Source of the DNA: Balanoglossus misakiensis
Taxonomy: Eukaryota; Animalia; Hemichordata
Length of the DNA stretch: 64,000 nt
Direction of reading: 5' to 3'
Assembly (NCBI GenBank): GCA_040954595.2
Contig: CM082588.2
Span: 7,018,202-7,082,201 of the forward strand
Program-made: the position numbers and the translations under genes
Notes under the pieces: model-generated
Told to the model about the DNA's origin: nothing
Seen by the model: only the letters and a program-made list of their open reading frames with translations
The model's database searches: none
Part shown: positions 1 to 64,000 of the stretch, one piece after another
Numbering within the stretch: the stretch's first letter is position 1
Layout of the letters: each line of letters starts with the position of its first letter

Positions 1-3000
1 CGCAAAGTCGAAAAATTGTAATTTTTGGATGATTTTCATGAGCTATAACCCATGGTTTTTTCAAAAAAATGAAGAAATTTCGATATTTCGCAAAGTCGAA
101 AAATTGTCATTTTTGGATGATTTTCATGAGCTATAACCCATGGTTTTTTCAAAAAAATGAATAAATTTCGATATTTCGCAAAGTCGAAAAATTGTCATTT
201 TTGGATGATTTTCATGAGCTATAACCCATGGTTTTTTAAAAAAAATGAAGAAATTTCGATATTTCGCAAAGTCGAAAAATTGTCATTTTTGGATGATTTT
301 CATGAGCTATAACCCATGGTTTTTTAAAAAAATGAGGAAATTTCGATATTTCGCAAAGTCGAAAAATTGTCATTTTTGGATGATTTTCATGAGCTATAAC
401 GCATGGTTTTTTCAAAAAAATGAAGAAATTTCGATATTTCGCAAAGTCGAAAAATTGTCATTTTTGGATGATTTTCATGAGCTATAACCCATGGTTTTTT
501 CAAAAAAATGAAGAAATTTCCATATTTCGCAAAGTCGAAAAATTGTCATTTTTGGATGATTTTCATGAGCTATAACCCATGGTTTTTTCAAAAAAATGAA
601 GAAATTTCGATATTTCGCAAAGTCGAAAAATTGTCATTTTTGGATGATTTTCATGAGCTATAACCCATGGTTTTTTCAAAAAATGAGGAAATTTCGATAT
701 TTCGCAAAGTCGAAATATTGTCATTTTTGGATGATTTTCATGAGCTATAACCCATGGTTTTTTCAAAAAAATGAAGAAATTTCGATATTTCGCAAAGTCG
801 AAAAATTGTCATTTTTGGATGATTTTCATGAGCTATAACCCATGGTTTTTTAAAAAAATGAGGAAATTTCGATATTTCGCAAAGTCGAAAAATTGTCATT
901 TTTGGATGATTTTCATGAGCTATAACCCATGGTTTTTTCAAAAAAATGAAGAAATTTCGATATTTCGCAAAGTCGAAAAATTGTCATTTTTGGATGATTT
1001 TCATGAGCTATAACCCATGGTTTTTTCAAAAAAATGAAGAAATTTCCATATTTCGCAAAGTCGAAAAATTGTCATTTTTGGATGATTTTCATGAGCTATA
1101 ACCCATGGTTTTTTAAAAAAAATGAAGAAATTTCGATATTTCGCAAAGTCGAAAAATTGTCATTTTTGGATGATTTTCATGAGCTATAACCCATGGTTTT
1201 TTAAAAAAATGAGGAAATTTCGATATTTCGCAAAGTCGAAATATTGTCATTTTTGGATGATTTTCATGAGCTATAACCCATGGTTTTTTAAAAAAAATGA
1301 AGAAATTTCCATATTTCGCAAAGTCGAAAAATTGTCATTTTTGGATGATTTTCATGAGCTATAACCCATGGTTTTTTCAAAAAAATGAAGAAATTTCGAT
1401 ATTTCGCAAAGTCGAAAAATTGTCATTTTTGGATGATTTTCATGAGCTATAACCCATGGTTTTTTCAAAAAAATGAGGAAATTTCGATATTTGGCAAAGT
1501 CGAAAAATTGTCATTTTTGGATGATTTTCATGAGCTATAACCCATGGTTTTTTCAAAAAAATGAAGAAATTTCCATATTTCGCAAAGTCGAAAAATTGTC
1601 ATTTTTGGATGATTTTCATGAGCTATAACCCATGTTTTTTTCAAAAAAATGAGGAAATTTCGATATTTCGCAAAGTCGAAAAATTGTCATTTTTGGATGA
1701 TTTTCATGAGCTATAACCCATGTTTTTTTCAAAAAAATGAAGAAATTTCGATATTTCGCAAAGTCAAAAAATTGTCATTTTTGGATGATTTTCATGAGCT
1801 ATAACCCATGGATTTTTCAAAATAATGAAGAAATTTCGATATTTCGCAAAGTCGAAAAATTACTTTTTTTGGATGATTTTCATGAGCTATAACCCATTGT
1901 TTTTTCAAAAAAATGAAGAAAATTCCATATTTCGCAAAGTCGAAAAATTGTCATTTTTGGATGATTTTCATGAGCTATAACCCATGGTTTTTTCAAAAAA
2001 ATGAAGAAATTTCCATATTTCGCAAAGTCGAAAAATTGTCATTTTTGGATGATTTTCATGAGCTATAACCCATGGTTTTTTTAAAAAAATGAGGAAATTT
2101 CGATATTTCGCAAAGTCGAAAAATTGTCATTTTTGGATGATTTTCATGAGCTATAACCCATGGTTTTTTAAAAAAAATGAGGAAATTTCGATATTTCGCA
2201 ATGTCGAAAAATTGTCATTTTTGGATGATTTTCATGAGCTATAACCCATGGTTTTTTCAAAAAAATGAAGAAATTTCCATATTTCGCAAAGTCGAAAAAT
2301 TGTCATTTTTGGATGATTTTCATGAGCTATAACCCATGGTTTTTTCAAAAAAATGAAGAAATTTCGATATTTCGCAAAGTCGAAAAATTGTCATTTTTGG
2401 ATGATTTTCATGAGCTATAACCCATGGTTTTTTTAAAAAAATGAGGAAATTTCGATATTTCGCAAAGTCGAAAAATTGTCATTTTTGGATGATTTTCATG
2501 AGCTATAACCCATGGTTTTTTAAAAAAAATGAGGAAATTTCGATATTTCGCAATGTCGAAAAATTGTCATTTTTGGATGATTTTCATGAGCTATAACCCA
2601 TGGTTTTTTCAAAAAAATGAAGAAATTTCGATATTTCGCAAAGTCGAAAAATTGTCATTTTTGGATGATTTTCATGAGCTATAACCCATGGTTTTTTCAA
2701 AAAAATGAAGAAATTTCGATATTTCGCAAAGTCGAAAAATTGTCATTTTTGGATGATTTTCATGAGCTATAACCCATGGTTTTTTCAAAAAAATGAGGAA
2801 ATTTCGATATTTGGCAAAGTCGAAAAATTGTCATTTTTGGATGATTTTCATGAGCTATAACCCATGGTTTTTTCAAAAAAATGAAGAAATTTCCATATTT
2901 CGCAAAGTCGAAAAATTGTCATTTTTGGATGATTTTCATGAGCTATAACCCATGTTTTTTTCAAAAAAATGAGGAAATTTCGATATTTCGCAAAGTCGAA

Positions 3001-6000
3001 AAATTGTCATTTTTGGATGATTTTCATGAGCTATAACCCATGTTTTTTTCAAAAAAATGAAGAAATTTCGATATTTCGCAAAGTCGAAAAATTGTCATTT
3101 TTGGATGATTTTCATGAGCTATAACCCATGGATTTTTCAAAAAAATGAAGAAATTTCGATATTTCGCAAAGTCGAAAAATTACTTTTTTTGGATGATTTT
3201 CATGAGCTATAACCCATGGTTTTTTCAAAAAAATGAAGAAATTTCCATATTTCGCAAAGTCGAAAAATTGTCATTTTTGGATGATTTTCATGAGCTATAA
3301 CCCATGGTTTTTTCAAAAAAATGAAGAAATTTCCATATTTCGCAAAGTCGAAAAATTGTCATTTTTGGATGATTTTCATGAGCTATAACCCATGGTTTTT
3401 TTTAAAAAATGAGGAAATTTCGATATTTCGCAAAGTCGAAAAATTGTCATTTTTGGATGATTTTCATGAGCTATAACCCATGGTTTTTTAAAAAAAATGA
3501 GGAAATTTCGATATTTCGCAATGTCGAAAAATTGTCATTTTTGGATGATTTTCATGAGCTATAACCCATGTTTTTTTCAAAAAAATGAGGAAATTTCGAT
3601 ATTTCGCAAAGTCGAAAAATTGTCATTTTTGGATGATTTTCATGAGCTATAACCCATGGTTTTTTCAAAAAAATGAAGAAATTTCGATATTTCGCAAAGT
3701 CGAAAAATTGTCATTTTTGGATGATTTTCATGAGCTATAACCCATGGTTTTTTCAAAAAAATGAGGAAATTTCGATATTTGGCAAAGTCGAAAAATTGTC
3801 ATTTTTGGATGATTTTCATGAGCTATAACCCATGGTTTTTTCAAAAAAATGAAGAAATTTCCATATTTCGCAAAGTCGAAAAATTGTCATTTTTGGATGA
3901 TTTTCATGAGCTATAACCCATGTTTTTTTCAAAAAAATGAAGAAATTTCGATATTTCGCAAAGTCAAAAAATTGTCATTTTTGGATGATTTTCATGAGCT
4001 ATAACCCATGGATTTTTCAAAATAATGAAGAAATTTCGATATTTCGCAAAGTCGAAAAATTACTTTTTTTGGATGATTTTCATGAGCTATAACCCATGGT
4101 TTTTTAAAAAAAATGAGGAAATTTCGATATTTCGCAATGTCGAAAAATTGTCATTTTTGGATGATTTTCATGAGCTATAACCCATGGTTTTTTCAAAAAA
4201 ATGAAGAAATTTCCATATTTCGCAAAGTCGAAAAATTGTCATTTTTGGATGATTTTCATGAGCTATAACCCATGGTTTTTTCAAAAAAATGAAGAAATTT
4301 CGATATTTCGCAAAGTCGAAAAATTGTCATTTTTGGATGATTTTCATGAGCTATAACCCATGGTTTTTTTTAAAAAATGAGGAAATTTCGATATTTCGCA
4401 AAGTCGAAAAATTGTCATTTTTGGATGATTTTCATGAGCTATAACCCATGGTTTTTTAAAAAAAATGAGGAAATTTCGATATTTCGCAATGTCGAAAAAT
4501 TGTCATTTTTGGATGATTTTCATGAGCTATAACCCATGGTTTTTTCAAAAAAATGAAGAAATTTCGATATTTCGCAAAGTCGAAAAATTGTCATTTTTGG
4601 ATGATTTTCATGAGCTATAACCCATGGTTTTTTCAAAAAAATGAAGAAATTTCGATATTTCGCAAAGTCGAAAAATTGTCATTTTTGGATGATTTTCATG
4701 AGCTATAACCCATGGTTTTTTCAAAAAAATGAGGAAATTCCCATATTTGGCAAAGTCGAAAAATTGTCATTTTTGGATGATTTTCATGAGCTATAACCCA
4801 TGGTTTTTTCAAAAAAATGAAGAAATTTCCATATTTCGCAAAGTCGAAAAATTGTCATTTTTGGATGATTTTCATGAGCTATAACCCATGTTTTTTTCAA
4901 AAAAATGAGGAAATTTCGATATTTCGCAAAGTCGAAAAATTGTCATTTTTGGATGATTTTCATGAGCTATAACCCATGTTTTTTTCAAAAAAATGAAGAA
5001 ATTTCGATATTTCGCAAAGTCGAAAAATTGTCATTTTTGGATGATTTTCATGAGCTATAACCCATGGATTTTTCAAAAAAATGAAGAAATTTCGATATTT
5101 CGCAAAGTCGAAAAATTACTTTTTTTGGATGATTTTCATGAGCTATAACCCATGGTTTTTTCAAAAAAATGAAGAAATTTCCATATTTCGCAAAGTCGAA
5201 AAATTGTCATTTTTGGATGATTTTCATGAGCTATAACCCATGGTTTTTTCAAAAAAATGAAGAAATTTCCATATTTCGCAAAGTCGAAAAATTGTCATTT
5301 TTGGATGATTTTCATGAGCTATAACCCATGGTTTTTTTTAAAAAATGAGGAAATTTCGATATTTCGCAAAGTCGAAAAATTGTCATTTTTGGATGATTTT
5401 CATGAGCTATAACCCATGGTTTTTTAAAAAAAATGAGGAAATTTCGATATTTCGCAATGTCGAAAAATTGTCATTTTTGGATGATTTTCATGAGCTATAA
5501 CCCATGTTTTTTTCAAAAAAATGAGGAAATTTCGATATTTCGCAAAGTCGAAAAATTGTCATTTTGGATGATTTTCATGAGCTATAACCCATGGTTTTTT
5601 CAAAAAAATGAAGAAATTTCGATATTTCGCAAAGTCGAAAAATTGTCATTTTTGGATGATTTTCATGAGCTATAACCCATGGTTTTTTCAAAAAAATGAG
5701 GAAATTTCGATATTTGGCAAAGTCGAAAAATTGTCATTTTTGGATGATTTTCATGAGCTATAACCCATGGTTTTTTCAAAAAAATGAAGAAATTTCCATA
5801 TTTCGCAAAGTCGAAAAATTGTCATTTTTGGATGATTTTCATGAGCTATAACCCATGTTTTTTTCAAAAAAATGAGGAAATTTCGATATTTCGCAAAGTC
5901 GAAAAATTGTCATTTTTGGATGATTTTCATGAGCTATAACCCATGGTTTTTTCAAAAAAATGAAGAAATTTCGATATTTCGCAAAGTCGAAAAAGTGTCA

Positions 6001-9000
6001 TTTTTGGATGATTTTCAAGAGCTATAACCCATGGTTTTTTTTAAAAAATGAGGAAATTTCGATATTTCGCAAAGTCGAAAAATTGTCATTTTTGGATGAT
6101 TTTCATGAGCTATAACCCATGGTTTTTTCAAAAAAATGAAGAAATTTCGATATTTCGCAAAGTCGAAAAATTGTCATTTTTGGATGATTTTCATAAGCTA
6201 TAACCCATGGTTTTTTCAAAAAATGAAGAAATTTCGATATTTCGCAATGTCGAAAAATTGTCATTTTTGGATGATTTTCATGAGCTATAACCCATGTTTT
6301 TTTCAAAAAAATGAAGAAATTTCGATATTTCGCAAAGTCGAAAAATTGTCATTTTTGGATGATTTTCATGAGCTATAACCCATGGTTTTTTCAAAAAAAT
6401 GAAGAAATTTCCATATTTCGCAAAGTCGAAAAATTGTCATTTTTGGATGATTTTCATGAGCTATAACCCATGGTTTTTTCCAAAAAATGAGGAAATTTCG
6501 ATATTTCGCAAAGTCGAAAAATGGTCATTTTTGGATGATTTTCATGAGCTATAACCCATGGTTTTTTAAAAAAATGAGGAAATTTCGATATTTCGCAAAG
6601 TCGAAATATTGTCATTTTTGGATGATTTTCATGAGCTATAACCCATGGTTTTTTCAAAAAAATGAAGAAATTTCGATATTTCGCAAAGTCGAAAAATTGT
6701 CATTTTTGGATGATTTTCATGAGCTATAACCCATGGTTTTTTCAAAAAAATGAAGAAATTTCGATATTTCGCAAAGTCGAAAAATTGTCATTTTTGGATG
6801 ATTTTCATGAGCTATAACCCATGGTTTTTTTAAAAAATGAGGAAATTTCGATATTTCGCAAAGTCGAAAAATTGTCATTTTTGGATGATTTTCATGAGCT
6901 ATAACCCATGGTTTTTTCAAAAAAATGAAGAAATTTCCATATTTCGCAAAGTCGAAAAATTGTCATTTTTGGATGATTTTCATGAGCTATAACCGATGGT
7001 TTTTTCAAAAAAATGAAGAAATTTCCATATTTCGCAAAGTCGAAAAATTGTCATTTTTGGATGATTTTCATGAGCTATAACCCATGGTTTTTTTAAAAAA
7101 ATGAAGAAATTTCCATATTTCGCAAAGTCGAAAAATTGTCATTTTTGGATGATTTTCATGAGCTATAACCCATGGTTTTTTAAAAAAAATGAGGAAATTT
7201 CGATATTTCGCAAAGTCGAAATATTGTCATTTTTGGATGATTTTCATGAGCTATAACCCATGGTTTTTTAAAAAAAATGAAGAAATTTCGATATTTCGCA
7301 AAGTCGAAAAATTGTCATTTTTGGATGATTTTCATGAGCTATAACCCATGGTTTTTTCAAAAAAATGAAGAAATTTCGATATTTCGCAAAGTCGAAAAAT
7401 TGTCATTTTTGGATGATTTTCATGAGCTATAACCCATGGTTTTTTCAAAAAAATGAAGAAATTTCGATATTTCCCAAAGTCGAAAAATTGTCATTTTTGG
7501 ATGATTTTCAAGAGCTATAACCCATGGTTTTTTTTAAAAAATGAGGAAATTTCGATATTTCGCAAAGTCGAAAAATTGTCATTTTTGGATGATTTTCATG
7601 AGCTATAACCCATGGTTTTTTCAAAAAAATGAAGAAATTTCGATATTTCGCAAAGTCGAAAAATTGTCATTTTTGGATGATTTTCATAAGCTATAACCCA
7701 TGGTTTTTTCAAAAAATGAAGAAATTTCGATATTTCGCAATGTCGAAAAATTGTCATTTTTGGATGATTTTCATGAGCTATAACCCATGTTTTTTTCAAA
7801 AAAATGAAGAAATTTCGATATTTCGCAAAGTCGAAAAATTGTCATTTTTGGATGATTTTCATGAGCTATAACCCATGGTTTTTTCAAAAAAATGAAGAAA
7901 TTTCCATATTTCGCAAAGTCGAAAAATTGTCATTTTTGGATGATTTTCATGAGCTATAACCCATGGTTTTTTCCAAAAAATGAGGAAATTTCGATATTTC
8001 GCAAAGTCGAAAAATGGTCATTTTTGGATGATTTTCATGAGCTATAACCCATGGTTTTTTAAAAAAATGAGGAAATTTCGATATTTCGCAAAGTCGAAAT
8101 ATTGTCATTTTTGGATGATTTTCATGAGCTATAACCCATGGTTTTTTCAAAAAAATGAAGAAATTTCGATATTTCGCAAAGTCGAAAAATTGTCATTTTT
8201 GGATGATTTTCATGAGCTATAACCCATGGTTTTTTCAAAAAAATGAAGAAATTTCGATATTTCGCAAAGTCGAAAAATTGTCATTTTTGGATGATTTTCA
8301 TAAGCTATAACCCATGGTTTTTTTAAAAAATGAGGAAATTTCGATATTTCGCAAAGTCGAAAAATTGTCATTTTTGGATGATTTTCATGAGCTATAACCC
8401 ATGGTTTTTTCAAAAAAATGAAGAAATTTCCATATTTCGCAAAGTCGAAAAATTGTCATTTTTGGATGATTTTCATGAGCTATAACCGATAGTTTTTTCA
8501 AAAAAATGAAGAAATTTCCATATTTCGCAAAGTCGAAAAATTGTCATTTTTGGATGATTTTCATGAGCTATAACCCATGGTTTTTTTAAAAAAATGAAGA
8601 AATTTCCATATTTCGCAAAGTCGAAAAATTGTCATTTTTGGATGATTTTCATGAGCTATAACCCATGGTTTTTTAAAAAAAATGAGGAAATTTCGATATT
8701 TCGCAAAGTCGAAATATTGTCATTTTTGGATGATTTTCATGAGCTATAACCCATGGTTTTTTAAAAAAAAATGAAGAAATTTCGATATTTCGCAAAGTCG
8801 AAAAATTGTCATTTTTGGATGATTTTCATGAGCTATAACCCATGGTTTTTTCAAAAAAATGAAGAAATTTCGATATTTCGCAAAGTCGAAAAATTGTCAT
8901 TTTTGGATGATTTTCATGAGCTATAACCCATGGTTTTTTCAAAAAAATGAAGAAATTTCGATATTTCCCAAAGTCGAAAAATTGTCATTTTTGGATGATT

Positions 9001-12000
9001 TTCATGAGCTATAACCCATGGTTTTTTAAAAAAAATGAGGAAATTTCGATATTTCGCAAAGTCGAAAAATTGTCATTTTTGGATGATTTTCATGAGCTAT
9101 AACCCATGGTTTTTTTAAAAAAATGAGGAAATTTCGATATTTCGCCAAGTCGAAAAATTGTCATTTTTGGATGATTTTCATGAGCTATAACCCATGGTTT
9201 TTTCAAAAAAATGAGGAAATATCGATATTTCGCAATGTCGAAAAATTGTCATTTTTGGATGATTTTCATGAGCTATAACCCATGGTTTTTTCAAAAAAAT
9301 GAAGAAATTTTGATATTTCGCAAAGTCGAAAAATTGTCATTTTTGGATGATTTTCATGAGCTATAACCCATGGTTTTTTCAAAAAAATGAAGAAATTTCC
9401 ATATTTCGCAAAGTCGAAAAATTGTCATTTTTGGATGATTTTCATAAGCTATAACCCATGGTTTTTTCAAAAAATGAAGAAATTTCGATATTTCGCAATG
9501 TCGAAAAATTGTCATTTTTGGATGATTTTCATGAGCTATAACCCATGGTTTTTTCAAAAAAATGAAGAAATTTCCATATTTCGCAAAGTCGAAAAATTGT
9601 CATTTTTGGATGATTTTCATGAGCTATAACCCATGTTTTTTTTAAAAAAATGAGGAAATTTCGATATTTCGCAAAGTCGAAAAATTGTCATTTTTGGATG
9701 ATTTTCATGAGCTATAACCCATGGTTTTTTCAAAAAAATGAAGAAATTTCGATATTTCGCAAAGTCGAAAAATTGTCATTTTTGGATGATTTTCATGAGC
9801 TATAACCCATGGTTTTTTCAAAAAAATGAATAAATTTCGATATTTCGCAATGTCGAAAAATTGTCATTTTTGGATGATTTTCATGAGCTATAACCCATGG
9901 TTTTTTCAAAAAAATGAAGAAATTTCGATATTTCGCAAAGTCGAAAAATTACTTTTTTTGGATGATTTTCATGAGCTATAACCCATGGTTTTTTCAAAAA
10001 AATGAAAGAATTTCCATATTTCGCAAAGTCGAAAAATTGTCATTTTTGGATGATTTTCATGAGCTATATAACCCATGGTTTTTTTAAAAAAATGAAGAAA
10101 TTTCGATATTTCGCAAAGTCGAAAAATTGTCATTTTTGGATGATTTTCATGAGCTATAACCCATGGTTTTTTCAAAAAAATGAAGAAATTTCGCTATTTC
10201 GCAAAGTCGAAAAATTGTCATTTTTGGATGATTTTCATGAGCTATAACCCATGGTTTTTTAAAAAAATGAGGAAATTTCGATATTTCGCAAAGTCGAAAT
10301 ATTGTCATTTTTGGATGATTTTCATGAGCTATAACCCATGGTTTTTTCAAAAAAATGAAGAAATTTCGATATTTCGCAAAGTCGAAAAATTGTCATTTTT
10401 GGATGATTTTCATGAGCTATAACCCATGGTTTTTTTTAAAAAATGAGGAAATTTCGATATTTCGCAAAGTCGAAAAATTGTCATTTTTGGATGATTTTCA
10501 TGAGCTATAACCCATGGTTTTTTCAAAAAAATGAAGAAATTTCGATATTTCGCAAAGTCGAAAAATTGTCATTTTTGGATGATTTTCATGAGCTATAACC
10601 CATGGTTTTTTCAAAAAAATGAAGAAATTTCCATATTTCGCAAAGTCGAAAAATTGTCATTTTTGGATGATTTTCATGAGCTATAACCCATGGTTTTTTC
10701 AAAAAAATGAATAAATTTCGATATTTCGCAAAGTCGAAAAATTGTCATTTTTGGATGATTTTCATGAGCTATAACCCATGTTTTTTTCAAAAAAATGAGG
10801 AAATTTCGATATTTCGCAAAGTCGAAAAATTGTCATTTTTGGATGATTTTCATGAGCTATAACCCATGGTTTTTTCAAAAAAATGAAGAAATTTCGATAT
10901 TTCGCAAAGTCGAAATATTGTCATTTTTGGATGATTTTCATGAGCTATAACCCATGGTTTTTTCAAAAAAATGAAGAAATTTCGATATTTCGCAAAGTCG
11001 AAAAATTGTCATTTTTGGATGATTTTCATGAGCTATAACCCATGGTTTTTTCAAAAAAATGAAGAAATTTCGATATTTCCCAAAGTCGAAAAATTGTCAT
11101 TTTTGGATGATTTTCATGAGCTATAACCCATGGTTTTTTTAAAAAAAATGAGGAAATTTCGATATTTCGCAAAGTCGAAAAATTGTCATTTTTGGATGAT
11201 TTTCATGAGCTATAACCCATGGTTTTTTTAAAAAAATGAAGAAATTTCCATATTTCGCAAAGTCGAAAAATTGTCTTTTTTGGATGATTTTCATGAGCTA
11301 TAACCCATGGTTTTTTTAAAAAAATGAGGAAATTTCGTTATTTCGCAAAGTCGAAAAATTGTCATTTTTGGATGATTTTCATGAGCTATAACCCATGGTT
11401 TTTTCAAAAAAATGAAGAAATTTCGATATTTCGCAAAGTCGAAAAATTGTCATTTTTGGATGATTTTCATGAGCTATAACCCATGGTTTTTTCAAAAAAA
11501 TGAAGAAATTTCGATATTTCCCAAAGTCGAAAAATTGTCATTTTTGGATGATTTTCATGAGCTATAACCCATGGTTTTTTTTAAAAAATGAGGAAATTTC
11601 GATATTTCGCAAAGTCGAAAAATTGTCATTTTTGGATGATTTTCATGAGCTATAACCCATGGTTTTTTAAAAAAAATGAGGAAATTTCGATATTTCGCAA
11701 AGTCGAAAAATTGTCATTTTTGGATGATTTTCATGAGCTATAACCCATGGTTTTTTCAAAAAAATGAAGAAATTTCGATATTTCGCAAAGTCGAAAAATT
11801 GTCATTTTTGGATGATTTTCATGAGCTATAACCCATGGTTTTTTCAAAAAAATGAGGAAATTTCTATATTTGGCAAAGTCGAAAAATTGTCATTTTTGGA
11901 TGATTATCATGAGCTATAACCCATGGTTTTTTCAAAAAAATGAAGAAATTTCCATATTTCGCAAAGTCGAAAAATTGTCATTTTTGGATGATTTTCATGA

Positions 12001-15000
12001 GCTATAACCCATGTTTTTTTCAAAAAAATGAGGAAATTTCGATATTTCGCAAAGTCGAAAAATTGTCATTTTTGGATGATTTTCATGAGCTATAACCCAT
12101 GGTTTTTTCAAAAAAAATGAAGAAATTTCGATATTTCGCAAAGTCGAAAAATTACTTTTTTTGGATGATTTTCATGAGCTATAACCCATGGTTTTTTCAA
12201 AAAAATGAAGAAATTTCCATATTTCGCAAAGTCGAAAAATTGTCATTTTTGGATGATTTTCATGAGCTATAACCCATGGTTTTTTTCAAAAAAATGAAGA
12301 AATTTCCATATTTAGCAAAGTCGAAAAATTGTCATTTTTGGATGATTTTCATGAGCTATAACCCATGGTTTTTTTCAAAAAAAATGAAGAAATTTCCATA
12401 TTTCGCAAAGTCGAAAAATTGTCATTTTTGGATGATTTTCATGAGCTATAACCCATGGTTTTTTCAAAAAAATGAAGAAATTTCGATATTTCGCAAAGTC
12501 GAAAAATTGTCATTTTTGGATGATTTTCATGAGCTATAACCCATGGTTTTTTCAAAAAAATGAGGAAATTTCGATATTTCGCAAAGTCGAAAAATGGTCA
12601 TTTTTGGATGATTTTCATGAGCTATAACCCATGGTTTTTTCAAAAAAATGAAGAAATTTCGATATTTCGCAAAGTCGAAAAATTACTTTTTTTGGATGAT
12701 TTTCATGAGCTATAACCCATGTTTTTTCAAAAAAATGAAGAAATTTCGATATTTCGCAAAGTCGAAAAATTACTTTTTTTGGATGATTTTCATAAGCTAT
12801 AACCCATGGTTTTTTCAAAAAATGAAGAAATTTCGATATTTCGCAATGTCGAAAAAATGTCATTTTTGGATGATTTTCATGAGCTATAACCCATGGTTTT
12901 TTCAAAAAAATGAGGAAATTTCGATATTTCGCAATGTCGAAAAATTGTCATTTTTGGATGATTTTCATGAGCTATAACCCATGGTTTTTTCAAAAAAATG
13001 AAGAAATTTCGATATTTCGCAAAGTCGAAAAATTGTCATTTTTGGATGATTTTCATGAGCTATAACCCATGGATTTTTCAAAAAAATGAAGAAATTTCGA
13101 TATTTCGCAAAGTCGAAAAATTACTTTTTTTGGATGATTTTCATGAGCTATAACCCATGGTTTTTTCAAAAAAATGAAGAAATTTCCATATTTCGCAAAG
13201 TCGAAAAATTGTCATTTTTGGATGATTTTCATGAGCTATAACCCATGGTTCTTTAAAAAAAATGAAGAAATTTCGATATTTCGCAAAGTCAAAAAATTGT
13301 CATTTTTGGATGATTTTCATGAGCTATAACCCATGGTTTTTTAAAAAAATGAGGAAATTTCGATATTTCGCAAAGTCGAAAAATTGTCATTTTTGGATGA
13401 TTTTCATGAGCTATAACCCATGGTTTTTTCAAAAAAATGAAGAAATTTCGATATTTCGCAATGTCGAAAAATTGTCATTTTGGATGATTTTCATGAGCTA
13501 TAACCCATGGTTTTTTCAAAAAAATGAAGAAATTTCGATATTTCGCAAAGTCGAAAAATTGTCATTTTTGGATGATTTTCATGAGCTATAACCCATGGTT
13601 TTTTCAAAAAAATGAAGAAATTTCGATATTTCGCAAAGTCGATAAATTGTCATTTTTGGATGATTTTCATGAGCTATAACCCGTGGTTTTTTAAAAAAAA
13701 TGAAGAAATTTCGATATTTCGCAAAGTCGAAAAATTACTTTTTTTGGATGATTTTCATAAGCTATAACCCATGGTTTTTTCAAAAAATGAAGAAATTTCG
13801 ATATTTCGCAATGTCGAAAAATTGTCATTTTTGGATGATTTTCATGAGCTATGGTTTTTTCAAAAAAATGAAGAAATTTCGATATTTCGCAAAGTCGAAA
13901 AATTGTCATTTTTGGATGATTTTCATGAGCTATAACCCATGGTTTTTTAAAAAAAATGAATAAATTTCGATATTTCGCAAAGTCGAAAAATTGTCATTTT
14001 TGGATGATTTTCATGAGCTATAACCCATGTTTTTTCAAAAAAATGAAGAAATTTCGGTATTTCGCAAAGTCGAAAAATTGTCATTTTTGGATGATTTTCA
14101 TGAGCTATAACGGATGGTTTTTTAAAAAAAATGAGGTAATTTCGATATTTGGCAAAGTCGAAAAATTGTCATTTTTGGATGATTTTCATGAGCTATAACC
14201 CATGGTTATTTAAAAAAAATGAGGAAATTTCGATATTTCGCAATGTCGAAAAATTGTCATTTTTGGATGATTTTCATGAGCTATAACCCATGGTTTTTTT
14301 TTAAAAAATGAGGAAATTTCGATATTTCGCAAAGTCGAAAAATTGTCATTTTTGGATGATTTTCATGAGCTATAACCCATGGTTTTTTCAAAAAAATGAA
14401 GAAATTTCGATATTTCGCAATGTCGAAAAATTGTCATTTTTGGATGATTTTCATGAGCTATAACCCATGGTTTTTTCAAAAAAATGAAGAAATTTCGATA
14501 TTTCGCAAAGTCGAAAAATTGTCATTTTTGGATGATTTTCATGAGCTATAACCCATGGTTTTTTCAAAAAAATGAGGAAATTTCAATATTTCGCAAAGTC
14601 GAAAAATGGTCATTTTTGGATGATTTTCATGAGCTATAACCCATGGTTTTTTCAAAAAAATGAAGAAATTTCGATATTTCGCAAAGTCGAAAAATTACTT
14701 TTTTTGGATGATTTTCATGAGCTATAACCCATGTTTTTTCAAAAAAATGAAGAAATTTCGATATTTCGCAAAGTCGAAAAATTACTTTTTTTGGATGATT
14801 TTCATAAGCTATAACCCATGGTTTTTTCAAAAAATGAAGAAATTTCGATATTTCGCAATGTCGAAAAATTGTCATTTTTGGATGATTTTCATGAGCCATA
14901 ACCCATGGTTTTTTCAAAAAAATGAAGAAATTTCGATATTTCGCAAAGTCGAAAAATTGTCATTTTTGGATGATTTTCATGAGCTATAACCCATGGTTTT

Positions 15001-18000
15001 TTCAAAAAAATGAAGAAATTTCGATATTTCGCAAAGTCGAAAAATTGTCATTTTTGGATGATTTTCATGAGCTATAACCCGTGGTTTTTTCAAAAAAATG
15101 AAGAAATTTCGATATTTCGCAAAGTCGAAACATTGTCATTTTTGGATGATTTTCATGAGCTATAACCGATGGTTTTTTAAAAAAAATGAGGTAATTTCGA
15201 TATTTGGCAAAGTCGAAAAATTGTCATTTTTGGATGATTTTCATGAGCTATAACCCATGGTTATTTAAAAAAAATGAGGAAATTTCGATATTTCGCAATG
15301 ACGAAAAATTGTCATTTTTGGATGATTTTCATGAGCTATAACCCATGGTTTTTTCAAAAAAATGAAGAAATTTCGATATTTCGCAAAGTCGAAAAATTGT
15401 CATTTTTGGATGATTTTCATGAGCTATAACCCATGGTTTTTTTTAAAAAATGAGGAAATTTCGATATTTCGCAAAGTCGAAAAATTGTCATTTTTGGATG
15501 ATTTTCATGAGCTATAACCTATGATTTTTTCAAAAAAATGAAGAAATTTCGATATTTCGCAAAGTCGAAAAATTGTCATTTTTGGATGATTTTCATGAGC
15601 TATAACCCATGGTTTTTTTAAAAAAATGAGGAAATTTCAATATTTCGCAAAGTCGAAAAATGGTCATTTTTGGATGATTTTCATGAGCTATAACCCATGG
15701 TTTTTTCAAAAAAATGAAGAAATTTCGATATTTCGCAAAGTCGAAAAATTACTTTTTTTGGATGATTTTCATGAGCTATAACCCATGGTTTTTTCAAAAA
15801 ATGAAGAAATTTCGATATTTCGCAATGTCGAAAAATTGTCATTTTTGGATGATTTTCATGAGCTATAACCCATGGTTTTTTCAAAAAAATGAAGAAATTT
15901 CGATATTTCGCAAAGTCGAAAAATTTTCATTTTTGGATGATTTTCATGAGCTATAACCCATGGTTTTTTCAAAAAAATGAAGAAATTTCGATATTTCGCA
16001 AAGTCGAAAAATTGTCATTTTTGGATGATTTTCATGAGCTATAACCCATGGTTTTTTTTAAAAAAATGAGGAAATTTCGATATTTGGCAAAGTCGAAAAA
16101 TTGTCATTTTTGGATGATTTTCATGAGCTATAACCCATGGATTTTTCAAAAAAATGAAGAAATTTCGATATTTCGCAAAGTCGAAAAATTACTTTTTTTG
16201 AATGATTTTCATGAGCTATAACCCATGGTTTTTTCAAAAAAATGAAGAAGTTTCGATATTTCGCAAAGTCGAAAAATTGTCATTTTTGGATGATTTTCAT
16301 GAGCTATAACCCATGGTTTTTTTTTTTAAATGAGGAAATTTCGATATTTCGCAAAGTCGAAAAATTGTCATTTTTGGATGATTTTCATGAGCTATAACCC
16401 ATGGTTTTTTCCAAAAAATGAATAAATTTCGATATTTCGCAATGTCGAAAAATTGTCATTTTTGGATTATTTTCATGAGCTATAACCCATGGTTTTTTCA
16501 AAAAAATGAAAAAATTTCGATATTTCGCAAAGTCGAAAAAATGTCATTTTTGGATGATTTTTATGAGCTATAACCCATGGTTTTTTCAAAAAAATGAGGA
16601 AATTTCGATATTTCGCAAAGTCGAAAAATGGTCATTTTTGGATGATTTTCATGAGCTATAACCCATGGTTTTTTCAAAAAAATGAAGAAATTTCGATATT
16701 TCGCAATGTCGAAAAATTGTCATTTTTGGATGATTTTCATGAGCTATAACCCATGTTTTTTTCAAAAAAATGAAGAAATTTCGATATTTCACAAAGTCGA
16801 AAAATTGTCATTTTTGGATGATTTTCATGAGCTATAACCCATGGTTTTTTCAAAAAAATGAAGAAATTTCGATATTTCGCAAAGTCGAAAAATTGTCATT
16901 TTTGGATGATTTTCATGAGCTATAACCAATGGTTTTTTCAAAAAAATGAATAAATTTCGATATTTCGCAATGTCGAAAAATTGTCATTTTTGGATGATTT
17001 TCATGAGCTATAACCCATGGTTTTTTCAAAAAAATGAAGAAATTTCGATATTTCGCAAAGTCGAAAAATTGTCATTTTTGGATGATTTTCATGAGCTATA
17101 ACCCATGGTTTTTTAAAAAAAAAATGAGGAAATTTCGATATTTCGCAAAGTCGAAAAATTGTCATTTTTGGATGATTTTCATGAGCTATAACCCATGGTT
17201 TTTTTAAAAAAATGAGGAAATTTCGATATTTCGCAAAGTCGAAAAATTGTCATTTTTGGATGATTTTCATGAGCTATAACCCATGGTTTTTTCAAAAAAA
17301 TGAGGAAATTTCGATATTTCGCAATGTCGAAAAATTGTCATTTTTGGATGATTTTCATGAGCTATAACCCCTGGTTTTTTCAAAAAAATGAAGAAATTTC
17401 GATATTTCGCAAAGTCGAAAAATTGTCATTTGTGGATGATTTTCATAAGCTATAACCCATGGATTTTTCAAAAAAATGAAGAAATTTCGATATTTCGCAA
17501 AGTCGAAAAATTACTTTTTTTGGATGATTTTCATGAGCTATAACCCATGGTTTTTTCAAAAAAATGAAGAAATTTCCATATTTTGCAAAGTCGAAAAATT
17601 GTCATTTTTGGATGATTTTCATGAGCTATAACCCATGGTTTTTTAAAAAAATGAGGAAATTTCGATATTTCGCAAAGTCGAAAAATTGTCATTTTTGGAT
17701 GATTTTCATGAGCTATAACCCATGGTTTTTTCAAAAAAATGAAGAAATTTCGATATTTCGCGAAGTCGAAAAATTGTCATTTTTGGATGATTTTCATGAG
17801 CTATAACCCATGGTTTTTTCAAAAAAATGAAGAAATTTCGATATTTCGCAAAGTCGAAAAATTGTCATTTTTGGATGATTTTCATGAGCTATAACCCATG
17901 GTTTTTTTCAAAAAAATGAAGAAATTTCGATATTTCGCAAAGTCGAAAAATTGTCATTTTTGGATGATTTTCATGAGCTATAACCCATGTTTTTTTCAAA

Positions 18001-21000
18001 AAAATGAATAAATTTCGATATTTCGCAATGTCGAAAAATTGTCATTTTTGGATGATTTTCATGAGCTATAACCCATGGTTTTTTCAAAAAAATGAAGAAA
18101 TTTCGATATTTCGCAAAGTCGAAAAATTGTCATTTTTGGATGATTTTCATGAGCTATAACCCATGGTTTTTTCAAAAAAATGAAGAAATTTCGATATTTC
18201 GCAAAGTCGAAAAATTTTCATTTTTGGATGATTTTCATGAGCTATAACCCATGGTTTTTTCAAAAAAATGAAGAAATTTCGATATTTCGCAAAGTCGAAA
18301 AATTGTCATTTTTGGATGATTTTCATGAGCTATAACCCATGGTTTTTTTTAAAAAATGAGGAAATTTCGATATTTGGCAAAGTCGAAAAATTGTCATTTT
18401 TGGATGATTTTCATGAGCTATAACCCATGGATTTTTCAAAAAAATGAAGAAATTTCGATATTTCGCAAAGTCGAAAAATTACTTTTTTTGAATGATTTTC
18501 ATGAGCTATAACCCATGGTTTTTTCAAAAAAATGAAGAAGTTTCGATATTTCGCAAAGTCGAAAAATTGTCATTTTAGGATGATTTTCATGAGCTATAAC
18601 CCATGGTTTTTTTTTTTAAATGAGGAAATTTCGATATTTCGCAAAGTCGAAAAATTGTCATTTTTGGATGATTTTCATGAGCTATAACCCATGGTTTTTT
18701 CAAAAAAATGAATAAATTTCGATATTTCGCAAAGTCGAAAAATTGTCATTTTTGGATTATTTTCATGAGCTATAACCCATGGTTTTTTCAAAAAAATGAA
18801 AAAATTTCGATATTTCGCAAAGTCGAAAAAATGTCATTTTTGGATGATTTTTATGAGCTATAACCCATGGTTTTTTCAAAAAAATGAGGAAATTTCGATA
18901 TTTCGCAAAGTCGAAAAATGGTCATTTTTGGATGATTTTCATGAGCTATAACCCATGGTTTTTTCAAAAAAATGAAGAAATTTCGATATTTCGCAATGTC
19001 GAAAAATTGTCATTTTTGGATGATTTTCATGAGCTATAACCCATGTTTTTTTCAAAAAAATGAAGAAATTTCGATATTTCACAAAGTCGAAAAATTGTCA
19101 TTTTTGGATGATTTTCATGAGCTATAACCCATGGTTTTTTCAAAAAAATGAGGAAATTTCGATATTTCGCAAAGTCGAAAAATTGTCATTTTTGGATGAT
19201 TTTCATGAGCTATAACCCATGGTTTTTTCAAAAAAATGAAGAAATTTCGATATTTCGCAAAGTCGAAAAATTGTCATTTTTGGATGATTTTCATGAGCTA
19301 TAACCAATGGTTTTTTCAAAAAAATGAATAAATTTCGATATTTCGCAATGTCGAAAAATTGTCATTTTTGGATGATTTTCATGAGCTATAACCCATGGTT
19401 TTTTCAAAAAAATGAAGAAATTTCGATATTTCGCAAAGTCGAAAAATTGTCATTTTTGGATGATTTTCATGAGCTATAACCCATGGTTTTTTAAAAAAAA
19501 AATGAGGAAATTTCGATATTTCGCAAAGTCGAAAAATTGTCATTTTTGGATGATTTTCATGAGCTATAACCCATGGTTTTTTTAAAAAAATGAGGAAATT
19601 TCGATATTTCGCAAAGTCGAAAAATTGTCATTTTTGGATGATTTTCATGAGCTATAACCCATGGTTTTTTCAAAAAAATGAGGAAATTTCGATATTTCGC
19701 AATGTCGAAAAATTGTCATTTTTGGATGATTTTCATGAGCTATAACCCCTGGTTTTTTCAAAAAAATGAAGAAATTTCGATATTTCGCAAAGTCGAAAAA
19801 TTGTCATTTGTGGATGATTTTCATAAGCTATAACCCATGGATTTTTCAAAAAAATGAAGAAATTTCGATATTTCGCAAAGTCGAAAAATTACTTTTTTTG
19901 GATGATTTTCATGAGCTATAACCCATGGTTTTTTCAAAAAAATGAAGAAATTTCCATATTTTGCAAAGTCGAAAAATTGTCATTTTTGGATGATTTTCAT
20001 GAGCTATAACCCATGGTTTTTTAAAAAAATGAGGAAATTTCGATATTTCGCAAAGTCGAAAAATTGTCATTTTTGGATGATTTTCATGAGCTATAACCCA
20101 TGGTTTTTTCAAAAAAATGAAGAAATTTCGATATTTCGCGAAGTCGAAAAATTGTCATTTTTGGATGATTTTCATGAGCTATAACCCATGGTTTTTTCAA
20201 AAAAATGAAGAAATTTCGATATTTCGCAAAGTCGAAAAATTGTCATTTTTGGATGATTTTCATGAGCTATAACCCATGGTTTTTTTCAAAAAAATGAAGA
20301 AATTTCGATATTTCGCAAAGTCGAAAAATTGTCATTTTTGGATGATTTTCATGAGCTATAACCCATGTTTTTTTCAAAAAAATGAATAAATTTCGATATT
20401 TCGCAATGTCGAAAAATTGTCATTTTTGGATGATTTTCATGAGCTATAACCCATGGTTTTTTCAAAAAAATGAAGAAATTTCGATATTTCGCAAAGTCGA
20501 AAAATTGTCATTTTTGGATGATTTTCATGAGCTATAACCCATGGTTTTTTCAAAAAAATGAAGAAATTTCGATATTTCGCAAAGTCGAAAAATTTTCATT
20601 TTTGGATGATTTTCATGAGCTATAACCCGTGGTTTTTTAAAAAAAATGAGGAAATTTCGATATTTGGCAAAGTCGAAAAATTGTCATTTTTGGATGATTT
20701 TCATGAACTATAACCCATGGATTTTTCAAAAAAATGAAGAAATTTCGATATTTCGCAAAGTCGAAAAATTACTTTTTTTGGATGATTTTCATGAGCTATA
20801 ACCCATGGTTTTTTCAAAAAAATGAAGAAGTTTCGATATTTCGCAAAGTCGAAAAATTGTCATTTTTGGATGATTTTCATGAGCTATAACCCATGGTTTT
20901 TTCAAAAAAATGAGGAAATTTCGATATTTCGCAAAGTCGAAAAATTGTCATTTTTGGATGATTTTCATGAGCTATAACCCATGGTTTTTTAAAAAAAATG

Positions 21001-23075
21001 AGGAAATTTCGATATTTCGCAAAGTCGAAAAATTGTCATTTTTGGATGATTTTCATGAGCTATAACCCACGGTTTTTTCAAAAAAATGAGGAAATTTCGA
21101 TATTTCGCAAAGTCGAAAAATGGTCATTTTTGGATGATTTTCATGAGCTATAACCCATGGTTTTTTTAAAAAATGAGGAAATTTCGATATTTCGCAATGT
21201 CGAAAAATTGTCATTTTTGGATGATTTTCATGAGCTATAACCCATGGTTTTTTCAAAAAAATGAAGAAATTTCGATATTTCGCAAAGTCGAAAAATTACT
21301 TTTTTTGGATGATTTTCATGAGCTATAACCCATGGTTTTTTCAAAAAAATGAAGAAATTTCGATATTTCGCAAAGTCGAAAAATTGTCATTTTTGGATGA
21401 TTTTCATGAGCTATAACCCATGGTTTTTTAAAAAAAATGAGGAAATTTCGATATTTCGCAAAGTCGAAAAATTGTCATTTTTGGATGATTTTCATGAGCT
21501 ATAACCCATGGTTTTTTCAAAAAAATGAAGAAATTTCGATATTTCGCAATGTCGAAAAATGGTCATTTTTGGATGATTTTCATGAGCTATAACCCATGGT
21601 TTTTTCAAAAAAATGAAGAAATTTCGATATTTCGCAATGTCGAAAAATTGTCATTTTTGGATGATTTTCATGAGCTATAACCCATGTTTTTTTCAAAAAA
21701 ATGAAGAAATTTCGATATTTCGCAAAGTCGAAAAATTGTCATTTTTGGATGATTTTCATGAGCTATAACCCATGGTTTTTTCAAAAAAATGAAGAAATTT
21801 CGATATTTCGCAAAGTCGAAAAATTGTCATTTTTGGATGATTTTCATGAGCTATAACCCATGGTTTTTTTCAAAAAAATGAAGAAATTTCGATATTTCGC
21901 AAAGTCGAAAAATTGTCATTTTTGGATGATTTTCATGAGCTATAACCCATGGTTTTTTCAAAAAAATGAATAAATTTCGATATTTCGCAATGTCGAAAAA
22001 TTGTCATTTTTGGATGATTTTCATGAGCTATAACCCATGGTTTTTTCAAAAAAATGAAGAAATTTCGATATTTCGCAAAGTCGAAAAATTGTCATTTTTG
22101 GATGATTTTCATGAGCTATAACCCATGGTTTTTTCAAAAAAATGAGGAAATTTCGATATTTCGCAAAGTCGAAAAATTGTCATTTTTGGATGATTTTCAT
22201 GAGCTATAACCCATGGTTTTTTAAAAAAAAATGAGGAAATTTCGATATTTCGCAAAGTCGAAAAATTGTCATTTTTGGATGATTTTCATGAGCTATAACC
22301 CATGGTTTTTTAAAAAAAATGAGGAAATGTCGATATTTCGCAAAGTCGAAATATTGTCATTTTTGGATGATTTTCATGAGCTATAACCCATGGTTTTTTC
22401 AAAAAAATGAAGAAATTTCGATATTTCGCAATGTCGAAAAATTGTCATTTTTGGATGATTTTCATGAGCTATAACCCATGGTTTTTTCATAAAAATGAAG
22501 AAATTTCGATATTTCGCAAAGTCGAAAAATTACTTTTTTTGGATGATTTTCATGAGCTATAACCCATGGTTTTTTCAAAAAAATGAATAAATTTCGATAT
22601 TTCGCAATGTCGAAAAATTGTCATTTTGGATGATTTTCATGAGCTATAACCCATGGTTTTTTCAAAAAAATGAAGAAATTTCGATATTTCGCAAAGTCGA
22701 AAAATTGTCATTTTTGGATGATTTTCATGAGCTATAACCCATGGTTTTTTCAAAAAAATAAAGAAATTTCGATATTTCGCAAAGTCGAAAAATTGTCATT
22801 TTTGGATGATTTTCATGAGCTATAACCCATGGTTTTTTCAAAAAAATGAAGAAATTTCGATATTTCGCATAGTCGAAAAATTACTTTTTTTGGATGATTT
22901 TCATGAGCTATAACCCATGGTTTTTTCAAAAAAATGAAGAAATTTCGATATTTCGCAATGTCAAAAAATTGTCATTTTTGGATGATTTTCATGAGCTATA
23001 ACCCATGGTTTTTTCAAAAAAATGAAGAAATTTCGATATTTCGCAAAGTCGAAAAATTGTCATTTTTGGATGATT
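1..23075. repeat. 88-bp AT-rich tandem satellite array (~260 monomers, continues beyond the window start)
   Basis: Monomer gagctataacccatggttttttcaaaaaaatgaagaaatttcgatatttcgcaaagtcgaaaaattgtcatttttggatgattttcat (88 bp) repeats head-to-tail with few substitutions and homopolymer length variants. It ends abruptly at ...ggatgatt|catattaatg. Confidence 0.99.
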
Positions 23076-23346
23076 CATATTAATGAAGCCTTGCACAACA
23101 TGATATGCAGTTAATTTATACTTTATTTCTATAGCATTCTAAATTGAATATATTCTGGATAATCCTTCATTCACTAAAATGCAAGTTCTGCTCCATCAAT
23201 ACACTGAATTACAATATCTGAATGCTATTGCAAGCAAGGAGTCTAAGCTTAAATCATATATTTGACTGGCTAATTTTCACAGTGACTTGCTCCATGAAGA
23301 ATTCCGCCTGGTCCATTGCTTTACTTGCCTGCTGGCATATGACTAC

Positions 23347-26011
23347 CTAACCTCCAAGAGAGGTGCAACCTGGATCTGCAAAAAATAATTGCAAAGTCGT
23401 ATGAATGTAGTAAACATTACAAGCACATACTATAAAAGGAATGCTTCATCCTGAGTCTGCGCACTATAAAAGCGTGACGCAATCATCTGAAGCAGATTTC
23501 TGAATCTTACTTGATGTTCACACACACACAACCACAAACACATGCACACACGCATGCAGGCACACACACAGTCACTTAAAGGTATACAGTCACCTCCAAT
23601 TTACATACGCCCATGTATGGCTGAAATGGAGTATTTGAGCGCTCTAAAGAACATATGGTGGCGCTCTTTTTTTCGCGTGTGCCACCCACTGAAAATCTGT
23701 GATTGGCTAGAGCACATCTGTAAAAATAACATGAGGCTTGTAAATCCATACACCGTATACACTTGATGCAAACGTACGAGATTTCCTATAATTCTCACCT
23801 TGAATCTCACATATGAAACCCTTTGATCGTACAGCACAATATTCATCATCCCATAGGCCATTGTGACCAAATCGAAACCTGTAGGAATAACAACATCCAT
23901 ATTTGACCACTTATTTGCCAAATTTAGGTCTAAACACAGAATAAGCAAAAGTTCTGAACTTTGTGTCTAATAATTATACGGGAATTATTTGAGACTAATC
24001 TGTCTGGCATAACTTCAGTAAAACTAAGAAATTTGTATAAAATGTACAAAATCAGTAATAACCAACATCATATGACCGAAACTATAAAAATTAGTATCAT
24101 CATAGTATAGAGTTCTCTTACCATAATTGGACACAGTCTTGCCCCTCTGTGGGATTCTTGTTGGTGTTGTTATTGGGTTCCCCGAGAGCCCAGGCACTAA
24201 ATTCACCCGGGCACAGGGCCTCACCATCAGCCCAGATGAAGCTGCCTTCAGTGGAGCGATCGGTCAGACCAATCCAGAAGCCGTGGTTTGGAATGCAATC
24301 CTCGTTGTCCAGTTGGTTATCGATGATATAGTTCAGGACGTGGTCGTACCGTTCTTGACTGTTCAGCACTGCGAGTCTGCCAGAGGACCCTCCCACGTGA
24401 CATTTCATTCTGCAGAAATTGTCGGCGTCTTCATAGTACTCTCCATCAGGTTGTTGACAGAAATACGCATATTGATGCACATGCACTCATCTTTGGTTTT
24501 GAGAGTGGTGGTGCCTATAGTTATATATATGGAGGCTAACGTCAGTACATAATTGACAACATCGCGATGTACATTCATACAGCGGTTTATGTCAAATAGT
24601 AGTGAATTGTAGCCAGGTATTAATCAACATCAATTCTCCCGACCTTAAATAGGTTTTGGCTACCTGGGTGGGTGATAAAAATATCACATGGTCGACACAA
24701 TTTCAAGATGGCCGATAGGAGTTCATAAGCTAAAGTGATGATGCGTCATTCTGAAACTTTTTAACAGAAATAATAACGAAATGTGAAAAAAGTTTAATGA
24801 GTTTAATATGGTAACTGCAAAGACAGACATGTTTGACCCAAGGAAGTCATGAAATACAGTAAACATATCATTTCTTCTATCTCTTACTACAGTGGGTTGT
24901 CGACTTTTCGACCAGAATGCAATGGGATTTGACCCCCTAGCGCAAAGTGAAAACCTATTTAAGGTACCCACAATTGAAAGCAGTTTGATCAACATCATAC
25001 TTTAAACTCGATGTACGTCATTTAAGATTACAACAACGAACGACAAAGCAAAAAAAAACAAACATCTTCGAGTACAAAAAGTAACTCCAGAATAACTTCC
25101 TTGAGGGTAATTTCTGTTCTACACTTCTCAGAACGATAGCAACAAACTGCAAATTAATATAGATTCGATCTAAACACCAATTTTTAAGGCATAATAGACA
25201 GAAGCGATAGTTGGAATTTATGTAAAGAAATCTCTTCTCAGACACCTCGATACTGTCCCAGCAAAGTACAAAAGGAAGGAAAATAAAGTAAATAGTAAAT
25301 ATAACACTATTGCTATGGTCCAGAAAAACAATACTAAAAGATGACAATATCTTCGCTGAATTTTCAATTCCGTTTAATTGCCGCCATGATCAATACAACT
25401 AAGAACTGCATGCGCATTCATAATAACATATACCATGTTCGTCCATTCAATTACTCTTTGTACACTATATAGTCATGCGGTCAATACATTAATTTAGATA
25501 CTTCATGATCGACTGCACATGCAGATATAAACAAGAGGGAAGTGTAACTTTTGAAAACAACAAATACAACTCCAAGGTCACGAAAAAAATATGTACAGAT
25601 GGTGTACAGAGGTCATCGAGTTCTGTCACGGTATGCAAAATATTAGAATGAAATCAAACTTACATTAGGACTACTTCCACTGCACCAATCCTGAAAGTTA
25701 AAATATCATTTGTGTAAAACAGCCAAGAGCACTAGCTGTATAATTGTATAATTAACAATTAAAGAAATTTGCGAAGAAAAGATAGTATTAATGTTTTACT
25801 ATTATTTTCTTTTAACATATTTATTTATATTAGCGAACTTGTGTGAACACATAATGTACGTGTACTATATTGATGATGTTGATAAACATAGTATAAAAGA
25901 CATTACTGCCAATTATTGCAAAGGCATATGTGAAAACTGACGTACTGCACCAGATTGGACGCCCGGTACATAGATGGTGCAGACAATCAGGAAACAGAAA
26001 ACCCAAACCAT
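23347..26011 (-). CDS. Secreted C-type lectin (EPN/WDD motifs), multi-exon; apparent frameshift near 24,480, so possibly a pseudogene or assembly error
   Basis: Signal exon 26011-25946 (GCCATGG; MVWVFCFLIVCTIYVPGVQSGA). Possible 27-nt exon 25690-25664. Main exon 24514-24122 (FC...RLA...FWIGLTD...EGSFIWADG...WALGEPNN...QDCVQL). Exon 23878-23799 (WFRFGHNGLWDDEYCAVRSKGFICEIQ). Last exon 23375-23347 (DPGCTSLGG*). GT-AG sites present. AATAAA on the - strand at ~23122-23127. Confidence 0.85.
23577..23710. mobile_element. Dispersed non-autonomous element fragment (TTAA-AGG end, Kolobok-like MITE family)
   Basis: ttaaaggtatacagtcacctccaatttac...gccacccactgaaaatctgtgattgg recurs at ~30849-31035, ~46047-46239 and ~51339-51470. 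Confidence 0.6.
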
Positions 26012-26460
26012 GGCGTTTTCTTTCTGAAAGATAACCAGCAGAGAAAGCGTTTGATGATCATAAAAATATTAACAGAAATCATAACAAATTCAGAAATTCA
26101 CTGAGAGATTTTTAAATTTTAGCTGCTAAATTCTACAGCTCAATCTTCAATTTACAAACAGTTGCTAAAATCGACAGACATGTATAATATTGTGGCCTTT
26201 CTATTTTGAGGATAAAATTGAAAGAAACACACAAAATAAGAAACGCGCCACACAGTACATACCATTTGGACATTATAGGATACTATTTGTCTATCGCAAT
26301 AAAGTAGCTTCCAAATTTTCAATATAAACTGACAACTAATAAAATCTGTCCAGCAAATAGTTTTCAAGAGTTTCTTACCTGAAATTGCTGTAGATGTTTT
26401 CCGAAACCAAATCGCTAGGGAAGGTTATTTGGTTGTAAGAAAAGCATCATGCAGTCTGGT

Positions 26461-26469
26461 AATTTATAG
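26461..26469 (-). promoter_or_regulatory. Candidate TATA box of the lectin gene
   Basis: CTATAAATT on the - strand, ~85 bp upstream of a CAG|GTAAG donor (~26378) of a putative 5' UTR exon. Position is consistent but the site is unvalidated. Confidence 0.4.
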
Positions 26470-28497
26470 TATACGCCGCCTGGTCAGCAGTTTGTAATGA
26501 ACCCTGGAGATTATAATCTCTGATGAAATTAAGCTACGAAACATAAGGTCTTAAATTTCTCTGTTTGAAACCTATTTTACCGATGAAGATCCTGGTGAAA
26601 TTAAGCTTCAAAACATAAGGTCTGTTCTTTGTTCGAGGCTGCGTTGGAGACAGTTTTGCCTGAAGAAAAGTGCATTTGCCTGATCACTTAATGTTCTTAG
26701 CCAAGAATCAAAGCATATTATACCTGCCATCTGCTCACACAGCATGGTAACGTATGTAAAGCACCTTACGATAATTAAGTCTTTGCAAATTTATTACAGT
26801 CAGACTGTTTTAGATTTTGAGAAAATGACTTTTATTGTTATTTAATCTTACATATGCCATGAATTATATCTATGTGGAAAATATGGCGGAAAAAACAAAC
26901 TTTTTTTTTATCACTGTATGAAAGAAAAGTCAACAATTTCGCCATAGATCACCCTGAATGTTTTACCACTATATAGAAGAAGTTCACATTTAGTGTTTGT
27001 TGTCCTAACTGGACATCTTGAATAACATGAAAGTTTCTATGCAAATAATTGCAATACAATAAACATGACAAAAGAAATAAGACAACACAACCTGCACCAA
27101 ACCTCAAAATGAACCAATCACATCGAGATATTTACTCTGAAAACCAATCATATCAAACTGTTGCCAAAACAGGCAATCAACAAATTGGTACTGTGACACT
27201 ATAGTTTACACCACAAGAAAACTGCTGATGGTAGCTATGATGTGTCACACAGAAAACTCAATATGTCACACATCACATTCTTTAGTTATCCAAAATGTTC
27301 AAATACAAGTAGTATGGTACAATGGGCATGACTGATCAAATACTTTACACTTGTGTCATTATCTTTCCAAACTTGAAAATTCCAATTACCGCCAGCCATC
27401 GAAATACACTCACTGAATTGTAAACCACCGATTGTTCGTTGGTCTACAGCATGTGGAAAGATAAATGTACAACATGGCAATGAACAGTAAGGGCTTACAA
27501 GAAGAGTATGTGAATCTGCAGAGGGCGCTATTTTCTCCTGTACCCAAACTCAACAAGAGTAGACACAGCTTTCCTTACAAATGAGTTGTGGTACCTTTTG
27601 TCATCTCTTGGTTCTTAAGTTACATTTTGCTAAAAAAATTCCCTTCGCAAAATGAGGGGTTTTTTTTCAAATTAAAGTATGAACATTTTTTGCAATGTTT
27701 AAACAAAAGCTTACAAAAACGACAACAAAAGTTGAACACATTCTACAACTGAACTGATACAAGAGAAAACTATCTCCATACATTGGTGAAATAAATCCAA
27801 AAGTAATGAATAGTGCAAACACAAAAACTAATTCAAATTCATCTACTGTAGAGCACACACGTGGTTATATGACACACAATGTATATATCCACACACACAA
27901 TATTTACTGTGTTATAGGGAAAGCCAAATAACAAACTGTAAATAATATATAGAACGCTTGGAAATATTGACAGCTAGAATTGCCGGTTTCCATGACAACT
28001 CCGAAACATTGCTAACAGTCAGAATAAACATTTCAGGAAATATTTCTAAAATAAGACTTTTCACTGCAGTGTATGAAATTGGTTGAAAAGGGACGTAAGC
28101 AACCACAAGATCGTTACAATAAATTCTTAAAACACACGGTAATGACACATCCCTCCATTGTTGATTCAAAATGATGTATGCTCACAAATTTGACTGACCA
28201 AGCCACTTTCCCCAGCTATACTCAAAGCCACACATGAACGTGTACATTATTGTGAACTTTCAACCTTTGAAGGGTGGGTTTCAGTTGATTGGAACCTACA
28301 AAATTCATGACACACATATTATTACTATGGACAAAAAATATTAGACAAAATTACTGACAACATTCATTTTGCAGGAGGCCTGTGGTTGGTTAACATGCTT
28401 GAGGCTCCTAGGAAATCGTTGTTTTTTGGGGATCCCTAGATTATTTATTTCGTCACTTTCTAATTAGTAATTTCATTACTGCTGATTACAAGTTAAA

Positions 28498-29700
28498 TTA
28501 GTTTTTTTCCTGTTCAGATAACATTGCTTTGTACTCCTGTGCCCACTTGCCCCAGACATACTCCTGACCACAGGCTTCTGTTATGTTTAGGTATTTCAGT
28601 GCATTGGCAGAGTCATCTTGTTCTTGGTAAGCGTCGGCAAGATGATAACATGCCCATAGTATGTAATGTGGGTCAGAGAGGGTGGTGATCAGATGGGTAC
28701 ATATTTCACATGCATCACTGTACTGTTTCAAGTATATGAGGGCAACGGCCTTCGCGAGAGAAGCAGAGGGATACAAACCACCTGCATATGCAACTGCTTT
28801 GTCGAAACACTCTATGGCTTTTAACAGGCACTGGCGATTGCTTTCTATCGGATTGTGTCGGTATTTGTTCACGTATGTGGCTCCTAGGTTCCTCGCGAAA
28901 TATGGATTGTCTGGATCTTGTGCCGCAGCATTGTGAATAACTCGCAGTGCTTTTTCGAAGTCTCCAACATTTCTGTGGCAGTAATAAAGACGTGCAGACT
29001 CCACCGTGAAATGGGATAAAGGGGTTAATTCGAGTGCTTTCTGAATGAGTTGACCTGCTTCTTCATAGCGACCTTCATTGAGTGACAGCTCACTTAAAAG
29101 TGCCAAAGCATAGCTGTGATGGGCATTTTTCTTAAGAACTCTCTCAAGCAAATTTCTTTCTTGTGCCATTATTTGTAAAGCTTCCTTACATTTTGAATTT
29201 CCATAGACACGATTATCTTTTCGTGAAAGAATGAATGCTTGCCAAAACAGCCAATCTGTTTGTTCTGGAAGTTCTACTGAAGCACGATCAAAGCTATCAA
29301 CTCCCTCATCACACGTTTTCTTGATAAAATAAGCAAGAGAGACACCCTTGTGAGCATATACATACGCTTTCTGTTTCCCTGACAATTTATCAAGTGACAA
29401 AGTTTCTATCAACTTTAGCGTTTCATCAACTCTCTCCATCTCACCCGACATGAAATGAACCCATGCTTTATCTGCAAGAAGAACCAACTTATCACCAAGT
29501 GGACCATCGTCGTCACCATCACAGCTGTCGAGTTCTTTCTGGTTGTCGGTGAGGGCGTCATCAAACCACTTCAAAGCGGCACTTGGATCTCTCTTGTCTT
29601 CTGATCTCAGTTTGGACATGTACAGGTAACCTTTCATGGCTTTAAGGGAAACTGGAGAGAACTCCTGGTTGTGATATTTAAGGGTGTTGTCCAATTTGCA
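28498..29700 (-). CDS. Terminal exon: IFIT-like tetratricopeptide-repeat region (copy 1)
   Basis: The preceding exon gives LQRFPCHFTWKL (IFIT N-terminal CHFTW hallmark). LVLLADKAWVHFMSGE resembles IFIT LVTWGNYAWVYYHM, and HKGVSLAYF...FDRASVELPE resembles EKGWALLKF...FEKALEVEPD. Multiple TPR helix pairs. Confidence 0.8.
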   Translation of the reverse strand, partial: CKLDNTLKYHNQEFSPVSLKAMKGYLYMSKLRSEDKRDPSAALKWFDDALTDNQKELDSCDGDDDGPLGDKLVLLADKAWVHFMSGEMERVDETLKLIETLSLDKLSGKQKAYVYAHKGVSLAYFIKKTCDEGVDSFDRASVELPEQTDWLFWQAFILSRKDNRVYGNSKCKEALQIMAQERNLLERVLKKNAHHSYALALLSELSLNEGRYEEAGQLIQKALELTPLSHFTVESARLYYCHRNVGDFEKALRVIHNAAAQDPDNPYFARNLGATYVNKYRHNPIESNRQCLLKAIECFDKAVAYAGGLYPSASLAKAVALIYLKQYSDACEICTHLITTLSDPHYILWACYHLADAYQEQDDSANALKYLNITEACGQEYVWGKWAQEYKAMLSEQEKN

Positions 29701-32700
29701 CTGTAAGAACTACAGTACATGGAAAGGCATGTTATATTGTCACGTGCAAACCTCGGGTCTCAGGCTCATTAACTCACATAATATAAGAGCTTCAACTGAC
29801 ATAAACATTCGACAAATAACATTTTACACTTTAAATGATGTGAAAATATAGAAATAATGAATGACGCCCTGACCATTAACGTTTGTTTATGGGCAAGGGC
29901 GAGGGGAAAGCCAAAAATTCATGGGCAAGGCTTTTTTTCGAGCCCGAGCCCATAAACAAACGTTAATGGTCAGGGCGGAGTCGGTCATTTCCATTATATT
30001 GCCAACGAACTCAAGAAAACCGTCAAAATTTATGAAAATGTCCCACGCAAAAGACTAGGGGCCTGTAACTTGTGTTACGCAAAATGTTGTATTCACTGAA
30101 CTGTTTGCTAAAATTATTATTCAGATTTTATACGGGCATGTAAACAAACCATTACTGAGTATTTGTGGTCAGTGACGTCATTCATCTTGACCAATTAAAA
30201 TGCAGCGCACAGGCCATGGTAATATAATTAGGTATTCAGGATGTTTCTTTTCGCGTTTCAATTAACTTTAGGGGATAACTTATTATCCTCAATGGAATAG
30301 TTGTTAAACATTTTCTTAATTTTATGATATTCCAACCAACACAGATGTAATGAAACGCTATTTATTATAAACTTCCAAAAAACATCAATGAAAGTCCTCA
30401 CCTCAAAACTATGGTCACAAAATTCTTCTAGTTTCCAGGTAAAGTGGCAGGGAAACCTCTGCAGTATTTCTTCATAGGACTTTGCTGTATCCTTCAATCC
30501 CGTTATGTGTGTAACTGAAAATTCTATTGAATAGTAAAAACAAAGTTTGGAATTTAAACTGATTTCACGATTTTAATTTTAAATTGAGATTGGTCTATTG
30601 AAATTAGCTTTTATTTATTATGGTATGCCTACATTTTATGAGAGAGTTGCGTTGTATCAAACAGTGAATGAAACAACATAAATATCTATCAGCGCAACAA
30701 CATAAATATCTATCAAAAGAAACTAAAACAACCAAAATAACGTCAATATTGAGTGATCTTGTTCGTTCAGTTTTTTGAAGCAATATTCCCGTGGGAAAAT
30801 CAGTTGAAAACTAATAATTGAGTTTAAAAATAAATATTCCAGACGATGTTAAAGGTATACCAGTCACCTATGGAAAATTAGCTATAGTTACCATGGCAAA
30901 TTGAGATCTAGCCAATCACAGATTTTCAGTGGGTGGCACATGGGAAAAAAGAGCGCCGTCATATGTTCTTTAGAACGATCAAATACCCCATTTCAGCCAT
31001 ATATGGGCAATTGTGTAAATTGGACGTGACTGTATAATCATTTTGCAAAGATTGTCAATTGCAGGAAAGAAAGGGAAGATTTTGAGACCAAACTCTTAAA
31101 TTTGCTTTTGCTCCTAGACCCAACAAATCTGTAAAAGAAATTAAATTCAGCCTTTCAGGGTCATGTATACTTTCATAATCGAAGTTGTTAGGGGCAGATT
31201 CTTTTTTTTCATTAGGAGCAGATGATATAACTGATGCATGGATATGTTGCACATAACTACATTACCTTCGATGTTCTTGTCTACAGGTGGCGCAGTTGCA
31301 GTTTTCGTTTCCTTAAGTTCGTCGATAGTCTGAAGTAACTGCCGATTTTTGTCCATGGTCGTTTGATTTTCCTCTTTCAGTTTGATATTTATCATGGTTA
31401 GTTTCGAACTTTGGTTTTCACTGCTCTTCAGCATTTCCTTCAGACGCTGACTTGTCTGCTCACTTTCTTCACCAAGAACACGAATTCTTCCTTCACTTTC
31501 TCTCTTAAGAAGCGTATATTCCCTCTCCTTGGATTGTAGTATGTCTTGAATCTTCTTGTTTTCATTAAAGAGCGAAGTGATGACGGAGAGATAGTTGTCT
31601 GTCGAGATTGGTTCCAAGACACGAGCAGCTCCTTCTTTTGAAATAGATTCCGCCAGAATCTTGTCCGATTCTTTGGTGCCAGTTTTCAAGATGTTGACGC
31701 CACTTTGATTGACCAATCTCTTCATTTCTGATGAAAATGTGATTCAATATTGTTAGCAAAATGTTATATATGATCGATACAATGTAACCCCCTTTGCAAT
31801 TGGGTCGGAGGCAATAGAATGCAAATAAATGGGCACTATCTATTTTAGTTTATGCTCGATGTGCAAATCAATGGGAGAACAGTACAGACCTATCTTTAGA
31901 ATCAAACTTCAACAAGCAGCCAACTAAAGAAAAACATTCCCTTAATAAAACAAATTTCAGCAGCAAGCTTATTTGTTTTGATTGATTGAATAGAGTATTG
32001 TTTGACCAACTTCCATGCCTAAATGTTTGTGAACACTAACCTTCTCTATCATATCTGAATGTCTCTCCCTCTTGTAAAGTGATCGAAGACAACTGTTGGC
32101 TATCCAAAACCAAACACCGTCTGATTCCAAGGACACCAAGAACTTCTGGCCGTTCATCCAACAACGAAGACAGCTGTAGAGGGCGCTGTATTTTTATCAA
32201 CAGTACGATTGGTGTCTGTGTGTCTCCCACATCAACATCTATCTCAGCTTCCAAAGTGCCGGAACCACCAAGTAGTTTTGATAAACCGATTCTGTTTTGG
32301 CGTGTGGCATAGACATGTCGATCAACCTCCAAGGCAACCATTGCACTATTGTCATCTGCAGGTACAAAGATCGATAATAGGCAAAATAAATTGTATGTAT
32401 TCTCATTAAAATGAGCACATGTTTTACTGAATAGTGGAGTATACTTTTTATGCAAACATTTCAAACAAATGGATTATCAGCTGGAAACATAAGAACCTAT
32501 GGAGGCGTTCAAAATATCACAATATGTCATATCATATCTGTAAGCACTTGCCTGGTTCAATCAGAATATCTTCAAGTTCTGAACACTTCTCTCCACATAT
32601 TTCACAGATGTCAGCCGATTTCACTTCCGGGACAAAACCTACAAAGATATACGTCAACGTCATGAGATGTTTTATTTACTACATCTCCTATTTACAAGTC

Positions 32701-35442
32701 GGACAAGTATTTTGTGATGGTGAGAAAGTCATTATCGGGCATTGTAAATACGTGTTTGATAAGAAATTTAAGGCAAAATAAAAAAATGTGCTGTTTCACT
32801 CTCCGTCGACCTACCCTACTTTTAGCCCGCCGACCCAAAACTTTTTAGAGCTTTGTATTAAACCGGAAGTAAAAATAACGATGTCAAATATACAAAATTT
32901 GTGAAAATTGCGAGAATCTCGCAAGAACTACGACTGCCAAAGATATAAAAAAATTGCAATAAAAAATTTCCCTAGTTACCTACCCTATTTTTGAAAACCA
33001 TGTAATCGGAACAGCACATATTTTTTTCATTTGGCCTAGCTATTAAAGTTGAGTACAAATGACTGCTCTGAAATCAGCTTACCTTCGTTCATGTACTTCA
33101 ATTCTGCTCGACACCGTCTATATCGCCACACCTCTATGGTTGTCTTAAGGGGAACATCTGATACATTCAATCTATGAAGCATAGATTCTTTGACGATATC
33201 AGCCTTGAATAGTTCCCCCAATCTCCCTTGTCTGTAGTCACTCCATAATTTCTCCAACGCCTCTGATGTCTGACATGCCAACACAACACACAGACACCCT
33301 TGCTTGATTTCCTGAATTGTGATTCCACCAACACTGTTCAGATACTCTTTCACCTTTGGGAAATCGTCTTCAGATTTGATGCTGTAAATTTCTCTTTCTA
33401 TGCGTTCAGCCTGATCTGCAGTCAAGTTGGCATTGTCGACGTAAATATGAATCTCGATATCCCCTGAAATAAAGTTTATCAATATTAATACATTGGCGTG
33501 AAATAATTTAACTTCAGCCTGAACTGCCATGTATTAAACATGCAAGGGATAAATCCACCATCTTTAAAATCTGTTGACCGCATTTAAATCTCAGGGCAGT
33601 TGAAAACCACTTTTGTTCGAAACATCCCATATACTAGTATTTAGATGGAGAAATCCATACATTGTATCGCGAGTGTGCTTACGTAATGAATATTTTACCT
33701 CGAGTTGTTCTGAAGGTATGTGTGTAAGTTTGTCCACCACCAGAAGCTTGTCCGTCGCTGTGGTCATCGTTACCATCTCCACTTTCAAACCCGTTGCCCG
33801 GTGGAAGATTTTCAGCCTGTCCTCCTGCGCTGTTGCCATTGGTGATCGAACTTCCTTGTTCCTGGACTGGGATTGTTTTCGGGTTGTCGACCCCTTGAAA
33901 GAGGGAAGAAAAAAGTGCAGGAATCTAAATGTCAACATCTTTTAATTTAGAATAATACATTTGTCAGTGTTTATTATGAAGCATGCAAATTTGATCTTAT
34001 ATCTACATGTGTAACACTTGGTCGTGATGCAAGATAGTTCTGATTAATCATGCAAATTTTAGTCTTAAGTTGACCACACTTTATGTCAGTTTTTTAGTCC
34101 TTTCATTCATGATCAGTGAAAATCTTAATGACATGTAATATTTTCTTCTTGAAGACAGTCATTATCATTTACCTTTTGAGGATTCTTCCCCAGGGTCTTC
34201 ACACTCTGCAGAACTAAGTGTAGAAGAATCCAGCAATTTCTTTTGTTGAACTGCAATGAAACCATCCTCTGCGGATTTATGAAGTGCTTTACTCAATTCT
34301 TGGGATGCGTGTTGAGCACGACCATATTTACACAGGATAGGCATGATGGTGTCTAACCATTTTTCACTTTCGCTATCGACATTTTGGCAGAGTCCAGTGT
34401 CACAAGACGGGACAGAGATGGCGGGGAAGTGTTCATCTATGAACGATGCAAGGCCTGATTGCTTTGGTTGTATTGTGGGCACACCGGCAGCACAAGACAT
34501 AAGACCGATCACACCAAATGGATCACCTTTAGTTGTGAATATTACCACGAGGTCACACTGCATCAGATCTTTCTTTAAGTGGTCCATCGATGCCTTGTTT
34601 GGATATAGCCGAATATTCAACAGGTGTGACGCGGCCATCTTCTCCAGTTTCTGCTGAAACATTTTGCATGGTGTTGATGTTACAAGTCCCCGGAATTTCC
34701 ACTTAGTCTTTTTATCGTAATAGTTAAAATGGTGAGCAACTTTTCCCATGCTACGTGCTGCTGCTTCGAATTCCTCCAGATCTTGCAGGCTTGATATTGT
34801 GTGTACAGACAGGACTTCTATTGTGTTCCCCAACTCTGAATTACTAGCTGGACGCTGACCAACACCCATCTTTGCCAAGGGAATGTACAGCTCATGCGCC
34901 ACTTCTGAATTCAGAGAAACTTGAATCTTCCTCTTGTAGTCATCGCATACTGATGGACCAACTGACAAAATGGCGGAAGCCGCATTGATATATTCCATAA
35001 TTTCACCATCAAGGATTTCCAAATCGGAAGGCTCCAAGCTCATGTTGTCTATCATATCCGACAAAACTGGAACGAATCTCGGAATCCCAAGATCCTTTTG
35101 AATACACTTCGCAACATCGGCAGTTCCGTTCGTGCAAGCAGTGCCATATATTGTTGTAATCGGGAGACATTTCTTCAACTCGGGGAATCGGTCAAGGTGA
35201 CAAATTAACCAGTCCCTTTGCGGTTTCTGATTTCTCTTGACAGTTGGAAGAATCAACTCCACTCCATGTTTGCTCGCGTCCTCCACCTCTTCGTCTGTTG
35301 CTTCCAAAACCATGAAGGAGACTTTATTTTCTCTGACAGCAAGGTCTATCGCTATTTGTCTTTCAGTGATACATGTTGCTATGTTACGCCTTCTTGGCCA
35401 CCATTCTTCTCCAACAACCAATACACGATTACTGTGAGACAT
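28498..35442 (-). CDS. Multidomain putative immune protein, copy 1 (1341 aa): GT4-like glycosyltransferase + TRADD-N-like + unknown domain + coiled coil + IFIT-like TPR
   Basis: Manually spliced exons 35442-34173, 33893-33699, 33463-33083, 32638-32552, 32355-32041, 31727-31266, 30514-30402, 29700-28498 total 4026 nt with an open frame. Splice sites are GT-AG except one GC-AG. Exon lengths are identical in copy 2. Confidence 0.85.
29847..30228. mobile_element. Copy-1-specific ~380-bp intronic insertion containing a long hairpin
   Basis: Inverted repeat gccctgaccattaacgtttgtttatgggc ... gcccataaacaaacgttaatggtcagggc (~29866-29976). Copy 2 lacks it and joins ttacactttaaatgatg almost directly to gatattcagcatg. 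Confidence 0.6.
30849..31035. mobile_element. Kolobok-like MITE copy in intron (shared with copy 2)
   Basis: ttaaaggtataccagtcacc...gtgactgtata; same internal sequence as 23577 in reverse orientation. Confidence 0.55.
31266..31727 (-). CDS. Exon: coiled-coil region (copy 1)
   Basis: E/K/Q/L-rich heptad-like stretch (LFNENKKIQDILQSKEREY...LKEENQTTMDKNRQLLQTIDELKE); 462 nt, phase 1-1. Confidence 0.75.
32768..33038. mobile_element. ~270-bp MITE in intron (also at ~47978-48246)
   Basis: Terminal inverted repeats taaggc(c)aaataaaaaaaatgtgctgttt ... gaacagcacatatttttttcatttggccta, present in both paralogs. Confidence 0.65.
33083..33463 (-). CDS. Exon: TRADD-N-like domain (copy 1)
   Basis: IQEIKQGCLCVVLACQTSEALEKLWSDYRQGRLGELFKADIV...LKTTIEVWRYRRCRAEL fits the G[SC]L...C.S...LE.LW.DY.SG.L...L.TTI...Y..C pattern I recall from TRADD-N-like domains of invertebrate NLR-type proteins. 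Confidence 0.7.
34173..35442 (-). CDS. Exon: GT4/GT-B glycosyltransferase-like domain (copy 1)
   Basis: N-terminal RVLVVGEEW...RQIAIDLA, internal AASAILSVGP and C-terminal DLMQCDLVVI...DPFGVIGL.SCAAGVPTI....SGLA resemble GT4 domains fused to invertebrate NLR-type proteins. Acceptor cttgtag|G-ATG. Confidence 0.8.
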
Positions 35443-36523
35443 CCTACAAGATGAATATACTACATGAATAAGATGCAAGATATGATTTTTCATTTTAGTG
35501 AACATAACACTGTTTTACACATTTTCTTGAACAATATGTGTTCATCCTACATGTAGTATGGTTGACATGTTTGTGTGTGTGGGCCTACATAGGTTGACTG
35601 TCACTGACACATATTTAATGTATACCAGAACACAGTGAAAACACCCCCTATTCTAATGGCAAAAGGGTCTAAAGCATTATGTATTTTTGGTTTGAACATA
35701 ATTTCGCTTCATTTGGTCACCCTCTCTTAGCAGGTCATTGACTGGGTCACTGGTTCTAGATTTATAGTCACTGGTTCTAGATTTATACGCAACATTAAAA
35801 TGGGGCAATCCATTAAGTCTTCTGTTTTACTTCCTTTACCACATATTTCATGATTTATATATTTTAAATCACACATTTTCTTATTTTTAAATTAAATTGG
35901 TTTTGTTACTTCACATGTTGAATTTATTAGTCCGAACACAGGATTGCTGATTCAAATTCATGATGGTTCATTTGAGGTCACCACCCCCTAAGCGACAACG
36001 CGTCATAGAAAGAGGTCAGCGATATACACAAAGGGTTTCTCACTCAATTGTGGCATTCCAAAAGTGAAAGAACGCGAAGTGAAAAAGAAGTCAAACAATC
36101 AACTGTCAAATAGTAAAGCATGCGAACATTAATGGTAGACTCAGGTCAAAGGTCATTAGTATTACACTGGTAGCATTGCTGGATATTCTGTCAATAAATT
36201 CACAGTGTGTACAACAAAATTGACGTCAACAATTTTGATTCAAAAGGTCAACTGAGTTCAGACCAACCTCCCACAAACAGAACAAAACTGTGCATATCAT
36301 GTTATTGTTAATGACGAGGAAGTACAAAATTATATCACTTACTTCGAGTCTTAAACGACCTTAAACTTCTAATTCCACATTTCAAACTAGAGTAAACAAA
36401 ATGACAGAGCACTAAGTGACCCAGTATACCATTACCTGTGAATGTTTTACCCAACCATTTGAAATTGTATTTTCTTGAAGTAAGTCGATACACATGGCAG
36501 CTACATTTTCTGTACTGAAATCA

Positions 36524-36590
36524 CAGCTGTTCCGCCGGGGGGAGGTGATATGTTAGTTTCCCCAATCCCCCCTCCCCGGCGGAACAGCTG
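36524..36590. repeat. GC-rich short inverted repeat (hairpin)
   Basis: cagctgttccgccggggggagg ... cctccccggcggaacagctg. Confidence 0.75.
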
Positions 36591-36860
36591 CGTTTCCACA
36601 GCTATAGGGTATATATAGGTCCAGGTCAAAGGTCGTGTACACCACAGGCGCGTGTATAGATGCTATATGTTATTTCTCAAGGTACAACGTATAGAGAGAA
36701 ATAAATGTTTTGTTGTTTCGTGAGGGCGCTGTTTATGGGAGTATGAATATCAAGTAGGTGGGGTTAATCAGGTCAGTCTACGCGCTACCACCGGCCAGTC
36801 AAGTCGCCTTGTGATCCGTTAAATTTTTCGCTCGTCGGTTGCCCCTCGTTCTCCTACGAA

Positions 36861-37574
36861 ATGTCAGCAGCTGATGGTAATCCCAACAACGATCCTGCCA
36901 TAGACATTCAGAGGATCATACAGGCGAACAACAACCAGTTGTTAGTATCCATCAATCAGCTAGTGACGGATAAAATGACTACGATGAAACAGGACTTGCA
37001 GTCCACTCAAGAAGTAGTAAATCGAGAGCAGATGGCGGAGATAAAGAAGATCAAGTTTGCGGAAGTTCCACGCTTCAAAAGAAAAGCCAACGAGGATCAA
37101 TACAAGCACAACTGTAAGGTGTTGGACACGTTGGACGATAGCAAAACCAGTATGGAGTTGAAGAATTTCGAAGATGCCAAGCTGAAACTCGCTAAAGGTA
37201 TTGACATGGTCAACCAAAGACAAAAACTTATATTGCTAGCAGATAGTTCTGACTTCGGTTGGGGAACAGCACTGGAATACCAGTCCCATGAGCTAGCAGA
37301 AGATAGTGATGACGAAAAAAGAATATGGAAGGCAGAAATGAGAGCGAGTCGAAAACTCAAAGAGAAGAAAAACAAGAAACCCCGCTTTTCGCAGAAGTCG
37401 GATTCTTTCAGCCAACAGACTGAACCAGCGACGAAACGGAACTCATTTGGAACGAGTCAGAGGCCCGGGGTATGTTTCGCCTGCGGGAAGGCGGGACACT
37501 ACAGGTCGGAATGTAGAGCGACGGTGGCGAGCACTACTGGTGGTGGTAATGGTAGTGGCGGCGGGAAGCCCTGA
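36861..37574 (+). CDS. Gag-like protein with CCHC zinc knuckle
   Basis: CFACGKAGHYRSEC (C-x2-C-x4-H-x4-C); RQKLILLADSSDFGW...EY...LAEDSDDEKRI motif typical of this ORF1 type. Confidence 0.88.
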   Translation: MSAADGNPNNDPAIDIQRIIQANNNQLLVSINQLVTDKMTTMKQDLQSTQEVVNREQMAEIKKIKFAEVPRFKRKANEDQYKHNCKVLDTLDDSKTSMELKNFEDAKLKLAKGIDMVNQRQKLILLADSSDFGWGTALEYQSHELAEDSDDEKRIWKAEMRASRKLKEKKNKKPRFSQKSDSFSQQTEPATKRNSFGTSQRPGVCFACGKAGHYRSECRATVASTTGGGNGSGGGKP

Positions 37575-37583
37575 CTATATGGA

Positions 37584-39746
37584 ATGACAGAAGAATTGTC
37601 AACACAGTTAAGTACTGATATCCCATTTTCAGAAACTAGCGATGATGATGTAAACATGTTTAGCGATGGGGATTTTGATTCCTTGACGAGGGATGAACAT
37701 GGGTTCATTCATGTTTCATTGGTGGATTTTACCACTGTTTCACCCGGTTCTTTAGTTTTTGGTAGCCCGCCAAAATCAGTGAAAGTTCGGGGTTCTCTGC
37801 TGAAAAATCTTGCGTTTTGGCGCCAACACGCACCGCCGTCTATTGTTAGTGTGGTCCAGTTTGGCTACAAATTGCCACTTTTGTCTTTTCCCGCGCCCAT
37901 GTTTTCTCAGAACAATCGTTCTGCGCTGGTACATCGTGATTTCGTGGAATTTTCCATTCTCGATTTTTTAGATACGGGGGCTATCGAAGAAGTGCCTTCA
38001 CAGCCATATGTTTGCAATCCCATCTCAGTTTCTGTCAGTAGGGAGGGAAAGAAAAGGTTTATTTTGGATCTAAGGAGAGTTAATCTCTTTTTGTACAAGA
38101 ACAAGTTTAAGTGTGAAGACCTCAGGGTGGCCAAGGAATTTCTTGGTTCAGGTAAATTCTTGTTCAAGTTCGATCTCAAGTCAGGATATCATCATGTCGA
38201 AATTTTCCCGGAGCACCGTAAGTTTCTTGGTTTCGCCTGGGATTTTGATGAAGGCAGAAGATATTTCAAATTCTGTGTTTTGCCTTTCGGCCTAGCTACA
38301 GGCCCGTATATTTTTACCAAGTTACTTCGTCCAATTGTCAGGAAGTGGAGAGGAGAAGGTAAGTCAGTAGTGGTTTTTATTGATGATGGGCTGGGGGCCG
38401 CTGGTCCCTTTGAAAAAGCCTTAAAGGAAGCGGAACAGGTGAGATCAGATCTGGCAAAATTTGGTTTTATTACCAGTGAGCACAAATGCATATGGTTTCC
38501 TGTGCAAGTTTTGACATGGCTAGGCAATGTCATAAACATGGTAGAAGGTAAGTTGTTCATAACGATCGATAGAATCAGTAGATTGTTGAATTCAATTCAG
38601 AATTTGCTAGAGTTTACTAGATGCAATGCTTCAGTTCCTGTACGTAGACTAGCCCATGTGGTAGGGCAGATCATTTCCATGAGGTCAGGTGTAGGTAATA
38701 TCACCTTGCTTATGACACGACATCTGTATTTTGTGATCTGCAACAGACAATCCTGGAACAGTTTTGTTGGGTTGACAAAGCCTGCCATTAATGAACTAGA
38801 ATTTTGGCAGGCAAATCTAGGTAAGTTAAATGGCATGCCACTTTGGAATTGTTCCAAAGCAGAATCGGTCATATACTCGGACGCATCGCAAAATGCATAT
38901 GGAGGTTATATTGTTGAACACAGTAATGTGGTAGCTCACGGTAACTGGAGCACATATGAGTCGGAACAGAGTTCCACCTGGCGAGAATTACAAGCAGTGT
39001 ATAAAGTGCTGTTATCTATAGCCAGTTTTGTTGCGGGACGGCATGTCAAGTGGTTTACTGATAACCAAAACGTAGTGACAATTGTCAATAAGGGCAGTAT
39101 GAAACCTGAGTTACAGAAGATAGCTCTGGCAATTTTTGCAGTTTGCATGCAGTTTGGGATTTCAATCGAGCCAGAGTGGGTGCCTAGGTCAGCCAATGAG
39201 CGTGCAGATTACATAAGCAAGCTTGTGGATACAGACGATTGGTCAGTAAACTTGCGTTATTTCAAACTGTTGAGCAAGCATTGGGGACCGTTCCGGGTAG
39301 ATAGATTTGCATCATCATACAATGCTAAGTGCGTGATCTTCAATTCCCGGTTTTGGTGTCCTAATACAGCAGCAATGGATGCTTTTACACAAGATTGGGG
39401 GTCAGAGGTCAACTGGTTGGTACCACCTACATATCTAATAGGCAGGACATTAAGGCACCTCCAATTCTGCAAGGGAAAGGGAGCTTTGGTAATCCCGCTG
39501 TGGAGATCGGCCTATTTTTGGCCTTTGATTTGCCCTGATGGGGTGCATTTAGCTCCGTTCATACATGATTGGTTAGAATTACCAAGCAATGATCCATTAC
39601 TTTTCCTGCCAGGTAAGGGCAGAAATTCAGTCTTCGGTGGAAGACCACTCAGTTTTAGAGTACTTGCATTGTGGATAGATTTCAGCATTCCATGTCGAAT
39701 GTTCAATAAGGAATTTTCCACAGTTTACATGGGCAAGATGTGTTGA
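37584..39746 (+). CDS. Pol: reverse transcriptase + RNase H + DNA adenine methyltransferase-like domain
   Basis: RT: KKRFILDLR, FDLKSGYHH, LPFGL, FIDD (YxDD variant). RNase H: YSDAS, STWREL, FTDN, NERAD. MT-like: DRFAS...DAFTQDW...NWLVPP...LVIPLW. Confidence 0.93.
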   Translation: MTEELSTQLSTDIPFSETSDDDVNMFSDGDFDSLTRDEHGFIHVSLVDFTTVSPGSLVFGSPPKSVKVRGSLLKNLAFWRQHAPPSIVSVVQFGYKLPLLSFPAPMFSQNNRSALVHRDFVEFSILDFLDTGAIEEVPSQPYVCNPISVSVSREGKKRFILDLRRVNLFLYKNKFKCEDLRVAKEFLGSGKFLFKFDLKSGYHHVEIFPEHRKFLGFAWDFDEGRRYFKFCVLPFGLATGPYIFTKLLRPIVRKWRGEGKSVVVFIDDGLGAAGPFEKALKEAEQVRSDLAKFGFITSEHKCIWFPVQVLTWLGNVINMVEGKLFITIDRISRLLNSIQNLLEFTRCNASVPVRRLAHVVGQIISMRSGVGNITLLMTRHLYFVICNRQSWNSFVGLTKPAINELEFWQANLGKLNGMPLWNCSKAESVIYSDASQNAYGGYIVEHSNVVAHGNWSTYESEQSSTWRELQAVYKVLLSIASFVAGRHVKWFTDNQNVVTIVNKGSMKPELQKIALAIFAVCMQFGISIEPEWVPRSANERADYISKLVDTDDWSVNLRYFKLLSKHWGPFRVDRFASSYNAKCVIFNSRFWCPNTAAMDAFTQDWGSEVNWLVPPTYLIGRTLRHLQFCKGKGALVIPLWRSAYFWPLICPDGVHLAPFIHDWLELPSNDPLLFLPGKGRNSVFGGRPLSFRVLALWIDFSIPCRMFNKEFSTVYMGKMC

Positions 39747-39815
39747 CTGTTCCCCATAGTGGGAGGCTCTAGTGACCAGTCTAAGAAAGGGTCCATAGAA
39801 GCCTGATACTTCTGC

Positions 39816-40904
39816 TTGCCATCCGATGGGAACTATGGCGTTAAGTTGTATGAATTGATCACTCAAAATTTTATTTTTGCAGAAGCGGATGTGTTTGACC
39901 ATGGAATATGGAAAGAATTTAGCAATCTGGAAGATCCAGAGCTGCAACAACTGGTGAAGCACCTCCCAAGTATTGCCATGGCTTCACGAGCAGACTCTAC
40001 TGTCAAGTTGTATACAAACGCTTTCCAGAAATGGGCCACCTTTGCGGTCAAACATTCTTTTCCAGTTGTTCCTGCAGAAGCCTCACATGTTGCTTTGTAT
40101 TTGAGTGGGCTTATTCAGAATTCGATTCAGGGAGGGAATACTAGACATTCAGTGGAAACTGCTGTTTACAGTATTCAGTGGGTACATCATACATCAGGTT
40201 TAACTTCTCCCACGCAGCATCCATTCGTTAAGAATTTAGTGGAATCAGCTAAGCGGTTGCTTGGGAGACCTGTGAGCAAAAAAGAAGCAGTCACTCCAGA
40301 AATCCTCACAAATGTAGTGGAATTCTTCAAAGATTCCCATTCTCTGCGTGATATAAGAGACATCTGTCTTATTCTTGTTGCATTTGCTGGTTTTCTTAGA
40401 TTTAGTGATGTTATTAATATTAAGAGATCTCACATTGCATTTTCTTCTTCGCATGTTTCGATTGTCATTGACAAAAGCAAGAATGACCAATACAAGAAGG
40501 GCAATATTGTTCACATTGCCAAAACAGGTAAACTCACCTGTCCTGTTACATATCTTGAGAGGTATTTGAGTGTTTCTGGCATTCCAGCAGATTCTTCCTG
40601 TTACATTTTTCGGCCTTTGTTTGCTTCCAAAGGCATCGTTTCATTGGTACATACTAACAAACATCTTAGTTATACCAGGGTAAGAGAGTTGGTGCATGAA
40701 AAACTAAAAGTGGCAGTTTCAGATGTCCACGCTTTTGGCACACACTCTCTGCGTATTGGAGGGGCGACCACAGCAGCAAAAGCTGGGGTACCTTCTCATA
40801 GGTTAATGAGACACGGTAGATGGCGTTCAGTAACAGCCAAAGACGGCTACATTCAAGAGAGCATTTCTGAGGCTCTTTCGGTTTCTAAAACGTTGGGAGT
40901 TTAG
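39816..40904 (+). CDS. Tyrosine recombinase (integrase); true start uncertain
   Basis: Catalytic set: FLRFSD (R), KSKND (K), HSLRIGG (HxxR), HGRW, GYI (Y). First in-frame ATG at 39978; strong splice acceptor at 39881-39882. Confidence 0.92.
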   Translation: MPSDGNYGVKLYELITQNFIFAEADVFDHGIWKEFSNLEDPELQQLVKHLPSIAMASRADSTVKLYTNAFQKWATFAVKHSFPVVPAEASHVALYLSGLIQNSIQGGNTRHSVETAVYSIQWVHHTSGLTSPTQHPFVKNLVESAKRLLGRPVSKKEAVTPEILTNVVEFFKDSHSLRDIRDICLILVAFAGFLRFSDVINIKRSHIAFSSSHVSIVIDKSKNDQYKKGNIVHIAKTGKLTCPVTYLERYLSVSGIPADSSCYIFRPLFASKGIVSLVHTNKHLSYTRVRELVHEKLKVAVSDVHAFGTHSLRIGGATTAAKAGVPSHRLMRHGRWRSVTAKDGYIQESISEALSVSKTLGV

Positions 40905-43801
40905 TTTTAAAGGGTTGTCATTCTTTAGAGTTTGCCTTCACTTTCTTCCCCCTTCTGTGTGCAAGTCTATTGTTGTAATAAAGTTGCGGTGGTAGCGTAG
41001 CCACACACAGTAAAACTTGTGGTATGGCCTGTGTATTGTGTATTAGCCCAGGAGAAGAGACAAAACATGTTATTTCTCAAGGTACAACGTATAGAGAGAA
41101 ATAAATGTTTTGTTGTTTCGTGAGGGCGCTGTTTATGGGAGTATGAATATCAAGTAGGTGGGGTTAATCAGGTCAGTCTACGCGCTACCACCGGCCAGTC
41201 AAGTCGCCTTGTGATCCGTTAAATTTTTTAGTTTCTTTTCTTTTCTGTTTTGGTTCAGGGACCCAACGCTTTTTCAGAGGAATTTTCCCTATAAAAGGGT
41301 TTTATAAGCTCTGTTTTTTAGGGCGGGGTCTAGGCGTATTTTCTGAGCTGCCATGTAAGAGTTCAATTGTTGTATCACTATTGTTGTAATAAAGTTGCGG
41401 TGGTAGCGTAGCCACACACAGTAAAACTTGTGGTATGGCCTGTGTATTGTGTATTAGCCCAGGAGAAGAGACAAAACTTCAGTTTTTTTATGAATAAAAT
41501 CCCCCGAATTTGCGTCAAACGAGAGCTCTCGCTATGTTCGGGCCTAGGCCTATACCCCACTGACACATAAAGAAATTAAATGTGTCAGTGGGGTATAGGC
41601 CTAGGCCCGAACATAGCGAGAGCGCTCGTTTGACGCAAATTCGGGGGATTTTATTCATAAAAAACTGAAATAGCATCTATACACGCGCCTGTGGTGTACA
41701 CTACAGCTCCTGTTGGGGTTACTTACCTGTCGATTTGCACAGAATCGTGATTAGGTCTAATAGGATGTCCTCCCTTTGTGATTAAATGTGCCCAAGAGTG
41801 TCAGTCACATCAAGTGAACGCGAGAAATGTGATTCACAGGCGGACATCTACCGTGTTGTTGACTCGTACAGATTGCGGAAAAGGACAGTTACAGCCACAT
41901 ACTTGTTTAGCGACGCCATTGGTGCCTAGCCCAGTTTGGCCAAAACGAGGCTGGTTTCCAGGTCATTCGTGACAGGGCGCGCGTGCGCGTAGCAGTGTAG
42001 AGGGGGGGGGGGGGTTAGTAGAGGTCTATGTTTGAAGTCTTTTTTACAACAAGCGACTCGGACCTGGAGGAGGGGGGGGCAAGGTAGAGCTGGTGGACGT
42101 CGACCCTGCGTTTCTCTGATTGTCTCCTATTTGTGAATCTCCAAATACGGAGCGATGATATAAAATCTATATGCAACTCTGCATGAATTATGATCACTGT
42201 TTACGTCTTTTCGTGGGACATTTAATCCCAACAATTTCGCCATAGATCACCCTGAATGTTTTACCACTATATAGAAGAAGTTCACATTTATTGTTTGTTG
42301 TCCTAACTGGACACCTTGAATAACATGAAAGTTGATATGCAAAAAATTGCAATACAATAAACGTGTGACAAAAGAAATAAGACAACACACACTGCATCAA
42401 GCCCTGAATGAACCAATAACAATCAAGATATTTACTCTTAAAATCAATCATATAAAACTGTCGTCAAAACAGGCAATCAACAAATTGGTACTGTGACACT
42501 ATAGTTTACACCACAAGAAAACTGCTGATGGTAGCTATGATGTGTCACACGGAAAACTCAATATGTCACACATCACGTTCTTTAGTTATCTGAAATGTTC
42601 AAATACTAGTAGTATGGTACAATGGGTATGACTGATCAAAAACTTTACACTTGCGTGTCATTATCTTTTCAAACTTGAAAATCCCAATTACCGCCAGCCA
42701 TCGAAATACACTCACTGAATTGTAAACCACCTATCGTTCGTTGGTCTACAGTATGTGGATAGAAAAATGTACAACATGGCAAAGAACAGTAAAGGCTTAC
42801 AAGAAGAGTATATGAATCTGCAGAGGGCGCTATTTTCTCCTGTACCCAAACTCAACAAGAGTGGACACAGCTTTCCTTATAAATTAGTTGTGGTACCTTT
42901 TGTCATCTCTAGGTTCTTAAGTTACATTTTGCTAAAAATGAAAAATTCCCTGGCAAAATGAGTTTTTTTTTTTCAAATTAAAGTATGAACATTTTTTGCA
43001 ATGTTTAAACAAAAGCTTACAAAAACGACAACAACAGTTGAACACATTCTACAACTGAACTGATACAAGAGAAAACTATCTCCATACATTGGTGAAATAA
43101 ATCCAAAAGTAATGAATAGTGCAAACACAAAAACTAATTCAAATTCATCTACTGTAGAGCACACACGTGGTTATATGACACACAATTTATATATCCACAC
43201 ACACAATATTTACTGTGTTATGGGGAAAGCCAAATAACAAACTGTAAATAATATATATAACGCTTGGAAATATTGACAGCTAGAATTGTCGGTTTCCATG
43301 ACAACTCCAAAACGTTGCTAACAGTCAGAATAAACATTTCAGGAAACATTTCTAAAAAAAACACTTTTTACTGCGATGTATGTAGTTGGTTGAAAAGTGA
43401 CGTAAGCAACCACAAGATCGTTACAAACAATTCTTAAAACACACGGTAATGATATATCCCTCCATTGTTGATTCAAAATGATGTATGCTCACTAATTTGA
43501 CTGACCAAGCCACTATCCCCAGCTATACTCAAAGCCACACATGAACGTGTACATTATTGTGAACTTTCAACTTTTGAAGGGTGGGTTTCGGTTGATTGGA
43601 ACCTACAAAATTCATGACACACATATTATTACTATGGACAAACAATATTAGACAAAATTACTGACAACATTCATTTTGCAGGAGGCCTGTGGTTGGTTAA
43701 CATGCTTGAGGCTCCCAGGAAATGTTTTTTGGGGATCCCTAAATGATTTATTTCGTCACTTTCTAATTTGTAATTTTCTTTACTGCTGATTACAAGTTAA
43801 A

Positions 43802-45004
43802 TCATTTTTTTTTCTGTTCAAATAACCTTGCTTTGTACACCTGTGCATGCTTGCCCCAGAAATACTCCTGACCACAGGCTTCTGTTATGTTTAGGTATTT
43901 CAGTGCATTGGCAGAGTCGTCTTGTTCTTGGTAAACGTGGGCAAGATTAGAACATGCCCATATTATGTGATATGGGTCAGAGAGGGTGCTGATCAGATGG
44001 GTATATATTTCACATGCATCACTGTACTGTTTCAAGTTTCTGAGGGCAATGGCCTTCAAGATAGAAGCAAGGGGATACAAACCACCTGCATATGCAACTG
44101 CTTTGTCATAACACTCTATGGCTTTTAACAGGAACTGACGATCGCTTTCTATCGGATTGAAATCGTCTTTGGCCTCGTATGTGAGTCCAAGGTCACACGC
44201 GAATAATGGATTTTCTGGATCTTGTGCCGCAGCATTGTGAATAAATCGCAGTGCTTTTTCGGAGTCTCCAACATTGCTGTGGCGGTAATAATAATGTGCA
44301 GAATTTACCGTGGGACTGGATAAAGGGGTTAATTTGAGAGCTTTCTGGATGAGTTGACCTGCTTCTTCATAGCGGCCTTCATCGAGTGACAGGTCACATA
44401 AAAGTGCCAAAGCATAGCTGTGATGGGCATTTTTCTTAAGAACTCTCTCAAGCAAATTTCTTTCTTTTGCCATTATTTGTAAGGCTTCCTTACAGTTTGA
44501 ATCTCCATAGACACGATCACATTTGAATAAAAGAGAGTATGCTTGCCAAAACATCCAATCTGTTTGTTCTGGAAGTTCTACTAAAGCACGATCAAAGCTA
44601 TCAATTCCCTCATCAAACGTTTTTTTGCGAAAATAAGAAAGAGAGACACCCTTGTGAGCATATACATACGCTTTCTGTTTCCCTGACAATTTATCAAGTG
44701 ACAAAGTTGCTATCAACTTCAGTGTTTCATCAACTCTGTCCATCTCACCCGACATGAAATGAACCCATGCTTTATCTGCAAGAAGAACCAACTTATCACC
44801 AAGTGGACCATCGTCGTCACCATCACAGCTGTCAAGTTCTTTCTGGTTGTCGGTGAGGGCGTCATCAAACCACTTCAAAGCGGCACTTGGATCTCTCTTG
44901 TCTTCTGATCTCAGTTTGGACACGTACAGGTAACCTTTGATAGCTTTATGGGGAACTGGAGAGAACTCCTGGTTGTGATATTTAAGGTTGTTGTCCAAAT
45001 CACT
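43802..45004 (-). CDS. Terminal exon: IFIT-like TPR region (copy 2)
   Basis: Paralog of 28498-29700; preceded by exon 45712-45600 encoding LQRFPCHFTWKL. Confidence 0.8.
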   Translation of the reverse strand, partial: SDLDNNLKYHNQEFSPVPHKAIKGYLYVSKLRSEDKRDPSAALKWFDDALTDNQKELDSCDGDDDGPLGDKLVLLADKAWVHFMSGEMDRVDETLKLIATLSLDKLSGKQKAYVYAHKGVSLSYFRKKTFDEGIDSFDRALVELPEQTDWMFWQAYSLLFKCDRVYGDSNCKEALQIMAKERNLLERVLKKNAHHSYALALLCDLSLDEGRYEEAGQLIQKALKLTPLSSPTVNSAHYYYRHSNVGDSEKALRFIHNAAAQDPENPLFACDLGLTYEAKDDFNPIESDRQFLLKAIECYDKAVAYAGGLYPLASILKAIALRNLKQYSDACEIYTHLISTLSDPYHIIWACSNLAHVYQEQDDSANALKYLNITEACGQEYFWGKHAQVYKARLFEQKKK

Positions 45005-48000
45005 CTGTAAGACCTACAGTACATGGAAAGGCATGTTATATTGTCATGTGAAAACCCAGGTGCTTGTACAGATGCTTTGTTGATCTTTTATTGATTGTAA
45101 TTAAGGTAGCTAAAAACAATAAGATCTCCCGATTTCACATCATACGAACGCTCACACTATGTTCGGGCCTATACCCCACTGACACATAAACAGATAAAGA
45201 AATCTCTTTATGTGTCAGTGGTGTGTAGGCTTGAACTTGTCGTATGACGCGAAATCGGGAGATCGTCTAAGCTACTGATTTATCGTTTATAGCCACCTTC
45301 CAATTAATAAAATACCTGTGTGTGAAAACATCAGACGCATGATTGAAACAAAATAAGATGTGATTGATGAAGAAAACTCTAATGATTGATAAATTTTTAA
45401 ATATTACACTTTAAATGATGCAAAAAGTGGATATTCAGCATGTTGCTTTTTATATTTCAATTTGCGTCATTATAAACATCTGAGAGGAATACACATTTCC
45501 TTGGTTTTCGTGACATTTCAACAATTCAGATACAGCTGTTATGAAACGCTTTAAAATTTCACAAACCTGTACTTCAAATACGCAAATAAATGTCCTCACC
45601 TCAAAACTCTTGTCACAAAATTCTTCGAGTTTCCAGGTAAAGTGGCAGGGAAACCTCTGCAGTAATTCTTCATAGGACTTTGATGTATGCTTCAATCCCG
45701 TTATGTGTGTAACTGAAAATTCTATTGAATAGTAAAAACAAAGTTTGGAATTTAAACTGATTTCACGATTTTAATTTTAAATTGAGATTGGTCTATTGAA
45801 ATTAGCTTTTATTTATTATGGTATGCCTACATTTTATGAGAGAGTTGAGTTGTATCAAACAGTGAATGAAACAACATAAATATCTATCAGCGCAACAACA
45901 TAAATATCTATCAAAAGAAACTAAAACAACCAAAACAATGTCAATATTGAGCGATTTTATTCATTCAGTTTATTGAAGCAATATTCCCTTGGGAAAATCA
46001 GTTGAAAACTAATAATTGAGTTTAAAAATAAATATTCCGGACCATGTTAAAGGTATACGGCCACCTATGGAAAATTAGCTATAGTTATCATTGCAAATTG
46101 AGATCTAGCCAATCACTGATTTTCAGTGGGTGGCACACGTGAAAAAAAGAGCCCCACTATATGTTCTTTAGAATGCCCAAATACTCCATTTCAGCCATAT
46201 ATGGGCGTATGTAAATTGGAGGTGACCATATAACTTTAAGTATATTATAATCATTTTGCAAAGATTGTCAATTGCAGGAAAGAAAGGGAAGATTTTGAGA
46301 CCGAACTCTAAAAATTTGCTTTTGTTCCTAGACCCAAGAAATCTGTAATAAAAAATAAATTCGGCCTTTCAGGGTCATACAATACATACTTTCATAATCA
46401 AAGTTGTCAGGAGCAGATTCTTTTTTTTCAATCGGAGCAGATGATATAACGGATGCATGGATATGTTGCACATTACCTTCGATGTTCTTGTCTACAGGTG
46501 GCGCAGTTGCAGTTTTCGTTTCCTGAAGTTCGTCGATAGTCTGAAGTAACTGCCGATTTTTGTCCATGGTCGTTTGATTTTCCTCTTTCAGTTTGATATT
46601 TATCATGGTTAGTTTCGAACTTTGGTTTTCACTGCTCTTCAGCATTTCCTTCAGACGCTGACTTGTCTGCTCACTTTCTTCACCAAGAACACGAATTCTT
46701 CCTTCACTTTCTCTCTTAAGGAGCGTATAATCCCTCTCCTTGGATTGTAGTATGTCTTGAATCTTCTTGTTTTCGTTAAAGAGCGAAGTGATGACAGAGA
46801 GATAGTTGTCTGTCGAGATTGGTTCCAAGACACGAGCAGCTCCTTCTCTTGAAATAGATTCCGCCAGAATCTTGTCCGATTCTTTGGTGCCAGTGTTCAA
46901 GATGTTGACGCCACTTTGATTGACAAGTCTCTTCAGTTCTGATGAAAAGGTGATTCAATATTGTTAGCAAAATGTTATATATGAATGATCTATACGATGT
47001 AACCCCCTTTGCAATTGGGTCGGAGGCAATAGAATGCAAATAAATAGGCACTATCTATTTTAGTTTATGCTCGATGTGCAAATCAATGGCAGACTAGTAC
47101 AGACCCATCTTTAGAATCAAACTTCAACAAGCAGCCAACTAAACCAAAACATTCCCTTCAGAACAAATTTCAGCAGCAAGCTAGTTTGTTTTGATTGATT
47201 GAATAGAGTATTGTTTGACCAACTTCCCTGCCTAATGTTTGTGAACACTAACCTTCTCTATCATATCTGAATGTCTCTCCCTCTGGTAAGGTGATCGAAG
47301 ACAACTGTTGGCTATCCAAAATCAAACACCGTCTGATTCCAAGGACACCAAGAACTTCTGGCCGTTCATCCAACAACGAAGACAACTGTAGAGGGCGCTG
47401 TATTCTTATCAACAGGACGATTGGTGTCTGTGTGTCTCCCACATCAACATCTATCTCAGCTTCCAAAGTGCCGGAACCACCAAGTAGTTTTGATAAACCG
47501 ATTCTGTTTTGGCGTGTGGCATAGACATGTCGATCAACCTCCAAGGCAACCATTGCACCATTGTCATCTGCAGGTACAAAGATCGATAATAGGCAAAATA
47601 AATTGTATGTATTCTCATTAAAATGAGCACATGTTTTACTGAATAGTGGAGTATACTTTTTATGCAAACATTTCAAACAAATGGATTATCAGCTAGAAAC
47701 ATAAGAACCTATGGAGGTATTCAAAATATCATATGTCATATCATATTCTGTAAGTACTTGCCTGGTTCAATCAGAATATCTTCAAGTTCTGAACATTTCT
47801 CTCCACATATTTCACAGATGTCAGCCGATTTCACTTCCGGGACAAAACCTACAAAGATATACGTCAACGTCATGAGATGTTTTATTTATTACATCTCCTA
47901 TTTACAAGTCGGACAAGTATTTTGTGATGGTGAGAAAGTCATTATCGGACATTGTAAATGCGTGTTTGATAAGAAATTTAAGGCCAAATAAAAAAAATGT

Positions 48001-50648
48001 GCTGTTTCACTCTCCGTTGACCTACCCTAATTTTAGCCCGCCAACCCAAAACTTTTTAGAGCTTCGTAAACCAAAAGTAAAAATATCGATGTCAAATATA
48101 CAAAATTTTTGAAAATTGCGAGAATCTCGCAAGAACTACGACTGCCAAAGATGTAAAAAATTGCAATAAAAAATTTCCCTACCTACCTACCCTATTTTTG
48201 AAAACCATGTAATCGGAACAGCACATATTTTTTTCATTTGGCCTAGGCTATTAAAGTTGACTACAAACGATTGCTCTGAAATCAGCCTACCTTCATTCAT
48301 GTACTTCAATTCTGCTCGACACCGTCTATATCGCCACACCTCTATGGTTGTCTTAAGGGGAACATCTGATACGTTTAATCTATGAAGCATAGATTCTGTG
48401 ACGATATCAGCCTTGAATAGTTCCCCCAATCTCCCTCGTCTGTAGTCACTCCATAATTTCTCCAACGCCTCTGATGTCTGACATGCCAATACAACACACA
48501 GACACCCTTGCTTGATTTCCTGAATTGTAATTCCACCAACGCTGTTCAGATACTCTTTCACCTTTGGGAAATCGTCTTCAGATTTGATGCTGTAAATTTC
48601 TCTTTCTATGCGTTCAGCCTGATCTGGAGTCAAGTTGGCATTGTCGACGTAAATATGAATCTCGATATCCCCTGAAATAAAGTTTATCAACATTAATACA
48701 TTGGCGTGAAATAATTTAACTTCAGCCTGACCACTCATGTATTTAACACGCAAGGGATAAATCCACCATCTTTAAAATCTGTTGACCGCATTTAAATCTC
48801 AGGGTGGGAGAAAACCACTTTTGTTCGAAACATCCCATATATTTAATAGATGGAGAAATACATATATTGTATTGTGAGTGTGCTTACGTAATGAATATTT
48901 TACCTCGAGTTGTTCTGAAGGTATGTGTGTAAGTTTGTCCACCACCAGAAGCTTGTCCGTCGCTGTGGTTATCGTTACCATCTCCACTTTCAAACCCGTT
49001 GCCCGGTGGAAGATTTTCACCCTGCCCTCCTGTGCTGTTGCCATTGGTGATCGAACTTCCTTGTTCCTGGCCTGGGATTGTTTTCGGGTTGTCGACCCCT
49101 TGAAAGAGGGAAGAAAAAATTGCAGGAATCTAAATGTCAACATCTTTTAATTTACAATAATACATTTGTCAGTGTTTATTATGAAGCATGCAAAATTTGA
49201 TCTTACATCTACATGTGTAACACTTGGTCGTGATGCAAGATAGTTCTGATTAATCATGCAAATTTTAGTCTTAAGTTGACCACACTTTATGTCGGTATTT
49301 TAGTCCTTTCATTCATGATCAGTGAAAATCTTAATGACATGTAATATTTTCTTCTTGAAGACAGTCATTATCGTTTACCTTTTGAGGATTCTTCCCCAGG
49401 GTCTTCACACTCTGCAGAACTAAGTGTAGAAGAATCCAGCAATTTCTTTTGTTGAACTGCAATGAAACCATTCTCTGCGGATTTATGAAGTGCTTTACTC
49501 AATTCTTGGGATGCGTGTTGAGCACGACCATATTTGCACAGGATAGGCATGATGGTGTCTAACCATTTTTCACTTTCGCTATCGACATTTTGGCAGAGTC
49601 CAGTGTCACATGACGGGACAGAGATGGCGGGGAAGTGTTCATCTATGAACGATGCAAGGCCTGATTGCTTTGGTTGTATTGTGGGCACACCGGCAGCACA
49701 AGACATAAGACCGATCACACCAAATGGATCACCTTTAGTTGTGAATATTACCACGAGGTCACACTGCATCAGATCTTTCTTTAAGTGGTCCATCGATTCC
49801 TTGTTTGGATATAGCCGAATATTCAACAGGTGTGACGCGGCCATCTTCTCCAGTTTCCGCTGAAACTTTTCGCATGGTGTTTGTGTTACAAGTCCTCTGA
49901 ACTTCCACTTTGTGTTGTTATCGGAGTAGTTAAAGTAGCGAGCTACTTTTCCCATGCTACGGGCTGCTGCTTCGAATTCCTTCAGATCTTGTAGACTTGA
50001 TATTGTGTGTACAGACAGGACTTCTATTGTGGTCCCCAACTCTGAATTACTAGCTGGACGCTGACCAACACCCATCTTTGCCAAGGGAATGTACAGCTCA
50101 TGCGCCACTTCTGAATTCAGAGAAGCTTGAATCTTCCTCTTGTAGTCATCGCATACTGATGGACCAACTGACAGAATGGCGGAAGCCGCATTGATGTATT
50201 CCATAATTTCACCATCAAGGATTTCCAAATCGGAAGGCTCCAAGCTCATGTTGTCTATCATATCCGACAAAACTGGAACGAATCTCGGAATCCCAAGATC
50301 TTTTTGAATACACCTTGCAACATCGGCAGTTCCGTTCTTGCAAGCAGTTCCATATATTGTTGTTATCGGTAGACATTTCTTCAACTCGGGGAATCGGTCA
50401 AGGTGACAAATTAACCAGTCCCTTTGCGGTTTCTGATTTCTCTTTACAGTTGGCAGAATCAACTCGACTCCATGTTTGCTCGCGTCCTCCACCTCTTCGT
50501 CAGTTGCTTCCAAAACCATGAAGGAGACTTTATTTTCTCTGACAGCAAGGTCTATCGCTAGTTGTCTTTCAGTGATACATGTTGCTATGTTACGTCTTCT
50601 CGGCCACCATTCTTCTCCAACAACCAATACACGATTACTGTGAGACAT
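43802..50648 (-). CDS. Multidomain putative immune protein, copy 2 (1341 aa): GT4-like + TRADD-N-like + unknown + coiled coil + IFIT-like TPR
   Basis: Exons 50648-49379, 49098-48904, 48671-48291, 47848-47762, 47567-47253, 46938-46477, 45712-45600, 45004-43802 total 4026 nt, with the same lengths and phases as copy 1 and a continuous frame. Confidence 0.85.
45101..45300. mobile_element. Diverged member of the same palindromic family as 41478-41701, in a copy-2 intron
   Basis: Shares ctatgttcgggcc...tataccccactgacacataaa ... tttatgtgtcagtgg; also has the inverted pair gatctcccgatttc / gaaatcgggagatc. Confidence 0.7.
46047..46239. mobile_element. Kolobok-like MITE, near-complete copy with TTAA at both ends
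   Basis: ttaaaggtatacggccacct ... aggtgaccatataactttaa (imperfect TIRs, TTAA flanks). Confidence 0.6.
48291..48671 (-). CDS. Exon: TRADD-N-like domain (copy 2)
   Basis: 3 aa differences from the copy 1 exon by manual comparison. Confidence 0.7.
49379..50648 (-). CDS. Exon: GT4-like glycosyltransferase domain (copy 2)
   Basis: Paralog of 34173-35442. Confidence 0.8.
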
Positions 50649-51629
50649 CCTACAAGAGGAATATATATACACACAATATGTATGGTGTGACTCTATGACA
50701 CCGATAAATAGAACACTTAAATTTATTGGATATCAATCTATCAATCGTACGTGAAATTCAGTTATAATTGACTTTAGTGCTGATCGCACAAGTTCATGAA
50801 ATATGCAAATTAGCAGTTAGTCGTCGTGGCACTACTGTAGATAAATCGTATTACATTCAAGTGACTATTATCCAATTTGCTGTACTTTTATGTACATGTC
50901 ATAGGACATTCATATTTCTTTGCAGATCAAAAGCTTAACAACGTTCTGTGCAATTTGGCGTTGAAATGTGAGCACAGCGTCATTGCCAACATTTCTCGGT
51001 AAACGGTGATGCATACGGGTCTATGATATTTTGAACTGATATTGTTTCTGTTCAGAAAACATTTCATACAACGGCATCAAAAACTCAATTATTGACATTC
51101 TAGGTGTTATTTCACAACAAGATTTTACTTTTCATTCATCTGGATAAGTTTTAAGTAAAGCATTTGTACAACGTTTGCCAATGTAGCACATCTCTGTACT
51201 GACGTGACACGGCAGGAATAGCGGCGCCAGAATTGGCACACTCCCAGAAACTTTGTGAGGTTGTCGCACTCTTCTGGGCCTTTCAGCCTCGGTTGTCATG
51301 GATACAGTTCAAAGTACCGTAATATTAATTACAATCCTGAAAGGTATTCAGTCACCTCCAATTTAAATACGCCCATATATGGCTGAAATGGCGTATTTGA
51401 GTGTTCTTAAGAACGTATGGTGGCGCTCTTTTTTCGCGTGTGCCACCCACTGAAAATCTGTGATTGGTCACGTTCACTGTAAAGTAATTGGACATTGTTG
51501 TATATTCTAAACTATTGTAAATGGTTGTCTAAATAACGTCATCTTTGCGTAGAGAACGTTCTGTTAGAGTGTCCATTTTCTAGGACATTTGTAAGTTGAC
51601 AAACGGCAGGACAATAAATCATTAGTCGA

Positions 51630-53890
51630 TATGAGGTGACCGATATATGCCCTTTGTCCGAATATAGAAATTTAAGACCTGGTTGGTATATAAATCAACA
51701 TTGAACGAACTTCGTCTGTCTTGAAATGTAAAGGTGACTGCCAATGGTCAATTTAATTGATTTTAGGAGCAACTGCGTGTAATTATCGAATATGACACTA
51801 TCTACATTGCTATGCGCGTTCATGAAATGCTCACCTGTTGAAGTGTTTTCACTCCGCCTTGGTGTAAAAGTGGTCGTCGATGATTAAATGTGAGGCCACA
51901 AACACAATCTTGACACCGACACACAGTCACACAGGACAGAAGTTTAAGGTTTTGCGGATCTATACGGATTCACACCAGAAGTTTTCTGTCTGAAGTCAGC
52001 GCCACGTTTACACCTCCTTAGTGGCACGCAGACAAAATGGAGGAAATATCGGGTGATTTTCCAAACCTCGCCCACACCCACTTCAGTTTAAATTATGGCA
52101 CTAATCAACAACACCAAGATTTACAAGGGGTTTTAAAAAAGACGCCATTAATGTGATGAAGTGGAATGTGCAAATTTTACAGAAACAACCCACGCGAGCG
52201 GCAAATATGGCCCAACAAGAGGTGATGTGGGGCGATAACCGGGTTGAACATTATAGCTAGTCGTTTGGTCACCTACTCTTGGACGGTCATAATTATTGTT
52301 GTTTTACCGCGTTCGCCATAAATATAGTACAAATCGCACTCTTTCTACTTCGGCCTCACCGAGAACTTTAAGAATTAAAAGTTTTACTCTATATGTCCAT
52401 TTTTTGGTATGCTTTCTGAAATTTATTGTTTCTGATGCGAATTTGGCTATTTTTGTCGTGTGAGAAATAGAATCCCACACACCAAGGACCTGGGATCCTC
52501 TTCCTCACACTGTGACTCGTGTGGGACAAACAATCCCCAACTCGTGTGAGAAATACGATGAGGTGACCGATATACGCCCTTTGTCCAAATAGACATATGA
52601 ATATGTCAAGGAGATTGCGAATGGTGAATTTGATTCATATACATTGCAGAGCACTGACTTTAGGAGCAATCGCGCGTAATTATCGAATATGTTTTGCAAT
52701 GCGCATTCGCCAAAGCACGGTTGTGAGGGCGCTTTTTCCCATAGACTTTACATGGGCACGTGAATATAGGCATATGATAAGAAGTGTTTTCACTCCGCCG
52801 TGGTGTAAAAGTGGTTGTCGATGATTAAATGTCGGGCCACAAACACAATCTAGACACCGACACACAGTCACACAGGACAGAAGTTTAAGGTTTTGCGGAT
52901 CTATACGGATTCACACCAGAAGTTTTCTGTCTGAAGTCAGCGCCACGTTTACACCTCCTTAGTGGCACGCAGACAAAATGGAGGAAATATCGGGTGATTT
53001 TCCAAACCTCGCCCACACCCACTTCAGTTTAAATTATGGCGCTAATCAACAACACCAAGATTTACAAGGGGTTTTAAAAACACGCCAAATAATATTAATG
53101 TGATAAGGTGGAATGTGCAAACTTTACAGAAAGAGCTTCCTAAATTACCGAAAATGACGCAATTAATAAGGTTATGATAATCATATTATCGGTCACTTCA
53201 ATATTTTTTCGAATACCGAATTGCATTAATCACTTCGGCATTCTTTAAACGCTAACTCATGTGTTGAAAGGCATACAGCCTGTATTCTTAAATCAATTCG
53301 ACTGCCCAAAATATTTTTAGAAGACGATTGTTTGCTTGATTTAAACACATTACTTGATGTAAAACATTTATACCACACTCTTACAGAATGTGAACGTTCG
53401 CACATAGTAAATACTTCCTCGGGTTGAACATTATAGCTATTCGTTTGGTCTCCTGTTCTTGGGCGGCCATAATAATGCAAATTAAACAGGGAAAATAGTA
53501 CAAATCGCACTCTTTATACTTTGGCCTGACGGAGAACTTTAAGAATTGATACTTTTACTCTTTTAAAATATGCTCATTTTCTGGTATGCTTTTTGAAAGC
53601 AATTCATGCCAATAAATCATTGTTCGTGTATAAATCGATCTCATGTGACAGATATACGCCCCTCAACCAGGTTTTTACCTTACGCTCTGTGCCGTGCACG
53701 TATATGCAAATGAAAATTTACTGTTGATTCAGTATATGCACCTGTCACTAGGCATGGTAATTTCGGTTTATGCAAATAAGAGCAGCTCATTAACTCTTGA
53801 CTAAGTTCTGTCGAGCCTTTTCGTGATTCCTCACCTGTTGAAGAGTTTCACCCTCCCGTGGTGTTCAACGATGGTCTTCGAAGATTTAAA
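51630..53890. repeat. ~1-kb tandem duplication (two units plus a partial third) upstream of copy 2; likely contains non-coding first exon/promoter
   Basis: atgaggtgaccgatata at ~51630 and ~52558; near-identical ~300-bp core at 51841 and 52782; ctcacctgttgaag (CAG|GTGAG donor on the - strand) at ~51830 and ~53830. Confidence 0.75.
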
Positions 53891-55464
53891 CCAGAGAGGC
53901 TACGCGAATGTTTAAGCTTGGGTTACGAATAATCAGGTCTCTGAAGCCTTTTCAAGTCTTGTGGAACATAAAACGTCACACCGCCATTTTGGTCGTCGGA
54001 CAACAGACGAAAAATGGTGTGCTTGGTTATTGCCATACCGAGGCTCACGTGGACTTTGAACTTAGTGCAAGTCTTTGTGTAGTAGACAAACTCAACATAA
54101 CGAACAAACATACTCTGGTTGGACAAACGAAGGTGGCGGAGTTTAATTTGCTATAAATGTCCGTTTCATATTGCCATAGTAATACTTGGAAATTGCAGAA
54201 GGTTGGAGATTCAGGAATGTATACCTCTTCCCTATCGAATTCTCTAGGTTTTCATTTCTTAATATCATAATGTTTTAGGAGTTTCCAGTCCTCTAATATC
54301 TGTCAACATGTAATTATTAAACCACTGGGGGATCGTAGTTGTTCTTCTTTGTACGTTTCATATACACATTTGATATTAGTCTATATTATTTAAAGTCTAC
54401 AACATTGAATAAAGAAAAGTCCCATTGGGGCGTTGGCTGCGTTTTATGTATTTTTATTTCGAAAGATGCAAGCCTACCGTACTGTATTGCTCGAATAAAA
54501 ACCAAATAATTCAGCAAGAAAATTACTCAATAAACAACCCCTGGATATCTGTCCAGCGTATGATGATATTGTCGACGATGTCTACTTGAAAAATATATAT
54601 TTAGAAGACGTATAGAATGTTTAAGGAATTACGGAGCTGTAACAGCCCCAACGCGCAAAGCACAACAGCTCAGCAAGACAATAACACTGGTATTTATCAG
54701 GTTAGATCCAGTAGTGACGTATGTTAGTGTCAGGCCAGGTGCAATCTTTCCCGTCACAGTTTTGCTTGTATAAGACTTAGTGCACAATGTTCCAACGGAA
54801 GGCACGGGAAAAATATCTTATCTGAGAAAATGTCCCTTGTGGGCTTTTTCACTCATAGCGAAATGGCACCAGACCAATATTGAGAGGTGCTTTGAACTCT
54901 CGACATCCAAATATAGTCTACGGGTGATTAAGACCTCCACATCCCAACATTTTCATGTCTAGTAGATACGTTATAAACAGCTTTACAAGCTTTTTGAACG
55001 ATTGATAATCTTTGTAGATATTGAATCTGATATCAGGCGGAAATTTGGCTACAATCTCTAACGTGACATCGTCGCAATAATCGTCATATCATGAAAATCC
55101 ACTGCATCGATTACGTAATTCTCACACGGCCGAGGGGTACCACACCTTTTTAAGTAAACCGATTCTTCTTGAGATGACTATTCGAGGTAGACCTGGTCGG
55201 ATTTAAAATCTGTATAAATCCCACAGAAGTTAAAACTTCTCTGTGGTATAATAAGTGATATCACGCTTAATTAGATTTGCTACTATAAATTGCGAGAGCC
55301 ATTTTGAATTTCCGCCTGTGCACTAGAAAGTTACATGAACGACGGTTTTCACTTACACCAGGTGGGCTCATATGAGTAGCACCCCCTGTTTTACTGATAG
55401 GCGTACATCCGGAGACACAAATTGGATGCATCTGTCGCATATTGCATTTTGTCGTGTGGTCAAG

Positions 55465-58400
55465 ATGAAAGTACCAGTTCTGTTGGTGGCTTTATCAGTC
55501 TGTACTTTTGCAGGTAAATTTTTCTTAGAAATGTTTTTTTTTTTATATAATTTTCACTCACACTCACATGTACGAAGGCATCAAACAAGTTCTGCAAAGT
55601 CTTCTCTTCTCTGATTTTCCGTTGAACCCCCCCCCCCCCCACCAAAAAAACTTGGTGACGTCACTATCTCATTATTTTCCTTTCGCAGCATATCAAGAAG
55701 AGCCGTGTGGTGGCAATGGCGGTATTTGTGTGGAGACATCTTGCTGCCCGTTCAGAAATTATGTCTCCGGTCAATGTCCCAGTCAAGCGGCGGACGTAAA
55801 ATGTTGCTACAGTACACCGACCTGTAGTAAGTATACACATAGACTCTCTCACAGCCCACGGTTCGCTACAACAAGGCTCTTCACTGACGTGCCCTCAACC
55901 GTTTGGCAAGGGAGAAGCACCGTTTGGTGTTGTGTAGCGAACCTTCTTGCCAGGCACACATGCAATCAGTCCATAAGCCTGCATGGACGACGAGAGGGGC
56001 TGTGAGAGAGTCTAACACAGTCTTATTCAGAACCATAGTCCCTTCAAACAACTAACCTGAAAAGCCATGACATCGCTGTTCACAATCAATAAGGTCCTTA
56101 TACTAGTAAAATTTGACTGTGGTTAGTCACGGTGATGGTGTAATAATTATTAAGCAGTAGAAAAAGAGGTGAACATATTCCAATAGACGATTGAACATAA
56201 ACGAATTACCTTTTATGGCGGTTTATTATGAGAAACATGTTTAATAGTATTCAAAACAGGTTCACAAGTACACATTGTCATTTGACAGCCTGGTTGGGAA
56301 AATCATATATCCCGGTACTAGTACTTGGCTGGCGGTCGAGTCACTCATAGAAGTCAACACCAATAGAAATGACGGGTACCACAAAGCCCAAGATAATTGT
56401 AAAAACACACAAATCATTGCCAAGTCGTCTGTTTGGGGTGTTTCCGATATGATGCGCTGAAACTCCTGCAAGACGTTGCCAATACGTGTCCGCAAGCATG
56501 GCAAGGCCGACATATCCACTATGTCTCTCATTCCGTGTTCTCCTCATCTTTCTCCCGACCTCTGGCGATTTCTTACTTTTTCCGTTTCCTTTCCTTTTCA
56601 TGTTTCCTCTCGATTCTCTTTGTCCGAAAACACAACGTACGTCTCACTCCTCTCCGTAAAACAACAAAATCACGATTTTCTGGGCCGGCTGAGGCGCTTT
56701 CGGACTCGTACTGAGTTGGCTGTCTGACCAATCGTAGTAGTCGTCATTGGTAGGAACGCCCAGCACTAACAAATCCAATACGATTGTGAAAAAAATACAC
56801 AAATCATGTTGCAGTCTTATGCTTAGAAACGAGTATGTGAGATTTGCGAACGTTTGATAATTTAGAAGGGTATTCAGGAAATATTTGATATTAGACATTC
56901 GTGTTATCCATGTTCACGGAGAATAAGGACAGGGTCGTGATGAGAGTGGACTGCAGTTAGAGGGATTGTTATAATTCAGTGTCAACCACTTGCATCAAAG
57001 TTGAACACAACAGAACACATTCCAATAGACATTGCACAACAACAAGACTGTGTACTTTTCGAAATGTTTATTTATAAAAGGAGAAATGAAATGATAAAAT
57101 ATAAGTGAAAGGCAGGGGTCCGGTCACGTGGAGTCGTTAACTGTTCTTAATGTGGATCCACTCGCACGCTCCTCCTGCCAAATTTCTTCAGCAACCACCG
57201 GACGAGACGTCGTCCACAGCACGACAGACAACCGGTCGGCTTTTCGTCCTCGTCCTGCACCTGGTTCGTGGACTCTTCGTTGTTTTTGTTCTGGGCGACG
57301 TCGGCCGATTTCTTGCCTTTTCCTTTCCCTCTCCGCTTTTTCTCGTCCTCGTCCTCCTCGTCGGAGAACAGCAAGTACGGAGCCTCTACACTCTCTGTGA
57401 AACAACCTGAGTCGTCGTTGTTCGGCTCCTCGTCGCTTTCGGACTCCGAGTCGAATTTTCGGATGGGAGGAAGTACGAGGTGGTTCGGGAAACCATATAT
57501 CCCGGTGCTGGTACTTGGTTGGCTATCCAACCACTCGTAATAGTCACTATCACCCATTGGCACACCAGGCACCATCAAGGCCAAAACAATTGTCAAACAC
57601 ACACAAAACATGGTCAAGTTGTATGTTGGAGTGTTAGGTAAAGTATGCCGTGTTCACACTCTTGCCAAACATTCTAATTCTTATTCGTTCTAGAACGCGT
57701 TTGTGACGTCGCCAAATAATGAACTTCCAACACGCAACACTGCAAGGCGCGCCCATTGGCCAGGTGTTTCGGGTGCGTTCAAAGGAAGACAATGCCGTTT
57801 TGCATTTTTATTAAAAGGCTTTGCAATGAGAAAAAAAAATAATACCGATTCAACTCTGTCAATTTCGTCGAGCTTGCACATGACAATATATTGCCGTTGT
57901 CAGCAAACTTATCATTTATTTTTTGCATACGACCGACGTAATCTGTCTATTTTCGTATTTCAATAAACTTGTGTGGAATATCCAGAAACTTGGTTCCCTG
58001 ATATTTTGGGACAACTATTCATCTTCAGGGACATTGCATTGTGATCTGCTGTTATTGCTGGGCGAGTATCAGCAGAGACAATTTAGGCACACGTGTGTTT
58101 AGAAACCAATAGTCAAGTCTGCTAGCCAAACCCCAGTAGTATTGCGAACTTCTCCACTTCCTTGACCGCAATTAACAAATTGCTGAGATTGTGGACGTCA
58201 AAAACAAGCCTTGTTTAGTTGTCTCGTCACCTTTCAGCTTACAACGAGGAGCCGTGCCAAGGTTCTGGAGGTGAATGTGTCGAAAAGTCCTGTTGTCCCT
58301 ACAGCAACTACGTATCCGGCTTATGTCCGACACAAGCTGCGGATGTCAAGTGTTGCTTCAGCTCCCCTAACTGTGGCGGTAGGATACAACTCTCGTTTGT

Positions 58401-60649
58401 AAAATTTAGTTTGACACTTCCGACTATGACGACGACCTTAATTTGGTATTTTTCATAGAAGCCAATTTACTTTCCCTTGGTTCATATGATATACAGGATG
58501 TGTCAGAAGCAAGACTATATTTGAACTGTACATGTACTAGAATTGAGAGAGTCATTGAAGATTACATCAAATTTAAAGAAGTTGCCTTTGGGATAAAAAT
58601 CAATTACATGTACTGCTTGGAAAAAATGTTTGGCGCAAAACAATAGAATAAACGATACACAGACAGACAGACAGACAACCAAAAACAGACAGGAAAGAAG
58701 GCATTCAGACAGACAGACAGACAGACAGCCAATCTGATTAAAATCAGATGTAGACCAAACATAAAGACAGAGTCATAGATTGGCAGGCACTGAGGCAATC
58801 AGACAGACAAACGGACAGACATGCGGTCAGGCATGAAGGCACACAGGCAGACGGACGGACAGACAGACAATTGGCTCCATTGTATAACCATTCTCCACCA
58901 ATCGTCCTATGTGTGATGCGTGGATATTTGTCAAACAATTCAGGAGACGACGACGGTGGCGGTGGTGGTAGCTGTGGGTCCTCAGTTCAAAGCCTTGCAT
59001 GCGAAATCCTAAGCCACAAATCAATCACACTTCTGACCATCAACCCATCCGGAGTCAATGACGGTGCCGATGCTTATTCCAACGTCAAAGACACTTGCAA
59101 TGGAGGAACCGCCTTGAGATCATCGTAAGTAACTTAGTATTTCAGCGATTGGTAAAACTAGCTGTTATTTTAATTTGTGTATTTTTGAAAGATTGACACA
59201 TACATTGTGAATAAATTTAATTTGCAAACGAAATAAAAATTTATTGTATACCCATATGTTCAAAAGTTTGTATGAGTTGTTTTTCGTGTGGAAAGAACTT
59301 TTCTTGTATATTATACTTTAACCCTTTCACTCCCCATTTCCCTCTTGAGAAGATCCAGAAGATCGATATTAATGAGCCAAACCATGGTGGTGAAAAGGTT
59401 TTTAAAATGTACCGGCACTGACAGAATCTATAATTCATTCATCCATACAGACATTTGCATATAATTTCTAATGGCATTTGCATGTATGTTTTATCATTGG
59501 TCAGATACTGCTGTTCATCTGGCTGTTCCCCAGGTGGTTCAACCTGCCTGTCTTACAACGTCTTGAAGTACATCAAGGATGTGGCCGATGCTGCTGGTCC
59601 AGTCCAGGTATGGGATTTTGATTTTCTGTTCCGAACACAGTCTCTTGGGGATTGTTACACTGCGATAACACGCCTATGACTTACTTTGACGTGATATCGC
59701 AGTTCAACATTCCCCAAGCTACTGTGGTTCTGGACGTTTTTTCCCCCCAAGGGCTTGGGATGGTATTACATGTACATGAGTGGTTTTGCATTGATTCCCA
59801 CATCTATACTGTTCCCAGTATCATTCAACCTGCAAATCTTTTTCTGGTATTTTTTTAAAAAAAATCCATGTGTATAGACTTGTTTGGCCAAAGAGCATAT
59901 ATGTCACAACGAACATGCATCTGGGGCTCATTTCAGTAACTTTTTGCTAGAGTCACTCATTTCTGACTGAAGCCTACTCACTTCCAAAATAAATCTCGTC
60001 AGAGCTACATGTAAGATCCCTAGGGGTACATGCAACAGGTGGCAGAGCCTATTCTACATGAACAGGAGTACACGCCTACCACCACCACCACCGCCCCGCT
60101 ACTTTGAGGTTTCTTGTGTGGGTATACCTCACCCTGAACATTTTTAAAGTGAGTTCATAGCCTAGATTTGAACAGTCCTACCTCGTGTTGGGCAAGCTGA
60201 TGGCCCCGATTCCCTCACAGTTCATGCATGCTCCACCGCCTTCGCTGAACTCCGTTATTGGTTGTGCGCCCCCCAACGTTCAGTTGGTGGCGTGCAGCAC
60301 CTGTGATGTTCTGCTACATATCATGCAAAACATCGGTTTCATGTGCCTATCTTGCTTGGCCAAACTGTTTAGGGGCAAATCAATGTATCTACAACATAGT
60401 AAAATGTGGGCTTTCATTTATGCAAGCCACTGACTTCTTTTTTTCTTTTAACAGGTTAATTCCATATCAGGTGCCTGTCATTCCACAACGTCATATCACT
60501 ACAAAGGCACAGCCGTCGATTTCCAAGTCTCCACAGGGAGTAAATACACTACTTGGATGAGCCTGTGTGCAGCAGCAGGGGCCCGTGAAAACCTTGGACC
60601 GGGTGATGCCGGTCACAGTACTCACACCCACTGTGCATTTTACTCATAA
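55465..60649 (+). CDS. Secreted protein (268 aa): signal peptide + two Cys-rich modules + zinc D-Ala-D-Ala peptidase-like (M15/LAS) domain
   Basis: Exons 55465-55513 (MKVPVLLVALSVCTFA), 55689-55826, 58238-58378, 58944-59124, 59505-59607, 60455-60649 total 807 nt, GT-AG, in frame. The last exon reads VNSISGACHSTTSYHYKGTAVDF...LGPGDAGHSTHTHCAFYS*, giving SxHxxGxAxD and HxH zinc motifs. AATAAA at ~60679 and ~60763. Confidence 0.85.
56270..56810 (-). pseudogene. Two degraded tandem paralogs of the 57147-57617 ORF
   Basis: ~56810-56450 reads ...TIVLDLLVLGVPTNDDYYDWSDSQLSTS...GNGKSKKSPEV with frameshifts. ~56420-56270 reads CVFTIILGFVVPVISIGVDFYE*LDRQPSTSTGIYDFPN with an in-frame stop. Confidence 0.7.
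57147..57617 (-). CDS. Intronless 156-aa ORF nested antisense in an intron: signal-like N-terminus, acidic middle, basic Cys-containing C-terminus; unknown function
   Basis: MTMFCVCLTIVLALMVPG..., DSESESDEEPNNDD, DEEDEDEKKRRGKGKGKK, GCLSCCGRRLVRWLLKKFGRR. Adjacent paralogs support a real gene family. Confidence 0.55.
   Translation of the reverse strand: MTMFCVCLTIVLALMVPGVPMGDSDYYEWLDSQPSTSTGIYGFPNHLVLPPIRKFDSESESDEEPNNDDSGCFTESVEAPYLLFSDEEDEDEKKRRGKGKGKKSADVAQNKNNEESTNQVQDEDEKPTGCLSCCGRRLVRWLLKKFGRRSVRVDPH
58655..58870. repeat. Degenerate (GACA)n microsatellite in intron
   Basis: Interrupted agacagacag runs. Confidence 0.85.
59318..59405. mobile_element. Tiny TTAA-flanked MITE-like element (related copy at ~61615-61716)
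   Basis: ttaaccctttcac...aaaccatggtggtgaaaaggtttttaa versus ttaaccttttcacc...aaaccatgttggtgaaagggtctaa. Confidence 0.5.
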
Positions 60650-61384
60650 ACACCTGGTATTTCGATTATTGTCCAAGAAATAAAAATATAATTGAACTTT
60701 AATTATGATCAGAGTAGTAAAATATGTTTCATTTAAACGTCACTTATTGTCAAGGTTTGAAGAATAAAAGACAGATTATATTCATATCATGGTAAAGGTG
60801 GAATGGGTTTTATTGATGGGACAATACCAACCATGCAAAATGATGCAAATGACTAGTCTCTCTGATATCTTTCAATTTTGTTCACGCCAGCGTCAAATAT
60901 CGCTGACATGTGAAAAGTGTGCCTCCGAAATGAGAAGTTCACAGTTCATGACTTCAGTCAATGACAGAGAGACTTTTATTGAGTTATTCATACTCAGAAT
61001 TTATTGTTTAAAACAAAAGTTAATCAATTTTTCAATGGAAACTGGTCAAAATTTGCAAATATTTACAAATTCATTCAGACGGCATATTTTAAGGAAACGA
61101 TACGAAAGTACAAGTTATTTCTACAAGGTGAGAGAATAGTACAGGTATTTATATAATTGGTTGTATCAATTTGGTCCATAGTTCAGAAATAGTACGATAA
61201 GTTGAAATAAAACTGGTGACAGTCTTGAAACAAATGGTGTGGAATAAAATATTCAAAATTACAATTACATTGGTTTGTTGAATAGAAATGCAACAAATGA
61301 AGTTCTTTAAAAAAATAAAACGACTGTCCCAAAAAATGGTTAATGTACATCTCATCTAAAAGATCCACTTGCTTTTTTCTGATC

Positions 61385-63269
61385 CTAAGGATTGAAAATC
61401 CCACAATCCGTTACTTTGCAGTCTTGCTTTGGTCGTTCGTTGTACGTTATCTGTTCTTCAAGTTTCTTGAGTAAGTCTGTTCCTTCAATCACATGCCTGA
61501 TACATGAAAAATAAAAAAAACAATTAACACAGGAAGCTATTATACAATTGACGTAAGACCAATAATATATGCATATTCAGCATATGGCCAGTGATAAAAA
61601 TTACCATGGCCATTTTAACCTTTTCACCCCCCCCCCCCCATTTCCAAATGGAGGGGTCCAACATTACCATAGAAAACAATGAGTTTGGGCCAAACCATGT
61701 TGGTGAAAGGGTCTAAACACACTTACAAAGCAAGCAAAATCTTAATGCCTGTATTTGTATGGAAACTAAAAATGATATCAACACATGGGCTCACTGAGTA
61801 CATTTGCTAGAAGGGGAAAATGTCTTCTTACCCAAAGGCCACGTATTTTGTGTCCATCCACTTGGCTGGCTGGAATGTGATGTAGAACTGAGAACCATTG
61901 GTGTGTCTACCCTTGTTGGCCATTGCTAGCACACCGCGCTTGTCATGCGGGACGGCAAAGTTTTCATCTGTGGACAGACAGAAATAAATGTGAGTGGATA
62001 AGCATGTGTGTATTCAGTTTGGAGGACAGTCTCATGTGACGTCACACATAACACTTCAGATTAGAGAAATTACTGTAAAACACTTTATTTTCGCGACTTG
62101 AAATTTTCGCGATATTGAGAGAGGCCACTGTTTCGCGAGTATTAATTTTCGCATTCTCCTATTTCATTCACTGCATCGTTATCGTCAAAAACAATTTACG
62201 CGACTTTTCATTTTCACGCTATTTTGGCTCTCGCGTATTTGGCGAAAATTTATTGCTCGTGAAAATAAAGTGTTTTAGTAAATTACAGTATTACCACACT
62301 GTGATATCTGACAAACGACACATTGCCCATCATGTTGAACAGCAAAAAAGTTTTTGTTAAACTCTGCACCTATTTGAATTTCATAAAAATTGGCTTGCAT
62401 TACTTGGCAAGCAACCCATTGCTATGGTAATAACCCAACCAAACCCTAATCTTTACATTGAAGCATCAGTTGAATCAAGCCTGGCATTGAGGACACTAAA
62501 TGCAGATTGTAGAAATTATAACAAGACATGTAAAGCTACTGAATTATTTACCTTCAAAAACAGGACCGTATATTGATTCACCTCCAGTCCCCCTGCCTGC
62601 TTCAATGTCTACAAAAGAATAAAACCATACATGCAAGATTACCAGTATTTTCCAACACTGATCTCTAATGCAATAATTTATTTCGTGATAGCCTATGAAT
62701 CTAATGCTTGCTGCTGCTATCAATCAGATGGTTTCTGTCACTAGTACATGTACAATGTACTGTTCATATCTTTAAAAACTTCATTTATGATTTTCCATGC
62801 TTGAATTAGCTCATTCAACAGAAAAACTAACATAGTAAGGGAGAATTGAGGAATAACACACTCAAGCTATGACAGGAAAACCCTTGAAAAGTGCTCCTCA
62901 GTGATTTGAACCCTAAGTGTCTAAGTATTTCAAAAATCACTGATTTTCCATCCTGGAATTAGCTCATTCCATGAAAAAACTAACTTCAGTAAGGGAGAAT
63001 TGAGGAATGACTCATTCAAGCTATGACAGGAAAACCTTTGAAAAGTGCTCCTCAGTGATTTGAACCCCAAAGTGTCTAAGTATTTAGTTATCTGAGAGAA
63101 TATTGATGTTCTATATACCTCCTCCCTGGATCCAACCATTGGGCACAATTCGATGGAAGAGTGAATTTTTGTAATGGAGATCCACCAGAGTTTCCTTGGA
63201 CTGTCCTTTCTCGCCGGTGCACAATGAACGGAAATTCTCGCACGTCCTGGGGCATTTGTCGGTTAAAAG
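61385..63269 (-). CDS. PPIL6: Cyclophilin-type peptidyl-prolyl isomerase-like 6, last four exons (5' exons not seen in this window)
   Basis: Exons 63269-63119 ([17 protein letters not shown]...[20 protein letters not shown]), 62608-62552 ([19 protein letters not shown]), 61967-61832 ([31 protein letters not shown]...KYVAFG), 61496-61385 ([22 protein letters not shown]...*). NGWIQGGD, ANKGRH and NERP match PPIL6 as I recall it. Confidence 0.88.
62071..62290. mobile_element. TA-flanked MITE (tactgta...tacagta) in a PPIL6 intron
   Basis: tactgtaaaacactttattttcgcga ... tcgtgaaaataaagtgttttagtaaattacagta, with internal ttttcgc subrepeats. Confidence 0.65.
62789..63085. repeat. ~145-bp tandem duplication in a PPIL6 intron
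   Basis: tgattttccat...gtgtctaagtattt at 62789-62930 and 62941-63085. Confidence 0.85.
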
Positions 63270-63275
63270 CTGTCA

Positions 63276-63684
63276 TGGTGGAATTTTACAAAAATGTTGA
63301 GCTACAGAACACATTAACAGACTAAATGTACACAATGGTGGAATTTTACAAAAATGTTCACTTCTGTGAGCTACAGAACACATTAACAGACTAAATGTAC
63401 ACAAATGGTGGAATTTTACAAAAAAATGTTCATTTCTGTGAACTACAGAACACATAAACAGACTAAATGTACTGCACAAATGGTGGAATTTTTCAAAAAT
63501 GTTCACTTCTGTGAGATACAGAACACATTAACAGACTAAATGTACACAAATGGTGGAATTTTACAAAAATGTTCACTTCTGTGAGCTACAGAACACATTA
63601 ACAGACTAAATGTACACAAATTTGCACAGACTACAAATTTGCAGACTACAAATTTGCACAGACTACAAATTTGCACAGACTACA
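63276..63684. repeat. ~70-bp minisatellite (~5 units) followed by ~15-17-bp repeats
   Basis: atggtggaattttacaaaaatgttcacttctgtgagctacagaacacattaacagactaaatgtacacaa repeated, then tttgcacagactacaaa. Confidence 0.9.
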
Positions 63685-64000
63685 CTTTTTTGCAGCTAGT
63701 GTAGTTCCAATCTGATGAAAAATAGAGGGAGCAACATACCACTTGATTTCATAGAATAAAAAGCTCAAATACCTCAAAAAGAAATCTGCCTGCCGACTCT
63801 TCACCAATGGAGACATCCATAAATACAAATGTGTGCTAAATAAAAAAAAAAGACAGGATATAGATGCAAAGATAACTGAAATAAAGACTATACTACACAC
63901 TAGCTGTGTTACATCAATGCAAAAGCCAAGAAGCCCCAAAAATGGATGACTACCACAATTCATGAGCAATTATGATCACGGAACTGGTGTGAAATGTGCC

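Follow-up and report, generated by a model that had tools for sequence, protein, structure and literature searches.

The window analysed here, a 64,000-nucleotide stretch of the Balanoglossus misakiensis genome, carries two tandem copies of a gene predicted to encode a 1341-residue protein in which a GT4-conflict domain, a TRADD-like N-terminal (TRADD-N) domain, an unnamed conserved domain (domain X) and a coiled coil precede a TPR domain of the IFIT type. As the binding groove of the IFIT part holds most of the differences between the copies, the product is likely an acorn-worm pathogen sensor that evolves fast.

Self-blastn delimits two duplicated units. In each of them eight minus-strand exons splice into an open frame of 4026 nt with a single terminal stop, in agreement with the first-pass annotation of this DNA. 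The features are the following.

26931..35459, duplicated unit A: gene, introns and about 1.5 kb of 3' flank (self-blastn)
42229..50665, duplicated unit B: matches unit A at 92.8-94.5% (self-blastn)
34173..35442, minus strand, copy A exon 1: GT4-conflict domain (PF20706, E 1.8e-31), degenerate at the donor-binding motifs in the motif alignment
33699..33893, minus strand, copy A exon 2: Gly/Ser/Asp-rich linker without Pfam match
33083..33463, minus strand, copy A exon 3: TRADD-N domain (PF20694, E 4.4e-9)
32552..32638, minus strand, copy A exon 4: short, with a CxxC motif common to the Ptychodera proteins; GC donor
32041..32355, minus strand, copy A exon 5: domain X, alpha/beta, possibly a second TRADD-N-like domain
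31266..31727, minus strand, copy A exon 6: helical region and predicted coiled coil
30402..30523, minus strand, copy A exon 7 (acceptor 30523 or 30514): IFIT first helix and CHFTW motif
28498..29709, minus strand, copy A exon 8 (acceptor 29709 or 29700): TPR superhelix with the IFIT fold, corresponding to IFIT5 residues 33-429; stop codon
49379..50648, minus strand, copy B exon 1: GT4-conflict domain (PF20706, E 1.9e-34)
48904..49098, minus strand, copy B exon 2: linker
48291..48671, minus strand, copy B exon 3: TRADD-N-like domain, 97.6% nucleotide identity with copy A exon 3
47762..47848, minus strand, copy B exon 4: GC donor
47253..47567, minus strand, copy B exon 5: domain X
46477..46938, minus strand, copy B exon 6: predicted coiled coil
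45600..45721, minus strand, copy B exon 7 (acceptor 45721 or 45712): CHFTW motif
43802..45013, minus strand, copy B exon 8 (acceptor 45013 or 45004): IFIT-fold TPR domain, 90.9% nucleotide identity with copy A; stop codon

All seven introns of each copy end in an AG acceptor and six of the seven start with a GT donor, the donor of intron 4 being GC in both copies. Exons of the two copies align without indels and the lengths of all seven introns differ. Upstream of the ATG exon, homology between the copies ends after 17 nt. For exon 7 and for exon 8 there is another in-frame acceptor, 9 nt upstream of the first; using one or both of these would lengthen the frame to 4035 or 4044 nt in both copies. 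Alignment scores to three homologues do not tell the four acceptor options apart; with the long forms no gap opens against Ptychodera at junction 6 or junction 7, and exon 8 in its long version starts with a residue that aligns to IFIT5 residue 33.

We infer that exons 1-8 are read as one transcript. The Glandiceps RefSeq protein XP_077977119.1 (P0009, 1613 aa) matches the full domain order, with its X/coiled-coil unit duplicated, and two Ptychodera RefSeq models keep the order up to the early TPRs, at 39% and 36% identity across some 1000 aa. These three acorn-worm proteins, of two genera, cross the same junctions and bear out the earlier proposal of one fused gene. It is highly improbable that the GT4/TRADD-N exons and the IFIT exons belong to separate adjoining genes, or that their join is a minor product: the junctions are canonical and phase-compatible in both copies, the introns measure just 194-755 nt and the back half requires no in-frame ATG exon. 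Such a split would be in keeping with the existence of shorter models (P0011 starts at domain X, and the front half is missing from P0010) and with the fact that models can err, P0001 being visibly mis-joined to the GT4 start of the following copy. Haplotypes of marine invertebrates can differ by 4.6-4.7%, which is the divergence of introns and flanks here, and the two copies could be divergent alleles set in tandem by the assembly. This would alter copy number, not architecture, and is quite unlikely, given that intron 7 is mostly unalignable, that the flanks on either side are unrelated and that relatives likewise cluster several per contig (P0001, P0002 and P0010; P0008 and P0009).

An exon-by-exon Pfam search agrees with the GT4 and TRADD-N assignments of the first-pass annotation. 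PF20706 (GT4-conflict) scores above cut-off in both copies and in the homologues P0001, P0002 and P0009. PF20694 follows GT4 in copy A exon 3 with 36.5 bits (cut-off 23.7 bits) and stays below cut-off in the same three homologues. Exon 8 matches TPR families and no exon has a Pfam match to a NACHT/NB-ARC NTPase. The coiled coil of exon 6 is predicted from a heptad pattern, hydrophobic at 12 of 26 a/d positions in the best frame, together with sub-threshold Pfam matches. Domain X, which shares 31-41% identity with its homologues and is present twice in P0009, is possibly a second TRADD-N domain. An Atlas lead (0.85-0.87) points to this assignment; hhalign of exon 5 against exon 3 gives a score of 11.2 versus a shuffle mean of 11.4.

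The GT4 domain is probably a pseudoenzyme, judging from its motifs. The N-terminal Gly-Gly loop has a role in active GT4 enzymes. It is missing in all four fused proteins that have the N-terminus, the Arg is missing in 5/5 fused proteins, and the E-x7-E motif reads D-x7-M/L in the same five, with the second Glu lost and Asp in place of the first; the bacterial GT4 rows, of which 9/11 are related actinobacterial proteins, keep each of the three features 11/11. The Lys is retained in two of the five fused proteins (copy B and P0009). Within the parts of PMC8760489 consulted, which treat the roles of the donor motifs, Arg and Lys hold the pyrophosphate and some GT4s can do without one Glu. The GT4 exon gives no match against the PDB and its profile reaches just E 0.9 at best. 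A word-index search with this exon among longer proteins returned 0 of 5129 candidates, missing P0002 and P0009, and is uninformative on the range of the domain. The domain is under purifying selection between the copies (omega 0.19). The loss of most donor-binding residues weakens its earlier reading as an effector, and a conserved, seemingly inactive GT4 questions the view that all animal GT4-conflict domains are enzymatic effectors.

Profile comparison and structural modelling indicate true homology of the TPR domain with IFITs, as the first-pass annotation held against a generic TPR. The CHFTW-type motif and first helix, aligning to IFIT5 residues 8-25, lie in exon 7, where LQRFPCHFTWKL is located in copy A and copy B alike. 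A profile of 25 rows not labelled as vertebrate matches IFIT5 residues 5-477 in a single stretch (E 3.9e-69), the best natural non-IFIT hit in the PDB being OGT (E 5e-38, three partial stretches); only two engineered consensus-TPR repeats outscore IFIT5, by summing 6-7 short stretches. Foldseek places the predicted model of the TPR domain (pLDDT 93) at TM 0.73-0.82 to IFIT1/5, with other listed TPRs at 0.53 or below. VIA gives Z 31.6-32.5 and rmsd 2.7-3.6 A over about 375 residues for the same pair, the best other TPR being Ctr9 (Z 21.8). In a wide representative-only VIA library, which lists no full-length IFIT1/5 chain, Ctr9 (Z 21.8) stands above IFIT2 (20.2). Consensus TPRs lead the single-sequence PDB search with exon 8, IFIT2 reaching E 0.002, and a model built without alignment (pLDDT 58) has IFITs at Foldseek ranks 1-10 by a thin margin and not on top by VIA. 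This weak model and the representative-only library thus do not separate IFIT from other TPRs. By name, none of 32 homology matches is a TTC22 protein, and the vertebrate ones are named IFIT in six of nine cases and unnamed in three. IFIT clusters make up 9/10 Atlas rows.

The domain shares with vertebrate IFIT1 and IFIT5 (PDB 5w5h, 5udi, 4hot, 4hor) the CHFTW start, a collinear sequence match, the superhelix and the occurrence in tandem copies. Unlike them, it sits behind about 900 residues, has about 17% identity, stops at IFIT5 residue 429 and has a groove that varies between copies. Vertebrate IFITs are stand-alone with a coding region of essentially one exon, whereas here the domain is split by an intron between exons 7 and 8. 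The motif had been taken as the signature of vertebrate IFITs. In databases, IFIT-like proteins are not confined to vertebrates: RefSeq tags, by automatic labelling, many stand-alone hemichordate and sea-cucumber proteins as IFIT-like. Such proteins (for instance XP_077997910.1, XP_070570677.1, XP_006812281.1 and XP_071814028.1) belong to the same family and the fused clade is nested among the hemichordate ones; they differ in having no GT4/TRADD-N, in several the C-terminus is longer by about 300 residues, and in most of them more of the basic pocket residues are retained. According to the parts consulted of Liu 2013 (PMC3688568), the one family-wide study found, IFITs arose in jawed vertebrates and candidates from acorn worms are to be rejected. 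The end-to-end profile and model-based structure matches found here contradict that origin and indicate that IFIT-type proteins predate jawed vertebrates. Searches of the open-licence literature returned no article that treats this fusion or IFIT homologues in invertebrates.

The RNA pocket of IFIT5 is largely absent from the acorn-worm copies. IFIT5 binds the 5'-triphosphate or cap with the basic sites K150, R186, R253, K257, R260 and R294, and mutants K150M and R253M have reduced RNA binding. Basic residues occupy two of these six sites in copy A and none in copy B, as compared with 3-5 in seven vertebrate rows; stand-alone relatives have 1-5 and the fused clade, more eroded than most of them, 0-2. 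The K150 position is Tyr and the R253 position Glu or Asn, copy A has Arg at the R186 position, and the equivalents of K150, R253, K257, Q288 and R294 are lost. The loss of the basic pocket means that the ligand is probably not plain 5'-triphosphate RNA, which makes the earlier idea of 5'-ppp/cap-0 RNA binding doubtful. Net charge was rejected as an argument against RNA binding, a conger IFIT also being at -13 with no separation from vertebrate IFITs.

Divergence between the copies is concentrated in the IFIT part and its groove, which supports the probable sensor role proposed earlier. Residues 1-903 have dN 0.017 and dS 0.070, against dN 0.099 and dS 0.068 in the IFIT part (Fisher p 6e-8). 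Sites equivalent to the RNA contacts of IFIT5 differ at 14 of 18 positions, versus 62/413 elsewhere (p 2e-8) and 21/87 among neighbouring residues (p 3e-5); the 18-site list was taken from two papers but compiled after the alignment had been seen. Shifted controls follow the helical periodicity, shifts of -4, -1, +3 and +4 also scoring 7-11 of 18, and the signal is therefore that of a helix face, not of those exact residues. In the distal TPRs the nonsynonymous rate is higher than that of the pooled synonymous sites (81/659 versus 58/867, p 2e-4). The first TPRs are near-invariant, with 2 changes within residues 984-1063. Intron divergence, too, is exceeded by dN (96/1042 versus 101/2183, p 9e-7). 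For the whole IFIT part, in this comparison of two sequences, dN/dS is 1.44 on its own synonymous sites, not significant (p 0.23), and p is 0.052 against all synonymous sites. An older 3' part spared by gene conversion is disfavoured as the source of TPR divergence, dS and the 3' flank matching the rest, though intron 7 aligns poorly.

We give about an even chance to the protein being a cytosolic pathogen receptor. The IFIT groove would bind a variable invader molecule, which could be a protein or peptide of the pathogen or else nucleic acid with a different modification, and the receptor would then cluster via its coiled coil. The conserved TRADD-N region would next bring in downstream adaptors that signal for immunity or cell death, GT4 probably acting as a non-catalytic scaffold or ligand-binding module. 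Tandem duplication would supply copies of differing specificity, as in NLR arrays.

The reading of the first-pass annotation, in which the IFIT part senses foreign RNA 5' ends and turns on an active GT4 that modifies invader or host molecules, appears unlikely. The IFIT fold of the model is complete across IFIT5 residues 33-429, copy A keeps the Arg at R186, GT4 is conserved, and Kaur 2021 (PMC8195603) proposes GT4 as a conflict effector; the substitutions at K150 and R253, the eroded pocket and the loss of the GT4 Gly-Gly, Arg and second Glu all speak against it. We hold it just as doubtful that the IFIT domain is an integrated decoy that mimics stand-alone IFIT-likes, traps their viral antagonists and signals via TRADD-N. 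The nesting of the fused clade among stand-alone proteins, its more eroded pocket and its fast diversification would suit a decoy, but the variation lies inside the ligand groove, not on outer surfaces, and we know of no invertebrate IFIT antagonist. A non-immune scaffold whose TPR part came under relaxed constraint after duplication would be consistent with a whole-domain omega not significantly above 1. It is very unlikely, since the groove face is where changes concentrate, the first TPRs hardly vary, dN exceeds intron divergence and every named domain comes from conflict or immunity families.

The favoured pathogen receptor resembles NLR-type sensor arrays, which combine a constant signalling front, a hypervariable repeat groove and tandem paralogues. 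The acorn-worm copies share the constant front, the variable groove and tandem paralogy, and differ in having no NACHT/NB-ARC NTPase switch. A tentative scenario, to which we give somewhat less weight than to the receptor itself, is that the IFIT fold is an old sensor module of deuterostomes, or older, of which one lineage was joined in acorn worms to a GT4/TRADD-N chassis. What had bound RNA ends would thereby have become an NLR-like receptor that lacks an NTPase and has its former RNA pocket under diversifying selection. If true, stand-alone vertebrate IFITs would be one specialised branch of a wider sensor-signalling family predating interferon. In the fusion, the IFIT domain would be the part of a signalling receptor that senses and varies, and not a stand-alone RNA sequester. 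With two natural variants whose differences fall almost entirely in the groove, the nature of the ligand is open to direct test.

The claim that the architecture is undescribed stands in part. Kaur 2021 (PMC8195603), in the parts consulted, describes for hemichordates, amphioxus and cnidarians a constant GT4+TRADD-N region followed by C-terminal modules that vary, and proposes GT4 as a conflict effector. Its Figure 4 source data list 'GT4-GTase+TRADDN-DEDD2+TPRs' in at least 8 Branchiostoma rows, as counted in the first 30 of 149 matches, so that the coarse order of GT4, TRADD-N and TPRs was already catalogued for amphioxus. The text calls the TPRs of this clade, the DEDD2 clade of TRADD-N, TTC28-like, one of the eight rows being so named, and 'IFIT' has no match in the main text, in the available part of supplement file 4 or in file 6; an IFIT-type sensor in the TPR slot was not found in print. 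The proteins described there share with ours the N-terminal GT4-conflict followed by TRADD-N and the lineage-specific tandem expansion. Ours differ by IFIT-type TPRs, the amphioxus TPRs being compared by description only, by the extra domain X and coiled coil and by an inactive-looking GT4. A retrotransposon adjoins the genes here, as it does in the consulted account of that clade.

In both tandem minus-strand copies, A (exons 35442-28498) and B (50648-43802), eight spliced exons give one open frame of 4026 nt, as the first-pass annotation had read them, with AG acceptors throughout and donors (six GT and one GC) common to the two. Exons 7 and 8 have second in-frame acceptors 9 nt upstream, so that 4035 or 4044 nt are equally possible; these longer forms align gap-free with the Ptychodera homologues. 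Pfam places GT4-conflict in exon 1 and TRADD-like_N in exon 3, in agreement with the domains proposed earlier, and TPRs in exon 8, with no Pfam match in exons 2, 4, 5 and 7. The eight exons presumably lie on a single transcript.

Homologues with the same join are found in other acorn worms, the nearest relatives being all enteropneust hemichordates. When exon 8 was searched against longer proteins, 7 of 7992 scored candidates matched, the best two being Ptychodera flava models with PF20706. The Ptychodera proteins P0001 and P0002 follow copy A in the same order over ~1000 residues, at 39% and 36%, ending early in the TPRs; P0001 continues into the GT4 start of the next copy. A HMMER search with the Glandiceps fragment P0008 returned 32 proteins. 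P0009 (Glandiceps talaboti XP_077977119.1; like the other Glandiceps and Ptychodera homologues, a gene prediction) has GT4, a sub-threshold TRADD-N, the exon 5 domain (domain X) twice and a full TPR part. Domain X is conserved and modular: with its coiled coil it is tandemly duplicated in P0009 (residues 692-804, 907-1022) and begins homologue P0011, which indicates that the unit acts as a module. Atlas matches domain X to TRADD-like_N at 0.85-0.87; hhalign did not support this suggestion, which we keep as a lead only.

Single-sequence tests of IFIT affinity in the TPR part were weak. A 25-row profile, with no row labelled vertebrate, matches IFIT5 residues 5-477 in one stretch (E 3.9e-69) and IFIT1 (E 4.5e-64); two engineered consensus-TPR proteins outscore IFIT5 through summed short repeats, and the best natural non-IFIT is OGT (E 5e-38). 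The exon 8 model predicted from the alignment (pLDDT 93) has TM 0.73-0.82 to IFIT1/IFIT5 and at most 0.53 to other TPR proteins among the matches listed. With VIA it aligns to IFIT1/IFIT5 over ~375 residues (Z 31.6-32.5, rmsd 2.7-3.6; Ctr9 Z 21.8), residues 1-403 superposing on IFIT5 33-429. A representative-only structure library did not discriminate IFIT from other TPR proteins. The homologous stretch of P0001 gives IFIT clusters in 9/10 Atlas rows. Vertebrates account for nine of the 32 HMMER matches, six of them named IFIT and three without a name; going by the names given, none of the 32 is a TTC22. In a midpoint-rooted tree of 25 rows, leaving out fragments P0001, P0002, P0008, P0026 and P0028 and eight further matches, both copies fall in one clade with P0009, P0010 and P0011 (100/100), which is nested in a set of 16 hemichordate rows (93/96). 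With relatives included, the TPR part is clearly an IFIT homologue, as first claimed. Liu 2013 (PMC3688568) confines IFITs to jawed vertebrates and rejects three acorn-worm candidates; our profile and structure results disagree with that restriction.

The chassis itself is known. In Kaur et al. 2021 (PMC8195603), proteins of hemichordates, amphioxus and cnidarians carry GT4 ahead of TRADD-N, together with LRRs and further modules at the C-terminus; the paper also reports TTC28-like TPR fusions. Its source data hold GT4, TRADD-N and TPRs in at least 8 Branchiostoma proteins (first 30 of 149 matches) and, in the first 30 of 60 mentions, Saccoglossus proteins that combine GT4 and TRADD-N with a Bcl-2, LRR or ankyrin module. 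The order of GT4 and TRADD-N is shared, whereas the TPRs are described there as TTC28-like and are IFIT-type here. "IFIT" does not occur in the available text or in supplement files 4 and 6, and literature searches of open-licence papers found none on this fusion. The earlier suggestion of an undescribed architecture therefore fails for the chassis. In the print covered it holds for the IFIT-type sensor; no earlier description seems to exist of this sensor, of its diversifying groove or of the degenerate GT4.

Eleven bacterial GT4 rows served for comparison, nine of them related actinobacterial GT4-conflict-type proteins. Missing from the fused proteins are Gly-Gly (4/4), Arg (5/5) and the second Glu of E-x7-E (5/5); Asp replaces the first Glu (5/5) and Lys is retained in 2/5. 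According to PMC8760489, the Arg, Lys and Glu pair serve donor binding, and some GT4s can do without one Glu. The domain has nonetheless stayed conserved (omega 0.19 between copies). Against bacterial rows only, it is probably inactive as a transferase.

From the lists in PMC9677429 and PMC13197388, 18/21 IFIT5 RNA-contact residues were mapped, R307, K415 and K426 being dropped as unmappable. Of six basic IFIT5 sites, 2 are basic in copy A, 0 in copy B, 1 in each of the other three clade members and 3-5 in seven vertebrate rows. In the copies Tyr stands at the K150 position, and Glu or Asn at that of R253. Given this loss, IFIT5-type triphosphate binding seems unlikely from the residues present.

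Residues 1-903 differ between copies at 33 positions (dN 0.017, dS 0.070) and the IFIT part at 76/438 (dN 0.099, dS 0.068; Fisher p 6e-8). Omega of the IFIT part on its own synonymous sites is 1.44, not significant (p 0.23); nonsynonymous change in it runs at twice the divergence of the introns (p 9e-7), and comparison with the synonymous sites of the whole gene is of borderline significance (p 0.052). The excess is significant in the distal TPRs (p 2e-4), a region picked after viewing windows. From a site list that was not blind, 14/18 pocket sites differ, against 62/413 elsewhere and 21/87 neighbours. With the sites displaced by +1, +2 or -2, 1-3/18 differ, and with displacements of -4, -3, -1, +3 or +4, 5-11/18, a pattern indicating that one helix face, the groove, is diversifying.

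We give about an even chance to a cytosolic receptor; its domain layout, homologies, lost motifs and pattern of substitutions were observed directly. The IFIT groove, varying between copies, would do the sensing, the coiled coil would cluster the receptor, TRADD-N would be the signalling adaptor and GT4 a pseudoenzyme. We infer its ligand, clustering and output. An RNA sensor with active GT4 is unlikely, with basic residues at 2/6 and 0/6 sites and the GT4 motifs lost; an integrated decoy is just as doubtful. A non-immune scaffold, set beside the diversifying groove, is very unlikely, and GT4/TRADD-N and IFIT exons as separate genes, beside the open spliced frames, highly improbable.

Whether the copies are haplotypes is a separate question from mechanism, and we consider it quite unlikely. 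The duplicated unit spans 26931-35459 and 42229-50665. Ahead of the ATG the copies stay homologous for 17 nt only, the break lying just 5' of an AG acceptor (35460-36630 vs 50666 upward), so the copies would have unrelated 5' introns and promoters. The surroundings hold:

1-23075, 88-bp satellite, ~262 copies, 95% match
24121-24486, minus, C-type lectin domain exon (PF00059, E 7e-10)
36667-41477, plus, apparently intact tyrosine-recombinase retrotransposon between copies A and B
36858-37571, plus, its gag with zinc knuckle
37575-39743, plus, its RT/RNaseH/Dam-like methylase
39807-40901, plus, its recombinase
41478-41660, palindromic MITE-like element, akin to part of copy B intron 7
55.4-55.9 kb and 58.2-60.65 kb (55691 and 58243 regions), plus, two similar Cys-rich exons
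60452-60646, plus, peptidase M15-like exon after the second Cys-rich exon (PF08291, E 6e-4, below cut-off)
61388-63272, minus, cyclophilin-type gene exons (PF00160)
23574-23730, 30907-31036, 46084-46243 and 51334-51467, dispersed repeat of 130-160 bp

The retrotransposon has split direct repeats, 100% identical (36667-36828 = 41067-41228; 40967-41066 = 41378-41477), in a PAT-like layout of the DIRS order of elements, and looks recent. The satellite is 5 kb away from the gene pair, the lectin exon is just downstream of copy A, and the dispersed repeat is present in intron 6 of both copies. The second Cys-rich exon and the M15-like exon possibly encode a secreted peptidoglycan hydrolase.

The stand-alone hemichordate IFIT-like proteins P0012, P0020 and P0039 carry ~250-300 extra C-terminal residues with no convincing Pfam match. 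These end in an N-x3-H or R-x2-H motif reminiscent of HEPN RNases; if real, they would be a second IFIT-plus-effector fusion.
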